From positions 38,348 through 102,347 of IMG/VR virus record IMGVR_UViG_3300032304_000826: a stretch of 64,000 nt of DNA; one strand, written 5' to 3'. The translations under genes were made by a program, and so were the position numbers. Position 1 is the stretch's first letter; the number at the start of each line of letters is the position of its first letter. The notes under the pieces are model-generated. The model had not been told where the DNA came from and made no database searches. It saw nothing but the letters and a program-made list of their open reading frames with translations. The DNA comes from a virus. Shown here piece by piece: positions 1 through 64,000 of the stretch.

Positions 1-346
1 CACAGTCAATGATAGAGGAGCCACCGTACAAAGTCGTAGCTGTACCACCATCTATATTTTGAAAGATCGGACCTGTTGGTCCTGTTTCACCGATTGGTCC
101 TGTTGGACCTAACAATCCTTGAGATCCAGTTGGGCCTGTAGGTCCGGTGGGACCTGTAGGGCCGGTTGATCCAGTTAAACCTGTTGGTCCAGTTGGACCT
201 GTAACTGATAGACCTATAGGACCAGTTGGGCCCGTAGCTCCTTGAGCAACTCTAATTCTCCATACAGCGCCATCCCAAACCCATACCTGCTCAGCAGCAG
301 TAAATACCTGGTCAAGGGTAGGGGAGTCTGGAAAGTCAATGGGCAT
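1..346 (-). CDS. Collagen-like (GPT repeat) virion fibre protein, runs off window edge
   Basis: ATG at 346 gives [20 protein letters not shown] then Gly-Pro-Thr repeats; N-terminus paralogous to 7279-7746; not in the ORF track. Confidence 0.8.
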
Positions 347-355
347 GTTTGTATT

Positions 356-739
356 TTATTGGTAAAGCCACATATCTTCAGGCTCTACCCATATCTTGTT
401 TAATGCTTTGTAGTACCCAAGTTCTTGCATACGCTTATATACAGCTTTGCCTGCTCCTGGACCATAATAGGTCTCTACCCCATAACCCATAGCTTCTTTC
501 TGATTGCCCACCCTAACCATGTAAAACTCTGCATACGGGCTCCAAGCAGCGTATACGCCGTGTGCTCCGCCCCGTTCTTCAATTAATTCCCATATATCCA
601 CATCTTCTATCTTCATTTCACGGGCATAGTCCCAATTAGTTTTAGGTGGTAGTATCAGCTTGTCAGAATCCATCCAATTAGGATCAAAGACTTCGCCAAA
701 GTCTGTAAAGATATTGGCAGTTGATTTAAATATAGGCAT
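356..739 (-). CDS. Hypothetical protein (start probably 739, leaderless)
   Basis: ORF track 356..754; TATACT -10-like hexamer lies 6 nt before the ATG at 739. Confidence 0.6.
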   Translation of the reverse strand: MPIFKSTANIFTDFGEVFDPNWMDSDKLILPPKTNWDYAREMKIEDVDIWELIEERGGAHGVYAAWSPYAEFYMVRVGNQKEAMGYGVETYYGPGAGKAVYKRMQELGYYKALNKIWVEPEDMWLYQ

Positions 740-756
740 TGGAATAGTATACATCT

Positions 757-2376
757 ATGAACATCTTAGGCATATCACCAAATCATGATAGTTCTGTATG
801 CCTACTCTCTGATGGCCGTATTAAATACTTTTCAAAAGAAGAGCGGCTATCTAGAGTAAAAAGAGCGGCTGACCCTAATTTAGCTACGCAAGAGGCCCTA
901 AAGTTAGGGCCTATAGATCAGGTTGTTTGGTGCCCCCCTACTCAAAATCCCGATTATCGAGATGAGTTTATAGGCGATTACTTTAAAGGCATGGAAGTAA
1001 CTGTTAATGACCTGTCTGATTACCACCACTTAACCCACGCAAGTTTAGGGTTTTACAACAGCGGGTTTACCGAGGCAGCCGTAGTTGTTGTAGACCGCAA
1101 TGGCTCTATCATGGGAAACTCATGTAGAGAGTCAGAGACTATTTTTATGGCCTCTTACCCAGCCACGTTTGATCAAGTATACAAAAGTTTTTGGATATAC
1201 GACAATACCGCACATCAAGAGGCCCTATTGTTTAAAGAAAGAAACCCAAAGTGTGAGGTAGATGTTAGGTCTATGTACGGAGTAGTTAAAGTCTACGAAA
1301 CTGCTACCGCGTTAATTAGACAACATGTTTTAGAAAATGGAAAAGTTATGGGTCTTTCTGCATATGGAAATAAAGATGCAGAGTTTGATCCGTTATTTTT
1401 TAGGGGAAACATACCCAACGATTACTACTTTGGGCATGAAGAAGTAACCAATCGAATTGCTACCCATCAAGAGTTACAGCTATTTGCTACAAATGTAGTA
1501 ACTCCAGAAAACTTTCAAGTATACGCAGACTATGCGTGGCAAGTTCAAAAGCAGACTCAAGACGCAGTCTGTTACCTAATCCAAAAAGCTATAGATAAAA
1601 CAGGTTCTAAGAATGTAGTTATTACTGGTGGCTACGGGATGAATGTAGTTGCCAACCATTATTACCTGACTAAATTCCCAGATATTAACTTTTTCTTTGA
1701 GCCTTTGGCTGATGACAGTGGAAACAGCATAGGTGGCGCTATGTTTATTCACAGGCTTCTTACTGGAGACACCTCTGTAAACCCTTTAAACACAACGTTT
1801 TTTAGTGGCAAACACCACTCATTAAAGAGTATTCATGGGCTACCAACACAAACCAAAGATGTTGCAAAGTTACTTGCCAACGGTAAAAGTATTGCTGTAT
1901 ACCGTGGGTTGGCTGAGGCTGGGCCCAGAGCGTTAGGCAATAGGTCTATCTTGTTTGATCCTAGGAATAAAGATGCCAAAGAGATTGTTAATAAGATTAA
2001 GAGACGCGAGTGGTACCGTCCATTTGCAGCTATGGTTCTAGAAGAAGATGCCCACATGTACTTTGATATGGGAGCAGTAACTTCAAGCCCTTATATGACT
2101 ATCTCATTTCCAGCAAAACAATACGCTGTAGATAACATTCCGGGAGTAATACATGTAGATAATACCTGCAGACTTCAAACAGTCTCTAAGTCAGATGGGT
2201 ATCTCTATGAGTTGTTGTTAGAGTTTAAAGCGCTAACAGGTCACGGAGTTATTCTTAATACAAGCTTTAATTTAGCGGGAGAGCCTTTAGTAGAAACTCC
2301 AGAGGAAGCAATTAAAACATTACGTAATTCAACTTTAAACCATGTATGGTTTGAAGAAAAAAACGTTTTAGTTTAA
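757..2376 (+). CDS. Carbamoyltransferase, NodU/CmcH/TobZ family
   Basis: Motifs HDSS, EERLSRVK, HHLTHA, GKVMGLSAYG, GPRALGNRS, KRREWYRPFA, HVDNTCRLQTV, LNTSFN. Confidence 0.92.
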   Translation: MNILGISPNHDSSVCLLSDGRIKYFSKEERLSRVKRAADPNLATQEALKLGPIDQVVWCPPTQNPDYRDEFIGDYFKGMEVTVNDLSDYHHLTHASLGFYNSGFTEAAVVVVDRNGSIMGNSCRESETIFMASYPATFDQVYKSFWIYDNTAHQEALLFKERNPKCEVDVRSMYGVVKVYETATALIRQHVLENGKVMGLSAYGNKDAEFDPLFFRGNIPNDYYFGHEEVTNRIATHQELQLFATNVVTPENFQVYADYAWQVQKQTQDAVCYLIQKAIDKTGSKNVVITGGYGMNVVANHYYLTKFPDINFFFEPLADDSGNSIGGAMFIHRLLTGDTSVNPLNTTFFSGKHHSLKSIHGLPTQTKDVAKLLANGKSIAVYRGLAEAGPRALGNRSILFDPRNKDAKEIVNKIKRREWYRPFAAMVLEEDAHMYFDMGAVTSSPYMTISFPAKQYAVDNIPGVIHVDNTCRLQTVSKSDGYLYELLLEFKALTGHGVILNTSFNLAGEPLVETPEEAIKTLRNSTLNHVWFEEKNVLV

Positions 2377-3314
2377 ATTTGATACCTAACAATTACCACG
2401 CCAGATCCACCGTTTCTACCGTTCGTAGTGTTAGTATTTCCTGCTTCACCAGTTCCGCCGCCACCGCCGCCTAATCCATTAGTTCCTGCAGTTGCTCTTG
2501 CTGAGTTAACGTTGTTAGACCCAAGTCCGCCACCACCAGAACCGCCATTAGGTTCTCGTTGCCCATCCCAAGAAGTTCCTCCACCGCCACCTGCGTAAAA
2601 TGTAGAGTTGCCAGAAATAGAGTACGCACGTCCTGCGCCCCCATCCCCACCACCAACTCCGTTTGCAGCGTTTCCGCCTGCTCCACCTGCTCCGCCTCCG
2701 CCACCAGTTGGGTAACCGTTACCTGAGGCCGCACCAGAGCCACCAGCGTTACCGTAACCTAAGCCACCACCAATATTTCCTTGAGTGGCTGCGCCACCCG
2801 CACCGTTACCGTAGTTTCCGCCGCCTCCAGATCCGCCGGCTAAACCTAGGCTATTTATTGACTCGCCTGACCCGCCACCACCGCCATTAGCAACAATGTC
2901 AGAGATACTTGAATTTCCACCATTCAAACCGTTACCAGCTGAGGTGTTGTCTCCACCATTACCTACAACAACAGAGTACGACGCTACTGGAAGTGATTTT
3001 GCTGAATGATACACAAGTCCACCGGCTCCACCGCCACCGTTGGTGTTGGACTGAGCGCCAGAGTTTCCTCCACCGCCTACAACTAGTATTTCTGCTGTAA
3101 GGGTTAGTGCAGAGTTGAAAAATGTATAGGTTCCGCCAGTTACGGCACCTGTAACAAACGTATGGGTTCTATACCCACCAGCTGTTACAACACTGCCACC
3201 AGTTATAGAAGCAGGATTTTGTCTTAGTGCTTCTGATATGGCAGCACCTACACCCACACCTTTATTTTCAGAGGTTGCACCAAAGGTTCCTCTCACGCTA
3301 CTTACAAAAGGCAT
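2373..3314 (-). CDS. Glycine-rich virion/fibre-tip protein
   Basis: YRTHTF, LVVGGGG, poly-Gly tracts, C-terminal GGSGVVIVRY; paralog of 7746-8609. Confidence 0.75.
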   Translation of the reverse strand: MPFVSSVRGTFGATSENKGVGVGAAISEALRQNPASITGGSVVTAGGYRTHTFVTGAVTGGTYTFFNSALTLTAEILVVGGGGNSGAQSNTNGGGGAGGLVYHSAKSLPVASYSVVVGNGGDNTSAGNGLNGGNSSISDIVANGGGGGSGESINSLGLAGGSGGGGNYGNGAGGAATQGNIGGGLGYGNAGGSGAASGNGYPTGGGGGAGGAGGNAANGVGGGDGGAGRAYSISGNSTFYAGGGGGTSWDGQREPNGGSGGGGLGSNNVNSARATAGTNGLGGGGGGTGEAGNTNTTNGRNGGSGVVIVRYQI

Positions 3315-3324
3315 TTACTTCTCC

Positions 3325-6222
3325 TTAGAAGTTGAGGTTAGCAGAACCTAACAAGGTGTATGCAGAAGATCTACGAACTAGTGTAAGAGAAAAAATATCA
3401 ATTTTTCCACTTGAAGACGTAGGAGTTGGGGTAAGTCCAGCTGCCCACTTCATGGTTATAGCAGATCCGTTTACAGTAAATGTTGATGGGACATAACCTG
3501 TTGCGCCTTGAGTTACTAGTACGTTTATGGTAAATACGCGACCATCGGTTGTTGGAGCATTTGTGATATTCCAAGTCATGTTAGCGGAAGGAGTATTTGT
3601 AGTCCAGAAAATGTTACCTGCGCTATAGTCGAGAGTAGCTACGTTTGACGATAGAGTTACGTCTACAACGTCTTCAATCATTTCCTGAACACGAACTCCA
3701 CCAGTAAAGGTTGGGGTTCCAGTAAACGAAGGTGCTCCAGAGAATACTGGGGTACCAGAGAATGTTGGGTTACCAGAGAATGTTGCATCTCCAGCAATCG
3801 TTCCACCAAAGCTGTTTGAAGAACCACTAAGTGTTAAGTTAGCAATGCTGTTAGATCCAGCTGTAGAGGTTAATCCTGTAGATAGGGTAGCTGTAGTAGC
3901 TGTAATTGCTCCAGTACGTATAGCATCATATACAAGTCCAGCGTTTGTAAAGTCAACAGTTGTTCCCGGAGCAACAGTTAGGCCATCAAAGAACTTTGTA
4001 ACGCCGTCAGATGCATCACGAACAATACCGTAGTATCTGCGTTCACGAGTCTTAGTAGCTGTTCCTGCAGGAGATACTGCAGCTGAAGTTACGTTAGCAG
4101 CACCAGTTTTTCTATAGCTAAATGTTGTAGCAGAAGGAATTGCGCTTACAACATAAGTTCCGTTGAATGTAGCGTCCACACTTGTTACTACAACAACGTC
4201 TCCTACAGCATATGTATGGGATGCGGTTGTAGTTAGTGTAGCTACTTCAGAGGCGATTACCTTGTTGCTTACAGAGCGAACTACGTTAGATACGGCAACT
4301 GTGTACTCTGAAACAAGACCTAGATCAATAAGGTCATCAGTGTTGTTAGCAGCTGTACGAACTAATGAGTCTGCAGTTGAAAGTGTGTCAATAACTGTAG
4401 TAGTTCCAGAACCACCAAAGGTTAGGGTACCTACGATTGCAACGTTACCTGCAATATTCATAGCACCTGAAATACCAACGCCACCAACTACGGTAAGAGC
4501 ACCAGTTGTAGGAGAGGTAGAAGGTGTTGGAATTTCTAAGTGAACATTTACACCAGGTGTAATTTCAAGTTGGGTGTCGCCAGAAGCGAAACCACCGGCT
4601 GCAAAAATAATCTTGTTTTGAGTTCCCTTATCGCCAGTAGCAAATACTAGGTTACCTTGTGCGCCATCGTTAAAGGTTACGCTTCCAGCAGGAGATACTG
4701 CTGCAGAGGTTACGTTTGCATTTGTCTTTGCATATCTAAAGGTTGTAGTAGTAGGCACTGCAGTTACGTAGTAAGTGCCGTCAAATGGGGCACCTACGCC
4801 AGTAATAACTGCCTTAGCCCCTACAGAGATGCCGTGTGCAGCTCCTGTTGTAAGAGTAGCAACGTTAGAGGTAAGAGCCTTATTTGTAATAGTTTTTGTT
4901 ACAGTCGCTGGCGCCTCGTGGAAGATATACGCATCGTTTGGACCAGTAATACCGTAGGTTTCTGCATCAAAGTCTGATCCAGTAATACCGAAGGTTGCCC
5001 AGCCACTACCGTCATCTCCGTTGTTAGAGAAAACCTGCATGTCTGCAGAAGAGGTTCGGTCCGTGTTGCGGAATGCTAATTGAGCAAAACCACTTTCTTC
5101 TGCTCCATTGCTAAATTGACGAACTTCTACTGCGTTAGTAAGAGCAGCGTCTGTCTCAAAAGTAGGCGCATCGGTGCCCGCAAAAACTTGATCATTAGCG
5201 GTAAGGGCGTCTACTGTTACGTCAGATACCCAAGTAACCGCAGTTCCATCATTAGATAGGAATTTGCCAGCTTGAGCTGAGTAGTCTGGGAAAGTACCTG
5301 CAGCTAAAACGTCCCAGTTAGCGCCCACTACTGGAGAGTTACCTGTTGTATTTCTCTTAGCAATCCAAGAAGATCCACCAAAAGTAACAATATCGTTTTT
5401 ATTGTAAGTAGTTAAGGCGTTATATGTGCCCTTCCAAGAAATACCTTCAATGAGCACCGCCCAATAAAGAGTATCTGTTGGTGCACTGTTTAATGAGTCT
5501 GCAATAGCTACGTATACAAGACCACCGTAGTTAACCACGTCTCCTGATTGATAACTAGTCAATGAAGACCATGTGCCCTCAAATTGGAAACCTTGGCTAA
5601 ATAATGCCCAGTTAGTTACGTTAGTTGGAACTACTCCAGTAGAAGCGACAATATTAATATACGCTTTACCGCCATAGGAAACGATATCGTTTAGTTTATA
5701 AGTGGTTCCTGAAGCGTAAGCGCCCTTCCATTCAACGCCGTATACAAGAATTTCCCAGTTAGCGTTTCCAGTAGCGGGAATAGAAGCAGAGTTGTTATTA
5801 GAAGCAATCCAAATGTTACCGCCGTGCTTAACTACGTCGCCTTTTTGATAAGAGGTGCCTGAAGCCCAAGTGCCCTCATACTGAATACCGTCAACAAAAA
5901 CAGACCAATCTGAGGTTTCAGTTACAGGGTTATCGGCTAAAGTGTCTCGCAGAGCAATGTAGATCTTTCCACCAAACGAAACTAAATCTGAAATTAAATA
6001 TTGAGTTGATGAAGACCAAATACCTCGGTAGTTAAAACCCTCAACCATTAGATCCCAGAATGAGGTGTCTGTTGGGAGGTTGCCTGCAGTTGCAGTAGAT
6101 AGTTTATAAACATAAACGTTACCACCATAGGTGACCACATCGTTACGCTCATACGTTGTGCCGCTTGCGTAAGATCCGCGATAGTCAAAGCGGAATTTGC
6201 CCAGATCAAGAATCTGTGCCAT
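3325..6222 (-). CDS. Tail fibre-like protein with N-terminal W..Y...DxV.YGG repeats
   Basis: About 6 tandem repeats followed by Thr/Ala-rich beta domains; paralog of 8614-10692. Confidence 0.75.
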   Translation of the reverse strand: MAQILDLGKFRFDYRGSYASGTTYERNDVVTYGGNVYVYKLSTATAGNLPTDTSFWDLMVEGFNYRGIWSSSTQYLISDLVSFGGKIYIALRDTLADNPVTETSDWSVFVDGIQYEGTWASGTSYQKGDVVKHGGNIWIASNNNSASIPATGNANWEILVYGVEWKGAYASGTTYKLNDIVSYGGKAYINIVASTGVVPTNVTNWALFSQGFQFEGTWSSLTSYQSGDVVNYGGLVYVAIADSLNSAPTDTLYWAVLIEGISWKGTYNALTTYNKNDIVTFGGSSWIAKRNTTGNSPVVGANWDVLAAGTFPDYSAQAGKFLSNDGTAVTWVSDVTVDALTANDQVFAGTDAPTFETDAALTNAVEVRQFSNGAEESGFAQLAFRNTDRTSSADMQVFSNNGDDGSGWATFGITGSDFDAETYGITGPNDAYIFHEAPATVTKTITNKALTSNVATLTTGAAHGISVGAKAVITGVGAPFDGTYYVTAVPTTTTFRYAKTNANVTSAAVSPAGSVTFNDGAQGNLVFATGDKGTQNKIIFAAGGFASGDTQLEITPGVNVHLEIPTPSTSPTTGALTVVGGVGISGAMNIAGNVAIVGTLTFGGSGTTTVIDTLSTADSLVRTAANNTDDLIDLGLVSEYTVAVSNVVRSVSNKVIASEVATLTTTASHTYAVGDVVVVTSVDATFNGTYVVSAIPSATTFSYRKTGAANVTSAAVSPAGTATKTRERRYYGIVRDASDGVTKFFDGLTVAPGTTVDFTNAGLVYDAIRTGAITATTATLSTGLTSTAGSNSIANLTLSGSSNSFGGTIAGDATFSGNPTFSGTPVFSGAPSFTGTPTFTGGVRVQEMIEDVVDVTLSSNVATLDYSAGNIFWTTNTPSANMTWNITNAPTTDGRVFTINVLVTQGATGYVPSTFTVNGSAITMKWAAGLTPTPTSSSGKIDIFSLTLVRRSSAYTLLGSANLNF

Positions 6223-6500
6223 TAGTAAACCTCCATTAGGATATGACCGGTTGCGTTAACGCTAAACCTCAGTGTATTATTGCTCCACATCCAGTTGAGG
6301 TAGTCATCTGAACGTACAGAGAAAGAGCTATCACCTAGGTTAATAGCAGTTCCACCGGCAATAATATCAATATAAGTCTTGCCTGTATCGATGTCTTGAC
6401 GAGCACCGTAGAATACTTTATCGGCAATATCCTCAAGATCAGAGGTATTTAGGGTGCCTGCCGCCCCGTCAATATTTATAAACTGCGGTACTAGAGGCAC
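6222..6500 (-). CDS. Small virion protein (fibre adaptor candidate)
   Basis: Coupled ORF; FYG motif and C-terminal ILMEVY resemble 10693-10965 (FYG, LIMEVE). Confidence 0.55.
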   Translation of the reverse strand: MPLVPQFINIDGAAGTLNTSDLEDIADKVFYGARQDIDTGKTYIDIIAGGTAINLGDSSFSVRSDDYLNWMWSNNTLRFSVNATGHILMEVY

Positions 6501-6940
6501 TACTTAACTCCTTCTGACAGCTCGATGTGAAGTGTAATAATATCCTCAAATGGGCAGGTAGCGTATAGCTTATCCCCAGTATTAAGGACAAAATCTGGAA
6601 GCACCTTGTTATACCCACTAGAAGTAGGGTTTCCGTCTTCCCCGACTCTGGAATCTCCAGATACCACAGGAAGAACTACAAAGTTATTTTTCAAAACACG
6701 GTTTTTAGCAAGCAAATGCTTGACAGTTGGGTTGCCGCGCCCAACATAAACTTCTACTGGAAGGATTCCAGTGTCGCTTGCCCCAGTATGAATAGCGACA
6801 ATTGAGTTGACGCGAGTCTTAGAGGTAGCGGTAAAAATAGTAGTAGCAGTAGATGCTGCCGTATCAGTGACAAGGAAGCTAATGCTTTTAGCAGTTCCCG
6901 CAGAGGCTACTGCGTCAACTGGATATGCGTATCCTGGCAT
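6500..6940 (-). CDS. Small beta-rich virion protein
   Basis: Coupled ORF in the fibre cluster; pattern similar to 6949-7278 and 10965-11297. Confidence 0.55.
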   Translation of the reverse strand: MPGYAYPVDAVASAGTAKSISFLVTDTAASTATTIFTATSKTRVNSIVAIHTGASDTGILPVEVYVGRGNPTVKHLLAKNRVLKNNFVVLPVVSGDSRVGEDGNPTSSGYNKVLPDFVLNTGDKLYATCPFEDIITLHIELSEGVK

Positions 6941-6948
6941 TTACTCTC

Positions 6949-7278
6949 CTAAGCCGTCTGATCTATTCCCTGGACGTAAAAGGCCATTCCTGCTGGTCCA
7001 GCAACCTTTACTACATCTGTTGGGTTTACGCCAAATCTAAATGTTTCATAGCTATTATACGCAGGCACAATTAACTTATGTGCTATTAACCCATAGCCAG
7101 TTTCTGAGGCTCCTGAAGGAATTACATATACATAGATCTCTGCATCAGCTTCGGTAGTATTAGTAGCTATAACAGAGATTAAATAATAATCTGTAGAGGT
7201 AAACGCGGTAGTTCCAGAAGAACCGTAGGCTACTGCTGAAGATAGGCGTGTTACCGCTAAACGTTCAATGCCTGCCAT
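6949..7278 (-). CDS. Small beta-rich virion protein
   Basis: Coupled ORF in the fibre cluster. Confidence 0.55.
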   Translation of the reverse strand: MAGIERLAVTRLSSAVAYGSSGTTAFTSTDYYLISVIATNTTEADAEIYVYVIPSGASETGYGLIAHKLIVPAYNSYETFRFGVNPTDVVKVAGPAGMAFYVQGIDQTA

Positions 7279-7746
7279 TTATATTCCTAACCACCATGAG
7301 ATTGCAGCACTGCCTGCACTTGAAGATCCAGCAGGACCGGTTGGTCCAATTAATCCTTGTGGGCCTGTTGGGCCTACTGATCCAGTAGGACCTGTAGATC
7401 CTTGTGGAGCTGCGCCGGTTTCAACCCAGTATCCATCATAATAAATAAAAATACTGCCTGTATTTGGATCAAACCAAGAATCACCAGCCACTGCATTAGC
7501 AGGTGGCGTTCCGGTTGTTGTTGTCCAACGACCTAAAGATCCAGTTGGTCCAGTAGATCCTGTTGGTCCAGTAGGACCTGTTGCACCAGTATTACCCGTT
7601 AAACCTGTGGGACCAGTTGGACCCGTTGGTCCAACTACAGGTGTACGAATTACGTTCCAAGTAACACCATCCCACTTCCAAGTAGTATTACCAGAAGTAA
7701 ATTCTTGATTGAGTGTAGGTGAATTAGGAAAATCAATAGCTGGCAT
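7279..7746 (-). CDS. Short collagen-like protein
   Basis: [15 protein letters not shown] head, GPT repeats, [14 protein letters not shown] domain. Confidence 0.75.
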
Positions 7747-8609
7747 TAGATTGGGTACCTAATAATCACGATACCAGAGCCGCCCCTACCTCCATCAGAT
7801 AAACCGGATGTACTTCCGCTTCCGCCACCTCCACCGCCAAGACCATTTGTGCCATTGCCACCAGCACCGTTGTTACCGCCAGCTCCGCCCCCACCACTAC
7901 CCCCTGATGATGCAGTTCCACCTGAACGGTTAGCGCCCCCACCGCCACCAGCATAAAAAGTACCAAATACAGAAAGCCCTGCGCCTCCAGAACCAGCGTT
8001 TCCCTCACTAGGAACATATCCTCCAGCAGCTCCTGCGCCACCGCCACCAGCCATACTGCAACAACCTCCAAAGGAACCTCCACCATTATTTCCTTGACCT
8101 GCAACACCTGTTCGTACTGATTGATAAGATGGGTGACCTACCCCACCTCCAGAACCTCCATTTGATGCTGGAGCAGAACCATTACCACCACTTACCTGTT
8201 GTTCTCCAGCACCATAACCTCCACCGAAGGATGTTAAACCAAATGCTGTGCTGTCTCCGCCTTGGGTAGGCATTGAAGAGCCACTTGAACCGTTTCCATA
8301 ATTTCCAACAACAATTGAGTAGTTAGTAATTGATACATTTAAGCTTCCAGTAAGCAGACCTCCCGCACCTCCGCCACCGCCTTGGTACCCACCACCACCG
8401 CCCCCACCACCAGCAACAATTAAGTATTCAACTGGTCCTGATTGATCTGGGGTAAAAGTAGATGTGCCCACAGCAGTAAAAGTATGTATGCGGTAACCAC
8501 CTGCGATTGTAACTGTTCCACCAGTAGAGCCAGTGCCTATACGACCAGTTTGAGTTTTTCGTTTTCCTTGGCTGCCGTAGCTTCCCCGAACAGAGCTAAC
8601 AAAAGGCAT
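7746..8609 (-). CDS. Glycine-rich virion/fibre-tip protein
   Basis: Starts MPFVSSVRG exactly as 2373-3314; ends [10 protein letters not shown]. Confidence 0.75.
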
Positions 8610-8613
8610 TTAA

Positions 8614-10692
8614 TTACCCCCAGTTTAAGTTAGCGGAGCCTAGTACGGTCCATGCGCTAGAAATACGAACTAGTGTAAATGTGAATACATCAATACGTCC
8701 AGCAACACTTGTTGGGGTTGGGGCCGCTGCCGCAGTCCATTTAATAGTTTGAGATGTTCCCGCAATAGTTAATGCGCTTGGAATATAGCCAGTTGCACCT
8801 TGGGTAACAAAAACGTTAATGGTCATAATCTTATTGTTATCAGTAGGCACGTTTGTAAGAGCCACTGTAAAGTTTGCAGAAGGTGCGCTAGCAATCCAGT
8901 AGATGTTACCTGTAGACCAATCGCAAGCTGCTGAGTTAGAAGTAATAGTTGTTGCTACTAATGCTTCACGCATTTCTTGAATGTCAACTGTTCCGCTTAG
9001 TGATACTAAACCCGATGCGGTTAGTCCACCAACCTGTAGATCCGCATAAGCAGCCCCAGCTTCCGCAAAGTTTACAGTTGTAGTTGGTTTAGTTGTAGCG
9101 TCCTTAAAGATTTTAAATACGCCATCAGAAGCGTCACGAACTGCACCGCCGTAGTATCTACGGGCAGCTACCGAGCTACTGCCTGACGCAGCAGCTGAAG
9201 ATACGTTTGCATTGGTTTTAGCATATGTAAATGTTGTTGAGGTAGGCACTGCAATAATTGAGTAGGTACCGTTAAATGTAGCATCTACGCCAGTTATAAC
9301 AGCCACATCTCCTGCACGATAGTTATGGCCAGCAGAGGTAGTAAGAGTTGCCACATTTGAAGTTAACGCTTTGTTAGTAATTGTGCTAACTAGCGCTGCA
9401 ATTGTACTTGCGTACTCAACTACTAAGCCTTCGTCAACAGCATCTGCTTGATTGCTTATACCAGAGAAGATCATAGGCGCAACAACTGCTAGGTTATCCG
9501 TAGTAGTAGCTCCTCCACCAAATGTGAGGTTACCAACGATAGACATATTACCTTCTACGTTGACGCTGCCTTGAATACCAACACCACCGACTACTGTTAA
9601 AGCACCTGTTGTAGATGAGGTAGATGGGGTATCAATTTCAATGTGTACGTTTACATCTGGGGTAATTGACATTTGCTCATTGTCAGAAGCTAAGCCTCCA
9701 GCAGCAAAAATAAGCTTGTTCTCACTACCTTTGTCACCAGTAGCAAATACAAGGTTACCCTTACCAGTAGTTCCTACAGGAGCTTCTAGGAAAATGTAGC
9801 CGTCGTTTGCGCCAGTAATTGTAAACTCGGGGTCGTTAAAGTTAGAGGATGTAATACCCATGTCAATGTAGCCAGCAAAGTCTGTACCATTATTTGCATA
9901 AGCAATGTAATCAGTAGATGAGTTTGTACCATTTCCTGAGTTTCTAAATGCAATTTGTGCAAAGTCATCATCTGCATCAATAGCATATACAGCAGCTGCG
10001 TTGGTATATCCAGGAATAGTGGTTATTGTTCCTACAGTTGCTTGTGAAGCAATATTTCCTGCAGTCTTATCAAAAGTAAAGGTATTTAAAGTAGGCGTAG
10101 CGGTAATTTCATATGTGCCATCAAACGCAGCGTCTGCTGGGCTAAGGGCAATAGTTACGAACTGAAACGGGGCAAATCCGTGTGCGGTAGATGTAGTAAT
10201 AGTCGCTACGTTAGAGGTCAAAGATTTTGTTTGAGCAGTCTTAGTAACAGTACCTAAAGTTTCAGCATCTGTACGTGCTCCAGGACCTACGTATAGCTCT
10301 CCCGCAGTTGAGCCAACATCAAGGTCTCCGGTTACTCCAAGAGTTCCAAAAGAGTTAGACCAAGAGGCAGCAGTTCCGTCTGTCTTTAGAAACTTACCGG
10401 CGTTGCCTGTTTGTGTTGGGACTTGGCTTACAGTTGCAAACTGAAATGCAGAGCCAGTTGTCTGTAAGAATTGACCGTTTGTTCCTGCTGTAGGATCTGT
10501 GTACCCATCAATCATCTTAGACCAGTAGGCTGTATCTGTTGGGGCGTTGCCCGCGGTAGCGCCAGTGTTGATATAGGCGTAAAGGTTATTAGTGTACTTA
10601 ACTACATCGTTAAGCTGGTATGTAGTGGCACCGCTATAGGTTCCCTTATAGGTAAAGCGAAGCTTACCTAAGTTAAAAATCTGAGCAGCCAT
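8614..10692 (-). CDS. Tail fibre-like protein
   Basis: Shares N-terminus (QIFNLGK), GNLVFATGDKG block and C-terminal LGSANLN domain with 3325-6222. Confidence 0.75.
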   Translation of the reverse strand: MAAQIFNLGKLRFTYKGTYSGATTYQLNDVVKYTNNLYAYINTGATAGNAPTDTAYWSKMIDGYTDPTAGTNGQFLQTTGSAFQFATVSQVPTQTGNAGKFLKTDGTAASWSNSFGTLGVTGDLDVGSTAGELYVGPGARTDAETLGTVTKTAQTKSLTSNVATITTSTAHGFAPFQFVTIALSPADAAFDGTYEITATPTLNTFTFDKTAGNIASQATVGTITTIPGYTNAAAVYAIDADDDFAQIAFRNSGNGTNSSTDYIAYANNGTDFAGYIDMGITSSNFNDPEFTITGANDGYIFLEAPVGTTGKGNLVFATGDKGSENKLIFAAGGLASDNEQMSITPDVNVHIEIDTPSTSSTTGALTVVGGVGIQGSVNVEGNMSIVGNLTFGGGATTTDNLAVVAPMIFSGISNQADAVDEGLVVEYASTIAALVSTITNKALTSNVATLTTSAGHNYRAGDVAVITGVDATFNGTYSIIAVPTSTTFTYAKTNANVSSAAASGSSSVAARRYYGGAVRDASDGVFKIFKDATTKPTTTVNFAEAGAAYADLQVGGLTASGLVSLSGTVDIQEMREALVATTITSNSAACDWSTGNIYWIASAPSANFTVALTNVPTDNNKIMTINVFVTQGATGYIPSALTIAGTSQTIKWTAAAAPTPTSVAGRIDVFTFTLVRISSAWTVLGSANLNWG

Positions 10693-10965
10693 CTACTCAA
10701 CCTCCATAATAAGTTGGTCTGTGTTTGTAGTATCCCATGAAAAGTACAGTTCGTAAGGGGTTAGCGCAGTCGTATAATAAGTGTCCTCAAACCGTGCATA
10801 TACTGTCCCGTCATCATTTACCTGTGGAACTACAATTTTAGCTGAAGTATCGCCCCACAAGTACTCTTCTACAGTCAACGTATCCGTTTTTGGATCATAT
10901 TTAAAACCATAGAAATTCTGCTTTGATTTTGTAGAACTACCTGATAAGGATAAGAAACCGGCCAT
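10693..10965 (-). CDS. Small virion protein
   Basis: Coupled ORF, positional equivalent of 6222-6500. Confidence 0.55.
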   Translation of the reverse strand: MAGFLSLSGSSTKSKQNFYGFKYDPKTDTLTVEEYLWGDTSAKIVVPQVNDDGTVYARFEDTYYTTALTPYELYFSWDTTNTDQLIMEVE

Positions 10966-11297
10966 TAGGCTGTGATCTCCGTTCCAAATACGCTTACGCT
11001 GAGGTTGTTATTTGCCCCATTGAGCGTTATTACATCCGCAGCATCCATAGTTATGCCAAAAGAAAGAACAGTGCTGTCATTTCTAGAGATCGGTACGTCA
11101 TAAGCAACATAGTGCTTGCTTTCTACTGTAGCCCCATTAGGACGAACAGATAATCTGAAAGTGGTGCCGTCTGTACCCCTATTAACTACCACAATGCTGC
11201 TAATAATAGCTGTGGTACTTGGGGGTACAGTGTAGACGTTAGTATCAACGCCAGCCGTGGATACGACTTGCCCTAATACTTTATATGTTGTTGGCAC
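10965..11297 (-). CDS. Small beta-rich virion protein
   Basis: MPTTYKVLGQ..YTVP..FGTEI pattern in the structural cluster. Confidence 0.6.
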   Translation of the reverse strand: MPTTYKVLGQVVSTAGVDTNVYTVPPSTTAIISSIVVVNRGTDGTTFRLSVRPNGATVESKHYVAYDVPISRNDSTVLSFGITMDAADVITLNGANNNLSVSVFGTEITA

Positions 11298-11326
11298 TGT
11301 GTTCCTTCCTAAACTTGATTATTTTA

Positions 11327-13180
11327 CTAAATTGTTCCGAATAAAAATGGGTGTAGCGTATCTATAGCTGGACCAGTAGGCCCAGTTACACCTGCAGGCC
11401 CTGTAGGGCCTGTTGTTCCCGCAGATCCAGTTGGTCCTGTTGGACCAGTAACTGAGGGGCCAGTTGGGCCGGTAGGTCCCGCAACTGTAGAAGCAGCTCC
11501 AGTAGGGCCTGCCTCACCTGCAGGTCCTGTTGATCCTCTAGCGCCAGTAGGTCCCGTTGGACCAGCTACTGTGCTAGCCGCACCAGTTGGTCCTGTAGGA
11601 CCTTCTGATCCTGCTGGACCTGTAGGGCCAGCTACGGTTGATGCTGCACCTGTTGCGCCTTGTGGTCCTGTGGGTCCTGTTGGACCGATATCAGAGTTAG
11701 CCCACTCAACCCAATATGAATCGTAGTAAACATAGTTTCGTGCATTGTTAGAGTTAAACCAAACATCTCCTGGATTTGGAGTAGAGGGTGCAGTTGCTCC
11801 CACATAAAAAATTCCTTGAGGACCAGTAGAGCCTGTAGGTCCTGTTGCTCCAACACTTCCAGTTGGTCCTGTTACACCTTGTGAACCAGTAGGACCCTGA
11901 ATATTTCCAACATTTGTCCAACTAGAAGTTGTTACTGACCAAACATAAAGTTCGCCATTTATTAAGTAACCTTGTCCTACAGAACCTGTTGGCTGAGCAG
12001 CTTGTAGTGCAGCCAGAGATGCGTAAGAACCAAGAATTGTAATTCCTGTTCCTTGTGGGCCAGTCGCACCAGTTGGACCAGTAACACCTTGAGGACCAGT
12101 AGGTCCAAGTAATCCTTGCGGACCAGTAGGTCCAGCCACTGTGCTTGCAGCACCTGTCGCACCGGTAGCACCAGTTGGTCCCGTAGCACCAACTGCACCG
12201 GTAGGGCCAGTTACATTAGATGCAGCGCCAGTTGGTCCGGTAGGTCCTGTTGCTCCAATTGGGCCAGTAGGTCCAGTTACTGTAGACGCAGCACCAGTGG
12301 CGCCCGTAGCTCCAGTGGCACCTGTTGGTCCAATTAATCCTGTAGATCCGGTGGGACCAGTTGATCCAGTAGGGCCCACATTTCCCTGAGCTCCAGTAGG
12401 TCCAGTTGAACCCGTTGGTCCCACGCTTCCTGTATTACCTGTAGGTCCAGTCGCTCCACTTAATCCTGTGCTTCCTGTAGGTCCTGTAGATCCGGTTGGA
12501 CCTTGGACTTGACCTACGTTATCCCAAGTAGCGCCTTCCCAAACATATAGTTGGCCGCCAATTAAATATGCATCACCTTTAACAGGATTTACTATTGCGC
12601 TTAACGCACCTACGTTAGCGAGTGTTCCCTGGATCTCTAGACCAGTTCCCATAGGGCCTGTAGGGCCTGTAGGACCCGCAACAGTCGATGCGGCTCCTGT
12701 AGGACCAGTTGCACCTGTAGGGCCTGTAAAACCCTGAATACCTTGATTACCTTGTGGGCCCGTAGGTCCAGCAACACCGGTAATACCTTGTGCACCTGTG
12801 GCACCAGTTGGTCCAAGAGGACCGGTATCTCCACGAGAACCTGTAGGGCCAGTAGATCCTATAGGGCCGGTAGCACCAGTAGGGCCAGGAACTGTAGAAG
12901 CTGCGCCAGTTGATCCAGTTGGGCCAGTAGCACCGGTTGCGCCTACTGCTCCGCCAGCTCCAGTTGGCCCAGTTGGGCCACGTACTGTAGATGCGGCTCC
13001 CGTAGGTCCGGTAGCTCCCGTAGGTCCGGTAGCACCATTTGTACCTGCAGCACCAGTAGGGCCGGTAGGTCCTGTTGCTCCTGGAGCTCCAGCTGGGCCG
13101 GATCCGCCAGTATTTTCTCCAATGATTACAACAGTTGTGTCATCTGGAGTGATTTCAATAATTTCAATTGGATCAGACAC
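11327..13180 (-). CDS. Long collagen triple-helix repeat protein
   Basis: Extensive Gly-X-Y repeats interrupted by small aromatic domains. Confidence 0.85.
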
Positions 13181-14267
13181 TAAAATCTCCGCGAGTAGTG
13201 CTTACCTGACTTCTTGTAAAGACTTTGCCTTGCAAATAAGTTTTTTCAACTCCTAGGGATGTGGTCATTTGAATATCCCAATACGCAGTTTTTGGTAATC
13301 TAGCGGTCTCTTCTCCAGTTAAAGATAGAGTAAGTGTGTCTACCATTCCACCGGTTACTGAAGCAGACTTTGTAATAGTAAACGTTCCTACAATTACTGG
13401 CCCTACTTGATTTGCAGGGTACGTTGGGAATAAACGAATTTGAGAGAGTGGGGTAAGGGTAGAGATATTAGTGTTGAACTTAAGCTTGATAGCAAAGTCA
13501 TCTCCAGCATACATAGACAGATCTCTTGTAGGGACTGGACTTGGAGGAGTAGCATCCCCGTAATCTGGCATAGGTAGATAAACTCTTTGTGGCATAGACC
13601 CATCGTCGATTTCTTGTGGGCGATAAATAGGTACATAGCGATTAGTACGTCGGCTAATCTTGCGAAGTGTAAAGACCTCAATGCGGTGCATACCAAGACC
13701 AAGCAAAACGCACAGCTCTCGATACTGCTCTTTACGAGCAGTTACTATTTCCATAAGTTGTCTAAAACGTTCAGACCGCGGAATAGACACGCCGTCTGGT
13801 GAAATAATGTCAATGTCAAAAGCTGAGTCAGTAGCTAGGGTGTATAAAGCCATGCTGGCGGCTAATAGTACAAGTGGGTACTCATCAATAACTGGAAGTG
13901 AGGTTAGTGTCGCCCTACTACCATTGGTATCGGTTGTACTACGAGCATGCTCACTAAAGGCAGTATTTACGTAATATTGAATTTCTGTATCTGTAAAGTA
14001 CTTAAATGCGGTTCCTGAGATAGTTATTGTCGCATCTAGTGTTGGGGCGGAAGCTAGCTCTACCATCCCAGTAACTTCTTCAATTATTGCAGTAGAAGAT
14101 ACGTTAGTGCTTCCAACCCTAATTAATAAGGTTGTGCCCTTTACGGGGGCGTATGTAAGTTGAAAACGTTTATTAGAACCGTCTCCTGTAAAGGTCTCTA
14201 CGAAAGAACGACCCATGTCTCCGATTTCGGCACGAAGTCTATCTGAAAGAGCTGAAAGCGTTGCCAC
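13173..14267 (-). CDS. Putative head-tail connector/neck protein
   Basis: Follows capsid genes; LRAEIGD..FTDTEI adaptor-like pattern; C-terminal YWDIQMT beta domain. Confidence 0.55.
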
Positions 14268-14339
14268 TAATCCTCCGACTTATCTGTAAATCTAATCATC
14301 CAAGCATTTTGAATGTTAGTCAGTGTAAACAATAAGAAG

Positions 14340-14375
14340 CCCACTCTGACAGGAGGGCGTTAGTCAGAGTGGGCA
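14340..14375 (-). terminator. Intrinsic terminator-like hairpin
   Basis: GCCCACTCTGAC/GTCAGAGTGGGC inverted repeat followed by TTCTTATT on the minus strand. Confidence 0.6.
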
Positions 14376-14388
14376 ACCTAGTGGAGGC

Positions 14389-14754
14389 TTAGAGCCTGTC
14401 GTAAAGGTAGCCCTTCTCCTGAAGGTGTTGAGCCACTGCCTTAGACACTTTGTACTTCTGACCGGATTTAAAAGAGTAATGATTACCCACACCGATAGTT
14501 ACAAAGTCCAAATCTTCCGCTACTCGAATAACTGTTGAGTCGTCAGCTGAGGTAACCCCAACATTTTCAACTTCATCAATAACAGTAGGTTCGCCCGGAA
14601 CTGTCAAATCGACAACTTCTGTCTCCATGCGTATTGCATCAACTGCAGTTGCGATGGACATCTCTTCTGATCTCTTTGCTAGAGCTTCAGCATTTTGCTT
14701 AATTAGCTCTTCGCGTTGACGTCCAGTGACGTCTGTTACTTTTGCTTTTGCCAC
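14389..14754 (-). CDS. Hypothetical virion-associated protein
   Basis: ORF with AGGAGA RBS directly after the capsid gene. Confidence 0.6.
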   Translation of the reverse strand: MAKAKVTDVTGRQREELIKQNAEALAKRSEEMSIATAVDAIRMETEVVDLTVPGEPTVIDEVENVGVTSADDSTVIRVAEDLDFVTIGVGNHYSFKSGQKYKVSKAVAQHLQEKGYLYDRL

Positions 14755-14820
14755 GATTATTATTCTCCTGTAAGTTTGTGTTGGGGGCGGATTTTAAGGC
14801 CCGCCCCCTAACGGGTTAAA

Positions 14821-15897
14821 TTAGTTGGTTTCTGCTAGAACTACAGACTGATCTGTGATTAGACCTAGGCCGTAGATTGCGTACCAAGCAAGCGCATGCT
14901 CACGACCGAAGTCAAGAATACCGCCATCGCGGAGCTCAACTGGTAGAGAGATTGCGTGACCGAATGCATTGTCACCAATAAAGATAGCTGTGTAGCGATC
15001 CTTATTACCGTTACCGGTCTTTGTGATTGGTGTAGTGTAACCTCCACCAGTTGGGTATGCAATGCTGCCAGCAGCAACTGCGGTGTCAGCAGAGTATCCT
15101 GAACCTGCACCGTTTGTTACCTTCTGGATCTGTGTGGTCTCGATAAATACTGTGTCGTATAGACGACCAATTTCACCAAGCATGAAGTTACCTGGAGCTG
15201 CGTACTTTGTTACTTCGATAAACTCTGGGTTGTCGCGAAGCTTACGGCTCTGGTGTGGGTGAATGAATGCAACATATGTCTCACCTAGGCGAGGAATGTT
15301 CTTTGTTGCAAGTGTTTCTACTGCGTCCTTGACAACACCTGTGGTGAGGTCAAATGCGCCAGTTAGAGATGCACGGTTAGTACCAGCGGTACCTGTTCCG
15401 TACCAGTCATTTGCAGCTGTAAGACCTGAGCGGTCGTAGCCGTAGATAACTGAAGATGCGGCCATGAGTGTGTCACGAGCCTGACCATCAAGGTATAGGG
15501 CCATGTTACGGCCGAGTAGACGTGAGGCTGAAGCCATTACGTCATCGAATGATGCGTTGAGTAGGAGTTCAGAAACAGCAATTGCATAACCGTGTTCAGC
15601 AACTGTGATTGAGAATTGCTGAGCTGTTAGTGCCTTAGTTTCCATACGAACGCCTTCAACAAGCGTACCGGCAAAGCCGAGGTTGTTGTAACGCATAAAG
15701 TTAATCTGAAGACCTGGTGCAACTCCTAGTTCTGTCTTCTTAACAGCGAACTGTTCGAAGCGAAGAATAGGCATTGACTGGAAAAGGATTTCCTTTGACC
15801 AGATGGTCTGAATTGCTTGTGTAAGCTGGCTGTTAGCGCCAGAATACGCTGTTGGGGCAGCGGCTAAATTGCCGGTACCAGTTACGGCTGATGCCAT
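14821..15897 (-). CDS. Major capsid protein (N4-gp56-like)
   Basis: 358 aa after scaffold; W.KEILF..P.LRF.QFA, YVAFIHP, GEIG, DFGR motifs; strong RBS. Confidence 0.9.
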   Translation of the reverse strand: MASAVTGTGNLAAAPTAYSGANSQLTQAIQTIWSKEILFQSMPILRFEQFAVKKTELGVAPGLQINFMRYNNLGFAGTLVEGVRMETKALTAQQFSITVAEHGYAIAVSELLLNASFDDVMASASRLLGRNMALYLDGQARDTLMAASSVIYGYDRSGLTAANDWYGTGTAGTNRASLTGAFDLTTGVVKDAVETLATKNIPRLGETYVAFIHPHQSRKLRDNPEFIEVTKYAAPGNFMLGEIGRLYDTVFIETTQIQKVTNGAGSGYSADTAVAAGSIAYPTGGGYTTPITKTGNGNKDRYTAIFIGDNAFGHAISLPVELRDGGILDFGREHALAWYAIYGLGLITDQSVVLAETN

Positions 15898-15953
15898 GTC
15901 GGTGTTACTCCTTAGTTAATTAATTAATTAATTGGTAGGTAATATCTTTAAAA

Positions 15954-16727
15954 CTATCCGAATATTCCCTTGCCACGATCAGTTGCTGCTTGTCCTAGCA
16001 ACTTACCGCGATATTTTGCGTATTCAGTAACCGACATAGCGGCAATTTGATCCGCTGTGAACTGTTGTTGATCCGAATTAGTGTCGAGGGGTCCGGTTGG
16101 CGGCGCGGTTACCCGGCTGCCTGTCATTTCTTTACGAGCAGACTGCATAGCCTGCTGTGCAGATTCAAGGATACGGGATGACCGATCCTTTAGTCCCGCG
16201 ATGCTTGCTTCAATTTCCTCGGCATTATTGCCTGAAACTAAATCAAGAAGTTCCGGGATTACGTTTTCTCGCTCTTCTTGTAGACGACGATTGCGGTAAT
16301 CAGTTACTTCTGCGTACTCGCGCTCGCGCTCCAAAAGTTTGAAGGCTCTTTCACGTTCTTGCGTTTCTGTCTCAAGACGCTCTGCCCATTCCTTCTCCTT
16401 TGATACAAGGAGTTGACGGACATCCATGTCTTCCTCAGCCTTCTTACGGGCTTCAGTTTCCTGTTCCGCACGAAGCTTCTCAGCTTCCGCCAGACGTTCT
16501 TCGCGCTCCTTCTTCAGAATGTTAAGTTCTTCTTTCAAAGAATCTATCTGAGGATAGAGTTTGGACTTCTCCTGCTCTCTAACCCGACGAAGATCTTCTT
16601 CGGAGTAGGACTTATCAGGAGTTTGAGACTGCATTGGTGTTACAAGAGCTTCTGTTGCTACTGGCACGTCTTGGAAGAATGCTTCCTTGGCTGCCGGTGT
16701 ATCAACAAGGTTTGCTGTTTCTGACAT
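15954..16727 (-). CDS. Capsid scaffolding protein
   Basis: Glu/Arg coiled coil between portal and capsid; C-terminal IAAMSVTEYAKYRGKL helix. Confidence 0.75.
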   Translation of the reverse strand: MSETANLVDTPAAKEAFFQDVPVATEALVTPMQSQTPDKSYSEEDLRRVREQEKSKLYPQIDSLKEELNILKKEREERLAEAEKLRAEQETEARKKAEEDMDVRQLLVSKEKEWAERLETETQERERAFKLLEREREYAEVTDYRNRRLQEERENVIPELLDLVSGNNAEEIEASIAGLKDRSSRILESAQQAMQSARKEMTGSRVTAPPTGPLDTNSDQQQFTADQIAAMSVTEYAKYRGKLLGQAATDRGKGIFG

Positions 16728-16835
16728 ATTTATTCCTTAGGTTTAAGAGGTCGTTGTCCGAATAAGTGCCACGATGACCTGCGGATATCGTTTGTAGTAG
16801 GTTGACAAATTTCTTAGGTTTTGTCAGCCTAAACT

Positions 16836-18545
16836 TTAGTTTTCCCCGTATTTCGAGTCTTCTTTACTTCCTCGACGTTGTGGGAGCTTAGTACCATATG
16901 CTTTTGTTACTAAGTCTGCTTGCATCTGCTCAATTGTTTGGGCCTCAAATGGAGTTACTATTCCTGGTTGGCCAGAAGGTCCAGGCCCAATGCCTGCTCC
17001 AGCCTCTTGTCCAGGAGCCATTTCCAGGCCCTGTCCTTCAGGTAGTAGTCCAGTGAGTGATGCAATAGCTGAGTTGATCTGTGACTTGATGAGGTTCAAA
17101 GCTCCATCGGCCTTGGCGTCTTCGATAAGCTCTGTACGAATTTCGTCTAGCTTCTCGTCTGGGAACTCTTCACCTAGGGTACGCAACGCACCTTCTCGGC
17201 TTTCCAAGTTCATGCTCATCTTTGTCTGGATTTCGTTCAAAAGAATTAGCTTGTCTAGTGGGAGAGGCTGTGGGAAGTGCACAGAGGTCTCATACGTTAA
17301 TGGATCATTAGGGTCGCATACCTGCAGTTGATCCGATTTAATTGGGCCGTTAAAGTCTGGGTTGTATACAAATAGCTCTGGTTCCTTAACTGCAAGGGTT
17401 AAAAGAACAAGTTCGTTAATTCGCTTTAAACCTTCGCTATATTGAACGATCTTTTGATTGTATCGGTTCATAAGCGGCTGGTATTGAATAGCCAATGCAA
17501 CACCTGAAGTGTTAGAAATTTGCTGTACTTGACCAAGTGCGGTTTCTGGAACACCAATCATTTCGTGCATAGATGTCTTAATGATCTTTAAGTACTCCAT
17601 AGCACCGACAAGGCCTTGTCCGCCACCTTCTAGGTTGAATACTTGAGCGTCTTTTGGTAGCCCGCCCCAGACCTTTTTAGGTCCCTTTTCTAGGGACGAG
17701 GCCTTAGCACCTGTAATAACAGTAACTGGTGCCGCATGGTAGTTAACAATATCTGAGATATCAGTAGCAATTTCGTTGTAGCTACGGTTTAAAACAATAA
17801 TGTCGTGGCCATCTGAAAGGCCCCATGGAGAACCAGAAACACGTACGTTAGGTATATGAATAACCGGAACAGTTCCTAGTGGGTTTGGCCGTGAATCAAT
17901 AAGCTCATCATTAATATATTCTTCAATACGGTCATCTGTAAGGATTTCAGTGTATGTGTATACCTGGCGTGTTCCTTCAAGGGAAGTACCCCAGAAACGA
18001 TACTTAAGCTTAAATCGTATTAAACGTGAGCGATCGTGTGGGTGAAACTCTGGAAAACAAAATGAAGAGTTAAGCGGAAGTACTCGCACACGTCCTGGAT
18101 GAGTACGGCCTACGCTATCTGTAAACGCTTCTTCATAGGCAACCTTTACGAAACAGTCTCCAGAAACGCCGCCTTGCTGGCCCATTTCCCACATAACGCC
18201 ATGCTTATCGTTATCTGTTTCCCACACTCTTTGTAGGATGTCGGGGATGATTGCTTCTGTTGCGTGAGGGCTACGGAATGAAGCTCCGCGACCAAAACTA
18301 AAATTTACTATGTAATCTGTGAAAGCTCTGTAATAGTTAAATACCATCTGTGCTTCGCCAATTTCACGGCGGTAAGCCCAATGGTGGCCAAGGTACATTG
18401 CCCAGTTAAGGGAGTATCTATTTAGGCGTGGACCATGAACTTCGAACTCTTCGTCAGCAAGTTCTACAAGTCCTAGTGGGGAAATGGAGATTGTTAAGTC
18501 GGATGAGGCTGCCCTGTAACTCGGTGGGCTAAAGTCAATACTCAC
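16836..18545 (-). CDS. Portal protein (SPP1 gp6-like)
   Basis: 569 aa; GDCFVKV, NPLGTVPVIHIPN..WGLSD, SNTSGVAL motifs; position. Confidence 0.85.
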   Translation of the reverse strand: MSIDFSPPSYRAASSDLTISISPLGLVELADEEFEVHGPRLNRYSLNWAMYLGHHWAYRREIGEAQMVFNYYRAFTDYIVNFSFGRGASFRSPHATEAIIPDILQRVWETDNDKHGVMWEMGQQGGVSGDCFVKVAYEEAFTDSVGRTHPGRVRVLPLNSSFCFPEFHPHDRSRLIRFKLKYRFWGTSLEGTRQVYTYTEILTDDRIEEYINDELIDSRPNPLGTVPVIHIPNVRVSGSPWGLSDGHDIIVLNRSYNEIATDISDIVNYHAAPVTVITGAKASSLEKGPKKVWGGLPKDAQVFNLEGGGQGLVGAMEYLKIIKTSMHEMIGVPETALGQVQQISNTSGVALAIQYQPLMNRYNQKIVQYSEGLKRINELVLLTLAVKEPELFVYNPDFNGPIKSDQLQVCDPNDPLTYETSVHFPQPLPLDKLILLNEIQTKMSMNLESREGALRTLGEEFPDEKLDEIRTELIEDAKADGALNLIKSQINSAIASLTGLLPEGQGLEMAPGQEAGAGIGPGPSGQPGIVTPFEAQTIEQMQADLVTKAYGTKLPQRRGSKEDSKYGEN

Positions 18546-18587
18546 TTGCCTTCACTCTCCATAAATCTACTTTGCCCTCTCATTTGA

Positions 18588-18857
18588 TTAAACTATGCCC
18601 CGCTCTTTTTTCTCTCTCTTAATCTTTGAAATTTTTGCTTTTTTCTTATCTTCTAATTCTTTTTTAGGATCTCGTAATTTTGGATCTACTTCGTTGATTG
18701 AGCTTACCCAATCGCCGCCTTGTCTAGAATATTCTTGACTAGCCCATTTGTTGGCTGCTCTGTTGGTACCAGCGCCTGGGCGCTTTGTTGGATACTTAGC
18801 TTTCGCTTGTCGCATCAAGCTATTCCATAGCTTTTGATTCGCTGCTACTCTAGCCAT
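18588..18857 (-). CDS. Small basic protein
   Basis: Lys/Arg-rich ORF with RBS. Confidence 0.6.
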   Translation of the reverse strand: MARVAANQKLWNSLMRQAKAKYPTKRPGAGTNRAANKWASQEYSRQGGDWVSSINEVDPKLRDPKKELEDKKKAKISKIKREKKERGIV

Positions 18858-18933
18858 TTATCTCCTAAATAATTACAGGTGCCCGGCTTCGGAGAAAGAG
18901 TACGAAGCCGGGTACCTATAAAGTATATCTTAT

Positions 18934-19338
18934 TTAGTCAGCAACAGCTGCAGGATTCATGCGTCCATAGCGTGATCCTGAGCGGAATACTTCCTCGATT
19001 TTGGTCTCTGCATAGTCGCTGAAAGTTCCTGTTGAGAACTCTCCAACATATGTAGGTGCCTCTACCCAAGCAGCAGATCCAACGTGAGCGCGAGCTCGCA
19101 TGGTCTCTTCTGGGTATTTTTCCATAACGTTGACGTTATGGTTTGGGCGACCAGCTGGTGTGTCATAACCTTGGTTAAGACCTAGCTGGAAGTCATTTGG
19201 AACGTCTGTATCAGTAGCTACGCCTTCTTCAAAACGAAGTGGACCACGAAGTCCTGCTTGTGCTGCTGACATTTTACGCTCATAGACTGCTCCCGTGCGC
19301 TCTGGGAACGATGGAACTGGCGCAATGTTTTCTGCCAT
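18934..19338 (-). CDS. Hypothetical protein
   Basis: ORF with AGGAGA RBS and upstream late-promoter motif. Confidence 0.65.
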   Translation of the reverse strand: MAENIAPVPSFPERTGAVYERKMSAAQAGLRGPLRFEEGVATDTDVPNDFQLGLNQGYDTPAGRPNHNVNVMEKYPEETMRARAHVGSAAWVEAPTYVGEFSTGTFSDYAETKIEEVFRSGSRYGRMNPAAVAD

Positions 19339-19422
19339 TTATATTTTCTCCTATAGGTTAAGGATCCTTAAGTAAGAGTTTGGTACTAATACTTATACTT
19401 TTCTGCCTAAACTCAAAAATCT

Positions 19423-21060
19423 TTACTTAAAGAAAGGGGATGCGCTTACCTCTACGGTAGGCATAACCATCTCTTGAGTTAAAGAACAAGCTAGGGCCAA
19501 TGCGTCCACAAAGTCGTCGTGAGCATGCGCCTCTTCAGGAGCCGCCACTAAGAAATTAGGACCCTTATATTGTACTTCCGCATCGGTCATTTGTTGGTAG
19601 AAACGCTTCCACATACGTAATCTTCTAGTTTTGGCGTGAGCTGGCCAAGATATCATCTGGCGTTGAATTAGGGCTTGAAGGTGCTTCCAACGCTTTGACT
19701 GCTCTGTAGGGCTAGAAAGGGATGAGATTACCTGCGCCCTAGGTAGCAAAATCCTTAATCTTTGGGCTACGGCATCGCCTACTCCGTTAGAGTCCACAGC
19801 AACAGCCATGACGTCATAATTACCTAAAAAGTTAACTATTTGAAAATACTGTTCTTCCCAGTCATCCCCCTGGATTTCCATCCAGTTTAAGATGCGGTGG
19901 TCGTAGTATCCAAACTCATCTGGACGATCCCAGTCAACCCATACAACTGTAACGACTGTTGAGTCCATTTTTCTAGCTGGGTCAATACCGACTACTACAG
20001 GAGATCTATGCCAGCTTTTGACAACTTCTTGGGAAGTATCGCCAAGGTCATCCATAACAGATGAGGTAACGAACATTCCACGTTCTAGTAGCCATTTGCA
20101 GTTATAGGAGAGCTGGAACTCGTCAGAGTCCTCTCCAATACGCAACATCTCTTTTCTAATGAACTTCTCGTAATTAGGGTTAAATTTAGCTACATCTTTC
20201 CAGTCCCATTGAAAATGGTTCTGTCTAGAGGATCTGCCTGTCTGCCTACGCTTGTTTAGTTGAATAGACCTATAAAAGTTATTCTTATGTGTAGTTGGTG
20301 TTCCTGTCTTAACCATAGTCGCGTTGTAGTACGCGCCCATAGGAGCAATAGACTTAGAGACGATAAAGTCATCTGCTTCTTGACATTCGTCAATAACCAT
20401 CAAATGAAAAGACTTAGACTCAATCTTTGCACGTGGGTTAGCTGTCATCATCATAAGAGATGATCCTGAGTTCTTTAATTTAATATTTCTTGTTACGCCG
20501 GGAGTTTTGACGGTCATGTCATCAATTTCAGCATCCCCTAGAACTTCTAGCGCACGTTCGCTTGTTAAGCGGGATACCGTTCTAGAAAACAAAGTTTCTG
20601 CCTGAGCTTGAATAGGGGCGAACATTCCCACCCATATACCGTCTGCAAACTTACTTAGTAGCTCTGGATACATTCTTGCTAGGCGAGGTAGCAGAACCAT
20701 TAAGGTAGCGACAGTATCGGCTACGGTCTCTGATTTACCTGACTGACGTGAGGCTAAAGCTGTTACCTCTTCGCCATCGTTAACAATTACCGACTCAATA
20801 ATGCGTCTAGCTAAAGGCTTTTGATATGGGTGCAGGTCATGGCCTACTAAGATAACCATAAAATCCATGATCTTATTTACAAGTAGATTAACAAACTCTT
20901 TAGATAACTCATCAAGCTCGTCCTCTTTATGAAGCTTTTCAAACTCTTCTACGTCGTCGTAATCGTAATCTTCATTGGGCGCATGGTCGACTTGATCTAG
21001 ATCTTCGAGTTCACTTTCTTCGTCATCCTCAAAGTCTTCAAAATCAAAATCTTCTTTCAT
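19423..21060 (-). CDS. Terminase large subunit
   Basis: Walker A SRQSGKS, Walker B MVIDECQ, GTP motif, nuclease GIDPAR and HDDFVDALALA. Confidence 0.92.
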   Translation of the reverse strand: MKEDFDFEDFEDDEESELEDLDQVDHAPNEDYDYDDVEEFEKLHKEDELDELSKEFVNLLVNKIMDFMVILVGHDLHPYQKPLARRIIESVIVNDGEEVTALASRQSGKSETVADTVATLMVLLPRLARMYPELLSKFADGIWVGMFAPIQAQAETLFSRTVSRLTSERALEVLGDAEIDDMTVKTPGVTRNIKLKNSGSSLMMMTANPRAKIESKSFHLMVIDECQEADDFIVSKSIAPMGAYYNATMVKTGTPTTHKNNFYRSIQLNKRRQTGRSSRQNHFQWDWKDVAKFNPNYEKFIRKEMLRIGEDSDEFQLSYNCKWLLERGMFVTSSVMDDLGDTSQEVVKSWHRSPVVVGIDPARKMDSTVVTVVWVDWDRPDEFGYYDHRILNWMEIQGDDWEEQYFQIVNFLGNYDVMAVAVDSNGVGDAVAQRLRILLPRAQVISSLSSPTEQSKRWKHLQALIQRQMISWPAHAKTRRLRMWKRFYQQMTDAEVQYKGPNFLVAAPEEAHAHDDFVDALALACSLTQEMVMPTVEVSASPFFK

Positions 21061-21284
21061 TGGGCCCTTTCACGTAAGGTATCGATTATCGCTTTAAGGG
21101 CTTCAATACCCACGTTTGCTTCTTCTAGATAGAAAGTGTCCCCACTTTTTTGCCAAGTGGCCAAGTTACGACTAACTGAATAAAGAGCGTTTTCTGACCA
21201 ACCTACTAGTTCAGCACTAGGTAAGCTAGCAACTCTCTTTTCAAGCTTTGTTTTCTCTCTTTGTTCTTTCTTCTTTTTGAACAT
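21057..21284 (-). CDS. Hypothetical protein
   Basis: Coupled ORF upstream of terminase. Confidence 0.5.
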   Translation of the reverse strand: MFKKKKEQREKTKLEKRVASLPSAELVGWSENALYSVSRNLATWQKSGDTFYLEEANVGIEALKAIIDTLRERAQ

Positions 21285-21576
21285 TTAGTTCGTTCTCCAA
21301 ATCCATAGACCTAATAAAATCCCAATCAACCTCATCCTTTTTCAAACCCCTACCATTTATAGCGTAGGTTAGTGCTTGATTTTCTGAGTAACCGGTTTCT
21401 TTCCAGTGCCCTATAACTATAGCTTTACAGGTAAAGGGTACCCTAATTGCTAACCCATGGCCTCTTCTGAATGGTGCGTCAATCTCCTGCGTATCTGCAG
21501 GTTCCCATAAACCTTTAGGCTTATATGGATAAGTAAGCTCGTGCCAGTAAAAATTACCGAAGTCTCGTGTTCTCAT
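21241..21576 (-). CDS. Hypothetical protein
   Basis: Coupled ORF. Confidence 0.5.
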   Translation of the reverse strand: MRTRDFGNFYWHELTYPYKPKGLWEPADTQEIDAPFRRGHGLAIRVPFTCKAIVIGHWKETGYSENQALTYAINGRGLKKDEVDWDFIRSMDLENELNVQKEERTKRENKA

Positions 21577-22196
21577 GTGTTCTTCTTTATCTGAAGGGCT
21601 CTTGCGCCTCTGTAGGCCAGGTACCGTAGTTTAGGGGGTAGGTCTGAAGTATTGGCAGGTCCTCTAGGTTTAAAGTTTAAATGATCTGATATGTAAGCCC
21701 ACTTACTACTTAAACGTTTAAAGTCTCTCCACTCGTCAATACTAACGTCATAATAGTTATAAATTGTAGAGTCTCTAAATACTAGCGTTAGTACTGATCT
21801 TTCTGGGGAGTAAGACGCCGCAACAGTTCTTGGCCTATCTATCATACTGGTTTGTGTTGGGACCTCTGTAAAATCCTCATCATCAAAAGATGCAGGGCTA
21901 TATGCAGGGTCTTCTTCTGGATAGATAGCAAGGGCATCGTCGCCAGCTTTATAGGGCCCAGTTTGGTCAATGTTGTACCCAGCGCCTCTAGCGTCAATGT
22001 CTTTGTCTATATCCGACCCAAAGGTATCTAAAACCTCTGCGAAGTCATATCGGCCCTTTTCGTAAGCCTTACGAACATTTGCTGGCAAACCGTCTAAATA
22101 CTTTTGCTGGTCTACTTGATTTCTTACACTACCAATCGCAGATCTTGCTTTTCTGGCAGCTATTTGTGCGGGAGTTAGTTTTTTTCTTTCTGCCAC
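21573..22196 (-). CDS. KTSC-domain protein
   Basis: Y.PE...L.LVFRDS.IYNYYDV...W..F...SK..YI pattern. Confidence 0.65.
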   Translation of the reverse strand: MAERKKLTPAQIAARKARSAIGSVRNQVDQQKYLDGLPANVRKAYEKGRYDFAEVLDTFGSDIDKDIDARGAGYNIDQTGPYKAGDDALAIYPEEDPAYSPASFDDEDFTEVPTQTSMIDRPRTVAASYSPERSVLTLVFRDSTIYNYYDVSIDEWRDFKRLSSKWAYISDHLNFKPRGPANTSDLPPKLRYLAYRGARALQIKKNT

Positions 22197-22200
22197 TTAA

Positions 22201-22464
22201 TCACTCCTCGCAAATATGCGTCTCAGTTTGAGATTCAGTTAGTACTAGTTGACAAGCGTTACAGCTAAACCATTTTGATTCTTTGAAGTTATTCTGGGCC
22301 GTTCCTTCAACAGGAAGATCTTCTTCCCCGCTATCTGACTGGCGATCATATTCGTATATGATCTTTGGTTCAGCTAATAGCTCAGGTGGGAAAGGGCCCC
22401 TAGGTTGAGTTACCTTACCTGGTACTGGGTGCCCTTGACGAGTTATGATCCGTTCAATTCTCAT
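22201..22464 (-). CDS. Hypothetical protein with C-terminal CxxC..HxC Zn-finger-like motif
   Basis: FSCNACQ..THIC. Confidence 0.5.
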   Translation of the reverse strand: MRIERIITRQGHPVPGKVTQPRGPFPPELLAEPKIIYEYDRQSDSGEEDLPVEGTAQNNFKESKWFSCNACQLVLTESQTETHICEE

Positions 22465-22643
22465 TCAGCTGGCGATGCTTCAGGTTCTGCCTGTGCTTTT
22501 TTCTTTACCGGCTTAACTTCTTCTTCTTTTACTTCCTCTTTAATAGCTTCTTCAATTGAAGGCGCTGGAGGTGGTGTAACTACCGGTAGCTCGCTAACGG
22601 CATTAGTAATAGAGTTTTTATACTCTTCCCAAGATAATTTCAT
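22461..22643 (-). CDS. Small hypothetical protein
   Basis: AAGGAG RBS; upstream late-promoter motif. Confidence 0.5.
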   Translation of the reverse strand: MKLSWEEYKNSITNAVSELPVVTPPPAPSIEEAIKEEVKEEEVKPVKKKAQAEPEASPAE

Positions 22644-22703
22644 ATGTAGCTCCTTTTCGACCCTAGTTTACACGTAGTCTATGTTTTTTATCACACTCAA
22701 CGG

Positions 22704-22733
22704 TTGCGTGACCCCTGTATTTACTGCTACGGT
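22704..22733 (+). promoter_or_regulatory. SigA-type promoter candidate for the transglycosylase gene
   Basis: TTGCGT-N18-TACGGT with TG extension; a GAGA-loop hairpin begins about 6 nt downstream. Confidence 0.5.
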
Positions 22734-22874
22734 ATATCCATGGCCCAGGAGACTGGGCCATCACTAACTACGTAACAAAAGGGTTGCAGTACGAACTTAA
22801 CAGACAGACGTTAAGTTGCCTCATGTGAGTGACACACATAGGGTCAGAACTGGCCTTCTAGCCTAGGAGATAGT

Positions 22875-23402
22875 GTGCAAGGTAATGCAAAACAGAAAAT
22901 TGGAATACTCGTACTATGTGCCGCACTTCCGTGGATCCCTCCAGCTATAGCAGCTGAATCAGACGGATCTACCGTAACTGTGGCCGTGCCAGTAAAAACT
23001 GGCTTAGACCTATACAGAGACGCCACCGAGCTCTCAGACCATAACCTTAAAGACCTACTCAGCCAGGTAGGGTTCGAAGGACAAGCTCTCAGGATTGCCT
23101 GGGCGGTTGCCAAGAAGGAATCTAACGGTCGTCCAAAAGCCCATAACGGAGATACAAGCACTGGAGATAATTCCTATGGAATTTTCCAGATAAACATGCT
23201 TGGTAGCCTAGGGGAAGCTAGGCGGGAGAAATTCAACCTAGAAAGTGACAAGGATCTATTTGATCCGGTTAAGAACGCCGAAATTGCTTACCACATGACA
23301 AATGGTGGCAAAGACTGGTCTTCTTGGAAGATATACCCAGGACAGAATAACGGAGAACGATACGCGGACTTTTTACAAAAGTTCCCTAAAAATCAACTCT
23401 AA
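22875..23402 (+). CDS. Secreted lysozyme-like lytic transglycosylase
   Basis: Signal peptide; AVAKKESNG catalytic Glu, SYGIFQIN, LFDPVKNA, WSSW motifs. Confidence 0.8.
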   Translation: MQGNAKQKIGILVLCAALPWIPPAIAAESDGSTVTVAVPVKTGLDLYRDATELSDHNLKDLLSQVGFEGQALRIAWAVAKKESNGRPKAHNGDTSTGDNSYGIFQINMLGSLGEARREKFNLESDKDLFDPVKNAEIAYHMTNGGKDWSSWKIYPGQNNGERYADFLQKFPKNQL

Positions 23403-23408
23403 ATAAAG

Positions 23409-23438
23409 AACCCCCGGCTAATAACCGGGGGTTTTTTA
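23409..23438. terminator. Terminator between convergent genes
   Basis: AACCCCCGG-N7-CCGGGGGTT followed by a T-run. Confidence 0.75.
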
Positions 23439-23530
23439 TTAACGATTGGCCCACCAATCTCCAATAATTACTGTTGCGAGTATTGAGGCAATAAATATTC
23501 CTTGGAAAGTGACGTGAGTTAGGTAATACA

Positions 23531-24079
23531 TTACTTACCGCAAGTTGGGCACTTAGCTGCTGCTGGAGCTGATCCAGCGGCTTTAAACTTTGGGCGACCA
23601 AAGCCTACGATTGAAATCATTTCACCGGCCTTGTTTTTCTTGAAAGCACGAAGTTTCTTAGATACTTGACCGCCATTGCGTTGTGAGCCCTTTTTATCTG
23701 GGCTAGTGTTTCCTTCAATGCACCAAACAGTCCCATCTTCATTATCTTTAACAACAATGCCTACGTGACTAATGCGATCTACACCATCTGATGGAAAATC
23801 AAAATAAACGACATCCCCTGGTTCTGGATCTGCGATGTCTCCATCAATCCATGACCCAGCTTTCTTAAATGCCTGTGCTCCACCTGGAGTGTAGACAGTG
23901 TTAGGAATCTTTACTCCAGCTTCGTTAGCACACCAGTTTACGAAAGATCCGCACCATGGTTGAAAGTTAGCTTTTGTATAAGCTCCGTACTTTGTTTCGT
24001 TGTCCTTAGGACCTTCGATAGTACCTAGCTCTGCTGTAGCAACTTCAATAAGACGAGCCGCTGTTCCTTGATCTGCCAT
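23531..24079 (-). CDS. CHAP/NlpC-P60 peptidoglycan hydrolase (endolysin)
   Basis: PWCGSFVNW, PGDVVYF, SHVGIV, IEGNT motifs. Confidence 0.88.
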   Translation of the reverse strand: MADQGTAARLIEVATAELGTIEGPKDNETKYGAYTKANFQPWCGSFVNWCANEAGVKIPNTVYTPGGAQAFKKAGSWIDGDIADPEPGDVVYFDFPSDGVDRISHVGIVVKDNEDGTVWCIEGNTSPDKKGSQRNGGQVSKKLRAFKKNKAGEMISIVGFGRPKFKAAGSAPAAAKCPTCGK

Positions 24080-24489
24080 TATTCTTTATCCCAATCTGTA
24101 TCAACTGGCTGTGCTTCTGGCATTGCGCCATCTGGCTTTGCTGCCAAACGTGCTGCTGTAGCATCAATCTCTGCTTCAAGCTTCTTATCAGCCTGTGTGT
24201 TCTTAGCGTCCATCTCTTTGTTCTGTAGTTGAGCTGCCATAACGTCTTTAGCTCCAGAAGAACCAATAAGAATGCCCGCGAGGGTTCCTGTAATAAAAGT
24301 AGCGATGCTGCCTAGAACATTGAAGAACATCTTGTCATTTTCTGACTGTGCTCCAATTGGCTGTGTTACAAACAAAAGGCCATAAAGAATGCCGAGTGAT
24401 GTGCATAGCAAGATTGTTCCTAGTGTGATACCTAGAATAAACTTTAATCTAGCATCTAGATCTTGTGGTGTTAGCTTTTCTTTAGCCAT
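24079..24489 (-). CDS. Two-TM membrane protein (holin candidate)
   Basis: Two hydrophobic segments, directly upstream of the lysin. Confidence 0.55.
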   Translation of the reverse strand: MAKEKLTPQDLDARLKFILGITLGTILLCTSLGILYGLLFVTQPIGAQSENDKMFFNVLGSIATFITGTLAGILIGSSGAKDVMAAQLQNKEMDAKNTQADKKLEAEIDATAARLAAKPDGAMPEAQPVDTDWDKE

Positions 24490-24688
24490 TTGGTGTTCCT
24501 TCTGGTTGAGGGGTCTTAACTAAGTCTACAGGACAACTTCCTGAAGCAGTGCAAATAGGGGGCTTACATTCTGCGGTTTCCCAGTTTTTTGGGTCTTGGC
24601 AAGGATATCTATAGAAACCTTGATAGCTGCAGCTAGTTAATGAGCTAGCCAATAGCAAAGCAGCTAAAGCATAGCCAATTTTTTTCAT
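24482..24688 (-). CDS. Small Cys-rich lipoprotein
   Basis: Lipobox LTSC after signal peptide; four further Cys. Confidence 0.65.
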   Translation of the reverse strand: MKKIGYALAALLLASSLTSCSYQGFYRYPCQDPKNWETAECKPPICTASGSCPVDLVKTPQPEGTPNG

Positions 24689-24855
24689 TCTTCATCCTTT
24701 GGGTTACGTAGCCGGTAAGTAACCGCCCACGCAAATAGTGTTCCAACAATCGCATATCCTACAATGGTTTTAGCTGACCCGTCTAGAACAACCCAGGCAA
24801 TAAACATGCCTAGTAGTGTCCATAGCTGGTCGATCATATCTCTAAGTACTTTCAC
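24685..24855 (-). CDS. Small two-TM membrane protein (56 aa, not in ORF track)
   Basis: GTG at 24855 gives [26 protein letters not shown]..; overlaps both neighbours by 4 nt. Confidence 0.6.
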
Positions 24856-27371
24856 GGCTTACGTCTCCTAACGCCTTTAGATTCTCCAGAAGCGCCACCG
24901 CCACCAGAACTTCCGCCCCCACTACTTCCTCCTGTTGATCCTCCAGCAGCTCCAGCAGCCGCACCTACGGCATTCATAGCAGCTCCAGCAGCAACAACAG
25001 TTGCAACAACCATATCGGTTGCTTCTTTACGTTCTTCTTCGGACATATCAGCACCGATACTTCCAAGTGCTTGTAGGGCTTCGCCCGGATCGCTAAATAA
25101 TTCACCGATTAATTCCGCAGGGTTCTCTAGTAATACAAGGGCTGCAGCAACGTCTGCTGTAATTATAACTTCATTGCCGTTTTCATCCTGCCTAACCTCA
25201 ACAGGGGTCTCTGGAGGTAGGTCCTGATAAACAATGCCCGCGTCTTGAATTTGCTCTTTAGTAAGAGTCTCACCTGGGGCTACGGACTCAATAAGCGCTT
25301 CTGCAACCAATTCTTTTTCAGCAGTAGTTAATTTACCGTCAGCAGCTAGCGCTTCAGATAGGGCGCCTACTTCTTCCGCAGTAACTTCTCCGTCTGCATT
25401 TAAAGCATCCATAACAGCCTCAGCATCGGCAGCCGAAAGCTTGCCGTCAGATAGGACATCTTCTACGGCAGATGTAACCTCTTCAGTTTCTGTGATAGGC
25501 TCTGGTTCTGGCTCTGGAGCAGGTTCCGGAGCAGTTTCTTCAATAGGAGGTTCTAATGGTTCTGTGGACGGATTTTCTGGCTCTGGCTCTGGTGTCACTG
25601 GTTCTGGTGCTGGTTCCTCGGGTGTGGAAGGTTCCTGAGGCTCCTCAGGCGCTACGGGTGGTTCTTCGGGCTCTACCGGTTCTGGTAGGGGCTCTGTGGG
25701 TAGCTCTGGCTCTTCTGTGGAGGGCTCAGTAGGTGTTGGCTCAGGATCAGGTATTGCGACAGGTGGTTCAGGCTCTACAGGAGGCTCAGGAACGGGTTCT
25801 GGAGTTGGCTCAGGAACAGGTACGGGTTCTGGGTCTGGCTGTGGCTCAGGTTGAGGCGTTGGTTCAGGCTCAGAAGGTTGCACTGGAGTGGGATCTACAG
25901 GGGGCACGGGCGTTGGTTCGGGCTGAGGAACAGGTTGAGGTTCTGGAACCGTGGGAGAAACCACAGGTGGTTCGGGAATTGGAGTTGGGGTAGGTGTCGG
26001 AGTTGGTTCTGGGACTGGTGTTGGGGTTGGCTCTGGCTGCGGTGCTGGTGTTGGCTCTGGCGCTGGTTGTGGTGTGGGTGTGGGAATCGGAGTGGGCTGA
26101 GGCTCGGGAGCGGGCGCAGGCGGAACATAAGCCTGAATAGCAGTAACTGCAGTAGCTACAGTAGCTGTAGCAGTGTCTGCTAATTGATTTGCTACAGCAA
26201 TAGTAGCTGTTGCGCTATCTGTAAGAGTAATTAATGTAGCAACTTCAACCGCTTTAACTTCTGTTTTATCGTTTACAACTTCTTGAGCAGCAGCAATAGT
26301 TTCAGTGCTTACCTCAGTCATTGGTTTTACAGGTTGTCCTGCAGTTTCACGGACACCTATGCGTGGGCCATTGTGAAGCTGTGTTGTATTTCCTGCAACT
26401 GTTCCAATACCTGTCCATTCACCGGTTGTTGGGTTGACAGTCATTTTCCAATTAACATTTGTAATAGGGCTATTTGGTTGTGCAAATTTGTGTAAATTCC
26501 AGTCAACTTCTAAAGTAGTTTCGGTAGTTTTTACAACAGTTGAAGAGCCATTTGCATTATCGTTCATAAAGTCGCTGCCAAAGACTGAGATATGCGCTCC
26601 TGCTGGAAAATCCCACCAGTTATAGTCGCCATTGCCAAAGGTAATCGTTGCTTTTGAGGTTACGTAAATTTGGCTGTTTGTTCCTTGGCCTTCATACACA
26701 GTCTCACCCATCTTGATATCAAATGGGGTGCTGATCTTTGTAAACCCGTCATACATGACTGGCAATGTAGTTGTGGTAACTGTTGGGGTTTCAGGGGCGA
26801 CAGGGGCTACATATCCCTCTGTCGTATAAACTTTAGTGTTTTCTGTTGCGGTTGTTAGTACCTCTAAAGTGGTTTGCGCGGTAGCTAAGTTTGTAGTTGC
26901 TGTAGCGACAACAGCTGTTTGAGAATCTACAGCTTGTACGGCCACAATAGCTACGGCAGTGGCGCTATCAGCAGCTGCAATGGCTGTAGTGGCAGCGGCA
27001 ACTTCAGGAGCTGCCGAAGAAACTGCTTCAGGAGTTGCGGCTTGTACCGCCGTTGTCAATGTTACAGTTGCGCTTTCAACCTTACTTGTAACGGAGGTAA
27101 CTGTTGGTGGATCATTTTGTATCGGGGGCAGGACAGGAGCTACCACGGGCGACAACGTGGAAACAGTACTTGTATCAGAAGTCGATAAAACAACTGGAAC
27201 AAGAGGCTGAGTTGAACCGGGAATCGGATCGACAACAGGCTGAGAAGGTTCGGTGGCAGGACTAACTACCACCGTGTTAACGGTAGGTTCTTCTGCTTGA
27301 GCCGAATCTTGTCCCAATATAAAGAGGAATAGTGCAAGGATTAGTGCTGCGAATAAGCGCAGTGGCGTCAT
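24852..27371 (-). CDS. Exported Pro/Glu-rich stalk protein with C-terminal membrane anchor
   Basis: Signal peptide, globular beta domain, long PEP/PTP stalk, acidic repeats, hydrophobic tail then RRRK. Confidence 0.7.
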
Positions 27372-27401
27372 TTGTAAATAAAATATATCACCTTAAAATG
27401 C

Positions 27402-27430
27402 AAAAAGCCCGCCAAACTGGCGGGCCTTTT
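27402..27430. terminator. Bidirectional terminator
   Basis: AAAAAGCCCGCCA-AAC-TGGCGGGCCTTTT. Confidence 0.75.
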
Positions 27431-27446
27431 GTTTGTGTTGGAAAGC

Positions 27447-28490
27447 TTATGAAGCTGTTGCCCAAGGTGTAATTGTGATTGTAGCTGCTGAAGTAACTGA
27501 AGCTGTTCCAGCTGCAACTGACTGAGCCTTGATTGTTCCAGCAACTGCCACGACTGCACCTGTAATAGCTGAAAGAGCCAATACTGTGGTTGCTGTGGTT
27601 GTAACTGTGAATGTGTTGTCTGTAAGGCGTGTAACTGTGTATGTACCATTAACAGTTGAGTCAACGCTTGAAAGCGTAACCTGGTTACCAGTAACAAATC
27701 CGTGTGATGAATCTGTAATCGTTGTAACGCCAGAACCTGCTGTACGAGCTGCTGCTGTTACTACGCCTGCAGCGTTTGTAGCTGCTGTAGCTGTAGTGAT
27801 GTTAGCTGCTTCGTAACCGGCATCCTTAAGTGTGTCAAGGGCTACTGCTGTAGTGTTACCGATTACGTTAGGTACTACGATGTAACCAATTCCAGCACCA
27901 TCTGCTGCTGTTAGGGCAGTAGTTGACTGAACCTTGCCGTACCACTGTCCGGTGATTTCACCAGCGTTAGCTGCGTTAGTTACTGTGAACTTCAACTTGT
28001 CTGCCGAAGCAACTGTTGCTGAAGAAAGATTGTAGGCGCTTGCTGTAAGGCCAGTGATGTTTACAACATCCCCAGCTGCAAGCTCATTCTGTGATGTGTA
28101 TGTAACTGTTGTGCCGTTACCTGAAGCAGCTGTAATCATGTAGTTACCTGCTCCTGGCGTAAATGTTGGGAAACCTGACCATTCAGCCTCAATAGCATCG
28201 TGATTAGCTAAAGCTGGATTTAGACGAGCAGAGTTAATTGTGCTCTTAGTTGTCCATTGACCGTTCTGTGAGGCTCCATATGTTTCGGTAGCTGTTGGAG
28301 TTCCATCAGCACGCTCATCATTTGGTTTTGCAGGGATGTTGCCCCATACAAAATCGACCTGTAGGTTTCCTGCTGAGTCTGTGAGATTACCATTGTTGTT
28401 AACTGTGGCGGCCGTGTTTCCAATAGCTATGGATTCTGCTCCAGTAGCGTTATCAGACCCAACTGCTGCGGGTAGGTTATAGCTTGACAT
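27447..28490 (-). CDS. Ala/Thr-rich structural protein with split PASTA-like segment
   Basis: VPNVIG..A...L..AG and IKAQSVAAG segments; HGF..G..V beta domain like the fibre proteins. Confidence 0.55.
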   Translation of the reverse strand: MSSYNLPAAVGSDNATGAESIAIGNTAATVNNNGNLTDSAGNLQVDFVWGNIPAKPNDERADGTPTATETYGASQNGQWTTKSTINSARLNPALANHDAIEAEWSGFPTFTPGAGNYMITAASGNGTTVTYTSQNELAAGDVVNITGLTASAYNLSSATVASADKLKFTVTNAANAGEITGQWYGKVQSTTALTAADGAGIGYIVVPNVIGNTTAVALDTLKDAGYEAANITTATAATNAAGVVTAAARTAGSGVTTITDSSHGFVTGNQVTLSSVDSTVNGTYTVTRLTDNTFTVTTTATTVLALSAITGAVVAVAGTIKAQSVAAGTASVTSAATITITPWATAS

Positions 28491-28552
28491 TATGTCCTTT
28501 TTCTCTAGAGGGGTTTACAGTACCTGATCGGGGCACCTAGATTAAGTATCTC

Positions 28553-28816
28553 TTAGCAATCCCAGGCTCGTCTGGCTTTATTCAAACGACTATTTGGATC
28601 TTTAGCTGCCTTAGGAAACATCTTTGCTTGACCTGCGGATCTGGCACAGTACGATTTACGACGTGCAGCAGACTTCTTTGATTTAGCGGCCTCTTCTTTT
28701 TTTACCGGAGGCTTTAGATTATGGCCTTCTTTTTTAGCAGAAGCGCGACCTTTAGCATTAAGGCCGCCATTTGGGTTTTGGCCCTCTTTACGAGTCCATG
28801 CTGGTGACTTAGGCAT
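28553..28816 (-). CDS. Small basic protein
   Basis: GGLNAKGRAS..RRKSYCAR..ARRAWDC. Confidence 0.65.
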   Translation of the reverse strand: MPKSPAWTRKEGQNPNGGLNAKGRASAKKEGHNLKPPVKKEEAAKSKKSAARRKSYCARSAGQAKMFPKAAKDPNSRLNKARRAWDC

Positions 28817-28960
28817 AAGGGTCTATGTCCTCCTGTTTCTCGATCTTCTTCTTACTCTTCTTCAAATCTTTTCTTGCTGCCGCTTCAAATGAAGACCAGT
28901 CTATTTTACCGTTCTTTTTAGGTAAATTGTCTAGGTCATCGAACATACCTGGCTGTGGCT

Positions 28961-29245
28961 TCATTTAGACTTCTTTCCAGCTCTGCGCTTGTTCTCTTTG
29001 CCTACGTTCTTGCTGTGAGACATAGCACGTAGGTTGCCCTTTGAGTCATTCTTCTTATTATTATCTTTATGGTCAACGTCAGTATCTCGAGGTAGCTTTC
29101 CGTTTTTTGATTCGTAATCAGCACGGGCTTTGTTCTTAGATGTAGTAACCCACTTACCGCCTACCTTTTTCTTGTAGACGTAGATAGGGCGACCGCCATT
29201 AGCGTCAGAGCCCTTGTAAGGACCAAACTTCTTTGTCTCAGACAT
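28961..29245 (-). CDS. HNH-motif protein
   Basis: DVDHKDNNKKND..NL..S..KN. Confidence 0.7.
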   Translation of the reverse strand: MSETKKFGPYKGSDANGGRPIYVYKKKVGGKWVTTSKNKARADYESKNGKLPRDTDVDHKDNNKKNDSKGNLRAMSHSKNVGKENKRRAGKKSK

Positions 29246-29503
29246 TAAAAGAGTAGCCCCTGTTCACCGTGGTTATGATTACCATCTTTACGAGCTACGT
29301 TACAGCCAGGGCCATCGCAGGATATGCGATCGTCTGGATGCAGTATCTTTTTGCTAATAAGGGCGTTTTCGTACTTCTGTACGTCAGACATGCTTTTAAA
29401 CCCACGGATTCCATAAGTCTGCCCAGCAACAAGCACATTGTGCTCATTCCATGGGCGAGCCTCTTTAGAGTTCCTAGGTATATTAGCTGGATCTGGATGC
29501 ATC

Positions 29504-31321
29504 TTATATAGGCCTACGTGGGGACCTAACAGAAGTAAATCCTGCTTTTTTGTATACTGTTGGTGTTGCGTCTGCATTTTCAGCTATTGCAACAGAGCCA
29601 CCGCTTCCCTTAGGAGGAACAAAGCCTTTAGACTTTGCTTTAGGCTTGCTAACTTTTTGAACGCTATTGCTAACCTTCTTGTAATCAAAAGTCTCTCCTT
29701 CAGCGGTATGCACTGAAACAGCTCCATGAGTCATTACATCGCTAACTAGTGAGTCGGTAATTGGGTGAGAACCACGTTTACGAGAAGTCTTTTGACTTGG
29801 GCTTTCATCTGCGTAGTTAGCGATTTGAAGTTTAACGTAGTCTTGATGTGGCATGCTTCCCTTAGGACCTTTTTTAGGGGTCTTTACAGTAACTGTCCGA
29901 TTCTCAAGACCTTTACGACGTCGTGCACGAACAGCGCCGCTCTTACGTGAAGAGACTGGTGAATAAGGATTTGCTGCATCACCTGTAGGTGTCCAATGAG
30001 TTAGCTCACCTTCTCCACGAATATTAGAAATAACCTTATCTCTAAACTCTTTCATGCCGCCAGGAACTTTTTCTTTTACATAATTATGGATTAATGATGC
30101 AGGATGACCTAAGTGATTAGATAATTCATGCGCCATAGCTAGGTCGCTGCCTACATACTTATCTGTAGTAGGAACTAAACGGTCTGCTGCATAATCAGCA
30201 CTAATGTGCATAGCATCAGTCTCTGTAATATGCCCAGCTTTTAATGCCGCTTCTGTATCTGCCTTAGATCCTTGTATACCAATTTTTGGCATACCAGCAA
30301 CTTTAGGGTTGTCTAGTAAGTCTTTAGCTTCAGACTTCTTTATTTTCTTAGCCTTTAGTGCCGCTTCAACATCTTTTGGATTAGCAGCCTTACTAGTTCC
30401 TGCTCTTTTAACAGCTTCTTGAATCTGTCGATTTTCTATATTAGAAGAAACATTCTGCACCTCAGACTCACGAGCCTTCATTCCATAGTAGATATGGCGT
30501 TCAGAGGCAGTCTCTGGTACATCTGCATAAGGTCTAGCAGTTTTGCTGTCACCTTCGTATGCTCCGCCAGCTCTTTCTTGAGCGGTAGGTATCTGAGAGG
30601 AAGTTAACTTAGTAAACCTACGTGATCCACGTTTACGTGTGTCTGTAGATGTAGCCGTTCCTACAAGTGATGAGGAAGGTAGAGCACGACGATCAGATCT
30701 TGATCTTCCTGCAGTTACTGCACCACGTCGGCCTTTAGCAGCCCTACGATCTTGTGAAATTTCATTACGGTCACGGATCTCAATCATATCTCCAGATCCA
30801 GCTGAATCTGGTGCGCCTACTGAACCTCGACCCTTACGTGTCTTACGTACCTTTACTAGTTTTCCAGGTGCTGTAGAAACTACAGGTGATGGTGCAGAAC
30901 CAGCGCCAGTTCCTGAAACAGGAACACTTGCACTAGCAACTCCGGCAGCTAATGCTCCAGGAGTGGAAGGTTGGCGCATAACAACAGTCTGTGCACCAGG
31001 TAGTTCTTTAATTTGCTTAGCTCGTCTTGAGCGACCAGCTACACGTGCCGCAGTTTGATCTGCAGTTTCTTCTGTAACCTTAGTCTTTTTTCCACGAGTC
31101 TCTTTAATTATGCGGGGGACTGAACCAATTTCATCTGTTTGCTGTGCAGCAAAGGTATCTTGTGCGGTAGCACGTGCTTCATCTACAGCTTTAGTAGTAG
31201 AAGGTTTAGATACGCCACCCTCATTAACCATACGCACGCCACCCTTATTTGTTTTGCGGTCAGCTTTTACAGCTACACGATTAGGTCTAGGAGCAACTTT
31301 ACGACTTTTAGTCTTTGCCAT
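29504..31321 (-). CDS. Large Lys/Arg-rich low-complexity protein
   Basis: 605 aa ORF coupled to its neighbours. Confidence 0.65.
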   Translation of the reverse strand: MAKTKSRKVAPRPNRVAVKADRKTNKGGVRMVNEGGVSKPSTTKAVDEARATAQDTFAAQQTDEIGSVPRIIKETRGKKTKVTEETADQTAARVAGRSRRAKQIKELPGAQTVVMRQPSTPGALAAGVASASVPVSGTGAGSAPSPVVSTAPGKLVKVRKTRKGRGSVGAPDSAGSGDMIEIRDRNEISQDRRAAKGRRGAVTAGRSRSDRRALPSSSLVGTATSTDTRKRGSRRFTKLTSSQIPTAQERAGGAYEGDSKTARPYADVPETASERHIYYGMKARESEVQNVSSNIENRQIQEAVKRAGTSKAANPKDVEAALKAKKIKKSEAKDLLDNPKVAGMPKIGIQGSKADTEAALKAGHITETDAMHISADYAADRLVPTTDKYVGSDLAMAHELSNHLGHPASLIHNYVKEKVPGGMKEFRDKVISNIRGEGELTHWTPTGDAANPYSPVSSRKSGAVRARRRKGLENRTVTVKTPKKGPKGSMPHQDYVKLQIANYADESPSQKTSRKRGSHPITDSLVSDVMTHGAVSVHTAEGETFDYKKVSNSVQKVSKPKAKSKGFVPPKGSGGSVAIAENADATPTVYKKAGFTSVRSPRRPI

Positions 31322-31995
31322 TATTTCTTATTTCCGTTTCCGCCGTCATTTGGATTAGGGTTATTCTTTGCTGCTTTTGCAGCAGCTTTTCTACCAAGCT
31401 TTGCTGCATATCTAGGCGAAGAGTCTGCAACAGTTTCTTGGTCAATACCTAAATTTTCAGCAGGATCTTTAACAGTTCTGCTCTTACCAGTAGTGGTGTC
31501 TGTAATTTCATAAGTGTCACTAAGTTGCTGAGATTTCTTAGGCTTACGTCCACCAACGCCCTTGCTTAGTTTAAGAGCTTCTTCAGCTTCTCCAACACCA
31601 ACTTGCTTCATCTGCCCTGGCTTTCCGCCTTTTCCACCTTTTGGTGGTGTACCAGTCTTAGTTTTATCTGGGTTAGGTGTTGGTTTGTAATCAGACTTGT
31701 AACGAACCCCAAATGCTTGTTCAATACCACTTCCTGATGCACGACGTCGATCTAAATCATTTAACACATTTGTTTGGTGTTCAAAAGTATTGTCTTTACG
31801 TGTTTTATCTCCAGCAGAACGAATAATTTCTCGTTGGTATTCCATTGCTAGTTGATTTTGTGATTTTAAAGTTTGAGTGTACGCACCAGAAACCATGGCA
31901 CCTAGTTTTGCCATAAATCCTCCGCCACCACCGCCACCACCGTTTTTAGCTTGTGGTACAACGCGGCCCGAGCCTTGTGGTTGATCAAGATTCAT
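31321..31995 (-). CDS. Lys/Gly-rich hypothetical protein
   Basis: Coupled ORF. Confidence 0.6.
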   Translation of the reverse strand: MNLDQPQGSGRVVPQAKNGGGGGGGGFMAKLGAMVSGAYTQTLKSQNQLAMEYQREIIRSAGDKTRKDNTFEHQTNVLNDLDRRRASGSGIEQAFGVRYKSDYKPTPNPDKTKTGTPPKGGKGGKPGQMKQVGVGEAEEALKLSKGVGGRKPKKSQQLSDTYEITDTTTGKSRTVKDPAENLGIDQETVADSSPRYAAKLGRKAAAKAAKNNPNPNDGGNGNKK

Positions 31996-32231
31996 AATGT
32001 TATAGTTCCTGTCTCGACCAGGGGAGTTGATACTGCGCCCTTATCGTCTAGTGCCTTAGCAAGTTTATTGTAGTGATGCAGGCAGAAATATAAAGTGCCA
32101 AAGCCAAAAGAAGATTGGAATAAAGCTCTTACTCCGCAGGAATCACACAATTGCCCCTGCTGAGGCGTCTCCTCCAGCTGCTGCTTCTCCGGTGCCTGTA
32201 CTTGCGCCATCAGTATCCTTTCCAAAATCAT
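31992..32231 (-). CDS. Small Zn-binding protein (CDSC..FCLHH)
   Basis: CxxC..CxHH motif; true start likely downstream of the listed one. Confidence 0.55.
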   Translation of the reverse strand: MILERILMAQVQAPEKQQLEETPQQGQLCDSCGVRALFQSSFGFGTLYFCLHHYNKLAKALDDKGAVSTPLVETGTITL

Positions 32232-32397
32232 TCTGGGCAGTTTGGTTTTGTCCGCCTGGAGTTCCGTAAGGGGCCATCATATTAGTACCCCCGTACCACA
32301 GATAATAGTAGGGTAAAACATATGGGGGGAGCGCAACACCACCTGTTACATAGTTGCGTGGTCCTGGAGCAGCCAGCTGGTGTTTCTTTTTATGCAT
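32143..32397 (-). CDS. Hypothetical protein (leaderless candidate)
   Basis: Late-promoter motif ends 7 nt before the ATG. Confidence 0.45.
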   Translation of the reverse strand: MHKKKHQLAAPGPRNYVTGGVALPPYVLPYYYLWYGGTNMMAPYGTPGGQNQTAQNDFGKDTDGASTGTGEAAAGGDASAGAIV

Positions 32398-32457
32398 AAC
32401 TAATACTCTCAGAATATGAAATATTAATACTAGTCAAAACCGGCGGGAATTTTGTAA

Positions 32458-33024
32458 TTACGCCTCTTGTATGTATGTGTGGATCTCTCCACCTGAATAG
32501 ATGTCGTGCTTTATAGATATTTCAATTGCACGCTGCAAAGCCTTTTCGGCGGCCTGGGGTGTACTGATCTTTGAATAGTTGAGGGCCTCGAGGGCTCCAA
32601 GTGCGATATCGCCACCACTACCAGCGTAGTAGACTCGACGGGCTTCTCTATCCCAAGAGTAATCATTAAAGATCGGGTAGATAGTTCCTCTTATAGATAC
32701 AATGAGGTTAGAGTCTTGGAATGCTGCATCGCCGTCTTCTTTACCTTCATAGCCTGCTTCTTGAAAAGCTTTACGCATGCTAGGTATAAACTTCTTAGTC
32801 ATGAAGACATCTAGCTCTTCTGCGCTGCGAGGCTTAGGTGGCTTCCAACCAAACTGTGTAATGTTTCCACCGCGGGATGCTCCGGATACTGCAATGAGTA
32901 CTCCGTTGTTGTTGACAACTTTAGATGTAGCAAGTTCCATATAACGTCCGTCTTCATCGGATGCACGAGAGTCGCAACCAATTACTGACCAACCATCTCC
33001 TTGTATTGCTACAAGTGTTGTCAT
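32458..33024 (-). CDS. Proteasome beta/HslV-like Ntn protease
   Basis: N-terminal MTT, DSR, conserved Lys, GSGG, DIYSGG motifs. Confidence 0.82.
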   Translation of the reverse strand: MTTLVAIQGDGWSVIGCDSRASDEDGRYMELATSKVVNNNGVLIAVSGASRGGNITQFGWKPPKPRSAEELDVFMTKKFIPSMRKAFQEAGYEGKEDGDAAFQDSNLIVSIRGTIYPIFNDYSWDREARRVYYAGSGGDIALGALEALNYSKISTPQAAEKALQRAIEISIKHDIYSGGEIHTYIQEA

Positions 33025-33143
33025 GTGCTCTCCCTTAAGTTGTAGATGCCCGTCGCGTAATGCGGCCCAAGAGACTAACAGAAGGACTTATTAGCAAGTA
33101 CCACGGGCTTTCAGCATATCCCACGCTGAAGGTAAGCCTTAGT

Positions 33144-33698
33144 CTACAGTATATCTTTATCTTTTTTAGTACGTGTGATAGTGGTGTTGTATTCGTGCTG
33201 ATGAGGCTTGGTAGTCCAATCCTTCTCAGGGAACTGCTTCTTGACCGTCAGTGGGGGTGTATCGCCCTTAATGGTGATCTTCTTGACCCTCTGCTCCTCA
33301 GGAAGCTCCCTGGAGAGTGATACCGTCAAGATACCGTCCTTGAATGATGCTCCGTCTACAACCACATACTCTGCTAATGCGAAGTTCTGCTTGAATGCCC
33401 GTCCACCGATTCCTCGATGTAGGAACTCATTATTAGTCTCTTCCCCACGATTTCCCTCGATTACCAGGGTTGACGGTGGTTGGACCTCGACTGTTATGTC
33501 TTTTAGTGTAAATCCAGCTAGAGCGACCTCAATTTTAAAATTATCTTCATTTACCTTGATAATGTTATATGGAGGATAGCTAGTAGCTCTTCCGCTCATA
33601 TTCTCGAGCATTTCCATTTGTCGATCAAAACCGACCATCCACGCCCTAAATGGGAATAGATCCTTGTTATTACTTGTATTTCCGGCATAGGCCATCAT
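33144..33698 (-). CDS. Small heat-shock protein Hsp20 (IbpA-like)
   Basis: SYPPYNI, IEVALAGF, FLHRGI..R.F...F.LAE, GILTVSL; start reassigned to the ATG after AAGGAG. Confidence 0.9.
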   Translation of the reverse strand: MMAYAGNTSNNKDLFPFRAWMVGFDRQMEMLENMSGRATSYPPYNIIKVNEDNFKIEVALAGFTLKDITVEVQPPSTLVIEGNRGEETNNEFLHRGIGGRAFKQNFALAEYVVVDGASFKDGILTVSLSRELPEEQRVKKITIKGDTPPLTVKKQFPEKDWTTKPHQHEYNTTITRTKKDKDIL

Positions 33699-33726
33699 TG
33701 TACTTCTCCTTAGTTTCAGCGAGTTA

Positions 33727-33753
33727 AAAGCACTCCCTATCGGCAAGTGCTCC
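33727..33753. promoter_or_regulatory. CIRCE-like operator (HrcA site) upstream of hsp20
   Basis: AAAGCACTC-N9-AAGTGCTCC versus consensus TTAGCACTC-N9-GAGTGCTAA; just downstream of a minus-strand TGnTACACT. Confidence 0.6.
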
Positions 33754-34069
33754 CAAAGTGTAGCAGCCACTGCCAAAGATTTTGTAATCTAAGTATTCCC
33801 CGATTTTTCCTCCCAAAATAACGAATTGTGACATGCAGCACACAGGCCGGGCCACTGCCTAGCTCAATATGGTCTTGGTAGTCAGTCTCACCTGGCGGCC
33901 AACTGAGGCAAAAAGGCTTAAAGGTGCGGGGGGGTCAAAAGAAGCACTGAACTGAATTTAGTTAGAATTAATGTGAGCGAGTGGTCGTGCCACTCGTAAG
34001 AAATGAGTAGGGCGGTAGCCTGTCTGTCAGACAGTCTATCGCCTTTTTTCGTGCCTTCTTCGTGATGTG

Positions 34070-34141
34070 GATAGGGCAGGGTCAAACCTGCCCTATTCGC
34101 CATGCCTATAACAATGGGCAGTCGGGAGATAACTGTCTCCC
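34070..34141 (+). promoter_or_regulatory. Control region at the start of the plus-strand block
   Basis: ATAGGGCAGG-N6-CCTGCCCTAT inverted repeat, TATAACAAT, then CGGGAGA/TCTCCCG hairpin before the RBS. Confidence 0.45.
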
Positions 34142-34161
34142 GTGTAACGAAAGGAAACCAA

Positions 34162-34710
34162 ATGACTACTCAGTCATTGTTCGACCAGTCCGTAGTGGCT
34201 GCTGCTAATGTCCGTGGTGCTCGTGGCGAGGAGCGTGAAATTGAGCGCCTTGCCAATGAGGCCATAGCCAATGGGTGGGGTGCGCCTATCCCTGCCAGTA
34301 TCTACAGCGACCTTGCTGTAGTTGCCAAGAAGGATGGGACAGAAGTGGTGGAAGTATCACCACTTCAGTTTGCCCACGCCTTCTACTTGGTTCGTACCTA
34401 CGGGTACAAGCCTCGTGATGCCCGCCGTATCGCCAAGCGATTCGGTATGGAGTTGGATGGTGTGTATACATCCGACACAGCACAGGTGGTTCGTGCCATC
34501 ACCACTATGGAAGAGCAATTCGTTGACGATAAGGAATCAGTCCTTATCCCAACCAGCATTGCTGCCATCAAGTCCCGTGTCGCTACGCTTAAGAAGCGTA
34601 TGAAAGACGGGGCTGTATCAGATGCCGACCTTCAACAGTTGGCATCTATAAGCGAAGAGATCCGTGATCTCTCCGTTGCCACCACCCCATCACTGGTGGT
34701 AAGCGCGTAA
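34162..34710 (+). CDS. First gene of the putative early block, unknown function
   Basis: GAAAGGAA RBS precedes ATG 34162 (ORF track starts 34102). Confidence 0.7.
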   Translation: MTTQSLFDQSVVAAANVRGARGEEREIERLANEAIANGWGAPIPASIYSDLAVVAKKDGTEVVEVSPLQFAHAFYLVRTYGYKPRDARRIAKRFGMELDGVYTSDTAQVVRAITTMEEQFVDDKESVLIPTSIAAIKSRVATLKKRMKDGAVSDADLQQLASISEEIRDLSVATTPSLVVSA

Positions 34711-34719
34711 TACTCTCTC

Positions 34720-35070
34720 GGCTACTGCCTTCCTAGCCGCATAGCCTGTGTCAGTCCGACCAGGTTATCGGCTAGGGGGTAGTGCTGTTATCAGGGTATT
34801 AGGGGAAGTCAAGGGCTAAGCCAATAGTCCTTGGCCTCTCAACTCTACACGGTGCTACCTTCCCCGTACCGTGTAGGGCTGAGGGGTTCATACCCCTTAC
34901 ATCAGAAGATACGGCGATACCTGTGGGAATCAGGAGACTGTTAGGCAATCCCGAAGTACACCCTAACCGCTAATGGCACGAAGATAACTACTCTGTTCTG
35001 CCTTCCACAATGGGGGGTGGGTATGCCTATGTGTACCAACACAAACCGTATGCCTGCCCCCCATTTCTCC
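34720..35070 (+). ncRNA. Candidate multi-hairpin structured RNA
   Basis: No ORF; at least four long stems whose imperfections are mostly G-U on the plus strand. Confidence 0.6.
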
Positions 35071-35083
35071 ACCCAGTTAGTCT

Positions 35084-35188
35084 GTGAAAGGCGCATCTGT
35101 TCATCTGTAGGGAGGGTCCTTATAGATCATTGAGTGCTATCAAGCAGGTGCGCCTCTCACTCTCTACCTGAGAGTATGAACTAGGAGG
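35084..35188 (+). ncRNA. Closing-stem cassette 1 with hairpin and RBS
   Basis: GTGAAAGGCGCATCTG pairs with CAGGTGCGCCTCTCAC; then ACTCTC/GAGAGT hairpin and AACTAGGAGG. Confidence 0.65.
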
Positions 35189-35193
35189 TTGCT

Positions 35194-35382
35194 ATGTCCC
35201 ACATAGTTTCAGACGATACAACAGCCCGCCTTATTCCGGGCACAATCGGTACGAAGACAGTCACCATTCCTACCGAAACTTTCTACGAGGTAGTCAATGC
35301 TCTCCGCGATGGTTGCGGATGTGCTAAGTGCTTGGACAATGCCAACACTCTCCTTGTCCACGGGTATACACCTAGGAGGTAA
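35194..35382 (+). CDS. Small hypothetical protein (CGCAKC)
   Basis: AGGAGG RBS. Confidence 0.65.
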   Translation: MSHIVSDDTTARLIPGTIGTKTVTIPTETFYEVVNALRDGCGCAKCLDNANTLLVHGYTPRR

Positions 35383-35384
35383 CT

Positions 35385-35591
35385 ATGGACTGTACCGTCT
35401 GTGGTAACCCCGTCCTACCTGGCAGATGGGATGCTGGTTATCACTATTGCTTTGATCCAAACTGTGCCCACGAATTGCGTGAGCGACAGAAGAAATACGC
35501 CCTGATTCTTATGCCCAAGCAGGGCTTTACCTATGTAGAGGTTGATAGTCCTCACCTGTTAGATGGCAAGTCATCAGGTAGGTCATCTTAG
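35385..35591 (+). CDS. Small Zn-finger protein
   Basis: CTVC..YCFDPNC; AGGAGG RBS. Confidence 0.65.
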   Translation: MDCTVCGNPVLPGRWDAGYHYCFDPNCAHELRERQKKYALILMPKQGFTYVEVDSPHLLDGKSSGRSS

Positions 35592-35598
35592 ATAGATA

Positions 35599-35808
35599 GT
35601 GGAAGGCACATCAAGCACGGACACCATCCAGTTGGTAAGTATTGTTAGAGGCATTTGATGTGGTCTCGTCTAACTTCCGCTTGGCGCAGTTATGTATGTA
35701 ATATTCACATCTGCATACATTGATTTACTCGTCCCCCTGAAAACGGCCGTATAAAGTCCCTCGCTTGGTGTGCCTCTCACCCTCTATCTGAGGGTAATAA
35801 CTAGGAGG
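35599..35808 (+). ncRNA. Closing-stem cassette 2 with hairpin and RBS
   Basis: GTGGAAGGCACATCAAGC pairs with GCTTGGTGTGCCTCTCAC; then ACCCTC/GAGGGT hairpin and AACTAGGAGG. Confidence 0.65.
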
Positions 35809-35814
35809 AAGAAG

Positions 35815-35976
35815 ATGGAAAAAGAATGTGCAGTAATCCATTGCACCAATACCAATCTCGTCTATAGCGGTACTGATGCATTCCAGTTAGGCGGTATCCC
35901 CACCGAAATGTATTGCCGTCCTTGTGCGATCGCTTACTATGTGATCAGCGAAACAATGAAGGCCATCAATGCCTGA
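35815..35976 (+). CDS. Small Cys-containing protein
   Basis: ATG after AGGAGG; CAVIHC..CRPC. Confidence 0.6.
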   Translation: MEKECAVIHCTNTNLVYSGTDAFQLGGIPTEMYCRPCAIAYYVISETMKAINA

Positions 35977-36274
35977 GCGTGCCAACACAAACACGCCCAC
36001 CTACGCCAACATCTGCGCTAGGTTGCGCTATGTACGCCAACTCAAGGGCTGGACGCTTGATGAGGCCGCACAAAAGTCTAATGGCAAGCACAAAGCCAAT
36101 GTAATCGGTTCCTATGAACGCGGACAGCGGTCAATCTCAGTCAAGAAACTCATTGAGCTGGCCCGCCTGTATGACGTACCTGTTACCGATTTCTTTGGCA
36201 TCCCCGATCAAAATGAAAAGTCACAGGCACTCATTGACCTGTTGATTGACCGCCTACACGCACAGAAGGGATAA
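35969..36274 (+). CDS. XRE HTH regulator, BldD N-terminal-domain-like
   Basis: KS.G..KA.V.GSYERG.R..SV..L.ELA..Y.VPV matches the BldD DNA-binding domain pattern. Confidence 0.8.
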   Translation: MPERANTNTPTYANICARLRYVRQLKGWTLDEAAQKSNGKHKANVIGSYERGQRSISVKKLIELARLYDVPVTDFFGIPDQNEKSQALIDLLIDRLHAQKG

Positions 36275-36276
36275 CA

Positions 36277-36525
36277 ATGGACAGACCAATACCGATTGGC
36301 AAAGATCAAGTCAATCATTACTACATCTCCACCGTATTTCTAGGTGAGGACTACAAGCCCCGCGCATACGAGACCATGGTCTTTGAGAATGACGAGGCTA
36401 TCTACGAAGCCCGCTATGAACTTGAATGGGAAGCAAAGATTGGACACATGCACGCTATACATCTAGCGCGTAATGACAAGTTCCTTCCCCGCGAGTCTGC
36501 GCCTCCAACAGCGCAACAACTTTAA
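36277..36525 (+). CDS. Hypothetical protein (ISTVFLG..YETMVF)
   Basis: RBS, coupled ORF. Confidence 0.6.
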   Translation: MDRPIPIGKDQVNHYYISTVFLGEDYKPRAYETMVFENDEAIYEARYELEWEAKIGHMHAIHLARNDKFLPRESAPPTAQQL

Positions 36526-36534
36526 ATGGATGGA

Positions 36535-36786
36535 GGAAGGCAGAGATAGGGTCTGAGCATCTCTACCTGATTCTGCAAGCTGCGCTTCAGGTTCTCCGCC
36601 ACGTATGTATCAAATGGAGAGTGAGCCCCGTGGGCAAATGTTAGAGAGAATGTGCCTACTTGTGCGTGTGACTCCATGAGAAGATTTCTGCAGTGCATTG
36701 CAGCACGCTTCTTTGGTACGTGAAACTGATTCGTTACAGCCTATCTCTGTCTTCCCCTGCCCATTTGGACAGGACAACAAGGGAGG
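36535..36786 (+). ncRNA. Closing-stem cassette 3 with hairpin and RBS
   Basis: GGAAGGCAGAGATAGG pairs with CCTATCTCTGTCTTCC (16 bp, one G-U) around about 190 nt. Confidence 0.65.
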
Positions 36787-36791
36787 ATAAA

Positions 36792-37019
36792 ATGAAAACA
36801 GAAACCTTAACGATTACCATCGCTAAGACTGTTCTCTATAAGCATGAGGATACTCATGTAAAGACAGACGGCAAGTACAGTTGGATCCGCTTCAACAATA
36901 CATCTAGTTGCCCGTTCTGTATCGCAAAGGCAATCCCAATGATTGAGGATAAGCAAGACACCCTCTCATTGGCCCACTACATCAGTGCTAATGCAAAAGC
37001 ATTAGTCGCTGCTAACTAA
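36792..37019 (+). CDS. Hypothetical protein
   Basis: ATG after GGGAGG. Confidence 0.6.
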   Translation: MKTETLTITIAKTVLYKHEDTHVKTDGKYSWIRFNNTSSCPFCIAKAIPMIEDKQDTLSLAHYISANAKALVAAN

Positions 37020-37030
37020 GGAGGCAAATC

Positions 37031-38002
37031 ATGGAAGGTGAGATCATCTTCTACAACGGGTTCAACCTATTGGTTGACCTTATCATCGCGGGTGCTGTGT
37101 TCTACTTCACCCGTCGCTTTATGTACCGAGCAGGTTGGCACGATGGATACAGCGATGGCTTGTCTGATGTTCAAGACGGCCTTGTATACCTGGAAGAACG
37201 AGATGGTGTGCTTGAATGGATACCAAACATCGCTCCAACACAAACAACCACCGACCGCCCCGCTTTATTCGTAGTGCCTGAGGCTAACTAATGATTAGCA
37301 AGAATGGCATACCCGATGATGAGCTGTATGTCATCAAAGTGTACGAAGACGGTACCAACGGCAAGGCAGGCTATTTCGAGTATAACAATGCTCTAGATGC
37401 AGTCAATGCGTTCAATAAGTTCGTTGATCTTGGCGATGCCAAAGAGACACGGGCTGTGTATTTAATCGAGCCCAATGAAAAGATTCACACACGTATGTTC
37501 ATGCGTGGTGAGAAGGGAGTACTGACATCATGAAACGAAAAACAGTCCTAGTTAGTATCTATTATCGTGGAGAAGAGCCTGAGATTGAGGGTCTTGACAC
37601 ATTCTATCTATCTAACGCAATTGAAAGGGCAGTTAAATTAAACAACAAGACAAGTGATGTCTTTGATGTAGCCATAGATGAGACAAAGCCGTGGCTATTC
37701 TCAAATAGTCGTTGGTATACCAAGTACGTATTTAAATTAGCACGCTTATGACTATGCAACGCATCGGTCGTTATGAATTTAACGACAAAGGCACAGCAGT
37801 GTGGGTAGAGACAGATATAGATGTACCAGAGGGGCAAATCATTGTATTTGATGAGTTTCCAACAGGTGCTTGGGCTGACCCTAAGTTCTTATCTAACATA
37901 CTAGACATAATGAATAAGGCGTGCAATGAAAACAAAGACGATATCGAAGACATCCTTATGGATATAGAACTAGAAAAACTTATCTACGATACCAAGAACT
38001 AG
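37031..38002 (+). CDS. Four coupled small hypothetical ORFs (37031-37291 with TM helix, 37291-37533, 37530-37751, 37748-38002)
   Basis: Overlapping stop/start codons, RBSs. Confidence 0.6.
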
Positions 38003-38007
38003 GTAAG

Positions 38008-38081
38008 GCGCTGTTAGCTCAGTTGGTTAGAGCCCCGAACTCATAATTCGGTCGTCGTAGGTTCAAGTCCTACACAGCGCA
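38008..38081 (+). tRNA. tRNA with CAU anticodon (Ile2-like or elongator Met), CCA not encoded
   Basis: GCGCTGT/ACAGCGC acceptor, TAGCTCAGTTGGTTAGAGC D arm, CCGAA-CTCATAA-TTCGG, GTAGG-TTCAAGT-CCTAC. Confidence 0.93.
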
Positions 38082-38234
38082 CGGCACACTTCAAGAGGAG
38101 GGAGTGTCTTTGGTCTGACAAGACCTAAGGTAAAACATGGCCCGTGAGCATCGGGGTATACCTGCTACCTGTCCTGAGCATGACAAGGCTAAACGGCTCA
38201 ACACAAACAAACCCGACACACAGAAAGGCAAACC

Positions 38235-38732
38235 ATGGGAGCAAAAACAAACTCTCTCAAAATCAGGCGACTTGACCTCCTTGAAGCACTTGAGGAACGC
38301 TATGCCGCGTTGACAAAACAAAAAGATGAGTATGAAAAGTTAGACAAAGAGTATAACCTCGCATCTACTAAATACGACAAAGATGTGAAAGCATACGAAA
38401 AGCGAATGGATGACTTCTTACGTGGCTGCACAGTTGGCGGAGAAGTTCATTGGTCTTCAAGCAGTCGTAGATGGGGTAGTGACGAACAGTATTACAGAGT
38501 AGTTTCTGAGGTGCATGTTCCCCACAAAGCTGTGGTTAAAGCTATTGGACCTGAACCTGAACGTCCAACAAGCACACCTACTCCTTACTTTCTACGATCA
38601 CGCATGGGTAGAGGCTATGCAGTAGAGCCTTCAGTCTATGAGTCTGTTTACCAAGCAATCCAGTTGCTACATATGTCAGATGATGAGACCGTCTCAGCAT
38701 CTATGTATCAATTAGCATTGGAAGTATTGTAA
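38235..38732 (+). CDS. Hypothetical coiled-coil protein
   Basis: GAAAGG RBS. Confidence 0.65.
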   Translation: MGAKTNSLKIRRLDLLEALEERYAALTKQKDEYEKLDKEYNLASTKYDKDVKAYEKRMDDFLRGCTVGGEVHWSSSSRRWGSDEQYYRVVSEVHVPHKAVVKAIGPEPERPTSTPTPYFLRSRMGRGYAVEPSVYESVYQAIQLLHMSDDETVSASMYQLALEVL

Positions 38733-39274
38733 TGGAAATAGACTTAGATGGTGTTCGTTGCTATTCTAGCCTCAGCTTAACCTTAACGTTTAAGAAGTGG
38801 GTAATAGTAGGCAAGCATAAGAATGAAGACAGACCATTCCGTGTAGATAGACTAGATGTTCATTGGGATCCCTCTGTAGATCTAGCATACATCCCACCAC
38901 ACATTGGCATTCAAGGCGTGTGGGCTCAAAAAGGTGGTTACAAATGGGGGACACGAGGTAGTAGTTTCCCAGGTTGGCACGGTGGTGGTGGCCAAGAGTC
39001 AATGTCATTTGAGACATTGCCTTCAAGCATTAAGGTGTTCATTTACAACACAGTTATAAATGAAACATTAACATTTGCTGGTGCTTTAGCCCAACAACTA
39101 TCATTACTAACTACAAACAAAGAGTTTATAGTTAACCCAGACCACGTAACAGCTGCAGTAAATGGTGGCGGAGCATTCCTCCCATCTATAAAGCCATCAT
39201 CATTGTATGCACCGTCTAAATGGGAGAATATGGATGTATCTAGATGGTCAGTAGCACGAAAAGAAATAAAATAA
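38732..39274 (+). CDS. Hypothetical protein
   Basis: Coupled ORF. Confidence 0.6.
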   Translation: MEIDLDGVRCYSSLSLTLTFKKWVIVGKHKNEDRPFRVDRLDVHWDPSVDLAYIPPHIGIQGVWAQKGGYKWGTRGSSFPGWHGGGGQESMSFETLPSSIKVFIYNTVINETLTFAGALAQQLSLLTTNKEFIVNPDHVTAAVNGGGAFLPSIKPSSLYAPSKWENMDVSRWSVARKEIK

Positions 39275-39309
39275 TTCCCCCTCCGTTGAATACGACGGGG
39301 ATACCCAAA

Positions 39310-39404
39310 GTTCATATGTGATTGGCCGGTGGGGCCTTGTTATATAGGTCCGGTAACGGAGCATGCTATACGAGTGTGCCTTGAGAAACGTAGCGCATAT
39401 GAAC
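39310..39404 (+). ncRNA. Multi-branch structured element
   Basis: GTTCATATGTG pairs with CGCATATGAAC around two hairpins. Confidence 0.5.
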
Positions 39405-39406
39405 CT

Positions 39407-39505
39407 GCCTGTGGAAGGACCAAGAAGTACACGATAGGTATACCGTTCGACGAACCATGCAACTTATCCTCGTAATTCTGGAGGGTGCAAATCCCTTCAC
39501 AGGCG
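39407..39505 (+). ncRNA. tRNA-like RNA (acceptor and T arm, non-canonical middle)
   Basis: GCCTGTG/CACAGGC 7-bp stem abutting GAGGG-TGCAAAT-CCCTT. Confidence 0.55.
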
Positions 39506-39506
39506 C

Positions 39507-39675
39507 GTTGGGGCAGAGACATAATGATTGGCCAATGTGCGTGGGTATCCTATGTGGACACTATTCCCACTCAGTAACTAATCAAAACACATGAGACTAA
39601 ATGCAATTAAAGCGACACCTCGGGGCAACCCACGTGCGTGCAGGATACCGTTAAACGTGGTATCTCTGTCCCAAC
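39507..39675 (+). ncRNA. Closing-stem cassette 4 (whiB leader)
   Basis: GTTGGGGCAGAGA pairs with TCTCTGTCCCAAC. Confidence 0.6.
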
Positions 39676-39704
39676 ACAAACATTCACACAACATAGGAGG
39701 TTAT

Positions 39705-39998
39705 ATGCCAGTACCAGCAGCGTTACCTAAACCAATCATGGATAACTGGAAATGGCAAGAGGAAGGCCTGTGTCGCTTTGAAAGCCCCGACCTTTTCTTT
39801 TACGATGACAATGAACGCGGTGAAACAAGATCCGCGAGAGATGCATTAGCCGTATCAATTTGTAATAGATGTCCAGTAGTAAATACCTGTCTTGAACACG
39901 CTATCACAGTGCCAGAACGACACGGCATCTGGGGCGGTAAGACACAGAACGAACTAGAGATATTGATTCGTAAACGGAAACGTTCAGCGAATCGATAG
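39705..39998 (+). CDS. whiB: WhiB-family Fe-S regulator (WhiB3/WhiD-like)
   Basis: W.W...C..LFF....ERG..C..CPV...C..HA..GIWGG; ATG after AGGAGG. Confidence 0.92.
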   Translation: MPVPAALPKPIMDNWKWQEEGLCRFESPDLFFYDDNERGETRSARDALAVSICNRCPVVNTCLEHAITVPERHGIWGGKTQNELEILIRKRKRSANR

Positions 39999-40047
39999 TA
40001 AACACGGGAGTGGGAGTTACTAGGTAACGAAAAGTCCCCTCGTTTGC

Positions 40048-40396
40048 TTGAGGCACGGCAGAATGCAGTAGGTTTATTATTTGACCTCTATATTGCTGTA
40101 ACTTAATAGAAAAAGTACTATCACTGTGCGTTATGTGATCTTCTTGTTCAGAGTTATATAAGTGAAACGAAAGTGCACGCTAGCGTAAGCCAAAAAACGT
40201 TTTAAGTATATATACACCTGTCCGAAGATGGACGACAATACCATATTGGAAATTTTGAGGGTCCTAGATGTATATCGATGTGCATCGACGCGTATATGTT
40301 CTATTCAATAAATAACTGTGTTCTGTTCTCAAACCCTCAGGCCATAGCATGTCAGACTAACGGTGCTATGGCTTGAGGGCTCATAACTATAGGAGG
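40048..40396 (+). ncRNA. Closing-stem cassette 5 with 17-bp hairpin and RBS
   Basis: TTGAG..GCAGAATGCAGT pairs with ACTGTGTTCTGT-TCTCAA; CCCTCAGGCCATAGCAT/GTGCTATGGCTTGAGGG; ATAACTATAGGAGG. Confidence 0.6.
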
Positions 40397-40400
40397 AACA

Positions 40401-40592
40401 ATGTCAGACCCATTTGAAGAAGCCGAAAAAATCAAGTACATTGAAGAACAATGTGATGCAGCAAAACTAGTAATAGAAGCAGCAACGGAAGATGATGTGT
40501 TATACGAACTTATATCTGAGTGGACTAAAAACAAAATAGCTTCTTACGAGATGACAATCATAGCCCGTAATAAGTATCTAGACGAAGACTAA
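40401..40592 (+). CDS. Small acidic protein
   Basis: AGGAGG RBS. Confidence 0.6.
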   Translation: MSDPFEEAEKIKYIEEQCDAAKLVIEAATEDDVLYELISEWTKNKIASYEMTIIARNKYLDED

Positions 40593-40600
40593 CCTCCCCG

Positions 40601-40641
40601 GCGTGAGTGGCACACTTTGAGGTTCGAGTCCTCTACACGCA
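40601..40641 (+). ncRNA. tRNA minihelix-like element (acceptor and T arm only)
   Basis: GCGTG..GAGG-TTCGAGT-CCTC..CACGC-A with a canonical T loop. Confidence 0.5.
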
Positions 40642-40699
40642 CGGCGGGCGACTACATTGGGTAGTTGCCTTAGCTGCAAAGAAAGTGGAAGGACAGATT

Positions 40700-42109
40700 A
40701 TGAAAATAGCTGTTTTCGTAGAAACGTATACGCCGACTATGGGAGCTGATCATCGTCAAGTAATGATGATTCCTCATAACGACACAGTCCGTGTCTTTTC
40801 TCGTTTGAGCGATGGCAATAAAGGTTATGGCAATCGCTGGGATGAATCAGACATAGAAACTGTAGTGAACGCTATGGACTCAAGTGAAACCATCACTTGT
40901 ATTCCATCAGGTGTTCGACTCACTGCTAAAGATATTGAGGCGCTTGACCTTAAAGGTTATGCACCAGTCCTCATGACTAAAGCGGTCAACGCACACCTTA
41001 AGTCACTACCGTTTGATGAAGAGACAGACGCTGCAGAGCGTATCTGTGCTCTTTATCAAGACGTATCTGTTCAGAGTTCTAGCCTTGAAGATCTAATCAT
41101 TGATCTTCGTAGCCAGGCTCCGGCATCACCGTTCCTTCCGCAGTCTGCTTCAACACAAACATCCACGGCCAATAACCTTGATGAACTACCTCGTGTAGCA
41201 CTCGCAAGTATCCCCCCAATGGATCGCGCTAAAGCCTATATCAGTCGTGACATCGTAGGTATTCAAGACCTCGAAGTTTACGACAAGGCTCGCGCTAACA
41301 AGTTTGATGTGCTTATCTACGGGCCAACCGGTCCAGGTAAGACATCATCCGTAGTTGCATGGGCTGCATCACGGAAGCTACGTATGGCAACTGTATCTGG
41401 TAACGCTGCACTCGAACCAAGCCAACTCATCGGTAAGTATATTCCCGATGGCAAAGGTGGCTTTGTATGGATTGACGGCCCAGTAACAGACGTTGTACGT
41501 AATGGCGGTGTTCTATGTCTTGATGAGGTTAACTTCATCAGTCCTAAGATCTATACCGTCTTGTATTCGTTGCTTGATGACCGCCGTTGTTTAATTCTTC
41601 TCGACCATATGGGCGAGACTGTAGAGGCTCATCCAGACCTCACAATCTTTGCGACTATGAATCCAAACTACATTGGCACTACGCCTTTGAACTTTGCATT
41701 CCGCAATCGCTATGTCGTACAAATCCCTTGGGACTATGACGATAAGGTCGAAGACAAGCTTGTGAAGTCACAGGCACTCAAGATTCTAAAGAATCAATTG
41801 CGTGCTGAGGCTAACAAGGGTGAGTTCGAGACACCAATCTCAACTAACATGCTGATGGAGTTCGAAAAGCTCGTCAAGGTGTTCAGCTTTGAGTTTGCAG
41901 TTGAGAACTTCATTGCCCACTTCGAACTAGAAGAACAAGACAAGGTGCGCCTTGTATTCACTACACATGAATACAATCTGAAGTCTGATTTTGAACTAGT
42001 TGAAATACTAGATCAAGATAAGGGTGAAGATAGTGCTGGCCTCGGAGAAGGCATTATTGCCGAGGTTGAGAACTGGTTGACATCAAACAACACTCCAACT
42101 AATCCATAA
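40700..42109 (+). CDS. MoxR/CbbQ/CobS-type AAA+ ATPase
   Basis: GPTGPGKT, WIDGPV, LCLDEVN, ATMNP, AFRNRY; start reassigned to ATG 40700. Confidence 0.88.
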   Translation: MKIAVFVETYTPTMGADHRQVMMIPHNDTVRVFSRLSDGNKGYGNRWDESDIETVVNAMDSSETITCIPSGVRLTAKDIEALDLKGYAPVLMTKAVNAHLKSLPFDEETDAAERICALYQDVSVQSSSLEDLIIDLRSQAPASPFLPQSASTQTSTANNLDELPRVALASIPPMDRAKAYISRDIVGIQDLEVYDKARANKFDVLIYGPTGPGKTSSVVAWAASRKLRMATVSGNAALEPSQLIGKYIPDGKGGFVWIDGPVTDVVRNGGVLCLDEVNFISPKIYTVLYSLLDDRRCLILLDHMGETVEAHPDLTIFATMNPNYIGTTPLNFAFRNRYVVQIPWDYDDKVEDKLVKSQALKILKNQLRAEANKGEFETPISTNMLMEFEKLVKVFSFEFAVENFIAHFELEEQDKVRLVFTTHEYNLKSDFELVEILDQDKGEDSAGLGEGIIAEVENWLTSNNTPTNP

Positions 42110-42118
42110 GGAGTAATC

Positions 42119-44080
42119 ATGGGATACCACGATGAGATAGACACTGGGTATCACGGTGAGACTCGAACAGAAGAGAAACAAAAGCGGGCTCTACGTCTAG
42201 GCACACTTGCAAGAGTGTATCAAGGCGCAGACCGAATTCTTACTGGCGATCCACTAGTGGTAAACATAGTTGACAGCGGACCAGCACCTGCTTGGTCCGA
42301 TGGCGCATCCATAACTCTCAATGCTGAATACATCAATGAGATGGACTTGGAAACGCTAGTACAAATTAACGGCCTCAATTACCATGAGCTAGCCCATCAT
42401 TTGTACACACCACGTAAAGGTACTCCGTTAGTACAGTGGGTTATCGAGAATGATCTATTCCAATCGTTCAATATATTGGAAGATCAACGTATCGATACCT
42501 TGCTGTGTGCACGTTATCCATCAATCATGCCATTCTTGGAAGCTACAGTCTTACGGTATCTAGCCGATAAGCCTGAAGAAGCCATTGGTAATTACTTGGT
42601 GGTGCGTGGTCGTAAGTATCTACCAGTTGAGGTACGGCAAGGCTTTAGAGATATCTTTATAAGGCCTGACCTAATACCAGCCATCTGCAGAATAGTTGAT
42701 GAGTATCGAGTGCTCGCATTCCCTAGGGATTATGCGCGAGCGCAAGAACTTATCAAACAACTGCAAGATGAAGTATTAGTTCACTTGCCTATCCCTTGTT
42801 CAGGCGGCATATCACAATGCGGCCATAGGTCTCCTATACAAAAAGGCAGACCAGAACCTGGCAAGATGCAGGAGTATGACTCAAAGAGAGCTAAAGGAAT
42901 GGGCGTCAGTGAAGACGAGTACGTACCTAGAACCTCTCAAGAGAAGCAACAGCTTGATGAATTGCTAGATGAAGTAGACAGAATGTCAACTGCTCCCGGC
43001 AATGTTAATGACAATGAAGATGGAGAAGATCCTTTAGGTAAAGATCCTCTTGCTGATCTAAACAATCAGATTAAAACATCTCAAGATGCGTTAGCCAAGC
43101 GTGAGGCTTCAATATACTCAACACCATCTGTTGGTCAAGGACATATAGATAGTGTGGGAGGAATCCCAGATGATCTACAAATTACGCTAAACAATGCCCT
43201 GAACAAGGTGCATGAGCGTAAGGATGTTCTAGCCGATGTTAAGCGCAAGCAAAGCATTGTAATCGGTGGTGATGATAAAGGCGGAGAAACTGGTAGGCCT
43301 GGCAAGTTTGATAAGGCAGACGTACCTAGTGCCGCAATGGTTGCTTATCGTAAGTTCGCACACGAACTTCAAAAGCTTCGTGATGACGCAGAACCATTCT
43401 GGGTTAAGGAGATGCCTTCCGGCAAACTCAATGTACCTAGACTTATGCGTGGCGAGGTTGAGGTAGGCAAAGCCTTTGACCGCTGGACTGAACAAGACGA
43501 CAGCACAGATATCGAAGCAATCATCTGCGTTGACCGTTCAGGCTCAATGGGCAGTGGCAATAACGATCAGATGGCATCCATTGCCTGCTGGACTATCAAG
43601 CGTGCCTTAGAGCATATAGATTGTCCAGTAACAGTGTATGCATTTGACGACAAGACTGAGGTGGCTTACTCTCGTACAGAGAAAGCAGACAAGACTCAGT
43701 TTAAATTCATCTATGGCAGCGGTGGTACAGAACCATACGAGTCTCTAATCCTAGCGGAAAAGACTCTTATGTCCTCTACCCGTAGCAATAAGATGTTGTT
43801 CATCATTACTGATGGTGTGTTCAACACAAACAAAAATGATGAAGTCATAGCGCGTATGGCAAAACGAGGAATCCTAACCTCTCTTGTACTAATCATGAGA
43901 ACCAAGGACTACTTAGATGCTAAACGATCCAATGAGGAGGCCATTGCCGAAGGCAGGTCTGCACGTTGGGAGCTAAGACATGGGGCAGAAATATTCGGTA
44001 ACGTTAATAGCGCTGCCGATCTAGTCCCCCTAGCCCGTGCAATCGTAACCGGAGCAATCCGCAAGAAATCAAGGAGGTAG
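42119..44080 (+). CDS. vWA-domain partner protein (CobT-like) with N-terminal HExxH
   Basis: HELAHH, NILED, MIDAS DRSGSM, GGT, ITDG. Confidence 0.85.
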   Translation: MGYHDEIDTGYHGETRTEEKQKRALRLGTLARVYQGADRILTGDPLVVNIVDSGPAPAWSDGASITLNAEYINEMDLETLVQINGLNYHELAHHLYTPRKGTPLVQWVIENDLFQSFNILEDQRIDTLLCARYPSIMPFLEATVLRYLADKPEEAIGNYLVVRGRKYLPVEVRQGFRDIFIRPDLIPAICRIVDEYRVLAFPRDYARAQELIKQLQDEVLVHLPIPCSGGISQCGHRSPIQKGRPEPGKMQEYDSKRAKGMGVSEDEYVPRTSQEKQQLDELLDEVDRMSTAPGNVNDNEDGEDPLGKDPLADLNNQIKTSQDALAKREASIYSTPSVGQGHIDSVGGIPDDLQITLNNALNKVHERKDVLADVKRKQSIVIGGDDKGGETGRPGKFDKADVPSAAMVAYRKFAHELQKLRDDAEPFWVKEMPSGKLNVPRLMRGEVEVGKAFDRWTEQDDSTDIEAIICVDRSGSMGSGNNDQMASIACWTIKRALEHIDCPVTVYAFDDKTEVAYSRTEKADKTQFKFIYGSGGTEPYESLILAEKTLMSSTRSNKMLFIITDGVFNTNKNDEVIARMAKRGILTSLVLIMRTKDYLDAKRSNEEAIAEGRSARWELRHGAEIFGNVNSAADLVPLARAIVTGAIRKKSRR

Positions 44081-44084
44081 AATC

Positions 44085-45462
44085 ATGGCATACTCTAAAC
44101 TCATACTGGACGCATTAGTGCACAACCCAGATGACAAAGATGTATCACGCATGGTAGTGATTATAAACGAAAGCGCTGTCTATCAAGACTTCGCTGACTT
44201 TCATAAGCATGACCCAGAATGGTGGGAAGCTCTTGCTAACAAAATATATGAGACATCTGCATATCCAAAGATGGCGTTAGCCCCACTTACAATAGCCGCA
44301 AGTCAATACCTCTGCGATCCAGAGCATGAACTTGAGGATAAAATCGTTCCCCTAATATCAAAAGCAATGGCGATAAATGACGATCATCAACCGACTCAAC
44401 GCCTCGCTAAAATCACTCTAGCACTCAAGATGGGTGGAATGGAAAGACCAGATGTTAAAGACATCCGGGATAACGTTCTACCTAAAGTCCTCTCCCTGGT
44501 TAAGCAACTAGACAAAAAGTTAGCGTTAGCTCAGGAGGAATAATGCAAGAGTACAAAGAAACACCTGTGTTTTATCGTAGGTGGGCTCGTGTACGTAACT
44601 GGCAAGAAGCAGCGAAGTGGATAGGGGGCGGACGAAGTTCTATAGACCGTCCCCTGTATCACCACAGCTTAGGCATAGCTTACGTAGACCCCGCAAATAA
44701 AAATTCAGACATAGTATTAAACTATCGCTGGAGACAATTACACCGCAAGTTCCAACAACCTGGCGAATACATAGTCAGGTTTACAAAAGATGGTAGAACT
44801 TTTATAAGCGCATCTGTAGGATACAGCAGAGCACAGAGACGCATTATGGAAGAATACGCTAATCTAGTTGACGTTAGATGGGATTACTATAATAAGGCCC
44901 TAGTCATACGACAACCAGATGACCCAATAAACAGCAGCAAAGGATTACGAAAATGCCGCAGATGTGATGGGTCCAAGAAAGAAATCTATACCTGTTCAAT
45001 GGGTTTTTGGACTAGACCAGACCCACAAATGCCCTCACATAATATATCTCGTGAGTGCGGTCATTACGAAGTAGGTGATCTACGTCGTGATGCCCCACAC
45101 CTTATTACAACAGCCTGTGTACGTTGTGAAGGTAAGGGAAAAACAGTACCTCTATCAAGAATACAAAGCTTTAAGTGGCGTCCGAATGAGCACGGTGCTT
45201 TTAAACCGTTAGAGGTAAACCCATCAACCAGCAAGTTAATACTAGAGGAGGAACTATGTACGTCGTAATAGATGTGATAACGTCTACATTAATAGGGCCA
45301 TTTGACGAAGAGCAAGAAGCTGTTGACTTTCAGCTTCATGCCTCTGACTTACTGGCTGATGTAGATGCTGGCTCAGAGCTAGAGATACACGAGCTATTCA
45401 CCCCACAAGACTGGGCATTCCAGAACCTTGATGAGGAGATAGCTTCTACCGCATCAATCTAG
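44085..45462 (+). CDS. Three hypothetical ORFs (44085-44543; 44543-45268 with CxxCxGxG Zn motifs; 45256-45462)
   Basis: Coupled ORFs with RBSs. Confidence 0.6.
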
Positions 45463-45507
45463 GATAGGCATCAACACAAACAACCGCAAACAAACAGGGA
45501 GGCAAAT

Positions 45508-46134
45508 ATGGAAAAAGTATGTAGAAACATAGTAACTATGTACTCTTCTGTTGAACGGATCAACGAAATCGTAGACTCACTTAAGACTGAGGATAGAGTT
45601 GTATCTTTCAACAAGCTTCTACCCACTCCACCAGAGTTAGTAGAAGCAGCTAAAACATTAACCTTAACGCCGTCATTAGTTGAGCGTTTTGGTGCTATGG
45701 ACGTAGGCAGCTGGCGTTTGAAGAACTGGGGCTGTCCCATAGACACAATGACTTCTGCGATAGTAGACGAAGCTGAGCTTGACTTTGCTTCTAAGCTTCC
45801 GCCAAAGTTATTAGATAAGCTAAGCGAAGAAGATAAGGCAGAAGCAAGATCATTTGAAAAGGCAGTTGCAATCTCGTTTGAAACAACCGAGACTCCAAAT
45901 GCTTTTGTATTAGCCCTATCAGAAAAGTTTCCGGACATGCGTATGCACTACTCGTACGATAGTGATTCGGAAGATGTCTCGGGATGGCTCGTCGCCTCAA
46001 ACGGCGAAGTGCATACTCACGAGCATTACAATAATTGCCTAACGGTGATTAAGCTACACATCGAGTCATTTAGCAGAGATCACAGCAGCCGGCTGACGAC
46101 TCTGTTAACTGAGGAAGATGAAGACTCAAACTAG
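45508..46134 (+). CDS. YubB/DUF1281-like protein
   Basis: FNKLLPTP.EL, WRLKNWG, ISFET..P, LSEKFPD motifs. Confidence 0.6.
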   Translation: MEKVCRNIVTMYSSVERINEIVDSLKTEDRVVSFNKLLPTPPELVEAAKTLTLTPSLVERFGAMDVGSWRLKNWGCPIDTMTSAIVDEAELDFASKLPPKLLDKLSEEDKAEARSFEKAVAISFETTETPNAFVLALSEKFPDMRMHYSYDSDSEDVSGWLVASNGEVHTHEHYNNCLTVIKLHIESFSRDHSSRLTTLLTEEDEDSN

Positions 46135-46453
46135 TAGAAGGGGAAGTAACAAATGTCACAGCAAGACCCTTTCATCTCAATCCAGGTAACGTTCGAATGT
46201 CGCCTGTATCACGGCAGATTAAAAACTCCACTAAGCCTGGAGAATAACTTTCTGCTATACATACGCGACCAATTCACTACAGGCTGGCTTGACAGAAACC
46301 AATTGCGACCCGGGGAAGATATTTGCATTATAGATGCAAAGATTATTTCCGAATAGTTTGACACTTGACGGGCCCCTAGGCAATGCAGCCGTGCCGTATT
46401 GCCTAGGGGACTTAAGAACCCTAGTAGAGGAAGGAGTTCAAAGAAAGTATATC

Positions 46454-46975
46454 ATGGTGAATACATTCCTGCCTTATGCCGATGAAGTAAAGACAGCAAG
46501 GGCACTAGACGATAAACGCTTGGGTAAGCAACGTGTAGAGAGTCTACAAATATTAAAAGCTAACCTAGGTATGACACTCGGGTGGAGAAACCACCCAGCT
46601 GCAATAATGTGGAGAGGTCATGAGGGCCTCCTTTGCGTATACAATTTACGTATATGCGAAGAGTGGAAAGATCGTGGGTACCAAGATACGGTCTCAACAC
46701 AAACACAAGACATCATGAACACCTTAGGACCAACAGCCTTTAGACGGCCTTGGTGGTGGGGTAATCTTGATTTCCATAGAAGTCATCAATCAAACCTGAA
46801 CAGAAAAGATCCTCATCATTACAACTTTGATGTTCCTGATGACCTGCCATACCTATGGCCAAAAGAAAAAGGAATACTACTAACGAAGGAAGAATCACAT
46901 GCGATCAAAGCTCAATTACTCATTCAAGCTCGCAAAAAATCAAGAGAAGAGCGGAGCTTGGCTGGCAACGGTTGA
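46454..46975 (+). CDS. Pyrimidine-dimer glycosylase-like protein (MSMEG_6728 family)
   Basis: TFLPY, LDDKRLGKQRVE..QIL, WRNHPA..MW.GHE, HRSHQSNL.RKDP..Y; preceded by a 14-bp hairpin at 46375-46410. Confidence 0.8.
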   Translation: MVNTFLPYADEVKTARALDDKRLGKQRVESLQILKANLGMTLGWRNHPAAIMWRGHEGLLCVYNLRICEEWKDRGYQDTVSTQTQDIMNTLGPTAFRRPWWWGNLDFHRSHQSNLNRKDPHHYNFDVPDDLPYLWPKEKGILLTKEESHAIKAQLLIQARKKSREERSLAGNG

Positions 46976-47590
46976 GATAACTGGAGACTCAGATGCAGTA
47001 CCTGAGGAATCAGTTATTCAATCTGCTTGGACAAGCGTCGCCCCAGCAAAGCGCTGGTGTGCTCAGATGGTTAATCGTAAGTCTATCCGCTGGACAGCTG
47101 ATGAAGAAAGCAAAGTCTTTACAGCTGATGTAGAGGTTAAACTATGAAGACTATCTGGCAGTCAAGTGTAACGTCTGAAATGGTCAAAGATCTTGACCCT
47201 AACGAAATAGAAATCCTGATAGCTGACCTCGATGATGCTGTAATGCTTGTATGCCAGGACTTCAACATAGAGGGCTAATGTCAACTAGCAAAGACGATAT
47301 ACAAAAACAAGCAAACGAAGCTATGGATCGAATACGAGACATAGTACAAATAGAGAAGGAGTACATGCATGAGTTCTATCGAGAGGGAGATCTTGATCCA
47401 GAGTCAGATCCTGGAACACATGAACTTGACTATCTCAAGGATTAATCAACGCTTTAATGATTACCTTGAGCGCCAAACAAAAATAACCGAATGCGCCTTA
47501 TGTTACGGGCAAGGAGTTATCTATTACGGCAATGAGGATGATTATACGATTGAATCTTGCCCTGACTGCAACTACAAAGAAGAGAAATAA
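46899..47590 (+). CDS. Terminal small ORFs of the plus block (46899-47147, 47144-47278, 47278-47445, C-terminal CxxC ORF ending 47590)
   Basis: Coupled small ORFs. Confidence 0.5.
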
Positions 47591-47596
47591 AAAACT

Positions 47597-47640
47597 AATC
47601 CCAGGTTAGAGACCAATTGGCTGGTTTCTAACCTGGGATT
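47597..47640. terminator. Terminator at the convergence of the plus and minus blocks
   Basis: AATCCCAGGTTAGA/TCTAACCTGGGATT inverted repeat flanked by A and T runs. Confidence 0.75.
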
Positions 47641-47855
47641 GTTTGTGTCGGGACCGGGACCGGTGACGTGTGATTAGACGCAGGTGCAGTCGTTATCGCA
47701 ATCGCAGGGGGTGTCCCCCATACCGTCATCAATATCCTCATCTTCTAGGACATAGTCTTCTAATTCTTCAAATTCTTCATCATCTAACTCTTCCAATATA
47801 GCGTCATCTATATCTTCATCGATGAATGTCTCTTCTGTCATTGGTATTCCTCTCT

Positions 47856-49889
47856 TTAGGCGAACTTAATTTCACACACATCAGTTGTACAGTATTCCTC
47901 ACCAGCAGCATCTAACGCATTTCCATTATAGATAGGCGATAGGTCTATTGGCTTAAGTTTACCGACGTAATTATTATACTCTTCTTCGCTAATTTCAGTG
48001 TATGGTTGCTGAGGATATACGTCGTTACCCTTTGGTAAAAATGAGACGGTCTTCAGACGTCCTTCGTACATGTGTAGGATTGTCCCGATATGTTGGGACT
48101 CCGTATCGGTATTAAATGAGAGAGTAACTGAGACTGAGTTGTCCGCCCAGTATGCTTGGGCTAAAGCTGCCAAGTTAGCCTTCTCAAAGATAGATACAGA
48201 TTGCTCTGGGCGTACCGGAACCGACTTAATTGGGAAGTACACGACTGCCGTATTATTAGGATCCGTGACGGAGTCCTCTACTAGGTATTTAGCCTTTGTA
48301 AAGAGTTTTAACATTGGGTCAGACTTAGCAAATCTAATTGAGCGTAGGATGTATTGACCACCGATAGGCCAGTGAACTCCAGGAGTTTCTCCTGCCAGGA
48401 TTGACACAGTGCCGGAAGGCTTAATACTTGTAGTTTTGATTGACTCTCTGATACATAGCCATTCTGAGTACATCTTGTCCCACTTCTGGACTTCAGCGTA
48501 GCCAGTGTCTAACCACTCACGTAACTTAGGCAATCCCTGGGTATCAGCAAAGGCTGCTAATCCAGAGGCTGAACAACCGATACGGCGGTTACGCTGCATG
48601 ATTGCGTTAGTGTTTGGCCAGTGAGTAGGGATGAGTGTGACTGTCTTTGCGTAGAGATAGGCAAATTTGAGTGTACGCATATAGTCTTTAAGGTCTGTAT
48701 GGCGGTTGATATAGGTCTCAACGAGAGTACAACATTCGTAAGACTCCAAAGTCTGCTCCGCACATGGGTTGTAACCTGCAGCTCTGTAATCTTTATTATT
48801 CTCCGGATCGACCAGACGGCCGTACTTCCTTGAAACATCTAGCCAGATAAATCCAGGCTCACCGTTTAGGGCAATCGCCTCTACGAATGGGCTGTAATCC
48901 ATACCTACGGTTGCCTCTAAAGAGTTATTTGACATCCATCCCCAACCCGGCTTCTCTGGGTCATAGGAGTTTCTTTCAGGGAATACTGATGAATTCTTTA
49001 AGTCTACAAAGTCTTTATCGTCAGGTTGACCCAAGGCAAGTTCTGCTGAGCGGCGGACGTTTCCAGATACTACGCATACGCCAATAAGGTTTGCGATATC
49101 TACTATGTCCTTTGTACTTATTTTCTCTCCGGCTCGTCCCTTAAAGAGATTTGTAAGGGCCGTGTGGAGTCTCTCAAGTGGTTCGGATCCAGCTGCGGTT
49201 CCGCCGAACGTTTTGATTGGCGTGCCTGCTGGACGGATCTCTTTGTAATCAAATACTGGAGTCTTCGAATCTGGTCGTAGGTAGGCATTGATGACAAGGG
49301 AGACTGACTCAACCCACCCTTCTCTGGTATCTGGGACGACATATGCTTGCTCACCTTCTGGCTTATAAATTGTGAATTCTTTATTGACACCCTTGGTATC
49401 AAACCCTACCCCGACACCTAGCATTGACGCTTCCATCAAAAATGTAAACGGTGTGGATGGGTCGTTCTTGCTCATATCTGAAGTGCTTACAAAAGCACAG
49501 TTCTGTAGAGCGGCTGAGTTCTTGCCTTCCATTACGAAAGGGGTTCCCATCATCCAAAGTCCTCGGCCTGGCGGAGTCCACTTAAGATTGAACATACGGT
49601 CAAAAGCTTCTTGAGCTGAAGCCTGGGCTTGCTGACCATTCCAGGGAAGTCGATTAGTTTTACAGTGATCCTTCTGAATAGAATACATGCCCTCGATTAC
49701 TCGCTGGCAAACATCTACCCAAGTTTCTTTAGTGCCATCTTCTTTTAATCGTGAGTAAGTTCTCATAAAAGTAATTTCGCCTACCGAGTTTCCTCCGGCA
49801 TCTGTGTACCCCCAAGGTACTTTCTTATCCTTATACGATGCGACAAAATCTTCACTTAAATGAAACGAGAACACACAGACTCCAATCAA
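47856..49889 (-). CDS. nrdJ: Class II (B12-dependent) ribonucleotide reductase
   Basis: RTYSR, PPGRGLW, LQNCAF, VSGNVRRSA, NPCAEQ, KPSGTVS, C-terminal CTTDVC. Confidence 0.92.
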   Translation of the reverse strand: MIGVCVFSFHLSEDFVASYKDKKVPWGYTDAGGNSVGEITFMRTYSRLKEDGTKETWVDVCQRVIEGMYSIQKDHCKTNRLPWNGQQAQASAQEAFDRMFNLKWTPPGRGLWMMGTPFVMEGKNSAALQNCAFVSTSDMSKNDPSTPFTFLMEASMLGVGVGFDTKGVNKEFTIYKPEGEQAYVVPDTREGWVESVSLVINAYLRPDSKTPVFDYKEIRPAGTPIKTFGGTAAGSEPLERLHTALTNLFKGRAGEKISTKDIVDIANLIGVCVVSGNVRRSAELALGQPDDKDFVDLKNSSVFPERNSYDPEKPGWGWMSNNSLEATVGMDYSPFVEAIALNGEPGFIWLDVSRKYGRLVDPENNKDYRAAGYNPCAEQTLESYECCTLVETYINRHTDLKDYMRTLKFAYLYAKTVTLIPTHWPNTNAIMQRNRRIGCSASGLAAFADTQGLPKLREWLDTGYAEVQKWDKMYSEWLCIRESIKTTSIKPSGTVSILAGETPGVHWPIGGQYILRSIRFAKSDPMLKLFTKAKYLVEDSVTDPNNTAVVYFPIKSVPVRPEQSVSIFEKANLAALAQAYWADNSVSVTLSFNTDTESQHIGTILHMYEGRLKTVSFLPKGNDVYPQQPYTEISEEEYNNYVGKLKPIDLSPIYNGNALDAAGEEYCTTDVCEIKFA

Positions 49890-49924
49890 AGGGTAATAGC
49901 ACTGTTATCAGATAACAGCGCAGG

Positions 49925-51418
49925 TTAGTTTTCTAGATTATCAGAGAGTATTCTAGTGGTATCTTCCTCAGAAAGCCCATCATTTGGTAGCTGTCTTAAG
50001 GTACTAGCACGGTCTCCGAACAAAGCTGACATTACACCACCAGAGGTTTGACGCTCTACAGTCATTCGAACAAACTCTTTATTTTCTTCAAGTTCTTTTA
50101 GTTGCTTGATGATTTTAAACAATCTGTCTATCTCCTGTCCGGTATTTGGATCAGGGTAACCACCATTTAACTCTTCCGCAAATCGTGCAAAAGCGACTCT
50201 AGAGCCCTGCATTTCGATAATTGCGTTTAAAAGAGCCTTTAATTGTTCCTTAGTCTTAACCTCAAGTGGAAGGTTAAAAGCACAGGCTGAATCGGGTTTC
50301 ATTGCCGGACAATTTGCAGCAACGAAGCATGTGTTACATTGACGAAGAGAAACACCGCTTGTAGATAAGACTGGTGCTTCCTGTATGACGTCTCTTCCTT
50401 CAGCATCTCTCTCAATTATTGACTTTGTACTTACAGAAAATACTGGTAAGGTACGCATTTCTTCAGGGGTTCTTCCCTTAATTACTTCAGAATCTTTCCG
50501 CACTTCTAGGGTCCTATTATCAGGTTCCACACTACCTGTTTCCGCAGAACCAGGATCATCCTTGTATGCACTCTTATCAGATAACAGTGGCACTCTATTC
50601 TTATTTAAGGAAGTTTCTAGTTGTAGGTACGACCAAATCGCTAACTTAGTAACTTCGTTACTATCATCTTCCATAATCAAATCAAAATCTAATCCGGCCT
50701 TCTCTATTACAGCCTTGTATCTTGGTCGGGCTTGGTCTTTCATCTTCTTCTGGTATCTAACCAGGCGAGAGCCGTCCCAGACTATAGTCTCTCCGCGCAT
50801 CATAGGCGAGAGCCAGGATAGGGTGCTAGCCGTGCTCAGAGGCACCTGTCGCAGGTTTGCAGGGTTAGCGCAAGCTAATCCGTGGAAGGAAGTATCAAAC
50901 TGTGACTTCAATGCTCGTGTGCGTGCTGAGAGTGTTAAATCGGTATCTAGGGTCTCTCCAAGGATAGCTACGTGCTCGTAACCTTGAGACAAGCTCATTA
51001 AAGCTGGGTGTCCTAGAGCGCCATTCCAAACTGCCATAAATCGGTCAGTTCCAAAGTCTTCCCAGAAGGATTTTCGTTGTTCATTGATCCAAGCTGGTCC
51101 AAGGGCTCTGGCATCGATTTCTGTAGCCATAAAGATTTTATCTTCATTCGTAACTACCCAATCTTGATACTCTCCCGCGTATTCTTCGAGTTCTCCCACA
51201 GATAGAGACTCTTTATTAACCTGATATCCGCCCCCATCTACATAGATGCGGACATCATCTGGGTACTTTTCGGACAAAAGGTATTCTTTGGTTTTGGGTA
51301 GGCCTCGCTTTACCAGGCGCCAGTAGTTGATGCCAATATGCTTTACCCCGGCCTCAATTAGAAGTTTACGGTGTGACGGGACTTCTCCACCTAGAAATAC
51401 TAGATCCATCATTCCCAC
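49925..51418 (-). CDS. Divergent tRNA-guanine-transglycosylase-like barrel fused to a Cys-rich helical domain
   Basis: YVDGGGY, FHGLA, STASTLSW resemble DSGGF/HGLG/SxDSxSW; CNTC..CP..C. Confidence 0.45.
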   Translation of the reverse strand: MGMMDLVFLGGEVPSHRKLLIEAGVKHIGINYWRLVKRGLPKTKEYLLSEKYPDDVRIYVDGGGYQVNKESLSVGELEEYAGEYQDWVVTNEDKIFMATEIDARALGPAWINEQRKSFWEDFGTDRFMAVWNGALGHPALMSLSQGYEHVAILGETLDTDLTLSARTRALKSQFDTSFHGLACANPANLRQVPLSTASTLSWLSPMMRGETIVWDGSRLVRYQKKMKDQARPRYKAVIEKAGLDFDLIMEDDSNEVTKLAIWSYLQLETSLNKNRVPLLSDKSAYKDDPGSAETGSVEPDNRTLEVRKDSEVIKGRTPEEMRTLPVFSVSTKSIIERDAEGRDVIQEAPVLSTSGVSLRQCNTCFVAANCPAMKPDSACAFNLPLEVKTKEQLKALLNAIIEMQGSRVAFARFAEELNGGYPDPNTGQEIDRLFKIIKQLKELEENKEFVRMTVERQTSGGVMSALFGDRASTLRQLPNDGLSEEDTTRILSDNLEN

Positions 51419-51873
51419 CTTCTTAGAGCGCTATCGGTCATCATTTGAATAGTCAATTCTCTTTGAGCTTTTACTTCTTCTTTAAGCTCTTCCCAAGGAC
51501 GAACAGGGCGCTTTCTACGAACAAACGTTGGGGATAAGAATAACATAGTGGGTACCCCAGCATTCATAGCCGCGGCAGACCTATCTACATCGCAGTCTAT
51601 AAAGAGCTCAACTTCACCTTGAGACCTAGCATAAGCTAGATGACGCATACGTAGATCTTGACCCTCAAAAGCTATCCTATTATCATACAAATCTGCGTAA
51701 CCTAAAATCATATTAGCTCTGCACCAATGCTCAGCTTCTTCGATTGTTCCATCAGTAGCTAGGACAACGCGATAGTGCTCGTTCATTACGCGGAATAACT
51801 TTATGCCAGCGTGTATTGGGTCGCCAGTTTCTGTTCTAAGTACGCCGTCTAGTGAAATGAGTGCTGTTGCCAT
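51409..51873 (-). CDS. HAD-superfamily-like protein
   Basis: ISLDGVL motif I variant, LAT, FIDCD. Confidence 0.55.
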   Translation of the reverse strand: MATALISLDGVLRTETGDPIHAGIKLFRVMNEHYRVVLATDGTIEEAEHWCRANMILGYADLYDNRIAFEGQDLRMRHLAYARSQGEVELFIDCDVDRSAAAMNAGVPTMLFLSPTFVRRKRPVRPWEELKEEVKAQRELTIQMMTDSALRRWE

Positions 51874-52791
51874 TTATGGTCTCCGATGTGTAGCGGCTCT
51901 CCTAATCAAGGTTTCCGTATCAGGTAAAACCATTCCGTAAGTCTCTAATTCTTTTTCTTCTTTTGAGCCGTCTCTATAATCTTTTATTGCTTTCAACGCA
52001 TGTATTGCGCCAGACTGCTTTCCAGCTTGCCAACGATAGTTGTTGAAGTCTTCGTATCCAGAGCCTATGCTGCTAAAGGCAACTTTTCTACCTTCATGGA
52101 TACTATTGTAGAAAGCAACAGCTTGGTCTACAACATCTTCTAATCGTCTTTGGGCGTTTAACCTGTAGGCCGGATTAGTTGTAGCTTGAACTTCGTTTAA
52201 AGCTTGAGAGTACCGATTGACTAACTCAAGAGCTGTCTCGTAATCTCTTTCCACCTTGTTTTCCCAAGCTCTTGGATCTGGTTTAGATCTAGGATTACGG
52301 TTAGGCTCTACTGTCCAAGAGTCTGAAGTTAAGTTATATGCTGCATACGGATTGATGTCTCGTATATCAGATTGAGGATTCACATAATACGTGAGCTCGT
52401 AGCCTTCCCAATTTCTGGTATTAGGCATTAAATCAGTATTAAAGTCTTTATTAAACATATGGGCAATTTCATCATTAGACAAGCCCAGATAGTCATTGTT
52501 GTATTTTCTAAAGGTTATGTAGTCAACGCCTACTAAACAATCTAAATCTGCAGGATCTCGTGTTGCAGACCATTGATAAGATACTCCGGATCCAGCTAAC
52601 CAGACCGTAGTCCAAGATTCTGCATTCATGTACCGCACTCTTAAGTGCTCGTAAAGAAGTCTCTGAATGCCATTACGCACCCAAGGACGAAGATGAGTAC
52701 CTATAAATAATCTAGGGTCAAGCTCTGTTTCAGGCTTGCTGAAGTAGGAGGTATCGCTAGGGGATACGCTTACTTCTGAAAATCTCTCCAT
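51874..52791 (-). CDS. Pol-beta-superfamily nucleotidyltransferase
   Basis: LAGSG..Y.W..DLD motif and downstream ELTYYV. Confidence 0.7.
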   Translation of the reverse strand: MERFSEVSVSPSDTSYFSKPETELDPRLFIGTHLRPWVRNGIQRLLYEHLRVRYMNAESWTTVWLAGSGVSYQWSATRDPADLDCLVGVDYITFRKYNNDYLGLSNDEIAHMFNKDFNTDLMPNTRNWEGYELTYYVNPQSDIRDINPYAAYNLTSDSWTVEPNRNPRSKPDPRAWENKVERDYETALELVNRYSQALNEVQATTNPAYRLNAQRRLEDVVDQAVAFYNSIHEGRKVAFSSIGSGYEDFNNYRWQAGKQSGAIHALKAIKDYRDGSKEEKELETYGMVLPDTETLIRRAATHRRP

Positions 52792-52962
52792 AGGTACTAT
52801 TCTTCATCCTCAATAGGTGTATGTCTCAGTTAACCCTTTAACAATGAACTTAGAAAACCCAGAAATGTTAAAAATCGGGGTCCCTTGTTCGTTAAGTACA
52901 AACCAGGTTTGTTTGCTTTCTAGGAATTGTTTCAAGGCGCCCTTTATAAAGGCCTCCATGAT

Positions 52963-53817
52963 TTAATCCGTTTCGGCAGATACTTCAAAAGCTTCAGAAG
53001 CTTTTTGATTTGCTGAAGCTAACTTCACAAGAGTGTACTCTGCCGCAGACTGAGCGTTAATGTCCATTAACAATTCAGATGTGTAACGTCGTACTTCTCG
53101 CAGAGTTGCGGGGCGTGCTACCTCAGCGGAAAATGCTTCTGGGTTAGTCTCTAAATATGCGTTTCCTTCTGCGTCTAGCAGTAGGGCAAATCCAAGAACA
53201 AAGGTCTTTTTTTCTTCAGTCATTTTTTATTCCTATTCGTTGTACATTCCGGTTTTTTTACGCTGTTGCGTAACTACATGAGTTTTTACTGGGCAGAAGT
53301 CGCAAAGAAATACGTCGGTACCTGCGGACTGTGCTGGCATAGGAAGTCCTGCTTCCTTACGTTCAGCATGAGTCTTAGGAATAAGTCGCTTCTTTGAATC
53401 TCTCCAGTCAGGGCATCCGCCTGTAGGGCGGAGATGATCAGAGTAACACTTCATAGCATCCTCATAAAAAGTAGCCTTAGTAGTGTAGTAATCTGGATCA
53501 ATATCAGCTAATCCTCCACCTACGCGATTTCGGATATTTTTTATAATTTCTTTTCTAAACTTCTCTTGTCCCCAGAGTTTTACGCCGATACGAGATAGAA
53601 AACCTGTGTGAGGTATCCCAGCACTATTATGCTTTTCAACAGCTAGCTCTAAGAAAATATCATCGTCTGAGTTGCCCTCAAAATCAGGCAGCTCTTCGAT
53701 TGATTTACAGTTGTAACAGTAGAGTAGCCTAATCTTAGGCCCTTCATCGCGGACCTCTACGTACTCTCCATTTTGATCAGCAGGCAGACCGCCTTGACCT
53801 AAAATTGGTACTCCCAT
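52963..53817 (-). CDS. Two hypothetical ORFs (52963-53223; 53233-53817 Cys-rich)
   Basis: RBSs; CYNC and CDFCP motifs. Confidence 0.6.
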
Positions 53818-53849
53818 AATATTCCTCTCTATAGGAGGAACATCTTACC

Positions 53850-56800
53850 CTATCCTCCGGCTTTTCCTTCTTTCCTGTTACGGAAAGTGCCACGTACATC
53901 AGCCTTTTTACGTGCCGCCTCTAATTGTGCGGGCGTGTAATCAGGTAACCTAGTGACTTTATAGGTACGCCCATTTCTAACTTCTTCAGTAACCGCTATA
54001 CCACTTGACTTAGGAGTCTTTTTTCTAACCCTTTTACCAACCGGTTCAGAATGTTTAGGGTTTAAAAAGTCTGCTTCTTGTGCAGTTATATGGCCGCCCT
54101 TTAATGCAACTCTAACGCTAGAAGCGGTAGGAGTTATTCCCGATTTACGGTCTACAAGAGCTTTTTTTTCTTTTTTAGGCCGATCAGATAACTTTGGGTG
54201 CCGGGTTAAAAGTCCTGCATCCATGCGCTCTTGCCGTTTTGGTCCAGCGCCTATAAAACGATATATTCTATCTGGACGCTTCATTTAACTAATCCGGTGT
54301 CTAGCTCTCCTCTGCGACCCTTTGCTTCAAACAAAGCTCGATTTTTATACGCAGGAGATTCTGTAGCAGATCTTGGATGAGCAACAGTTTCTATGTCAAG
54401 TTGATTTCTAGTAACATTGCCCTCTCCAGGTATTTGAGCAATTCGATGTCCTATTACGCCTATCATTGCCGCAGTTTTATCAGGATCCATAGCTTGAACT
54501 ACAGCATTTACAATACTAACGCCTGGACGTCCGGTTCCGGAAGAAGATTTAAACTTACTAGGGGTTTTCTTAACCCGTTCTCTCATAGGCGTACTTTGTA
54601 CAACTTGACGAGGAACTGAATCTTCAGAGTCTCTATCTTGAACATCAAACATATCGGCTACTTGAGAAGTCATAGGAGTGCTTGTAGGCACAGGTAAGCC
54701 ACGCTTTTTAGCATTCTTAATTGCCGTCTCTTTACAGTCATAGCACATTGGAGCAAAGTGAGTGCCCTTGTCATGAGGAATAGAAACTAAATTTGTACCC
54801 TTTTGTTCGCACTTATTCCCAAAGCAAGCATAACGATCTCTTTGAGCTCCGCCTGTAGTTAACCCTGAACCTTGTGCGGTTTTATTGCCCTTGTTGCCGC
54901 GTTTACCGCGTTGTTTAGGCGCAACATAGGTAGGGCCTTCAAACCCAATTCCCGCACCAAAAGAATCGTCTGACTCTTTAGAGGTCGCAAAACTTTCTAT
55001 AACTGAGTCTAATGCGGATGAACGCTCTCGTCCACCAACGGTTTCGGTCATTAACTCCGAAAACTTAGTATCGTCAGCCATTTTTCTTCTTCCGTTGTTT
55101 AAAGTTAACTTTAACTACATTGTTGACGTGCTCAGTAGAGCCTTCTAAAAAAGCTACTGGCTCCGCTCGGAGTCTACGCATACGCAAAGCTGGATGTTCC
55201 GGAGTTTCCTCAGCCATCTCTTTCTTTGTATACTTATCGTCCGGCTTCCAAGCCATTACTACTAGTCCGTAGCGAGAGTTTGGTTATAAGTATTATCGAC
55301 CATAGGGCGGCGACCTAAAGCAGCTTCTGCCTTAAGTGGGTTTACCTTTGTTGGTGACTCAGAATCAATGAAGTCATAGTTCCAGTAAGGATTCAAGCCG
55401 CGACGGTTTGCAAGCATGATCTCGTCACCTGTGCCTGGGGCAACAGTTGTGTTAGGACGAACCTTGCGGTACTTGCCGTCTGTTGCGCCCTCATCCATAG
55501 ACTTATTGAGTGAGCGTGATTCGTTAGTTGCCATTATTTATCCTTTTCTTTTTTCATAATCAGATTTAATCTGTATTTCAAGTTTTTCTTGTGCCGCTTC
55601 ACCTTGAGTTATTAAGCCCTTGCTTCGTTGCTTGTCTACTTTACTTGCACGTGAAGTTGTAAGGCGTACTGATTCTGGGCGCGTATGAAGAACAACGCTT
55701 GGATAGGATTCTTTGCTTGAGGTCATCCCAGTTCCAGAGGAATTAGGGTGTTGGATAGTCGAGGATAGATTTCCTGGACGTCCACCCATAGAAGCAGCGC
55801 CATAAGCTGCCATAGTCTCTTGATGTGTACGAATAGACTTAGCTACTCGTCGGGCATCTCTTGCTCTATTTTTTGCCATTAATCTATGTCATTTCTATAA
55901 GAGGTGGCTACTTTTTCAGGAATAACTTTTGCTTTAGGCTTTGCTGCAGACTCTGCGTTACTTGCCGTTTTGCGCTCTCGTTCTACTTGATCTGCAGGTT
56001 TATTACCTCGCACTGTTTTAGGGCTTATATTTGAGTCTTTGTCTCCCCAAGGATCAGAGTCATTGTAACTACCGCCAGAGGATGGGGTAGACTTTTTTCC
56101 AAAACTAAAAGGTTTACGTGAGCCGTCACGACGAGGCACTTTCATTTCTTTTTCGCTTTCTTATTCTCATTAGTATTCTTGCCCTTAAGCTTTTCTTTTG
56201 CTTTAGCTTTTTGACGTTCTTGATCCGCAATAGTTTTTTCCTTTAAAGGAACAACCTTCATCTTGTTATTAAGCTTTGGTCCCTTTGGAGGGTTAGCTCC
56301 TCCGGCAGCATAGGCTTTTTTAGGCTTTTCTTTTTCTCTCTTAAAATGACCGTAATCATCATTATTTTCTTTATCTGGCTTAAGACCATAGGTGCCCTTG
56401 CTAGGCTTTTTAGGCAGGCCAACACCAAACTTCTTCTTTGGGCCCTCGTCATCTGCTGAGGCTACGGCGGTCTTCATAGGTATAGTTTCCCTTATTCTTA
56501 CTGTTCTGGCGCCTTAAACTTTTTACGAACTTTGGCAATTCTAGGTCGTATGACCTTTTTGCTTCTAGCTACAAACTTCTCACTGTGACGGTACTTGGAG
56601 ATAGCCGCAGGGGACCCTGGGTTTATAGCCATAGATTGTTTGGCTACCCAAGGAGCTCGACGTGCTTGCTTTGACCAACCGCTGCTCATAGACCCAACGG
56701 ATGCACCGCCGGGAGATAATCTAGCTTTTGCTTTTGGTGTCTGAGAAGCTCTGCTACCGCCTATTGCCTTAGGTGGTGCTTTAGGCTTAGGAGGTTTAGG

Positions 56801-56987
56801 GGCATTACCTTTCGCCACGAGATCCTCCTCCCATTGCAGACTTAGCATGCTTCTTGTACATAAGGTTTCGGCATTCTACGCATAGCCCAGTATCCCCAGA
56901 GTAAAGAACCTCAAGGGGAGTCATTAAATCATTGCATTGTGGGCAAAACTCTGACCCAGAATATACAGACTCGGTAGCGTAATCCAC
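53850..56987 (-). CDS. Run of coupled, mostly Lys/Arg-rich small ORFs (53850-54284, 54281-55081, 55074-55256, 55262-55534, 55538-55879, 55879-56145, 56142-56477, 56498-56818, 56805-56987)
   Basis: Abutting ORFs on one strand; no recognisable domains apart from CxxC pairs. Confidence 0.55.
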
Positions 56988-57254
56988 TTAAACCTTCTGT
57001 CCAGCAAAGATCTCGTCAATCTTTTCTACATCAAAGGCACCGTCTATGCGGTTAACCATGTTTCCTTTATTAAAAAATACAAAAGTAGGCACAGCCTCAA
57101 CTTTATTTTGATCTGCTGCGTCTTTATCTTCGTCAATGTCTATTTTTATATATTCAACTGTTGGGTTAGCTGCTAAATATTCCTCTATAAGAGGCTTCAT
57201 CTGCTTACAAAATACACACCATTCAGCTGTGAAGTGCCATAACTCTTTCATCAC
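56988..57254 (-). CDS. Thioredoxin
   Basis: FTAEWCVFCK, IDID, VPTF. Confidence 0.85.
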   Translation of the reverse strand: MMKELWHFTAEWCVFCKQMKPLIEEYLAANPTVEYIKIDIDEDKDAADQNKVEAVPTFVFFNKGNMVNRIDGAFDVEKIDEIFAGQKV

Positions 57255-57637
57255 CAGAATCCTTGGTCTTGTGCGTTACGCAGGGTTCCTTGGTAGCCTG
57301 CTTGGGATGCAGTAAAGTCTACCCTAGTTGGCTGGAAGGTTTCATCCACATTCATAACGTCGCGTATACCAAGAGCTCGGGTACGGTATCCAAATCTAGG
57401 TGGAAGCATTTGTATAGTAGGTATAGTTGGCCGGACCAGCTGCTGTAGAGCATGGCCAGGCATAGTTACAGAGTTTAGCGCTTGCGAAATAAGCTGCTCT
57501 TGCTTATTAGCAAAAGGGCCCATATAGTCATAACGAATACCAAGATCTTCTTCTTCATTGCGAGTTCCTACAATTTGTCGGGGTTTAGTGTGGTCATAGA
57601 TGGAGTCTTGTGAGTTCATAGATTTTCTGTCCTCCAT
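57251..57637 (-). CDS. Hypothetical protein
   Basis: Coupled ORF. Confidence 0.55.
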   Translation of the reverse strand: MEDRKSMNSQDSIYDHTKPRQIVGTRNEEEDLGIRYDYMGPFANKQEQLISQALNSVTMPGHALQQLVRPTIPTIQMLPPRFGYRTRALGIRDVMNVDETFQPTRVDFTASQAGYQGTLRNAQDQGFW

Positions 57638-58410
57638 ATATCTTGGTTTCGTGACTTGTCTACGCTATCGTAAAAATGTACGGCTCTAGCCTTAAATATA
57701 GCGGGATATCCACGAAGATTGGGCCTTAACAAAACCCCATATTGAGAGTCTTTGTCGTCCCAAAGAGGGTCATGAGAAGTAATGTGCATGTAATCATGGC
57801 CACCCCTAAGTTGTATATTAGCTGCTGCCCTATGGCCCCCAGTAATAATAGTATTATTTCTAATCGTAGGCATGGGCATACCTCTTCCGGGTACTGAGAA
57901 GGTGTCGTTTCCTTTATCAGAAAAGGTATGTTGAAAAGAGTCCGACATTTCAGTAAAATTTTTGGTTTGCCTAACCATTTCTCTATCATCAGAAGTAAGA
58001 TCTTTTATAATGTTTGACGAATGAATGACATGGCTATACTTTGGGTTTTTACGTTGAATGCCCTGCACTAAGCTTTCAGAAGATTTTGATATGCCAATAT
58101 CATCAAACTCATCTTGAGTTAAGTGAATTGGGTTGCTAGGCTTTACGCGCCCTTCTACAACAGCCGCACCAGTATCTCCGTCAGCTTTTGCGTACTCTAC
58201 GGCGTCATGCATTTTATCTGTAAGGTAAAGCCCAGGGCCAAATCTTTTTGGGTAATCTCTATCTTTAGTCCCACCTACATTAAAAGAAGTGCGAAGCACT
58301 GGCTCTTGTTTTGGAGCATTTTCTGGGCGTAATCCAGATATTAAACGTGCAGTTCCTACTCGAGTCCCGTGAAACATAGGCCCAACAAGGTAGGATGGGT
58401 CATTAGCCAC
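57616..58410 (-). CDS. ADP-ribosyltransferase-fold protein (H-Y clade)
   Basis: FHGT, FGPGLYLT, A.EYA signature. Confidence 0.6.
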   Translation of the reverse strand: MANDPSYLVGPMFHGTRVGTARLISGLRPENAPKQEPVLRTSFNVGGTKDRDYPKRFGPGLYLTDKMHDAVEYAKADGDTGAAVVEGRVKPSNPIHLTQDEFDDIGISKSSESLVQGIQRKNPKYSHVIHSSNIIKDLTSDDREMVRQTKNFTEMSDSFQHTFSDKGNDTFSVPGRGMPMPTIRNNTIITGGHRAAANIQLRGGHDYMHITSHDPLWDDKDSQYGVLLRPNLRGYPAIFKARAVHFYDSVDKSRNQDIWRTENL

Positions 58411-58674
58411 TTACTTACTGCTTCCGCCCTCAAAGTTATCCGTGTCGTTCTTTCGTGCACGGGTAGACTTTTTTCTAGGAGCTAGTGGTATACCGGCATT
58501 TAGCTGGCCTAGTACGCTTTCAATCTCTGACTGAGAGAATCTTTTATGCCCTCCAGGACTTACACCTACGCCCTTTAGATTTTCAGCATGGCGACGCATG
58601 GTCTTTGGGCTAACACGCCACTTTTTTGCGGCTTCTCGTGAAGTGTAAAATGGTTCGTCGTTTTCTAATCCCAT
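58411..58674 (-). CDS. BldC-like MerR-type HTH protein
   Basis: EP..T..E.A...RV.PKT..R.A....GGH.R....I...L; start reassigned to ATG 58674. Confidence 0.7.
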   Translation of the reverse strand: MGLENDEPFYTSREAAKKWRVSPKTMRRHAENLKGVGVSPGGHKRFSQSEIESVLGQLNAGIPLAPRKKSTRARKNDTDNFEGGSSK

Positions 58675-58675
58675 A

Positions 58676-59221
58676 TCAATTCCAATGTGGTCGTAGGTGA
58701 GAGAACTGCTGAGCAAGTCTAGGATTAAACTCGGCAGGTACATTTGAGGAAATGTTTGCTTTACCATCGTTTACCAATTTAGGTGCTGGAGCTAGGTTCT
58801 GATTTGGGGTGTATCGAGGGATGGTCATAGTAACCGCGCCCTCATTTTCAACCATAGAGTAAAGATTTTGCTTTACTCTACGATCTGGGCGTAAGTTTTC
58901 TGGCCACATATACTGACCAGGATCAATGCGCTCACCTTTGTGAACTCCACGTTGGTAAGCGCGTTGATTTGTCCTGTTCTTTAAAGAATCTAATACTGTA
59001 TCTGATACAGCGTAAGGCTTGCCCTTATCATCACGGCGTGAACGTATAGTGCCTAAGTATCCATCTGGATACTCAGCTTGTGGAACACGTCCAATACCTA
59101 AGCGCTGGTAGTCAAGGTCGCTTCGTGGTACCACTGGGGTACCATTTCCACCTGTGGTGGTGTAAGCGCCCTGGTAGCCGTTAGCGCCAAGGTATTGCCA
59201 GTTTTGATGTGATTGAGGCAT
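58676..59221 (-). CDS. Hypothetical protein (leaderless candidate)
   Basis: TAAACT 6 nt before the ATG. Confidence 0.6.
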   Translation of the reverse strand: MPQSHQNWQYLGANGYQGAYTTTGGNGTPVVPRSDLDYQRLGIGRVPQAEYPDGYLGTIRSRRDDKGKPYAVSDTVLDSLKNRTNQRAYQRGVHKGERIDPGQYMWPENLRPDRRVKQNLYSMVENEGAVTMTIPRYTPNQNLAPAPKLVNDGKANISSNVPAEFNPRLAQQFSHLRPHWN

Positions 59222-59239
59222 ACCCTAAGTTTACGTCTT

Positions 59240-59515
59240 CTACTTAGCTTTGGCTTTCTTAGCTGCCTTCTTATTTGAGCTTGCCAAAACAGCGGCCAAT
59301 TGCTTCTCAACTTCAGGCAAAGCGAGCTTTATGAGACCAAATGCTGGGTCCTTTGGGTTTACGGCGCGAATTGCTACTGGCAGGATTGCTGCTAGTCCGG
59401 CTGCGATGAGTCCCTTTGGGTCAGTGTTTCCGGTGCTCCATAGAGCTACAGCTGCTGCAAGAAATGAGCGACCGTATGATGCGAGGATTGCGGTGATTTT
59501 TGGGTCTAGCTTCAT
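59240..59515 (-). CDS. Holin-like two-TM protein
   Basis: SYGRSF..two TM..NPKDPAFG, basic tail. Confidence 0.6.
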   Translation of the reverse strand: MKLDPKITAILASYGRSFLAAAVALWSTGNTDPKGLIAAGLAAILPVAIRAVNPKDPAFGLIKLALPEVEKQLAAVLASSNKKAAKKAKAK

Positions 59516-59517
59516 AG

Positions 59518-59760
59518 TTATTCCTTATCTGTTTTCTTTACTAGTATAGTAAAGAGATCATCTAATCTTTTTGATTGAGCTTCTTGACTTTTTTCTAAAC
59601 GATTAACTGAGTCTTTAACTGAACTGCCCCCGTTTGGTTTTAATTCTGAAAGGTAATCACTAACAAGTCTTTTTACCATTCTACCAACCCTCAACTCTAG
59701 TATTCCAAGAATTGTAAAGGTTCCAATAACTGCGGTAAAAGCGAACTCAACATTAGACAT
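59518..59760 (-). CDS. Single-TM protein (PNGGSSVKD motif)
   Basis: N-terminal TM helix then coiled coil, typical of actinophage lysis-adjacent genes. Confidence 0.55.
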   Translation of the reverse strand: MSNVEFAFTAVIGTFTILGILELRVGRMVKRLVSDYLSELKPNGGSSVKDSVNRLEKSQEAQSKRLDDLFTILVKKTDKE

Positions 59761-59834
59761 TAAGTTATCCTAAAAGTAAGGGGCAGGTGTACTGGCCTAT
59801 CATGCAGTACACGTGGTCAGTACGTCACGCTAAA

Positions 59835-61004
59835 CTAGGTAAGAACTATTAATTCTCTTCTAGGATCGACGCCGTCTCCTACAACCATAGACACTATTCC
59901 CGGAGCGCTTTCTAGCCCAGATTTATCTCTAAACCAGGCAGATCCGTTATCCATTGCAGGGTTTTGTACAAATAACCTAGGTCCAACGCTTTGTGCGTGG
60001 TAATGGTGGTAGTGTCCAACATTTAAGATGTCAGCTTGCGCTACAGCACATCGACCCATAGCTTGGCCGCCCCACCATTTAATCATGTCACGGGCTTGAT
60101 GGCCATGGGCCATGCCGTACATAACGCCACTTAGGTTTACAGCTATAGTCATGTCATCTGCTGCTGGGTAACGGAACTCTACGCGATCTCGTAAGAAATC
60201 ATTCTCTTTACAGATATCCTCAACTTGAGAAACTACTTCGATCTGCCAAGAGTCTTCTGGCCTGCCTAATAAAAATCTTTGGACTTCATCATGGTTTCCT
60301 GGAACAACAGGAATAATAAGTTTTGGTGCTAAAGGTGCGAGCGCTTTAACTTGAGCTAGTAACATTCTACGACCAACTCGTACTTGCTCTGATACGCCAA
60401 TATCATGTCGACCCATTACTTTACCTTTTTGACTTGTCATACCTTCGATACAGTCACCTAATTGAGGTAAAGCTATCTGCCCTATTGAATATTTCTTTGC
60501 TAAATACTTATGGTGATCTACTGCAGAATCAAAAGACTTTAATACTCTATCTATAATTGCTGGGGTATCGTCTTTTCCATATTGCGTATCACCTATGCTG
60601 TATACAGCTGTTAAATCTCCTGAAGCGGAAACAACTTTACTTGGAGACCATTTAGTTATCCCAGTTAACAGTTGTTCTAAATCATAATCAGGTTTGGTGT
60701 TTACTCTTGAAGGAACTACATTAACTCTAAATGATTCTAACCAATCACCGTTAAACGTTTGCCAACGTGATCTACGGTGAGAAACTACTACCCACTCTGC
60801 TGGATCTAATTTTGCCTCTATTAATATCTCTTCTGCGCCAGGAGTATTACCATCTGGTCTTGGTGTTGAGATAACAAAGCCGCCCTCTGTACCTATTTCA
60901 GAACGTGGTCTCCACGCCTCTGGAATATTTTTATTGGCTTTATCTGAACCTTGATTACCAGCTTGAATTATCGAATCATAATCATCTGCTAAAGACATAC
61001 ACAA
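59835..61004 (-). CDS. Calcineurin-like metallophosphoesterase
   Basis: GDTQ, LGDCIE, GNHD, AHGH, GHYHH. Confidence 0.85.
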   Translation of the reverse strand: MCMSLADDYDSIIQAGNQGSDKANKNIPEAWRPRSEIGTEGGFVISTPRPDGNTPGAEEILIEAKLDPAEWVVVSHRRSRWQTFNGDWLESFRVNVVPSRVNTKPDYDLEQLLTGITKWSPSKVVSASGDLTAVYSIGDTQYGKDDTPAIIDRVLKSFDSAVDHHKYLAKKYSIGQIALPQLGDCIEGMTSQKGKVMGRHDIGVSEQVRVGRRMLLAQVKALAPLAPKLIIPVVPGNHDEVQRFLLGRPEDSWQIEVVSQVEDICKENDFLRDRVEFRYPAADDMTIAVNLSGVMYGMAHGHQARDMIKWWGGQAMGRCAVAQADILNVGHYHHYHAQSVGPRLFVQNPAMDNGSAWFRDKSGLESAPGIVSMVVGDGVDPRRELIVLT

Positions 61005-61234
61005 TCTCCTTGTCGGTGGTCACGAACAGCGGTTTTACCAAACGTGCCGCCAGCACGACGGAGCAATAGAAATAGATCTTTTGTACTTAGGTCGTCATCT
61101 TCCATAGCGACGTCTAATGCTTTTTTATCTTCTTCAGAAAGGGTAGCTGCCCATTGCCCTACAATACAGGCTTTTAAAGTGTTCATTGTTTTTACTTCTG
61201 CGTACAGATCTTGCAATGACATATCTTCCTCCAA
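60989..61234 (-). CDS. Small helical protein (C..H....C.C)
   Basis: Coupled upstream of the phosphoesterase. Confidence 0.55.
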   Translation of the reverse strand: MEEDMSLQDLYAEVKTMNTLKACIVGQWAATLSEEDKKALDVAMEDDDLSTKDLFLLLRRAGGTFGKTAVRDHRQGDCVCL

Positions 61235-61301
61235 ATTTAGTCCAATTGCAGTACTAGGTCCTAGAGGAGTCCTCTAAGACCTAGCACTAGCATACAACGA
61301 A

Positions 61302-61670
61302 TTAGTAAGAAGTGCTAGCTCCATCGCTGAAGTTAGGATTAGTACGCATTGTTGCAGATTTAAAGATTCGACCATTAGCTTGAGTCATGCCGGCCTCAGG
61401 AGAGGTCTGCTTCATGTAGTTAGAGCTAATACGGTACTGAGCTCCGTTACGGTCTGCGTGAGACGCTGGGACGTTACTGCGGATACCCATAGGTTGTGCG
61501 TATGGATCTCCTGCCTGTGCGCCTTTCTTTGGAATAAGTGTGCCAGCCGCTGGTGACGCAGAAGGAGAAGTAAACTTAATTCCATCTTTGTTCATAGGCT
61601 TGCGTGGTGCTCCAGTCTTTGCCATTCCGGCTAAAGATTCCTCTGGGCTAGGGTTTGATGATTTGGCCAT
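61302..61670 (-). CDS. Hypothetical low-complexity protein
   Basis: AAGGAAG RBS. Confidence 0.55.
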   Translation of the reverse strand: MAKSSNPSPEESLAGMAKTGAPRKPMNKDGIKFTSPSASPAAGTLIPKKGAQAGDPYAQPMGIRSNVPASHADRNGAQYRISSNYMKQTSPEAGMTQANGRIFKSATMRTNPNFSDGASTSY

Positions 61671-61707
61671 ATCTACTTCCTTTAAGGTTGAGTTGAGATC
61701 TCAGAAG

Positions 61708-61989
61708 CTAGTTTACGCTAATTGTGAAAACTATGGCGCTAATCTGTCCGTCTCTTGAATCTACCGTAGTAAATCCTGGGCGGCAAGTTAGGTCAAGGCC
61801 TCTAGGGGCAACGTAACCCCGGGCAATAGCAATTGCTTTAACAGCTTGGTTTACTGCAGAAGCGCCAACAGCACGTAGTTTTACAGTTGGGTTTTCATAC
61901 AGGGCGTGGGCTATAGCTGACCCCACAGATTGGGCGTTAGATCCTGCGCTTACACGCAAGAACTTCTCTTCGTCTTTTTGATCTATCAC
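61708..61989 (-). CDS. spoVS: SpoVS-family protein
   Basis: LRVS..SN..SVG.AIA..AVGA.AVNQAVKAIAIARGYVAP.G.DL...PGF..ISAI. Confidence 0.88.
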   Translation of the reverse strand: MIDQKDEEKFLRVSAGSNAQSVGSAIAHALYENPTVKLRAVGASAVNQAVKAIAIARGYVAPRGLDLTCRPGFTTVDSRDGQISAIVFTISVN

Positions 61990-62038
61990 AAGTAGTGTTC
62001 CTTTGGTATCGATTAGTAATCGCCCTCAGGAACAAGTA

Positions 62039-62638
62039 TTAAGGCTTTTCTCTATATTTGGGGTCTAAAACGTTTTTTATTATCTGCTTTTCATAGGCCA
62101 GATCAGCTTCCCCCGCCGCTAGTCTAGCTAGGGAATAAGAGTCTGCAGCATTGTCATCCATGAACTCAACCCCCCACTTCTTGTATACATTGAGGAGAAT
62201 CTGGTTTTTTTGTACTCCGGTTCCTTTACCGGTTACATACTTCTTAAGAACTGATGGGGGAATTATTAAAGGGTATTTAGCGTCGTCTACATTATAGAAC
62301 CAGCACTTTAGCTCTAACTTGACCATACCGCCAAGTTCTCCCGCCATATGGGCCATCTGAGCTCCGTAGGAGTATCCCTCCATGGCCGCACCCTTTACAT
62401 TAATAACCCGATCTCCCAGGAAATCACCAACGAAAGCCTGTATTGAGGATAGGCGTTCTACGCCACGCCCCTGTCCCTGGAACACCTCGGTGTAATAAGC
62501 TCCGTCTTTTGAATAAGCGGTTATAGCGAATCCACTATATGACTGATCTATACCTATGTACTTATCGCACGGATGGTCTAATGGTAACCCACCGTCGATT
62601 ATCTTAGGATTCTGTTTTGGCACGACGCTCGCGCTCAT
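62039..62638 (-). CDS. RuvC-like Holliday junction resolvase
   Basis: IGIDQS, MEGYS, LKKYVTGKG..K, DNAADS. Confidence 0.8.
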   Translation of the reverse strand: MSASVVPKQNPKIIDGGLPLDHPCDKYIGIDQSYSGFAITAYSKDGAYYTEVFQGQGRGVERLSSIQAFVGDFLGDRVINVKGAAMEGYSYGAQMAHMAGELGGMVKLELKCWFYNVDDAKYPLIIPPSVLKKYVTGKGTGVQKNQILLNVYKKWGVEFMDDNAADSYSLARLAAGEADLAYEKQIIKNVLDPKYREKP

Positions 62639-62978
62639 CTATAACCATCTGCACTGTGCCAAAGTATCCGGCACCATCTACAAGGTTATCTCGCTTAGGT
62701 AAATAAGATTCCCTAGCTAACTTTACTCCGACCATACAGAGTCCGACTTGTTCAGGGGTGACTTCTCGCCCCAGTACAACAGACCAGATAGCAGCAATGC
62801 GGCTGAAATTATCCAAAGGGTGGTCGTAGCTAGAGTTACGATCACTAGTGATGAGGCGTTGGGCTTCTTCAAGGATAGTCTCATGGGGTGAATTTTCTAG
62901 CACGAGATCTAAACCCTCCTCCATCTGAAGTGCGTCGTGTAAGTTCTCTTGATACAACTTGCGAATCTCTTTCAACAT
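62604..62978 (-). CDS. DUF6378-like protein (start probably downstream of the listed one)
   Basis: ILEEA..LI..DR...Y..P.DNF.RIA..WS..M...KLAR..DN.VD.AGY. Confidence 0.7.
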   Translation of the reverse strand: MLKEIRKLYQENLHDALQMEEGLDLVLENSPHETILEEAQRLITSDRNSSYDHPLDNFSRIAAIWSVVLGREVTPEQVGLCMVGVKLARESYLPKRDNLVDGAGYFGTVQMVIDERERRAKTES

Positions 62979-63363
62979 TTTCCGCCCTTGTCTCTAGTAG
63001 CTTCCTAAATGCGTACTTAATATCTAAGTCATGTTTAAGTTTTTCAACTTCTGGGTCAACAATAATGGTTGCTTTAGCAACAGCAACTCTGTCATTTTTT
63101 CCGCCTTGCCAATTATTGATCATGCACCTAGCTTCAATAGAGTCTACAGACCGCTCGGCCTCTCGCTCATTTATTACTGCTATTGCTCTAGCTCCAGATA
63201 GGTGATCATTCCATTGAGTGAATTGAACAAAAAGATCCATAAGACCTTCGTCATCTAGCTCTGTTATATCTCTGGGCAAATTTGGTATTTCAAAATCTGG
63301 CTTTGCTGAAAGCGTTATCCCTAATTCAGATAACGACTCTAATACTTTTCTACTGATGCTCAT
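62881..63363 (-). CDS. Helical protein, possible recombination mediator
   Basis: Coiled coil between the Cas4-like and RuvC-like genes. Confidence 0.45.
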   Translation of the reverse strand: MSISRKVLESLSELGITLSAKPDFEIPNLPRDITELDDEGLMDLFVQFTQWNDHLSGARAIAVINEREAERSVDSIEARCMINNWQGGKNDRVAVAKATIIVDPEVEKLKHDLDIKYAFRKLLETRAENVERDSQVVSRELTRRTSDGGGFRSRARKFTP

Positions 63364-64000
63364 TTATCCCCCTTAAATGGCTCACAACGTTTGCAGCCCT
63401 TTGTTGCGTCAATACTACACACTGGTGGTCGATTATTCTCTACGGCCCAGACTACGTCAAGTGCGTTATCAAATATCTCTTTTACATACTCAGGGTTGTA
63501 AGCAACTGAAAACTCTTTATAGTCTTGATTTGACTTTAGCTCGTAGATAAAAACTATCTCGTCTGGTGCAGATTCTAGGGTTCCCTCTTCAACCATAAGG
63601 TGAGTTAAGTGTAGGTATACCTGTCCCTGTAAAATGTGGGATCTAAAAGGCTGCCTAATATTTTTCCAAGCAGCGTCTAGATCAGCGCCACCATTAAATA
63701 GCGCTGGCATCTCCATACGAATTGTTCCCGGACCTACTGACTTAATCTCTATAAGAAAGTCTTCCCCGAGTCCCTTTACCCAACCATCAGAATGGCCTGA
63801 AATTCTGTGCTTTGGACTAGATAAAGGGACTTCTCGATACTCATAAATACTTGGTCCAAGGTTAACCTCGTCAGAGACACCCCACACATAAGTATTATCA
63901 GTCTCGCAATACCATTTTCCATAAAGGACGCCCATATCGTTTAGCCAACCCTGCCACTTAGCGTGAACAGAATGACCAACACTGAATATAGAACTAAGTC
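63360..64000 (-). CDS. Cas4-like PD-(D/E)xK exonuclease, 5' end outside window
   Basis: GHSDG, IEIKS, Q.QVY, C-terminal C..CKRC. Confidence 0.75.
   Translation of the reverse strand, partial: LSSIFSVGHSVHAKWQGWLNDMGVLYGKWYCETDNTYVWGVSDEVNLGPSIYEYREVPLSSPKHRISGHSDGWVKGLGEDFLIEIKSVGPGTIRMEMPALFNGGADLDAAWKNIRQPFRSHILQGQVYLHLTHLMVEEGTLESAPDEIVFIYELKSNQDYKEFSVAYNPEYVKEIFDNALDVVWAVENNRPPVCSIDATKGCKRCEPFKGDK

Follow-up and report, generated by a model that had tools for sequence, protein, structure and literature searches.

An exact, gene-directed 12-nt word as a selected control signal in a family of uncultured freshwater actinobacteriophages

RfaH recognizes the ops site on the non-template strand, the 5' half of boxA is rich in U, and the RegB sites of phage T4 and the RNase III sites of phage T7 serve temporal control or mRNA processing. 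In stoperator/repressor systems the subclusters show concerted changes of the word, as does one relative (G016) of the phage analyzed here. Among the closest described systems are the stoperators of Cluster A mycobacteriophages (L5 gp71 / TipsytheTRex repressor; PMC9283540, PMC6550527), and a stoperator, at 13 bp (PMC9283540), is about the same size as the 12-nt word that we describe below.

We analyzed a window of 64,000 nt, taken from a virus record of 102,347 bp (bases 38348-102347) with a 123-bp overlap between its ends. The phages that bear the word form a large family of uncultured freshwater phages of ~100 kb that infect actinobacteria, the host being assigned on the grounds that the phage carries three WhiB genes. 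Their nearest cultured relative is Streptomyces phage BRock, in which no such word is present. The phage looks lytic, as judged by an integrase search that found neither a tyrosine nor a serine recombinase in it. The full word, CCAACACAAACA, has the form Y-C-R-ACACAAAC-A; it is 12 nt long, asymmetric and free of any symmetry. Its copies in the window, together with the terminator between the two converging arms, are:

1844..1853, plus strand: word copy cCAACACAAACc in the inverted carbamoyltransferase gene (757-2376, plus), in gene sense and against the surrounding minus-strand arm
10409..10418, minus strand: word copy CCAACACAAACA within a 692-aa ORF (8614-10692, minus), sense
14774..14783, minus strand: intergenic copy, 19 nt before the GTG of ORF 14389-14754
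21850..21859, minus strand: word copy in a KTSC-domain ORF (21573-22196, minus), sense
27431..27440, minus strand: 3'UTR copy, 7 nt past the stop of the PASTA-domain ORF 27447-28490
35037..35046, plus strand: first short-arm copy, in a long hairpin's loop; the hairpin is in a stretch free of ORFs behind the first gene
35983..35992, plus strand: short-arm copy where ORF 35770-35976 meets ORF 35969-36274 (HTH_3)
37236..37245, plus strand: short-arm copy towards the 3' end of ORF 37031-37291, sense
38199..38208, plus strand: short-arm copy between genes, with tRNA-Met (38008-38082) upstream of it and the ATG of ORF 38235-38732 26 nt further on
39672..39681, plus strand: short-arm copy in the leader of a WhiB gene (ORF 39591-39998; Whib domain from residue 55)
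41151..41160, plus strand: short-arm copy in the AAA_5 ATPase gene 40607-42109, within its hypervariable linker
43822..43831, plus strand: short-arm copy in the VWA gene 42119-44080, encoding FNTNK
45472..45481, plus strand: intergenic copy, 10 nt past a stop; the ATG of ORF 45508-46134 follows after 26 nt
46695..46704, plus strand: last short-arm copy, in the pyrimidine-dimer glycosylase gene 46334-46975, sense
47596..47641, no strand assigned: bidirectional terminator with a 20-bp stem, between the two converging arms
47641..47650, minus strand: terminal long-arm copy, variant CCGACACAAACA, adjoining the convergent terminator hairpin

The 10-mer core, CAACACAAAC, is present in 14 exact copies in the window, every one at the position and on the strand given by an earlier sequence-only reading, and in 18 copies in the 102-kb genome, the four copies beyond the window all being on the minus strand. 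It is the most over-represented 10-mer of the genome. Against the 14 copies in the window, dinucleotide shuffles give an expectation of 0.20 (maximum 2), much as the earlier estimate of 0.1-0.2 had it; Markov models of order 1-5 predict 0.08-0.41 copies against the 18 in the genome, and synonymous-codon shuffles (n=300) leave 1.9 sense copies in ORFs (maximum 6) against 13 observed. The enrichment thus survives the Markov and codon backgrounds, under which its disappearance had been named beforehand as grounds for giving up the idea. The sequence dependence is all-or-none, in that exact copies are enriched and one-mismatch copies are not; the single one-mismatch copy reported earlier, CGACACAAAC at 47641 (minus strand), is indeed there. 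At 89 non-redundant sites the base before the word is C (71), T (13), G (3) or A (2), and the preceding pyrimidine claimed for the word holds for the 14 window copies and fails for two of the four extra copies, which follow G or A. The site logo carries no information outside the 12-mer, with no conserved flank or partner element; the word in it is C/A-only and not A/T-rich, and the complementary strand, TGTTTGTGTTGG, is G/T-rich.

The word is kept letter for letter in at least 30 related IMG/VR phage contigs; it is unchanged in G001-G010, in G013 and in 25 short-arm loci, and full-length relatives hold 5-18 copies each. The conservation check proposed with the sequence-only reading thus came out in its favor, in relatives whose surrounding early genes mostly differ: the gene content of the early arm is almost entirely replaced between relatives with the word retained, and early proteins are only ~50% identical while the word is invariant. 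In the AAA_5 linker, the codons CCA ACA CAA ACA are identical in eight relatives whose AAA_5 proteins are only 51-57% identical to that of the window, which itself has TCA ACA CAA ACA. In the VWA gene, relatives carry the copy at three other positions or just 3' of the gene, so that the word occupies four independent positions (independent gains) in two reading frames. The copy at 14774..14783 comes directly after a GC hairpin that follows the major capsid gene (14821-15897), a context kept in G002 and many portal loci, and the copy at 27431..27440, 4 nt before an intrinsic terminator hairpin, has its context conserved in G002 and G004. In two close relatives (L248 and L249), homology resumes 7-8 nt upstream of the copy at 39672..39681, and ~550 bp without the word replaces the 30-nt spacer that holds the copy at 45472..45481. 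The terminal copy at 47641..47650 is exact in close relatives and has a counterpart in every relative examined; on the minus strand of the adjoining terminator (47596..47641) the word stands before the hairpin and a U-run after it, and the U/G-rich tail on the plus strand is formed by the word's complement. G016 has a variant word, CC(A/G)AC(G/A)TAAACA, in the same layout, with seven co-oriented short-arm sites and an inverted terminal site.

In the short arms of nine genomes, copies co-oriented with transcription outnumber antisense copies by ~71:0; the long arms of relatives hold ~35 co-oriented copies and 6 genuine antisense copies, and the region around the portal gene 51 and 3. The sense lock that had been asserted without exception accordingly stands in the short arms and is not absolute in the long arms of relatives. 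Overall, the exact word is found sense:antisense at roughly 8:1, against only 1.5-2.5:1 for neighbors with 2-3 mismatches; compositional bias would yield co-orientation of only ~2.5:1, and the lock therefore holds against the antisense counts. The orientation flips exactly at the divergence point of the arms. In two independently inverted genes, the carbamoyltransferase gene and a secreted muralytic gene in L040 and L041, the word runs with the gene and against the arm; neither of the two showed a copy oriented like the arm.

Copies occur about once per kilobase in the short "early" arm, the first ~900 nt into the arm, and gaps in the early block run from 946 to 2671 nt, a wider range than the 1-1.7 kb put forward before. 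Copies are spaced more evenly than expected at random: the coefficient of variation is 0.23-0.35, where random placement gives ~0.85 (six arms, P<=0.005 in each). Density is greatest in the terminal 13-kb arm, with 9-12 copies per arm, whereas 38 kb of the genome, comprising the replication and nucleotide-metabolism genes of the distal long arm, are free of the word despite a copy at the very end of that arm. The divergent promoter region between the arms has no copy, even when up to two mismatches are allowed. About 60% of copies are inside translated ORFs, where they are located in hypervariable protein linkers, and many others occupy spacers between a stop codon and a ribosome-binding site, 19-35 nt before the start codon. 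Near terminators the word lies 0-7 nt upstream of the hairpin and within the transcript (~12 contexts), and almost never just downstream.

We also evaluated RNA structure and possible readers. Flanking stems of at least 5 bp number 13, against 8.3+/-2.6 in shuffled pairings, with no conserved adjacent hairpin, and display in loops is restricted to some first-in-arm copies. The unpaired probability of the word is ~0.72, and 0.73 when the word is transplanted to random sense positions, so its accessibility in RNA does not exceed that due to its composition. Metatranscriptome contigs run through several copies, which weakly hints, these being contigs only, that there is no obligatory stop at the word in environmental samples. 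By sequence comparison, L5 gp71, a repressor of the monomeric type with an HTH and a Stoperator domain, finds no counterpart in nine family genomes (best tblastn E 0.76; no phmmer hits in 1266 ORFs). The short arm likewise yielded no DNA-binding protein that is conserved. None of the proteins scanned has a recognized RNA-binding or RNase domain. The analysis lends no support to the binders suggested by the sequence-only reading: among relatives with the word, neither the BldD-like HTH protein nor the 34162 gene is conserved, and SpoVS also occurs in BRock, which is without it.

The word is under nucleotide-level selection, depends on orientation, is evenly spaced and tracks gene direction. Being exact, gene-directed and evenly spaced in fast-changing early genes, it is a selected control signal, and the relatives, the placement in hypervariable linkers and the two inverted genes bear out the earlier view of a cis signal that is tied to transcription, orientation-dependent and not driven by the encoded peptide. 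The best reading of its mechanism, to which we assign a probability of roughly 0.4, is that of an orientation-dependent, stoperator-like elongation-control site read on DNA. The word would be the cis recognition site for one sequence-specific trans-acting reader that works only along the direction of transcription, the site being read on DNA while the host RNA polymerase passes through. Either an asymmetrically bound protein could form a one-way roadblock, as at mycobacteriophage stoperators, or recognition could, as at ops sites, take place on the non-template strand within the transcription bubble. In both cases the word would act as a distributed elongation checkpoint that (i) shuts off or insulates the early arm within ~1 kb of any polymerase position, (ii) marks a few points in the late operon and (iii) halts polymerases where each arm ends, before antisense entry into the other arm.

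Reading on DNA rather than RNA, with a stop or a pause as its effect, is what we infer from this pattern. Placement within ORFs (~60%, and the four VWA positions) poses no difficulty for a site on DNA and is less readily reconciled with an RNA site that is stably bound. The reader would be phage-encoded, as suggested by the variant word of one relative, G016. A system silencing the whole genome is not what we propose, given that the phage looks lytic and that 38 kb are without a copy.

Several observations sit less easily with reading on DNA. The geometry upstream of terminators is more in keeping with an RNA element than with a roadblock aiding termination, and the divergent promoter region lacks an operator-like copy. 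Invariance at ~50% protein identity is more to be expected of a conserved host reader than of a phage repressor that evolves fast, and the late genes of relatives hold six antisense copies.

Nearly as likely as the DNA reading, though doubtful in its own right, is a tag at the RNA level, that is, a binding or cleavage site in the sense transcript for a sequence-specific RNA-binding protein or an endoribonuclease. Such a tag, present at least once per ~1 kb of early RNA and per major late transcript, could serve RegB-like inactivation of early mRNA, intercistronic processing, or as an antitermination or stability mark. The word is on the sense strand even in inverted genes, and its position just upstream of terminator hairpins would keep it in the 3' end of the RNA; many copies lie in the spacers 19-35 nt before start codons, and the copy after the capsid gene follows a stabilizing hairpin. 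A C/A-only word is intrinsically unpaired (~0.72), but real sites are no more accessible than the transplanted word and the flanking stem is not conserved. All-or-none sequence dependence is typical of enzymatic recognition, and the dense-early, sparse-late pattern resembles that of T7 RNase III sites; however, with ~60% of copies in translated ORFs, cleavage would destroy the conserved AAA_5 and VWA sites, several copies are spanned by RNA contigs, and the proteins scanned offer no recognized RNA-binding or RNase domain.

An oriented DNA site unrelated to transcription appears improbable. In a Chi-like form, the TGTTTGTGTTGG strand would tame a nuclease of the host that processes DNA ends and enters at the termini of the genome, and in a replication form the word would serve a primase or mark the leading strand; in both, the sense lock would be only apparent, as both arms are transcribed inward from the ends. 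Exact, all-or-none recognition as for Chi, the G/T-rich complement, the flip at the divergence point (which in BRock is the physical genome end), the density peak in the terminal 13-kb arm and the independence of gene boundaries are all compatible with such a site, and a host reader would be in line with a word that stays invariant in diverged phages. Yet the word follows the gene and not the arm in the two independently inverted genes, its 12 nt far exceed any known Chi, the distal 38 kb of the long arm lack it except at the very end, and its preference for positions upstream of terminators would be left unexplained.

We consider slightly less probable still that the word is a compact promoter or element for a host RNA polymerase redirected by the phage, for example via the three WhiB-like proteins, or for an unrecognized phage polymerase. 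The phage does carry three WhiB genes and large ORFs of no recognized family, the word is sense-locked with many copies 19-35 nt upstream of start codons, and the G016 variant resembles promoter/polymerase co-evolution. A promoter is at odds with copies 0-7 nt before terminators that point into the converging arm, with conserved copies midway in long genes, with a word that is not A/T-rich and with the lack of a -10- or -35-like partner at any distance; sigma-70 region 2 was not found in the phage, nor was a T7-type polymerase, the latter absence being weak because the control search was silent.

A crossover point for cassette shuffling, acting through microhomology or as the site of an unknown recombinase, is the least probable reading: it would explain the mosaic early arm, in which almost all genes differ between relatives and the word persists between them, and of the ~12 points where homology to L248 and L249 breaks off, two are located 5-8 nt upstream of a copy, with breakpoints within 20 nt of a copy several-fold over-represented (26 arms), but most breakpoints are away from copies, alignment ends are biased to any conserved island, the recombinase search was negative, copies at terminators or within conserved genes play no part in cassettes, and strict orientation is explained no better than by a regulatory role.

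Finally, we compared the word with known systems. Uptake sequences (USS/DUS) and Chi are likewise exact, all-or-none words that occur about once per kilobase; uptake sequences share the unusually even spacing and the placement in tolerant protein segments and beside terminators, and Chi is G/T-rich like the complement of our word. Both are, however, signals of host chromosomes. Uptake sequences occur about equally in both orientations with no lock to genes, where the lock here is strong, and Chi, of 5-8 nt, follows replication, whereas our word follows gene direction; orientation set by DNA ends or replication is countered by the gene-sense copies in the inverted carbamoyltransferase and muralytic genes, two independent cases. 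A phage promoter with a second element and a cognate polymerase or sigma factor found no match, with nothing conserved outside the 12-mer and with PF04542 and PF00940 absent from the phage (the control for the latter being silent). The T4 RegB (GGAG) and T7 RNase III sites are similarly on the sense strand, dense early, sparser late and often between cistrons, but they are a 4-nt word and double-stranded RNA hairpins, respectively, and not an exact 12-nt single-stranded word, for which no nuclease reader was recognized among the proteins scanned. The ops element is a sense-locked 12-nt word independent of RNA structure, as is ours, but normally occurs as one leader-proximal copy per operon, with a pause signal.

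The two kinds of site offered by the sequence-only reading, a nut/boxA RNA site and an L5-stoperator-like DNA site, are still the leading candidates, and each fails some defining features. Like boxA (lambda nut, rrn antitermination leaders), which acts only in the sense transcript, the word is linear, of ~12 nt, and ends in AACA(A); its 5' part is C/A-only where boxA is U-rich, no boxB-like hairpin accompanies it, and there are 9-12 copies per arm instead of one or two. The untranslated, promoter-proximal position of nut/boxA, ahead of the terminators that such a site overrides, is not seen either, many copies being translated (~60% in ORFs), the first copy not being promoter-proximal, and copies lying directly before the final terminators of both arms. 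The differences from stoperators are the apparently lytic and integrase-free lifestyle in place of a temperate one, the failure to find a gp71-like protein by sequence comparison, the lack of a copy at the early promoters, which in stoperator systems are overlapped by operator copies, the absence of the word from 38 kb of middle genes, unlike stoperators, which occur throughout the prophage, and the placement of ~60% of copies in ORFs with even spacing and invariance over much deeper divergence. With stoperators the word shares its occurrence in actinobacterial phages, as asymmetric 12-13-bp words in many copies and in both arms, an orientation that tracks transcription, frequent placement in short intergenic spaces, and lineage-specific variants.

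The 10-mer CAACACAAAC, here called the word, occurs 14 times in the window, exactly at the positions and on the strands listed by the sequence-only reading, whereas 0.20 copies are expected from dinucleotide shuffles; four more copies, all on the minus strand, bring the genome total to 18. By k-mer count the word is the top 9-mer and the top 10-mer of the genome, and nearly all occurrences of its constituent 7-9-mers fall within full copies. One-mismatch copies are not enriched (6 observed, 5.3 expected). Markov models of order 1-5 predict 0.08-0.41 copies, and synonymous-codon shuffling of all ORFs leaves 1.9 sense copies in ORFs (maximum 6) against the 13 observed. The enrichment, which the sequence-only reading had been prepared to give up if it vanished under a codon or Markov background, persists and thus outlasts the controls proposed there.

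To define the unit, the contexts of 113 copies, drawn from nine genomes that were complete or nearly so, were reduced to 89 non-redundant ones. Outside the 10-mer, information is confined to C (or T) on the 5′ side and A on the 3′ side, and no second conserved element was found within 40 nt on either side. Since the flanks are otherwise uninformative, the unit is a free-standing asymmetric 12-mer, CCAACACAAACA, in which T is tolerated at position 1 and G at position 3. Full-text searching of the literature with the word and with its complement yielded primers and unrelated sequences only; we found no earlier description of the word itself, and freshwater WhiB-encoding actinophages are already known as a group (PMC10914622).

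The window covers bases 38348-102347 of a 102,347-bp virus record. The two ends of this record overlap by 123 bp, and the assembly is therefore circular or permuted. Its genes form two transcribed arms, with the following landmarks (window numbering unless prefixed with G000, the source phage genome):

34102-47590, plus strand: short arm (13.5 kb)
88 kb, minus strand: long arm, starting back-to-back with the short arm and running round the circle to meet it again
47596-47641: bidirectional terminator with a 20-bp stem, where the arms converge
45256-45462, short arm: 68-aa acidic protein
G000:C1:419-643, G000:C1:9587-9775 and window 39753-39953: three separate WhiB-family genes

The short-arm genes are small and mostly without an assignable family; those identified encode an HTH_3 protein, WhiB, an AAA_5 ATPase, a VWA protein, a pyrimidine-dimer glycosylase and tRNA-Met. 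The long arm proceeds from miscellaneous and lysis genes through terminase, portal, capsid and tail to replication and finally nucleotide metabolism, where ribonucleotide reductase and a DpdA-like transglycosylase are found. The latter, a queuine tRNA-ribosyltransferase of 497 aa (49925-51418, minus strand), is kept in all relatives and in the cultured Streptomyces phage BRock, and hints that the phage DNA may carry 7-deazaguanine modifications. Among the genes at the start of the long arm (32458-33776, minus strand) are those for an HSP20-family protein and for a 188-aa protein that is 71-90% identical in most relatives and matches a proteasome subunit weakly. Two large minus-strand ORFs have no Pfam or PHROG match: 24852-27371 (839 aa), found in no more than about half of the relatives, and 29504-31321 (605 aa), unique to the source phage. 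The three WhiB genes suggest that the host is an actinobacterium; contig scans with the WhiB and carbamoyltransferase sequences gave no host match. No integrase, serine recombinase or sigma-70 region 2 was detected in the phage, nor was a T7-type polymerase, although the positive control of that last search was silent and the absence is weak.

The short arm contains nine copies of the word, and the first 50 kb of the long arm contains eight and, in an inverted gene, one more; the final 38 kb of the long arm lacks the word except for a variant copy at its very end. Across genomes, about 71 of 71 short-arm copies are co-oriented with transcription, long arms hold about 35 co-oriented and 6 opposed copies, and the surroundings of the portal gene at 80 loci hold 51 and 3, respectively. 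For neighbors of the word with two or three mismatches the sense-strand excess is only 1.5-2.5-fold, too small for composition to account for the orientation lock. Two independently inverted genes, the carbamoyltransferase gene of the window and a secreted muralytic enzyme gene in two related contigs (L040 and L041), where the word lies just 3′ of the signal peptide, carry the word in the sense of the gene and opposite to the arm; no arm-oriented copy was found in an inverted gene. These events, two in number, favor a reading linked to transcription over one linked to the arm, to genome ends or to replication. The antisense copies of the relatives (G003:18939, G007:31973, G003:37426, G003:14825, G002:41780 and G002:48544) fall in late genes including terminase; four of the six are less than 150 nt from a gene start, and two occupy the same place in orthologous genes. 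A guide-RNA function was rejected, as a target of C and A only needs the exact complement and the genome holds no sense-strand copy of it.

IMG/VR contains hundreds of relatives (586 confirmed portal matches). All ten genomes or large fragments searched contain the exact word, in 1-18 copies each, against approximately none of a reversed control word, and it ranks first among the 10-mers of most of them as well. Each short arm carries a run of 4-12 co-oriented copies; some sublineages have only 2-4 per arm, so that a density of one per kilobase is not universal. The gene content of the short arm is almost wholly unshared; the recurring exceptions, at only about 50% identity, are AAA_5, VWA, the 68-aa acidic protein, the glycosylase and a few more. 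Proteins kept in every relative include AAA_5, VWA, the three WhiB proteins, the 68-aa acidic protein and small proteins encoded at 51409-63716. BRock, the nearest cultured relative (portal 58% identical), has the same two arms, with its physical ends at the point of divergence. It contains neither the word nor an analogous one, its top k-mers being tRNA arms and ribosome-binding sites, and no convincing alternative word was found in L260 and L262, two contigs with few copies.

One contig, G016, is a genuine member of the family (AAA_5 54%, VWA 46% and glycosylase 52% identical) that lacks the canonical word. Its short arm instead carries seven co-oriented copies of CC(A/G)AC(G/A)TAAACA, 876-2064 nt apart, with one further, inverted variant copy at the arm end. 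The word form in this contig is CCAACGTAAACA, and all sites have T at position 7, where every other lineage has C, a concerted change that argues for a reader whose specificity can shift. In a further contig, L250, four of the six sites read CCGACACAAACA. The IMG/VR matches listed include no other contig of the T-variant lineage, and the T variant thus rests on G016. Nor was any unrelated multi-copy carrier among the matches listed in scans with CCAACACAAACAAA and the variant CCAACGTAAACAAC; these were mostly single chance occurrences.

The sequence-only reading had held that the word is not peptide-driven, and the comparison bears this out: all three reading frames, intergenic sites and variable linkers carry it, and an origin in peptide or low-complexity sequence was rejected for the actinophage family. 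An unrelated 321-kb jumbo phage with 33% GC (G011/G012) encodes giant proteins with Thr/Pro/Gln repeats in C/A-only DNA that mimic the word 21 times (G011:C1:35001-55000 and 140001-156000); here, and in the tandem arrays of contigs L169 and L170, the word derives from Thr/Pro/Gln repeats, and the 14-mer scan picked these matches up falsely. In the source phage the strand-biased words that rank next in frequency, CCAGTTGGTCC and similar, come from collagen-like Gly-X-Y repeats in tail-fibre genes (3325-6222, minus strand, and elsewhere).

Selection at the nucleotide level is best seen in two short-arm genes. In AAA_5 the word lies within an indel-rich, unalignable linker, and its codons CCA ACA CAA ACA are identical in eight relatives whose proteins are 51-57% identical to that of the window; the window copy, TCA ACA CAA ACA, differs at the tolerated first base only. 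In VWA the word takes four different positions and two reading frames among lineages (PTQT, PNTNK, PPTQTH and FNTNK), and in two lineages it is just 3′ of the gene or missing. The VWA copies are independent gains that keep a copy nearby, not at one inherited site. The coefficient of variation of the spacing in six short arms is 0.23-0.35 against approximately 0.85 for random placement (P ≤ 0.005 for each arm), with no gap below 579 nt. Together, the observations establish the word as an exact, one-way cis signal whose orientation follows the gene and whose regular recurrence is under selection. The word is selected strongly enough to mould the linkers of proteins.

Intergenic sites account for about 39% of the copies, far above the non-coding share of the genome (about 6%). 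Three arrangements recur: (i) stop codon, 0-7 nt, word, 5-20 G-poor nt, ribosome-binding site and start codon; (ii) stop codon, word, 0-7 nt and intrinsic terminator hairpin; and (iii), 3′ of the capsid gene, hairpin, word and ribosome-binding site. In every genome a long-arm copy is placed against the convergent terminator, where its complement forms the U/G-rich tail for the opposite direction. Among strong terminator calls in eight genomes, approximately 8 of 45 have the word or its complement alongside (manual table count; three flagged upstream and five more from the other strand), and a general terminator element was rejected on this proportion. Stems enclosing the word are no commoner than in shuffled pairings of flanks, and its unpaired probability is 0.72 at real sites and 0.73 after transplantation to random sense positions. 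The best complementarity to the rrnH operon of E. coli, which is not the host, is 10/12, in a variable part of the 23S, and is uninformative.

We also compared assembled contigs of four metatranscriptome runs (X6-X9). Contig breaks fall at 39588/39665, 41131 and 45467/45501, where comparison with the relatives L248 and L249 shows strain indels, and are therefore uninformative on RNA ends. In place of the 30-nt spacer at 45467-45498, which holds the copy at 45472, these two closest relatives have about 550 bp that lack the word (L248:14852-15402), and the edges of this replacement explain the breaks nearby. The ORF-poor, palindrome-rich segment 40027-40603, 5′ of AAA_5, has the highest RNA-contig depth of the arm in three of four runs (X6 146, X8 92, X9 53); in X7 the tRNA bin leads and the segment has a depth of 37. 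From the segment to the terminator at 47596 depth remains high. The pattern suggests that a strong promoter lies inside the arm and that a leader or non-coding RNA is abundant. Over the first short-arm gene (34115-34813; 202 aa, no family, close relatives only), high-depth contigs end before the first copy of the word and depth then drops approximately 10-fold, suggesting an attenuator after this gene.

Our leading reading, with a probability of roughly 40%, is that the word is read on DNA during elongation, as a stoperator-like one-way roadblock or through recognition of the non-template strand. It is favored because most copies lie inside translated ORFs, because size and asymmetry fit a monomeric two-domain DNA binder, because copies close both arms, and because a variant word occurs, a feature shared with Cluster A phages (PMC9283540). 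Against it, neither an operator-type copy nor a relative of the L5 repressor gp71 was found, the phage appears to be lytic, the word is missing from the middle region, and it stands consistently upstream of terminator hairpins. That last position, with the UTR contexts of copies, leaves an RNA-level tag or cleavage site nearly as likely as reading on DNA. Among about 50 proteins scanned against Pfam or PHROG families, none stood out as a candidate reader.

Somewhat more doubtful is a previously undescribed kind of signal, a "ruler" tag: an exact one-way 12-nt mark due about every kilobase along early transcription units. Such a tag might be read on nascent RNA or on the non-template strand by a conserved host or virion factor needing periodic re-engagement, and could serve polymerase processivity, label phage RNA as self so that a shut-off nuclease spares it, or meter early-gene decay. 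Selection on spacing would then be strong enough to write the word repeatedly into disordered protein linkers. We consider a Chi-like or replication-oriented site improbable, a promoter slightly more so, and a cassette crossover site the least probable of these, the excess of homology breakpoints at the word being modest and prone to alignment bias.

WhiB-encoding phages of the present type are abundant and active in lakes (PMC10914622, PMC6802176) and have no cultured host; the word offers a sharply defined handle on their gene regulation and a practical marker that recognizes the family and orients the early arm in metagenomic fragments. The identity of the reader would show by what means a lytic actinophage insulates its early genes or sets their timing, and would be a test for one-way control of the stoperator type outside the temperate mycobacteriophages. 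The known one-way control words of phages work in a similar manner, but the word described here fails several defining features of each of those families.

Follow-up and report, generated by a model that had tools for sequence, protein, structure and literature searches.

Closing-stem RNA modules with exchangeable interiors ahead of early genes of an uncultured actinobacterial phage

Several early genes of an uncultured actinobacterial phage of about 102 kb are preceded by a closing stem with an exchangeable middle, and according to our analysis this arrangement is largely real and has not been described before. The modules combine a conserved, covarying and strand-specific structure with two competing folds and with interiors that are exchanged among phages. 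We tentatively regard them as cis-acting RNA modules of the long early transcript. We infer from their structure that the early message is most likely cut and capped at them, a reading that we put forward with some reserve. The analysed window, a stretch of 64,000 nt, contains five intergenic regions (cassettes 1-5, Table 1) that a preliminary description had presented as one family of stem-bracketed RNAs; its coordinates and arms agree with the sequence.

Table 1. Positions of the cassette features in the analysed window.
Feature	Position	Strand	Details
Cassette 1, 5' flank CCAGTTAG	35073..35080	+	may pair with CTACCTGA (35164-35171), giving P1ext, an outward stem extension
Cassette 1, closing stem P1	35084..35160	+	arms 35084-35100 (5') and 35144-35160 (3'); 82.2 bits with model R1; interior (type A) 35101-35143
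Cassette 1, hairpin P2, ACTCTC-TACCT-GAGAGT	35159..35175	+	adjoins P1, no linker; then ribosome-binding site AGGAGG 35183-35188, start codon 35194
Cassette 2, 5' flank TTAGATAG	35589..35596	+	pairs with CTATCTGA (35784-35791; P1ext); upstream stop codon TAG 35589-35591
Cassette 2, closing stem P1	35599..35780	+	arms 35599-35616 (5') and 35763-35780 (3'); 55.6 bits with model R1
Cassette 2, hairpin P2, ACCCTC-TATCT-GAGGGT	35779..35795	+	then ribosome-binding site 35803-35808, start codon 35815
Cassette 3	36521..36773	+	5' flank TTTAAATGG 36521-36529; stem 36532-36550 with 36740-36758; interior 36551-36739; start codon 36792
Cassette 3, alternative hairpin	36756..36773	+	its CCATTTGGA (36761-36769) pairs with the 5' flank
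Cassette 4	39505..39677	+	closing stem 13-24 bp, core 39507-39519 with 39663-39675; 3' arm continues into CAACACAAAC (39672-39681); WhiB gene start 39705
Cassette 5 (as proposed)	40048..40332	+	stem in two short halves (6 bp, 5 bp) with a 5-nt bulge between them
16-bp hairpin	40334..40379	+	directly before ribosome-binding site 40391-40396 of gene 40401-40592

In the thermodynamic ensemble, pair probabilities of the closing stems lie at 0.87-1.0 in cassettes 1-4, whose longest long-range helices measure 16, 15, 16 and 24 bp, respectively. Among 150 coding-sense control windows of 250 nt each, helices of at least 15 bp occurred in 4% and of at least 13 bp in 10%. The closing stem proposed for cassette 5 is not supported. 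Its halves have pair probabilities of 0.23-0.44, its longest helix (10 bp) is at background level, the minimum-energy fold uses other pairs, and the stem is invariant among the only relatives carrying it. The claim of long-range closing stems stands for cassettes 1-4 and is doubtful for cassette 5. By whole-region folding z-score, cassette 1 alone is strong (-5.95), the values of cassettes 2-4 being unremarkable (-0.8 to -1.2). Matches to a 12-mer arm pattern, with two mismatches allowed, occur in the window at chance level.

Cassettes 1 and 2 are clear paralogues, present as two copies per genome and belonging to a family of 29 distinct copies from related phage and metagenome contigs, all 29 of which share the identical stem fold. 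All 494 stem cells are paired, against 31-69% in slid controls, and compensatory changes are seen at 8 of the 19 pairs. None of 500 shuffles reached the covariation score of 0.377 (0.189 in shuffles). Stem position 5 is mismatched in 26/26 sequences (A-C, C-C or U-C, never paired), with A-C in both cassettes 1 and 2. The remaining non-canonical stem cells are G-U on the sense strand throughout (34 cells, no A-C), so that the preponderance of plus-strand G-U noted earlier in the window holds family-wide. In keeping with this strand asymmetry, the covariance model scores about 80 bits on the sense strand versus about 30 bits on the antisense strand. The compensatory change between the P2 hairpins of cassettes 1 and 2 (ACTCTC/GAGAGT versus ACCCTC/GAGGGT) likewise holds for 26 of 26 members. 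Together with covariation in cassettes 3 and 4, these observations strongly support the earlier suggestion that the closing stems are selected at the RNA level.

From the outside inward, the helix of cassettes 1 and 2 consists of an outer helix of 7-8 bp, a 3x3 internal loop, 4 bp, the fixed 1x1 mismatch and 11-12 bp, summing to about 27 bp; in the cassette 1 copy the outer extension has one central mismatch. The inner helix by itself is 16 bp, which is short compared with a classical RNase III site. The interior of cassette 1 contains two small hairpins, and the 146-nt interior of cassette 2 is absent from every other element fetched. All copies are oriented in the direction in which the genes are read, and in nearly all of them the 3' arm is followed by a ribosome-binding site and a start codon no more than about 35 nt away.

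The family model R1 (stem GTGRAAG...CTCTCAC, mismatch at position 5, then a hairpin) is matched by cassettes 1 and 2 but not by any of cassettes 3-5, even with the threshold relaxed to E<=10. Cassette 3 nevertheless repeats the design of cassettes 1 and 2 in other letters, including both competing folds, with a helix of about 30 bp and 9 of 10 letters at the arm base in common. In one relative (L016), its stem base, hairpin and ribosome-binding site are kept, while the upper stem differs yet still pairs, and the interior differs as well. The RNA enclosed by cassette 4 is about 145 nt long and has blocks conserved in distant relatives; no hairpin follows this cassette. At the position of the hairpin behind cassette 5, two distant relatives carry a differently sequenced hairpin.

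The supposed relatedness of all 5' arms is thus clear for cassettes 1 and 2 and extends to the arm base of cassette 3, but the covariance model misses cassettes 3-5, and with the doubtful stem of cassette 5 the five regions are not one family; the term is valid for the architecture only. Given two copies of the cassette 1/2 type per genome and no hairpin behind cassette 4, they do not constitute a single uniform punctuation system. The modular layout itself is genuine, consisting of a clamp, a swappable interior and then a hairpin and ribosome-binding site, and the latter two are present in folds and sequence behind cassettes 1, 2, 3 and 5, as had been proposed. None of the Rfam 15 covariance models matched a cassette (whole window at gathering scores; 33700-40800 at E<=5), so that no existing Rfam family can be assigned to any of them. 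The sole match was a tRNA-Met at 38008-38082.

A feature that was not part of the preliminary description is the conserved 5' flank, which can lengthen the stem to about 27-30 bp in competition with the hairpin just before the ribosome-binding site. The flank ATCAGGTAG is conserved even where it codes for the end of the upstream protein, and seven pairs between it and CTAYCTG are kept in 22-26 of 26 sequences. For cassette 1 the extended and hairpin folds are isoenergetic (-49.3 and -49.5 kcal/mol), and for cassette 2, with the flank included, the extended stem is the minimum-energy fold (-70.9 versus -69.3 kcal/mol). The outer helix is backed by conserved complementarity and one-sided changes only, double compensatory changes being absent from the main alignment, and one variant copy (L040 6566) is without it. 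A P2-type hairpin is retained, with altered sequences, in variant copies.

We posit that these features best fit a processing and stabilising signal resembling the RNase III sites of phage T7, a reading that we hold only tentatively. The sequences flanking the intergenic insert would form a long irregular helix, which a double-strand-specific host nuclease, most likely RNase III, would cut. The upstream and downstream messages would thereby be parted from each other and from the insert with its stem cap. After the cut, the outer helix may release its 3' strand to refold as P2, 3-15 nt ahead of the ribosome-binding site, and the 5' end of the downstream message would be protected in this way. 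RNase III is not encoded by the phage itself; it was found in an actinobacterial control genome.

The same two folds might instead serve, without cleavage, as a translation-coupled switch, in which a ribosome reaching the end of the upstream gene opens the outer helix and the clamp base, and the flip between long helix and hairpin tunes initiation of the next gene or local RNA lifetime. Since the upstream stop codon often lies within the 5' strand of the helix (TAG in cassette 2 and TAA in cassette 3, both in the outer helix, and TGA inside GTGAAAG in four slot-2 copies of relatives), and the two folds are equal in energy, such a ribosome-driven switch fits this part of the evidence equally well. 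We nevertheless consider it unlikely. Slot-1 copies, cassette 1 included, follow a long untranslated leader without an upstream gene, and the ribosome-binding site is unpaired in the extended and hairpin folds alike, so that no obvious on/off effect on initiation is expected.

Among the interiors of the cassette 1/2 family, 17 unrelated types (26-150 nt) can be distinguished, with no motif common to them, which bears out their proposed lack of mutual relationship. Interior types move between slots and phage lineages; a type found in slot 1 of one phage may occupy slot 2 of a close relative, and types recur between arms differing by compensatory changes. The absence of a common motif would suit an insulating clamp, whose stem packs an untranslated insert away from Rho termination, single-strand nucleases and the neighbouring ribosome-binding site, the interiors being functionless, tolerated passengers. 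This is also consistent with the clamp of one relative, which is a plain hairpin with a 6-nt loop, and with the lack of a convincing antisense target for the interiors in the phage's own genome; both also weaken the cargo-RNA function previously suggested for them. Passengers without function are, however, difficult to reconcile with interior types that are 95-100% identical between arms differing at several positions, with compensatory changes in the inner hairpin of type A, or with the interior of cassette 4 being conserved in distant phages, and insulation leaves the position 5 mismatch, the conserved flank and the competing hairpin unexplained. We therefore judge it quite unlikely. There is a slim chance that the clamps are a release platform for interchangeable small phage RNAs, with interiors cut out in stem-capped form (as decoy, antisense or counter-defence RNAs) and RNA cassettes swapped between the two slots and among lineages, similar at the RNA level to the swapping of gene cassettes by integrons.

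In comparison with the two closest relatives, homology is interrupted at the element borders (35198, 35768 and 39588/39664). Phages about 90% identical to one another carry different interiors and different genes between the two copies. Under the processing reading, the conserved arms may double as DNA-level recombination joints at which interiors and neighbouring genes are exchanged between related phages. The same breaks, and a G-T asymmetry that is also compatible with folded single-stranded DNA, could point to a mainly DNA-level element, in which arms and hairpin act as recombination linkers shuffling gene modules in a PeSL-like (promoter-early stem-loop) manner, or as a single-stranded fold like integron attC. 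This is improbable, as neither a tyrosine recombinase nor a PeSL-type promoter or terminator is present, the elements keep a constant orientation and spacing relative to the ribosome-binding site, and compensatory changes preserve pairing across up to 150 nt, for which a double-stranded recombination linker has no need.

The cassettes sit between co-oriented genes, and their intergenic regions are equally or more conserved (88-97% identity) than genes (87-92%). The finding of no plus-strand terminator-like site within cassettes 1-5 and of promoter-like matches fewer than in shuffles, with none at cassettes 1 and 2, is consistent with a polycistronic message. A polymerase-modifying antitermination RNA like put of phage HK022, located behind the early promoter and a second time behind the first genes, would account for the two copies in each genome, of which the first lies in the early operon leader, and for a compact RNA of several helices, but is very improbable given that no terminator-like sites lie downstream of the elements, that put RNA functions in both stems while the apical part varies freely here, and that the tight link to the ribosome-binding site would be left unexplained.

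If the processing reading is true, abundant uncultured phages of actinobacteria would, as a group, organise their early message by a two-state RNA device, in which a long helix across the insert would serve for cutting and a hairpin from one strand of this helix would protect the product. Covariation defines the element well; it is compact and has a fixed mismatch as its diagnostic mark. Candidates for new phage small RNAs would be the exchangeable interiors as well as the conserved RNA of cassette 4.

Among known systems, integron attC sites and gene cassettes are accompanied by IntI and core sites, whereas PF00589 (tyrosine recombinase) is absent from the complete 102-kb genome, the control genomes being positive. 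Miniature inverted-repeat elements such as Correia have a conserved interior and many dispersed copies, as opposed to 17 unrelated interiors and two copies per genome at fixed places. In T4-type phages, the PeSL are short intergenic units of conserved sequence, and small early genes have been swapped, acquired and lost at them among close relatives (PMC2839356). The cassettes are likewise short conserved intergenic exchange points, but a PeSL consists of a sigma-70 promoter and a terminator stem-loop, and the cassettes show neither signature and pair across an insert. Their assignment to PeSL is ruled out by the scarcity of promoter-like sites described above and by the absence of a T-run behind the cassette hairpins.

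The ESAS/SAS of Cluster K mycobacteriophages are actinophage elements without assigned function among non-structural genes, with imperfect inverted repeats of about 17 bp and a variable spacer just upstream of the start motif (PMC3203893, PMC12699233). The cassettes share the actinophage origin, the non-structural gene regions and imperfect repeats with a variable spacer near the translation start. They differ in the spacer (26-150 nt in the 29 copies, 6 nt in one relative, versus mostly 4-13 bp in ESAS), so that their repeats of 16-17 bp do not have the ESAS form of 17-bp repeats around 4-13 bp, as well as in copies per genome (two of the cassette 1/2 type versus 11-19 SAS) and in the added hairpin and 5' flank. 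The 13-bp SAS word GGGATAGGAGCCC is absent, with one two-mismatch match on the wrong strand versus 0.94 expected by chance. Processing stems of rRNA and the intervening sequences of 23S rRNA also combine a long-range helix and conserved base with a variable or excisable interior that is removed by RNase III; they lie in rRNA operons, whereas the cassette helix lies between phage protein genes and is coupled to a ribosome-binding site.

The closest counterparts are the RNase III signals of T7 (R0.3-R1.3, with R1.1 as the model substrate), which are simple hairpins of about 60 nt. Host RNase III cleaves the T7 early precursor of about 7,000 nt at five sites (PMC4858673). Like the cassettes, these signals are irregular helices that contain an internal loop and are related in sequence; they lie between cistrons of an early operon transcribed by the host, as the cassettes presumably do. 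Cleavage at the cassettes would plausibly release messages of one or two cistrons with hairpin ends, as in T7. A T7-type irregular helix, about two turns long and interrupted by an internal loop, is found in cassettes 1 and 2 (~27 bp) and 3 (~30 bp). Unlike the T7 sites, to which they have no sequence similarity, the cassettes span a 26-190-nt insert that varies among copies and carry a second, competing hairpin before the ribosome-binding site. Host-nuclease punctuation as in T7 would, if our reading is true, extend to actinophages with a refolding step undescribed for T7, and might bear on the unexplained ESAS repeats.

The source of the window is an IMG/VR virus record of 102,347 bp that is complete and has direct terminal repeats. 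The window takes up its right 64 kb and carries a row of small plus-strand genes in which six intergenic gaps of 107-483 nt each fall within 6 kb. An actinobacterial host is likely, because among phages in culture only those of Gordonia and Brevibacterium gave remote protein matches (~30% identity). At the nucleotide level, cultured phages gave no match to the cassette region or to the 61-nt core. A query with the protein encoded 3' of cassette 3 matched the two close relatives only. No terminator-like sites were found on the plus strand within cassettes 1-5, promoter-like matches in the region are rarer than in shuffles, and a genome search that had no positive control yielded no T7-type RNA polymerase.

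Cassettes 1 and 2 belong to a motif family that is a real, well supported and hitherto undescribed RNA with an unusual, exchangeable interior and a two-state base. Exact-pattern scans with the 3' core over viral contigs and metagenomes gathered 29 distinct elements, all of which adopt the common closing stem. In an alignment of 26 sequences, the 494 cells of its 19 pairs are standard without exception and eight pairs show compensatory changes, which bears out the RNA-level selection proposed in the preliminary description. The covariation score was 0.377 versus 0.189 in shuffles (0 of 500 as high), and sliding one strand as a control brought pairing down to 31-69%. Stem position 5 is always unpaired (A-C in 24 sequences, C-C and U-C in one each), and the 34 non-Watson-Crick cells outside this position are all G-U on the sense strand, with no A-C among them, in keeping with the G-U bias noted earlier. 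A covariance model of this family (R1) scored ~80 bits on the sense and ~30 bits on the antisense strand. By this model the window and the majority of related genomes each have exactly two copies, 0.3-1 kb apart. Every copy follows the direction of gene reading and a ribosome-binding site and start codon lie at most ~35 nt past the 3' arm in nearly all copies. Rfam holds nothing for cassettes 1 and 2, also in a wider scan that returned only tRNA; the preliminary description had likewise matched no named RNA family.

Three further pattern matches were devoid of a 5' arm. Two of them (L015 and L018), GC-rich metagenome sequences, were treated as chance, and the third (L013) was later picked up by the covariance model at 56.5 bits. 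A scan of species genomes with the 22-nt core returned two matches at one orthologous intergenic chromosomal locus of Thermoleophilia metagenome-assembled genomes. They were rejected as family members, since ~4 matches to 19 fixed letters are expected by chance in 596 Gb.

The base of the element holds a layer that the preliminary description had missed. The stem is directly preceded on its 5' side by (T)ATCAGGTAG plus 3 nt, a conserved flank that is retained even when it codes for the C-terminus of the upstream protein. It is complementary to CTAYCTGA, which comprises the last letter of the 5' strand of the small downstream hairpin, its loop and two letters of the 3' strand; seven such pairs are present in 22-26 of the 26 sequences. 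Because the flank pairs with hairpin letters, the two folds, an irregular helix of ~27 bp or the inner stem plus hairpin, are mutually exclusive. They are isoenergetic in cassette 1 (-49.3 and -49.5 kcal/mol), and the long helix is favoured in cassette 2 (-70.9 versus -69.3 kcal/mol). The pairs of the outer helix lie across a 3x3 internal loop, in which the middle position is unpaired throughout; support for this helix consists of conserved complementarity and one-sided changes, with no double covariation. Among variant copies, one retains both folds in new letters and another is without the outer helix.

Upstream of the first clamp, most relatives have a leader element ending in CTGTTATCAGGTAG that immediately adjoins it. 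Here and in close kin of this phage, the two are separated by ~290 nt; this ORF-free, strongly folding segment is 96-97% conserved and appears to be inserted within a CAGG/TAG junction.

The interiors enclosed by the stem are indeed mutually unrelated, as they had looked in the cassettes: the 29 elements hold 17 types, 26-150 nt long, that share no motif. Three genomes of ~90% identity carry the interior types A/B, A/C and D/A in their two element slots, and type A occupies slot 1 in this phage and slot 2 in L003, a related contig. Several types, 95-100% identical from copy to copy, recur inside arms that are set apart by compensatory changes, and also in other slots and other lineages. Type A has an inner hairpin with compensatory changes of its own. 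One second-slot copy, on contig L024, is a plain hairpin of 14-16 bp that has a loop of 6 nt and lacks the mismatch; the usual small hairpin comes after it. The clamp is thus possible without any interior. No credible antisense target of the interiors was found in the phage genome; the sole 16-nt match (E 0.004) was rejected for lack of conservation in the two closest relatives. Close relatives differ in cassette 3 by indels of a single base, which speaks against hidden genes in the interiors. The right half of CIRCE (GAGTGCTAA) in type-A interiors of relatives was judged a coincidence because the left half is missing.

All five regions and their arms have the position and sequence first described, and the account of cassettes 1-4 was largely right. 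Pair probabilities from the thermodynamic ensemble are 0.87-1.0 for the cassette 1-4 closing stems and only 0.23-0.44 for the two halves of the cassette 5 stem. The longest long-range helices measure 16, 15, 16 and 24 bp in cassettes 1-4 and 10 bp in cassette 5, and just 4% of 150 coding-sense control windows have one of at least 15 bp. Whole-region folding z-scores of cassettes 2-4 are weak, and the signal therefore lies in specific helices rather than in overall stability. The proposed family of five holds for cassettes 1 and 2; because model R1 misses cassettes 3-5, it is reduced to a shared architecture of cassettes 1-3 at best, with cassette 4 as a looser relative, and uniting all five is beyond the evidence.

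Cassette 3 repeats the design of cassettes 1 and 2 in different letters. Its flank TTTAAATGG, in which the upstream gene has its stop codon, pairs with CCATTTGGA in the downstream hairpin to give a helix of ~30 bp. Two related contigs (L016 and L032) retain the stem base, hairpin and ribosome-binding site, with the upper stem swapped for another complementary arm pair and an unrelated interior. The closing stem of cassette 4 is conserved with compensatory changes in five further phages, one of which, a distant genome, has a 25-bp version. Its interior is absent from Rfam and looks like a genuine structured RNA, a candidate for a new one, because blocks such as the hairpin ACACCTCGGGG-AA-CCCACGTG are ~70% identical in three distant phages (L010, L034 and L022); segments between blocks vary, and the two closest relatives have the 3' half replaced. 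No hairpin follows cassette 4, and its 3' arm continues into the word CAACACAAAC. A promoter-like match (TTCACA, 18 nt, CATAAT) overlies the 5' arm; relatives conserve its CATAATGATT block but not the first hexamer. For cassette 5 the closing stem is unsupported, the minimum-energy fold being made of other pairs. The 16-bp hairpin is real; it precedes the ribosome-binding site, where two distant relatives carry hairpins of other sequence. The same cassette contains a possible micro-ORF of 15 codons with GAGGG six bases 5' of the ATG; its two differences among close relatives (one synonymous, one conservative) are far too few to judge.

Features of the cassette region and of related sequences (window positions unless a contig is named)
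Feature	Position	Strand	Remark
Small-gene run	34.1-47 kb	+
HTH protein and AAA_5/vWA pair	within 34.1-47 kb	+	members of the run
WhiB-family protein	39705-39998	+	within the run
Leader segment	34800-35083
Cassette 1	35084-35160	+
Cassette 2	35599-35780	+
Cassette 3	36521-36773	+
Antisense match	36578-36593		rejected
Promoter-like match	39496-39525
Cassette 4	39505-39677	+
Cassette 4 interior	39520-39662	+
Cassette 5	40048-40332	+
Micro-ORF	40268-40315
tRNA-like minihelix	40601-40645
CAACACAAAC	1844, 10409, 14774, 21850, 27431, 35037, 35983, 37236, 38199, 39672, 41151, 43822, 45472, 46695		4 more copies in the genome outside the window
Plain-hairpin copy	L024 58-120	-
22-nt core, CTCTCAC-hairpin	L044 3957-3978; L045 2347-2368		no 5' arm, no Rfam match

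Two other sequence features were observed. The word CAACACAAAC occurs 18 times in the 102-kb genome, mostly after C or T and always along the local gene direction, within and between genes (chance expectation in the window, ~5 matches at one mismatch). It is retained in differing reading frames in relatives and looks like a directional signal. In the AAA_5 gene leader there is a tRNA-like minihelix, in which GCGTG/CACGC stacks on a GAGG-TTCGAGT-CCTC arm and D and anticodon arms are absent; it is 94-95% conserved among close relatives and was called by neither ARAGORN nor Rfam.

The reading as a putative processing and stabilising signal fits these data best: the sense-strand helix, two to three turns long, contains an internal loop and a fixed mismatch, it has an intercistronic place in the early operon, and the hairpin can form only after release of the outer helix. 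Cleavage would be by host RNase III, since a genome search found no RNase III gene of the phage's own. T7 is the precedent: the host enzyme cuts its early precursor at five sites (PMC4858673). A serious rival is a switch driven by ribosomes, as cassettes 2 and 3 and four relatives have stop codons within the 5' strand. A role as DNA only, antitermination and a clamp for insulation alone are less likely. The earlier idea that such processing releases the interiors as cargo RNAs goes beyond the evidence.

Among described actinophage features, the ESAS/SAS repeats of Cluster K come closest; their function is still unknown (PMC3203893, PMC12699233). The elements described here lack their defining features, and the SAS word is absent. 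PeSL cassettes, which have been described as short homologies for recombination (PMC2839356), have a promoter/terminator signature, whereas our elements are without either. The borders of the elements are where homology with the closest relatives breaks, and no tyrosine recombinase or integrase was found in the genome; ordinary recombination therefore probably uses the arms as short homologies, as in PeSL cassettes.
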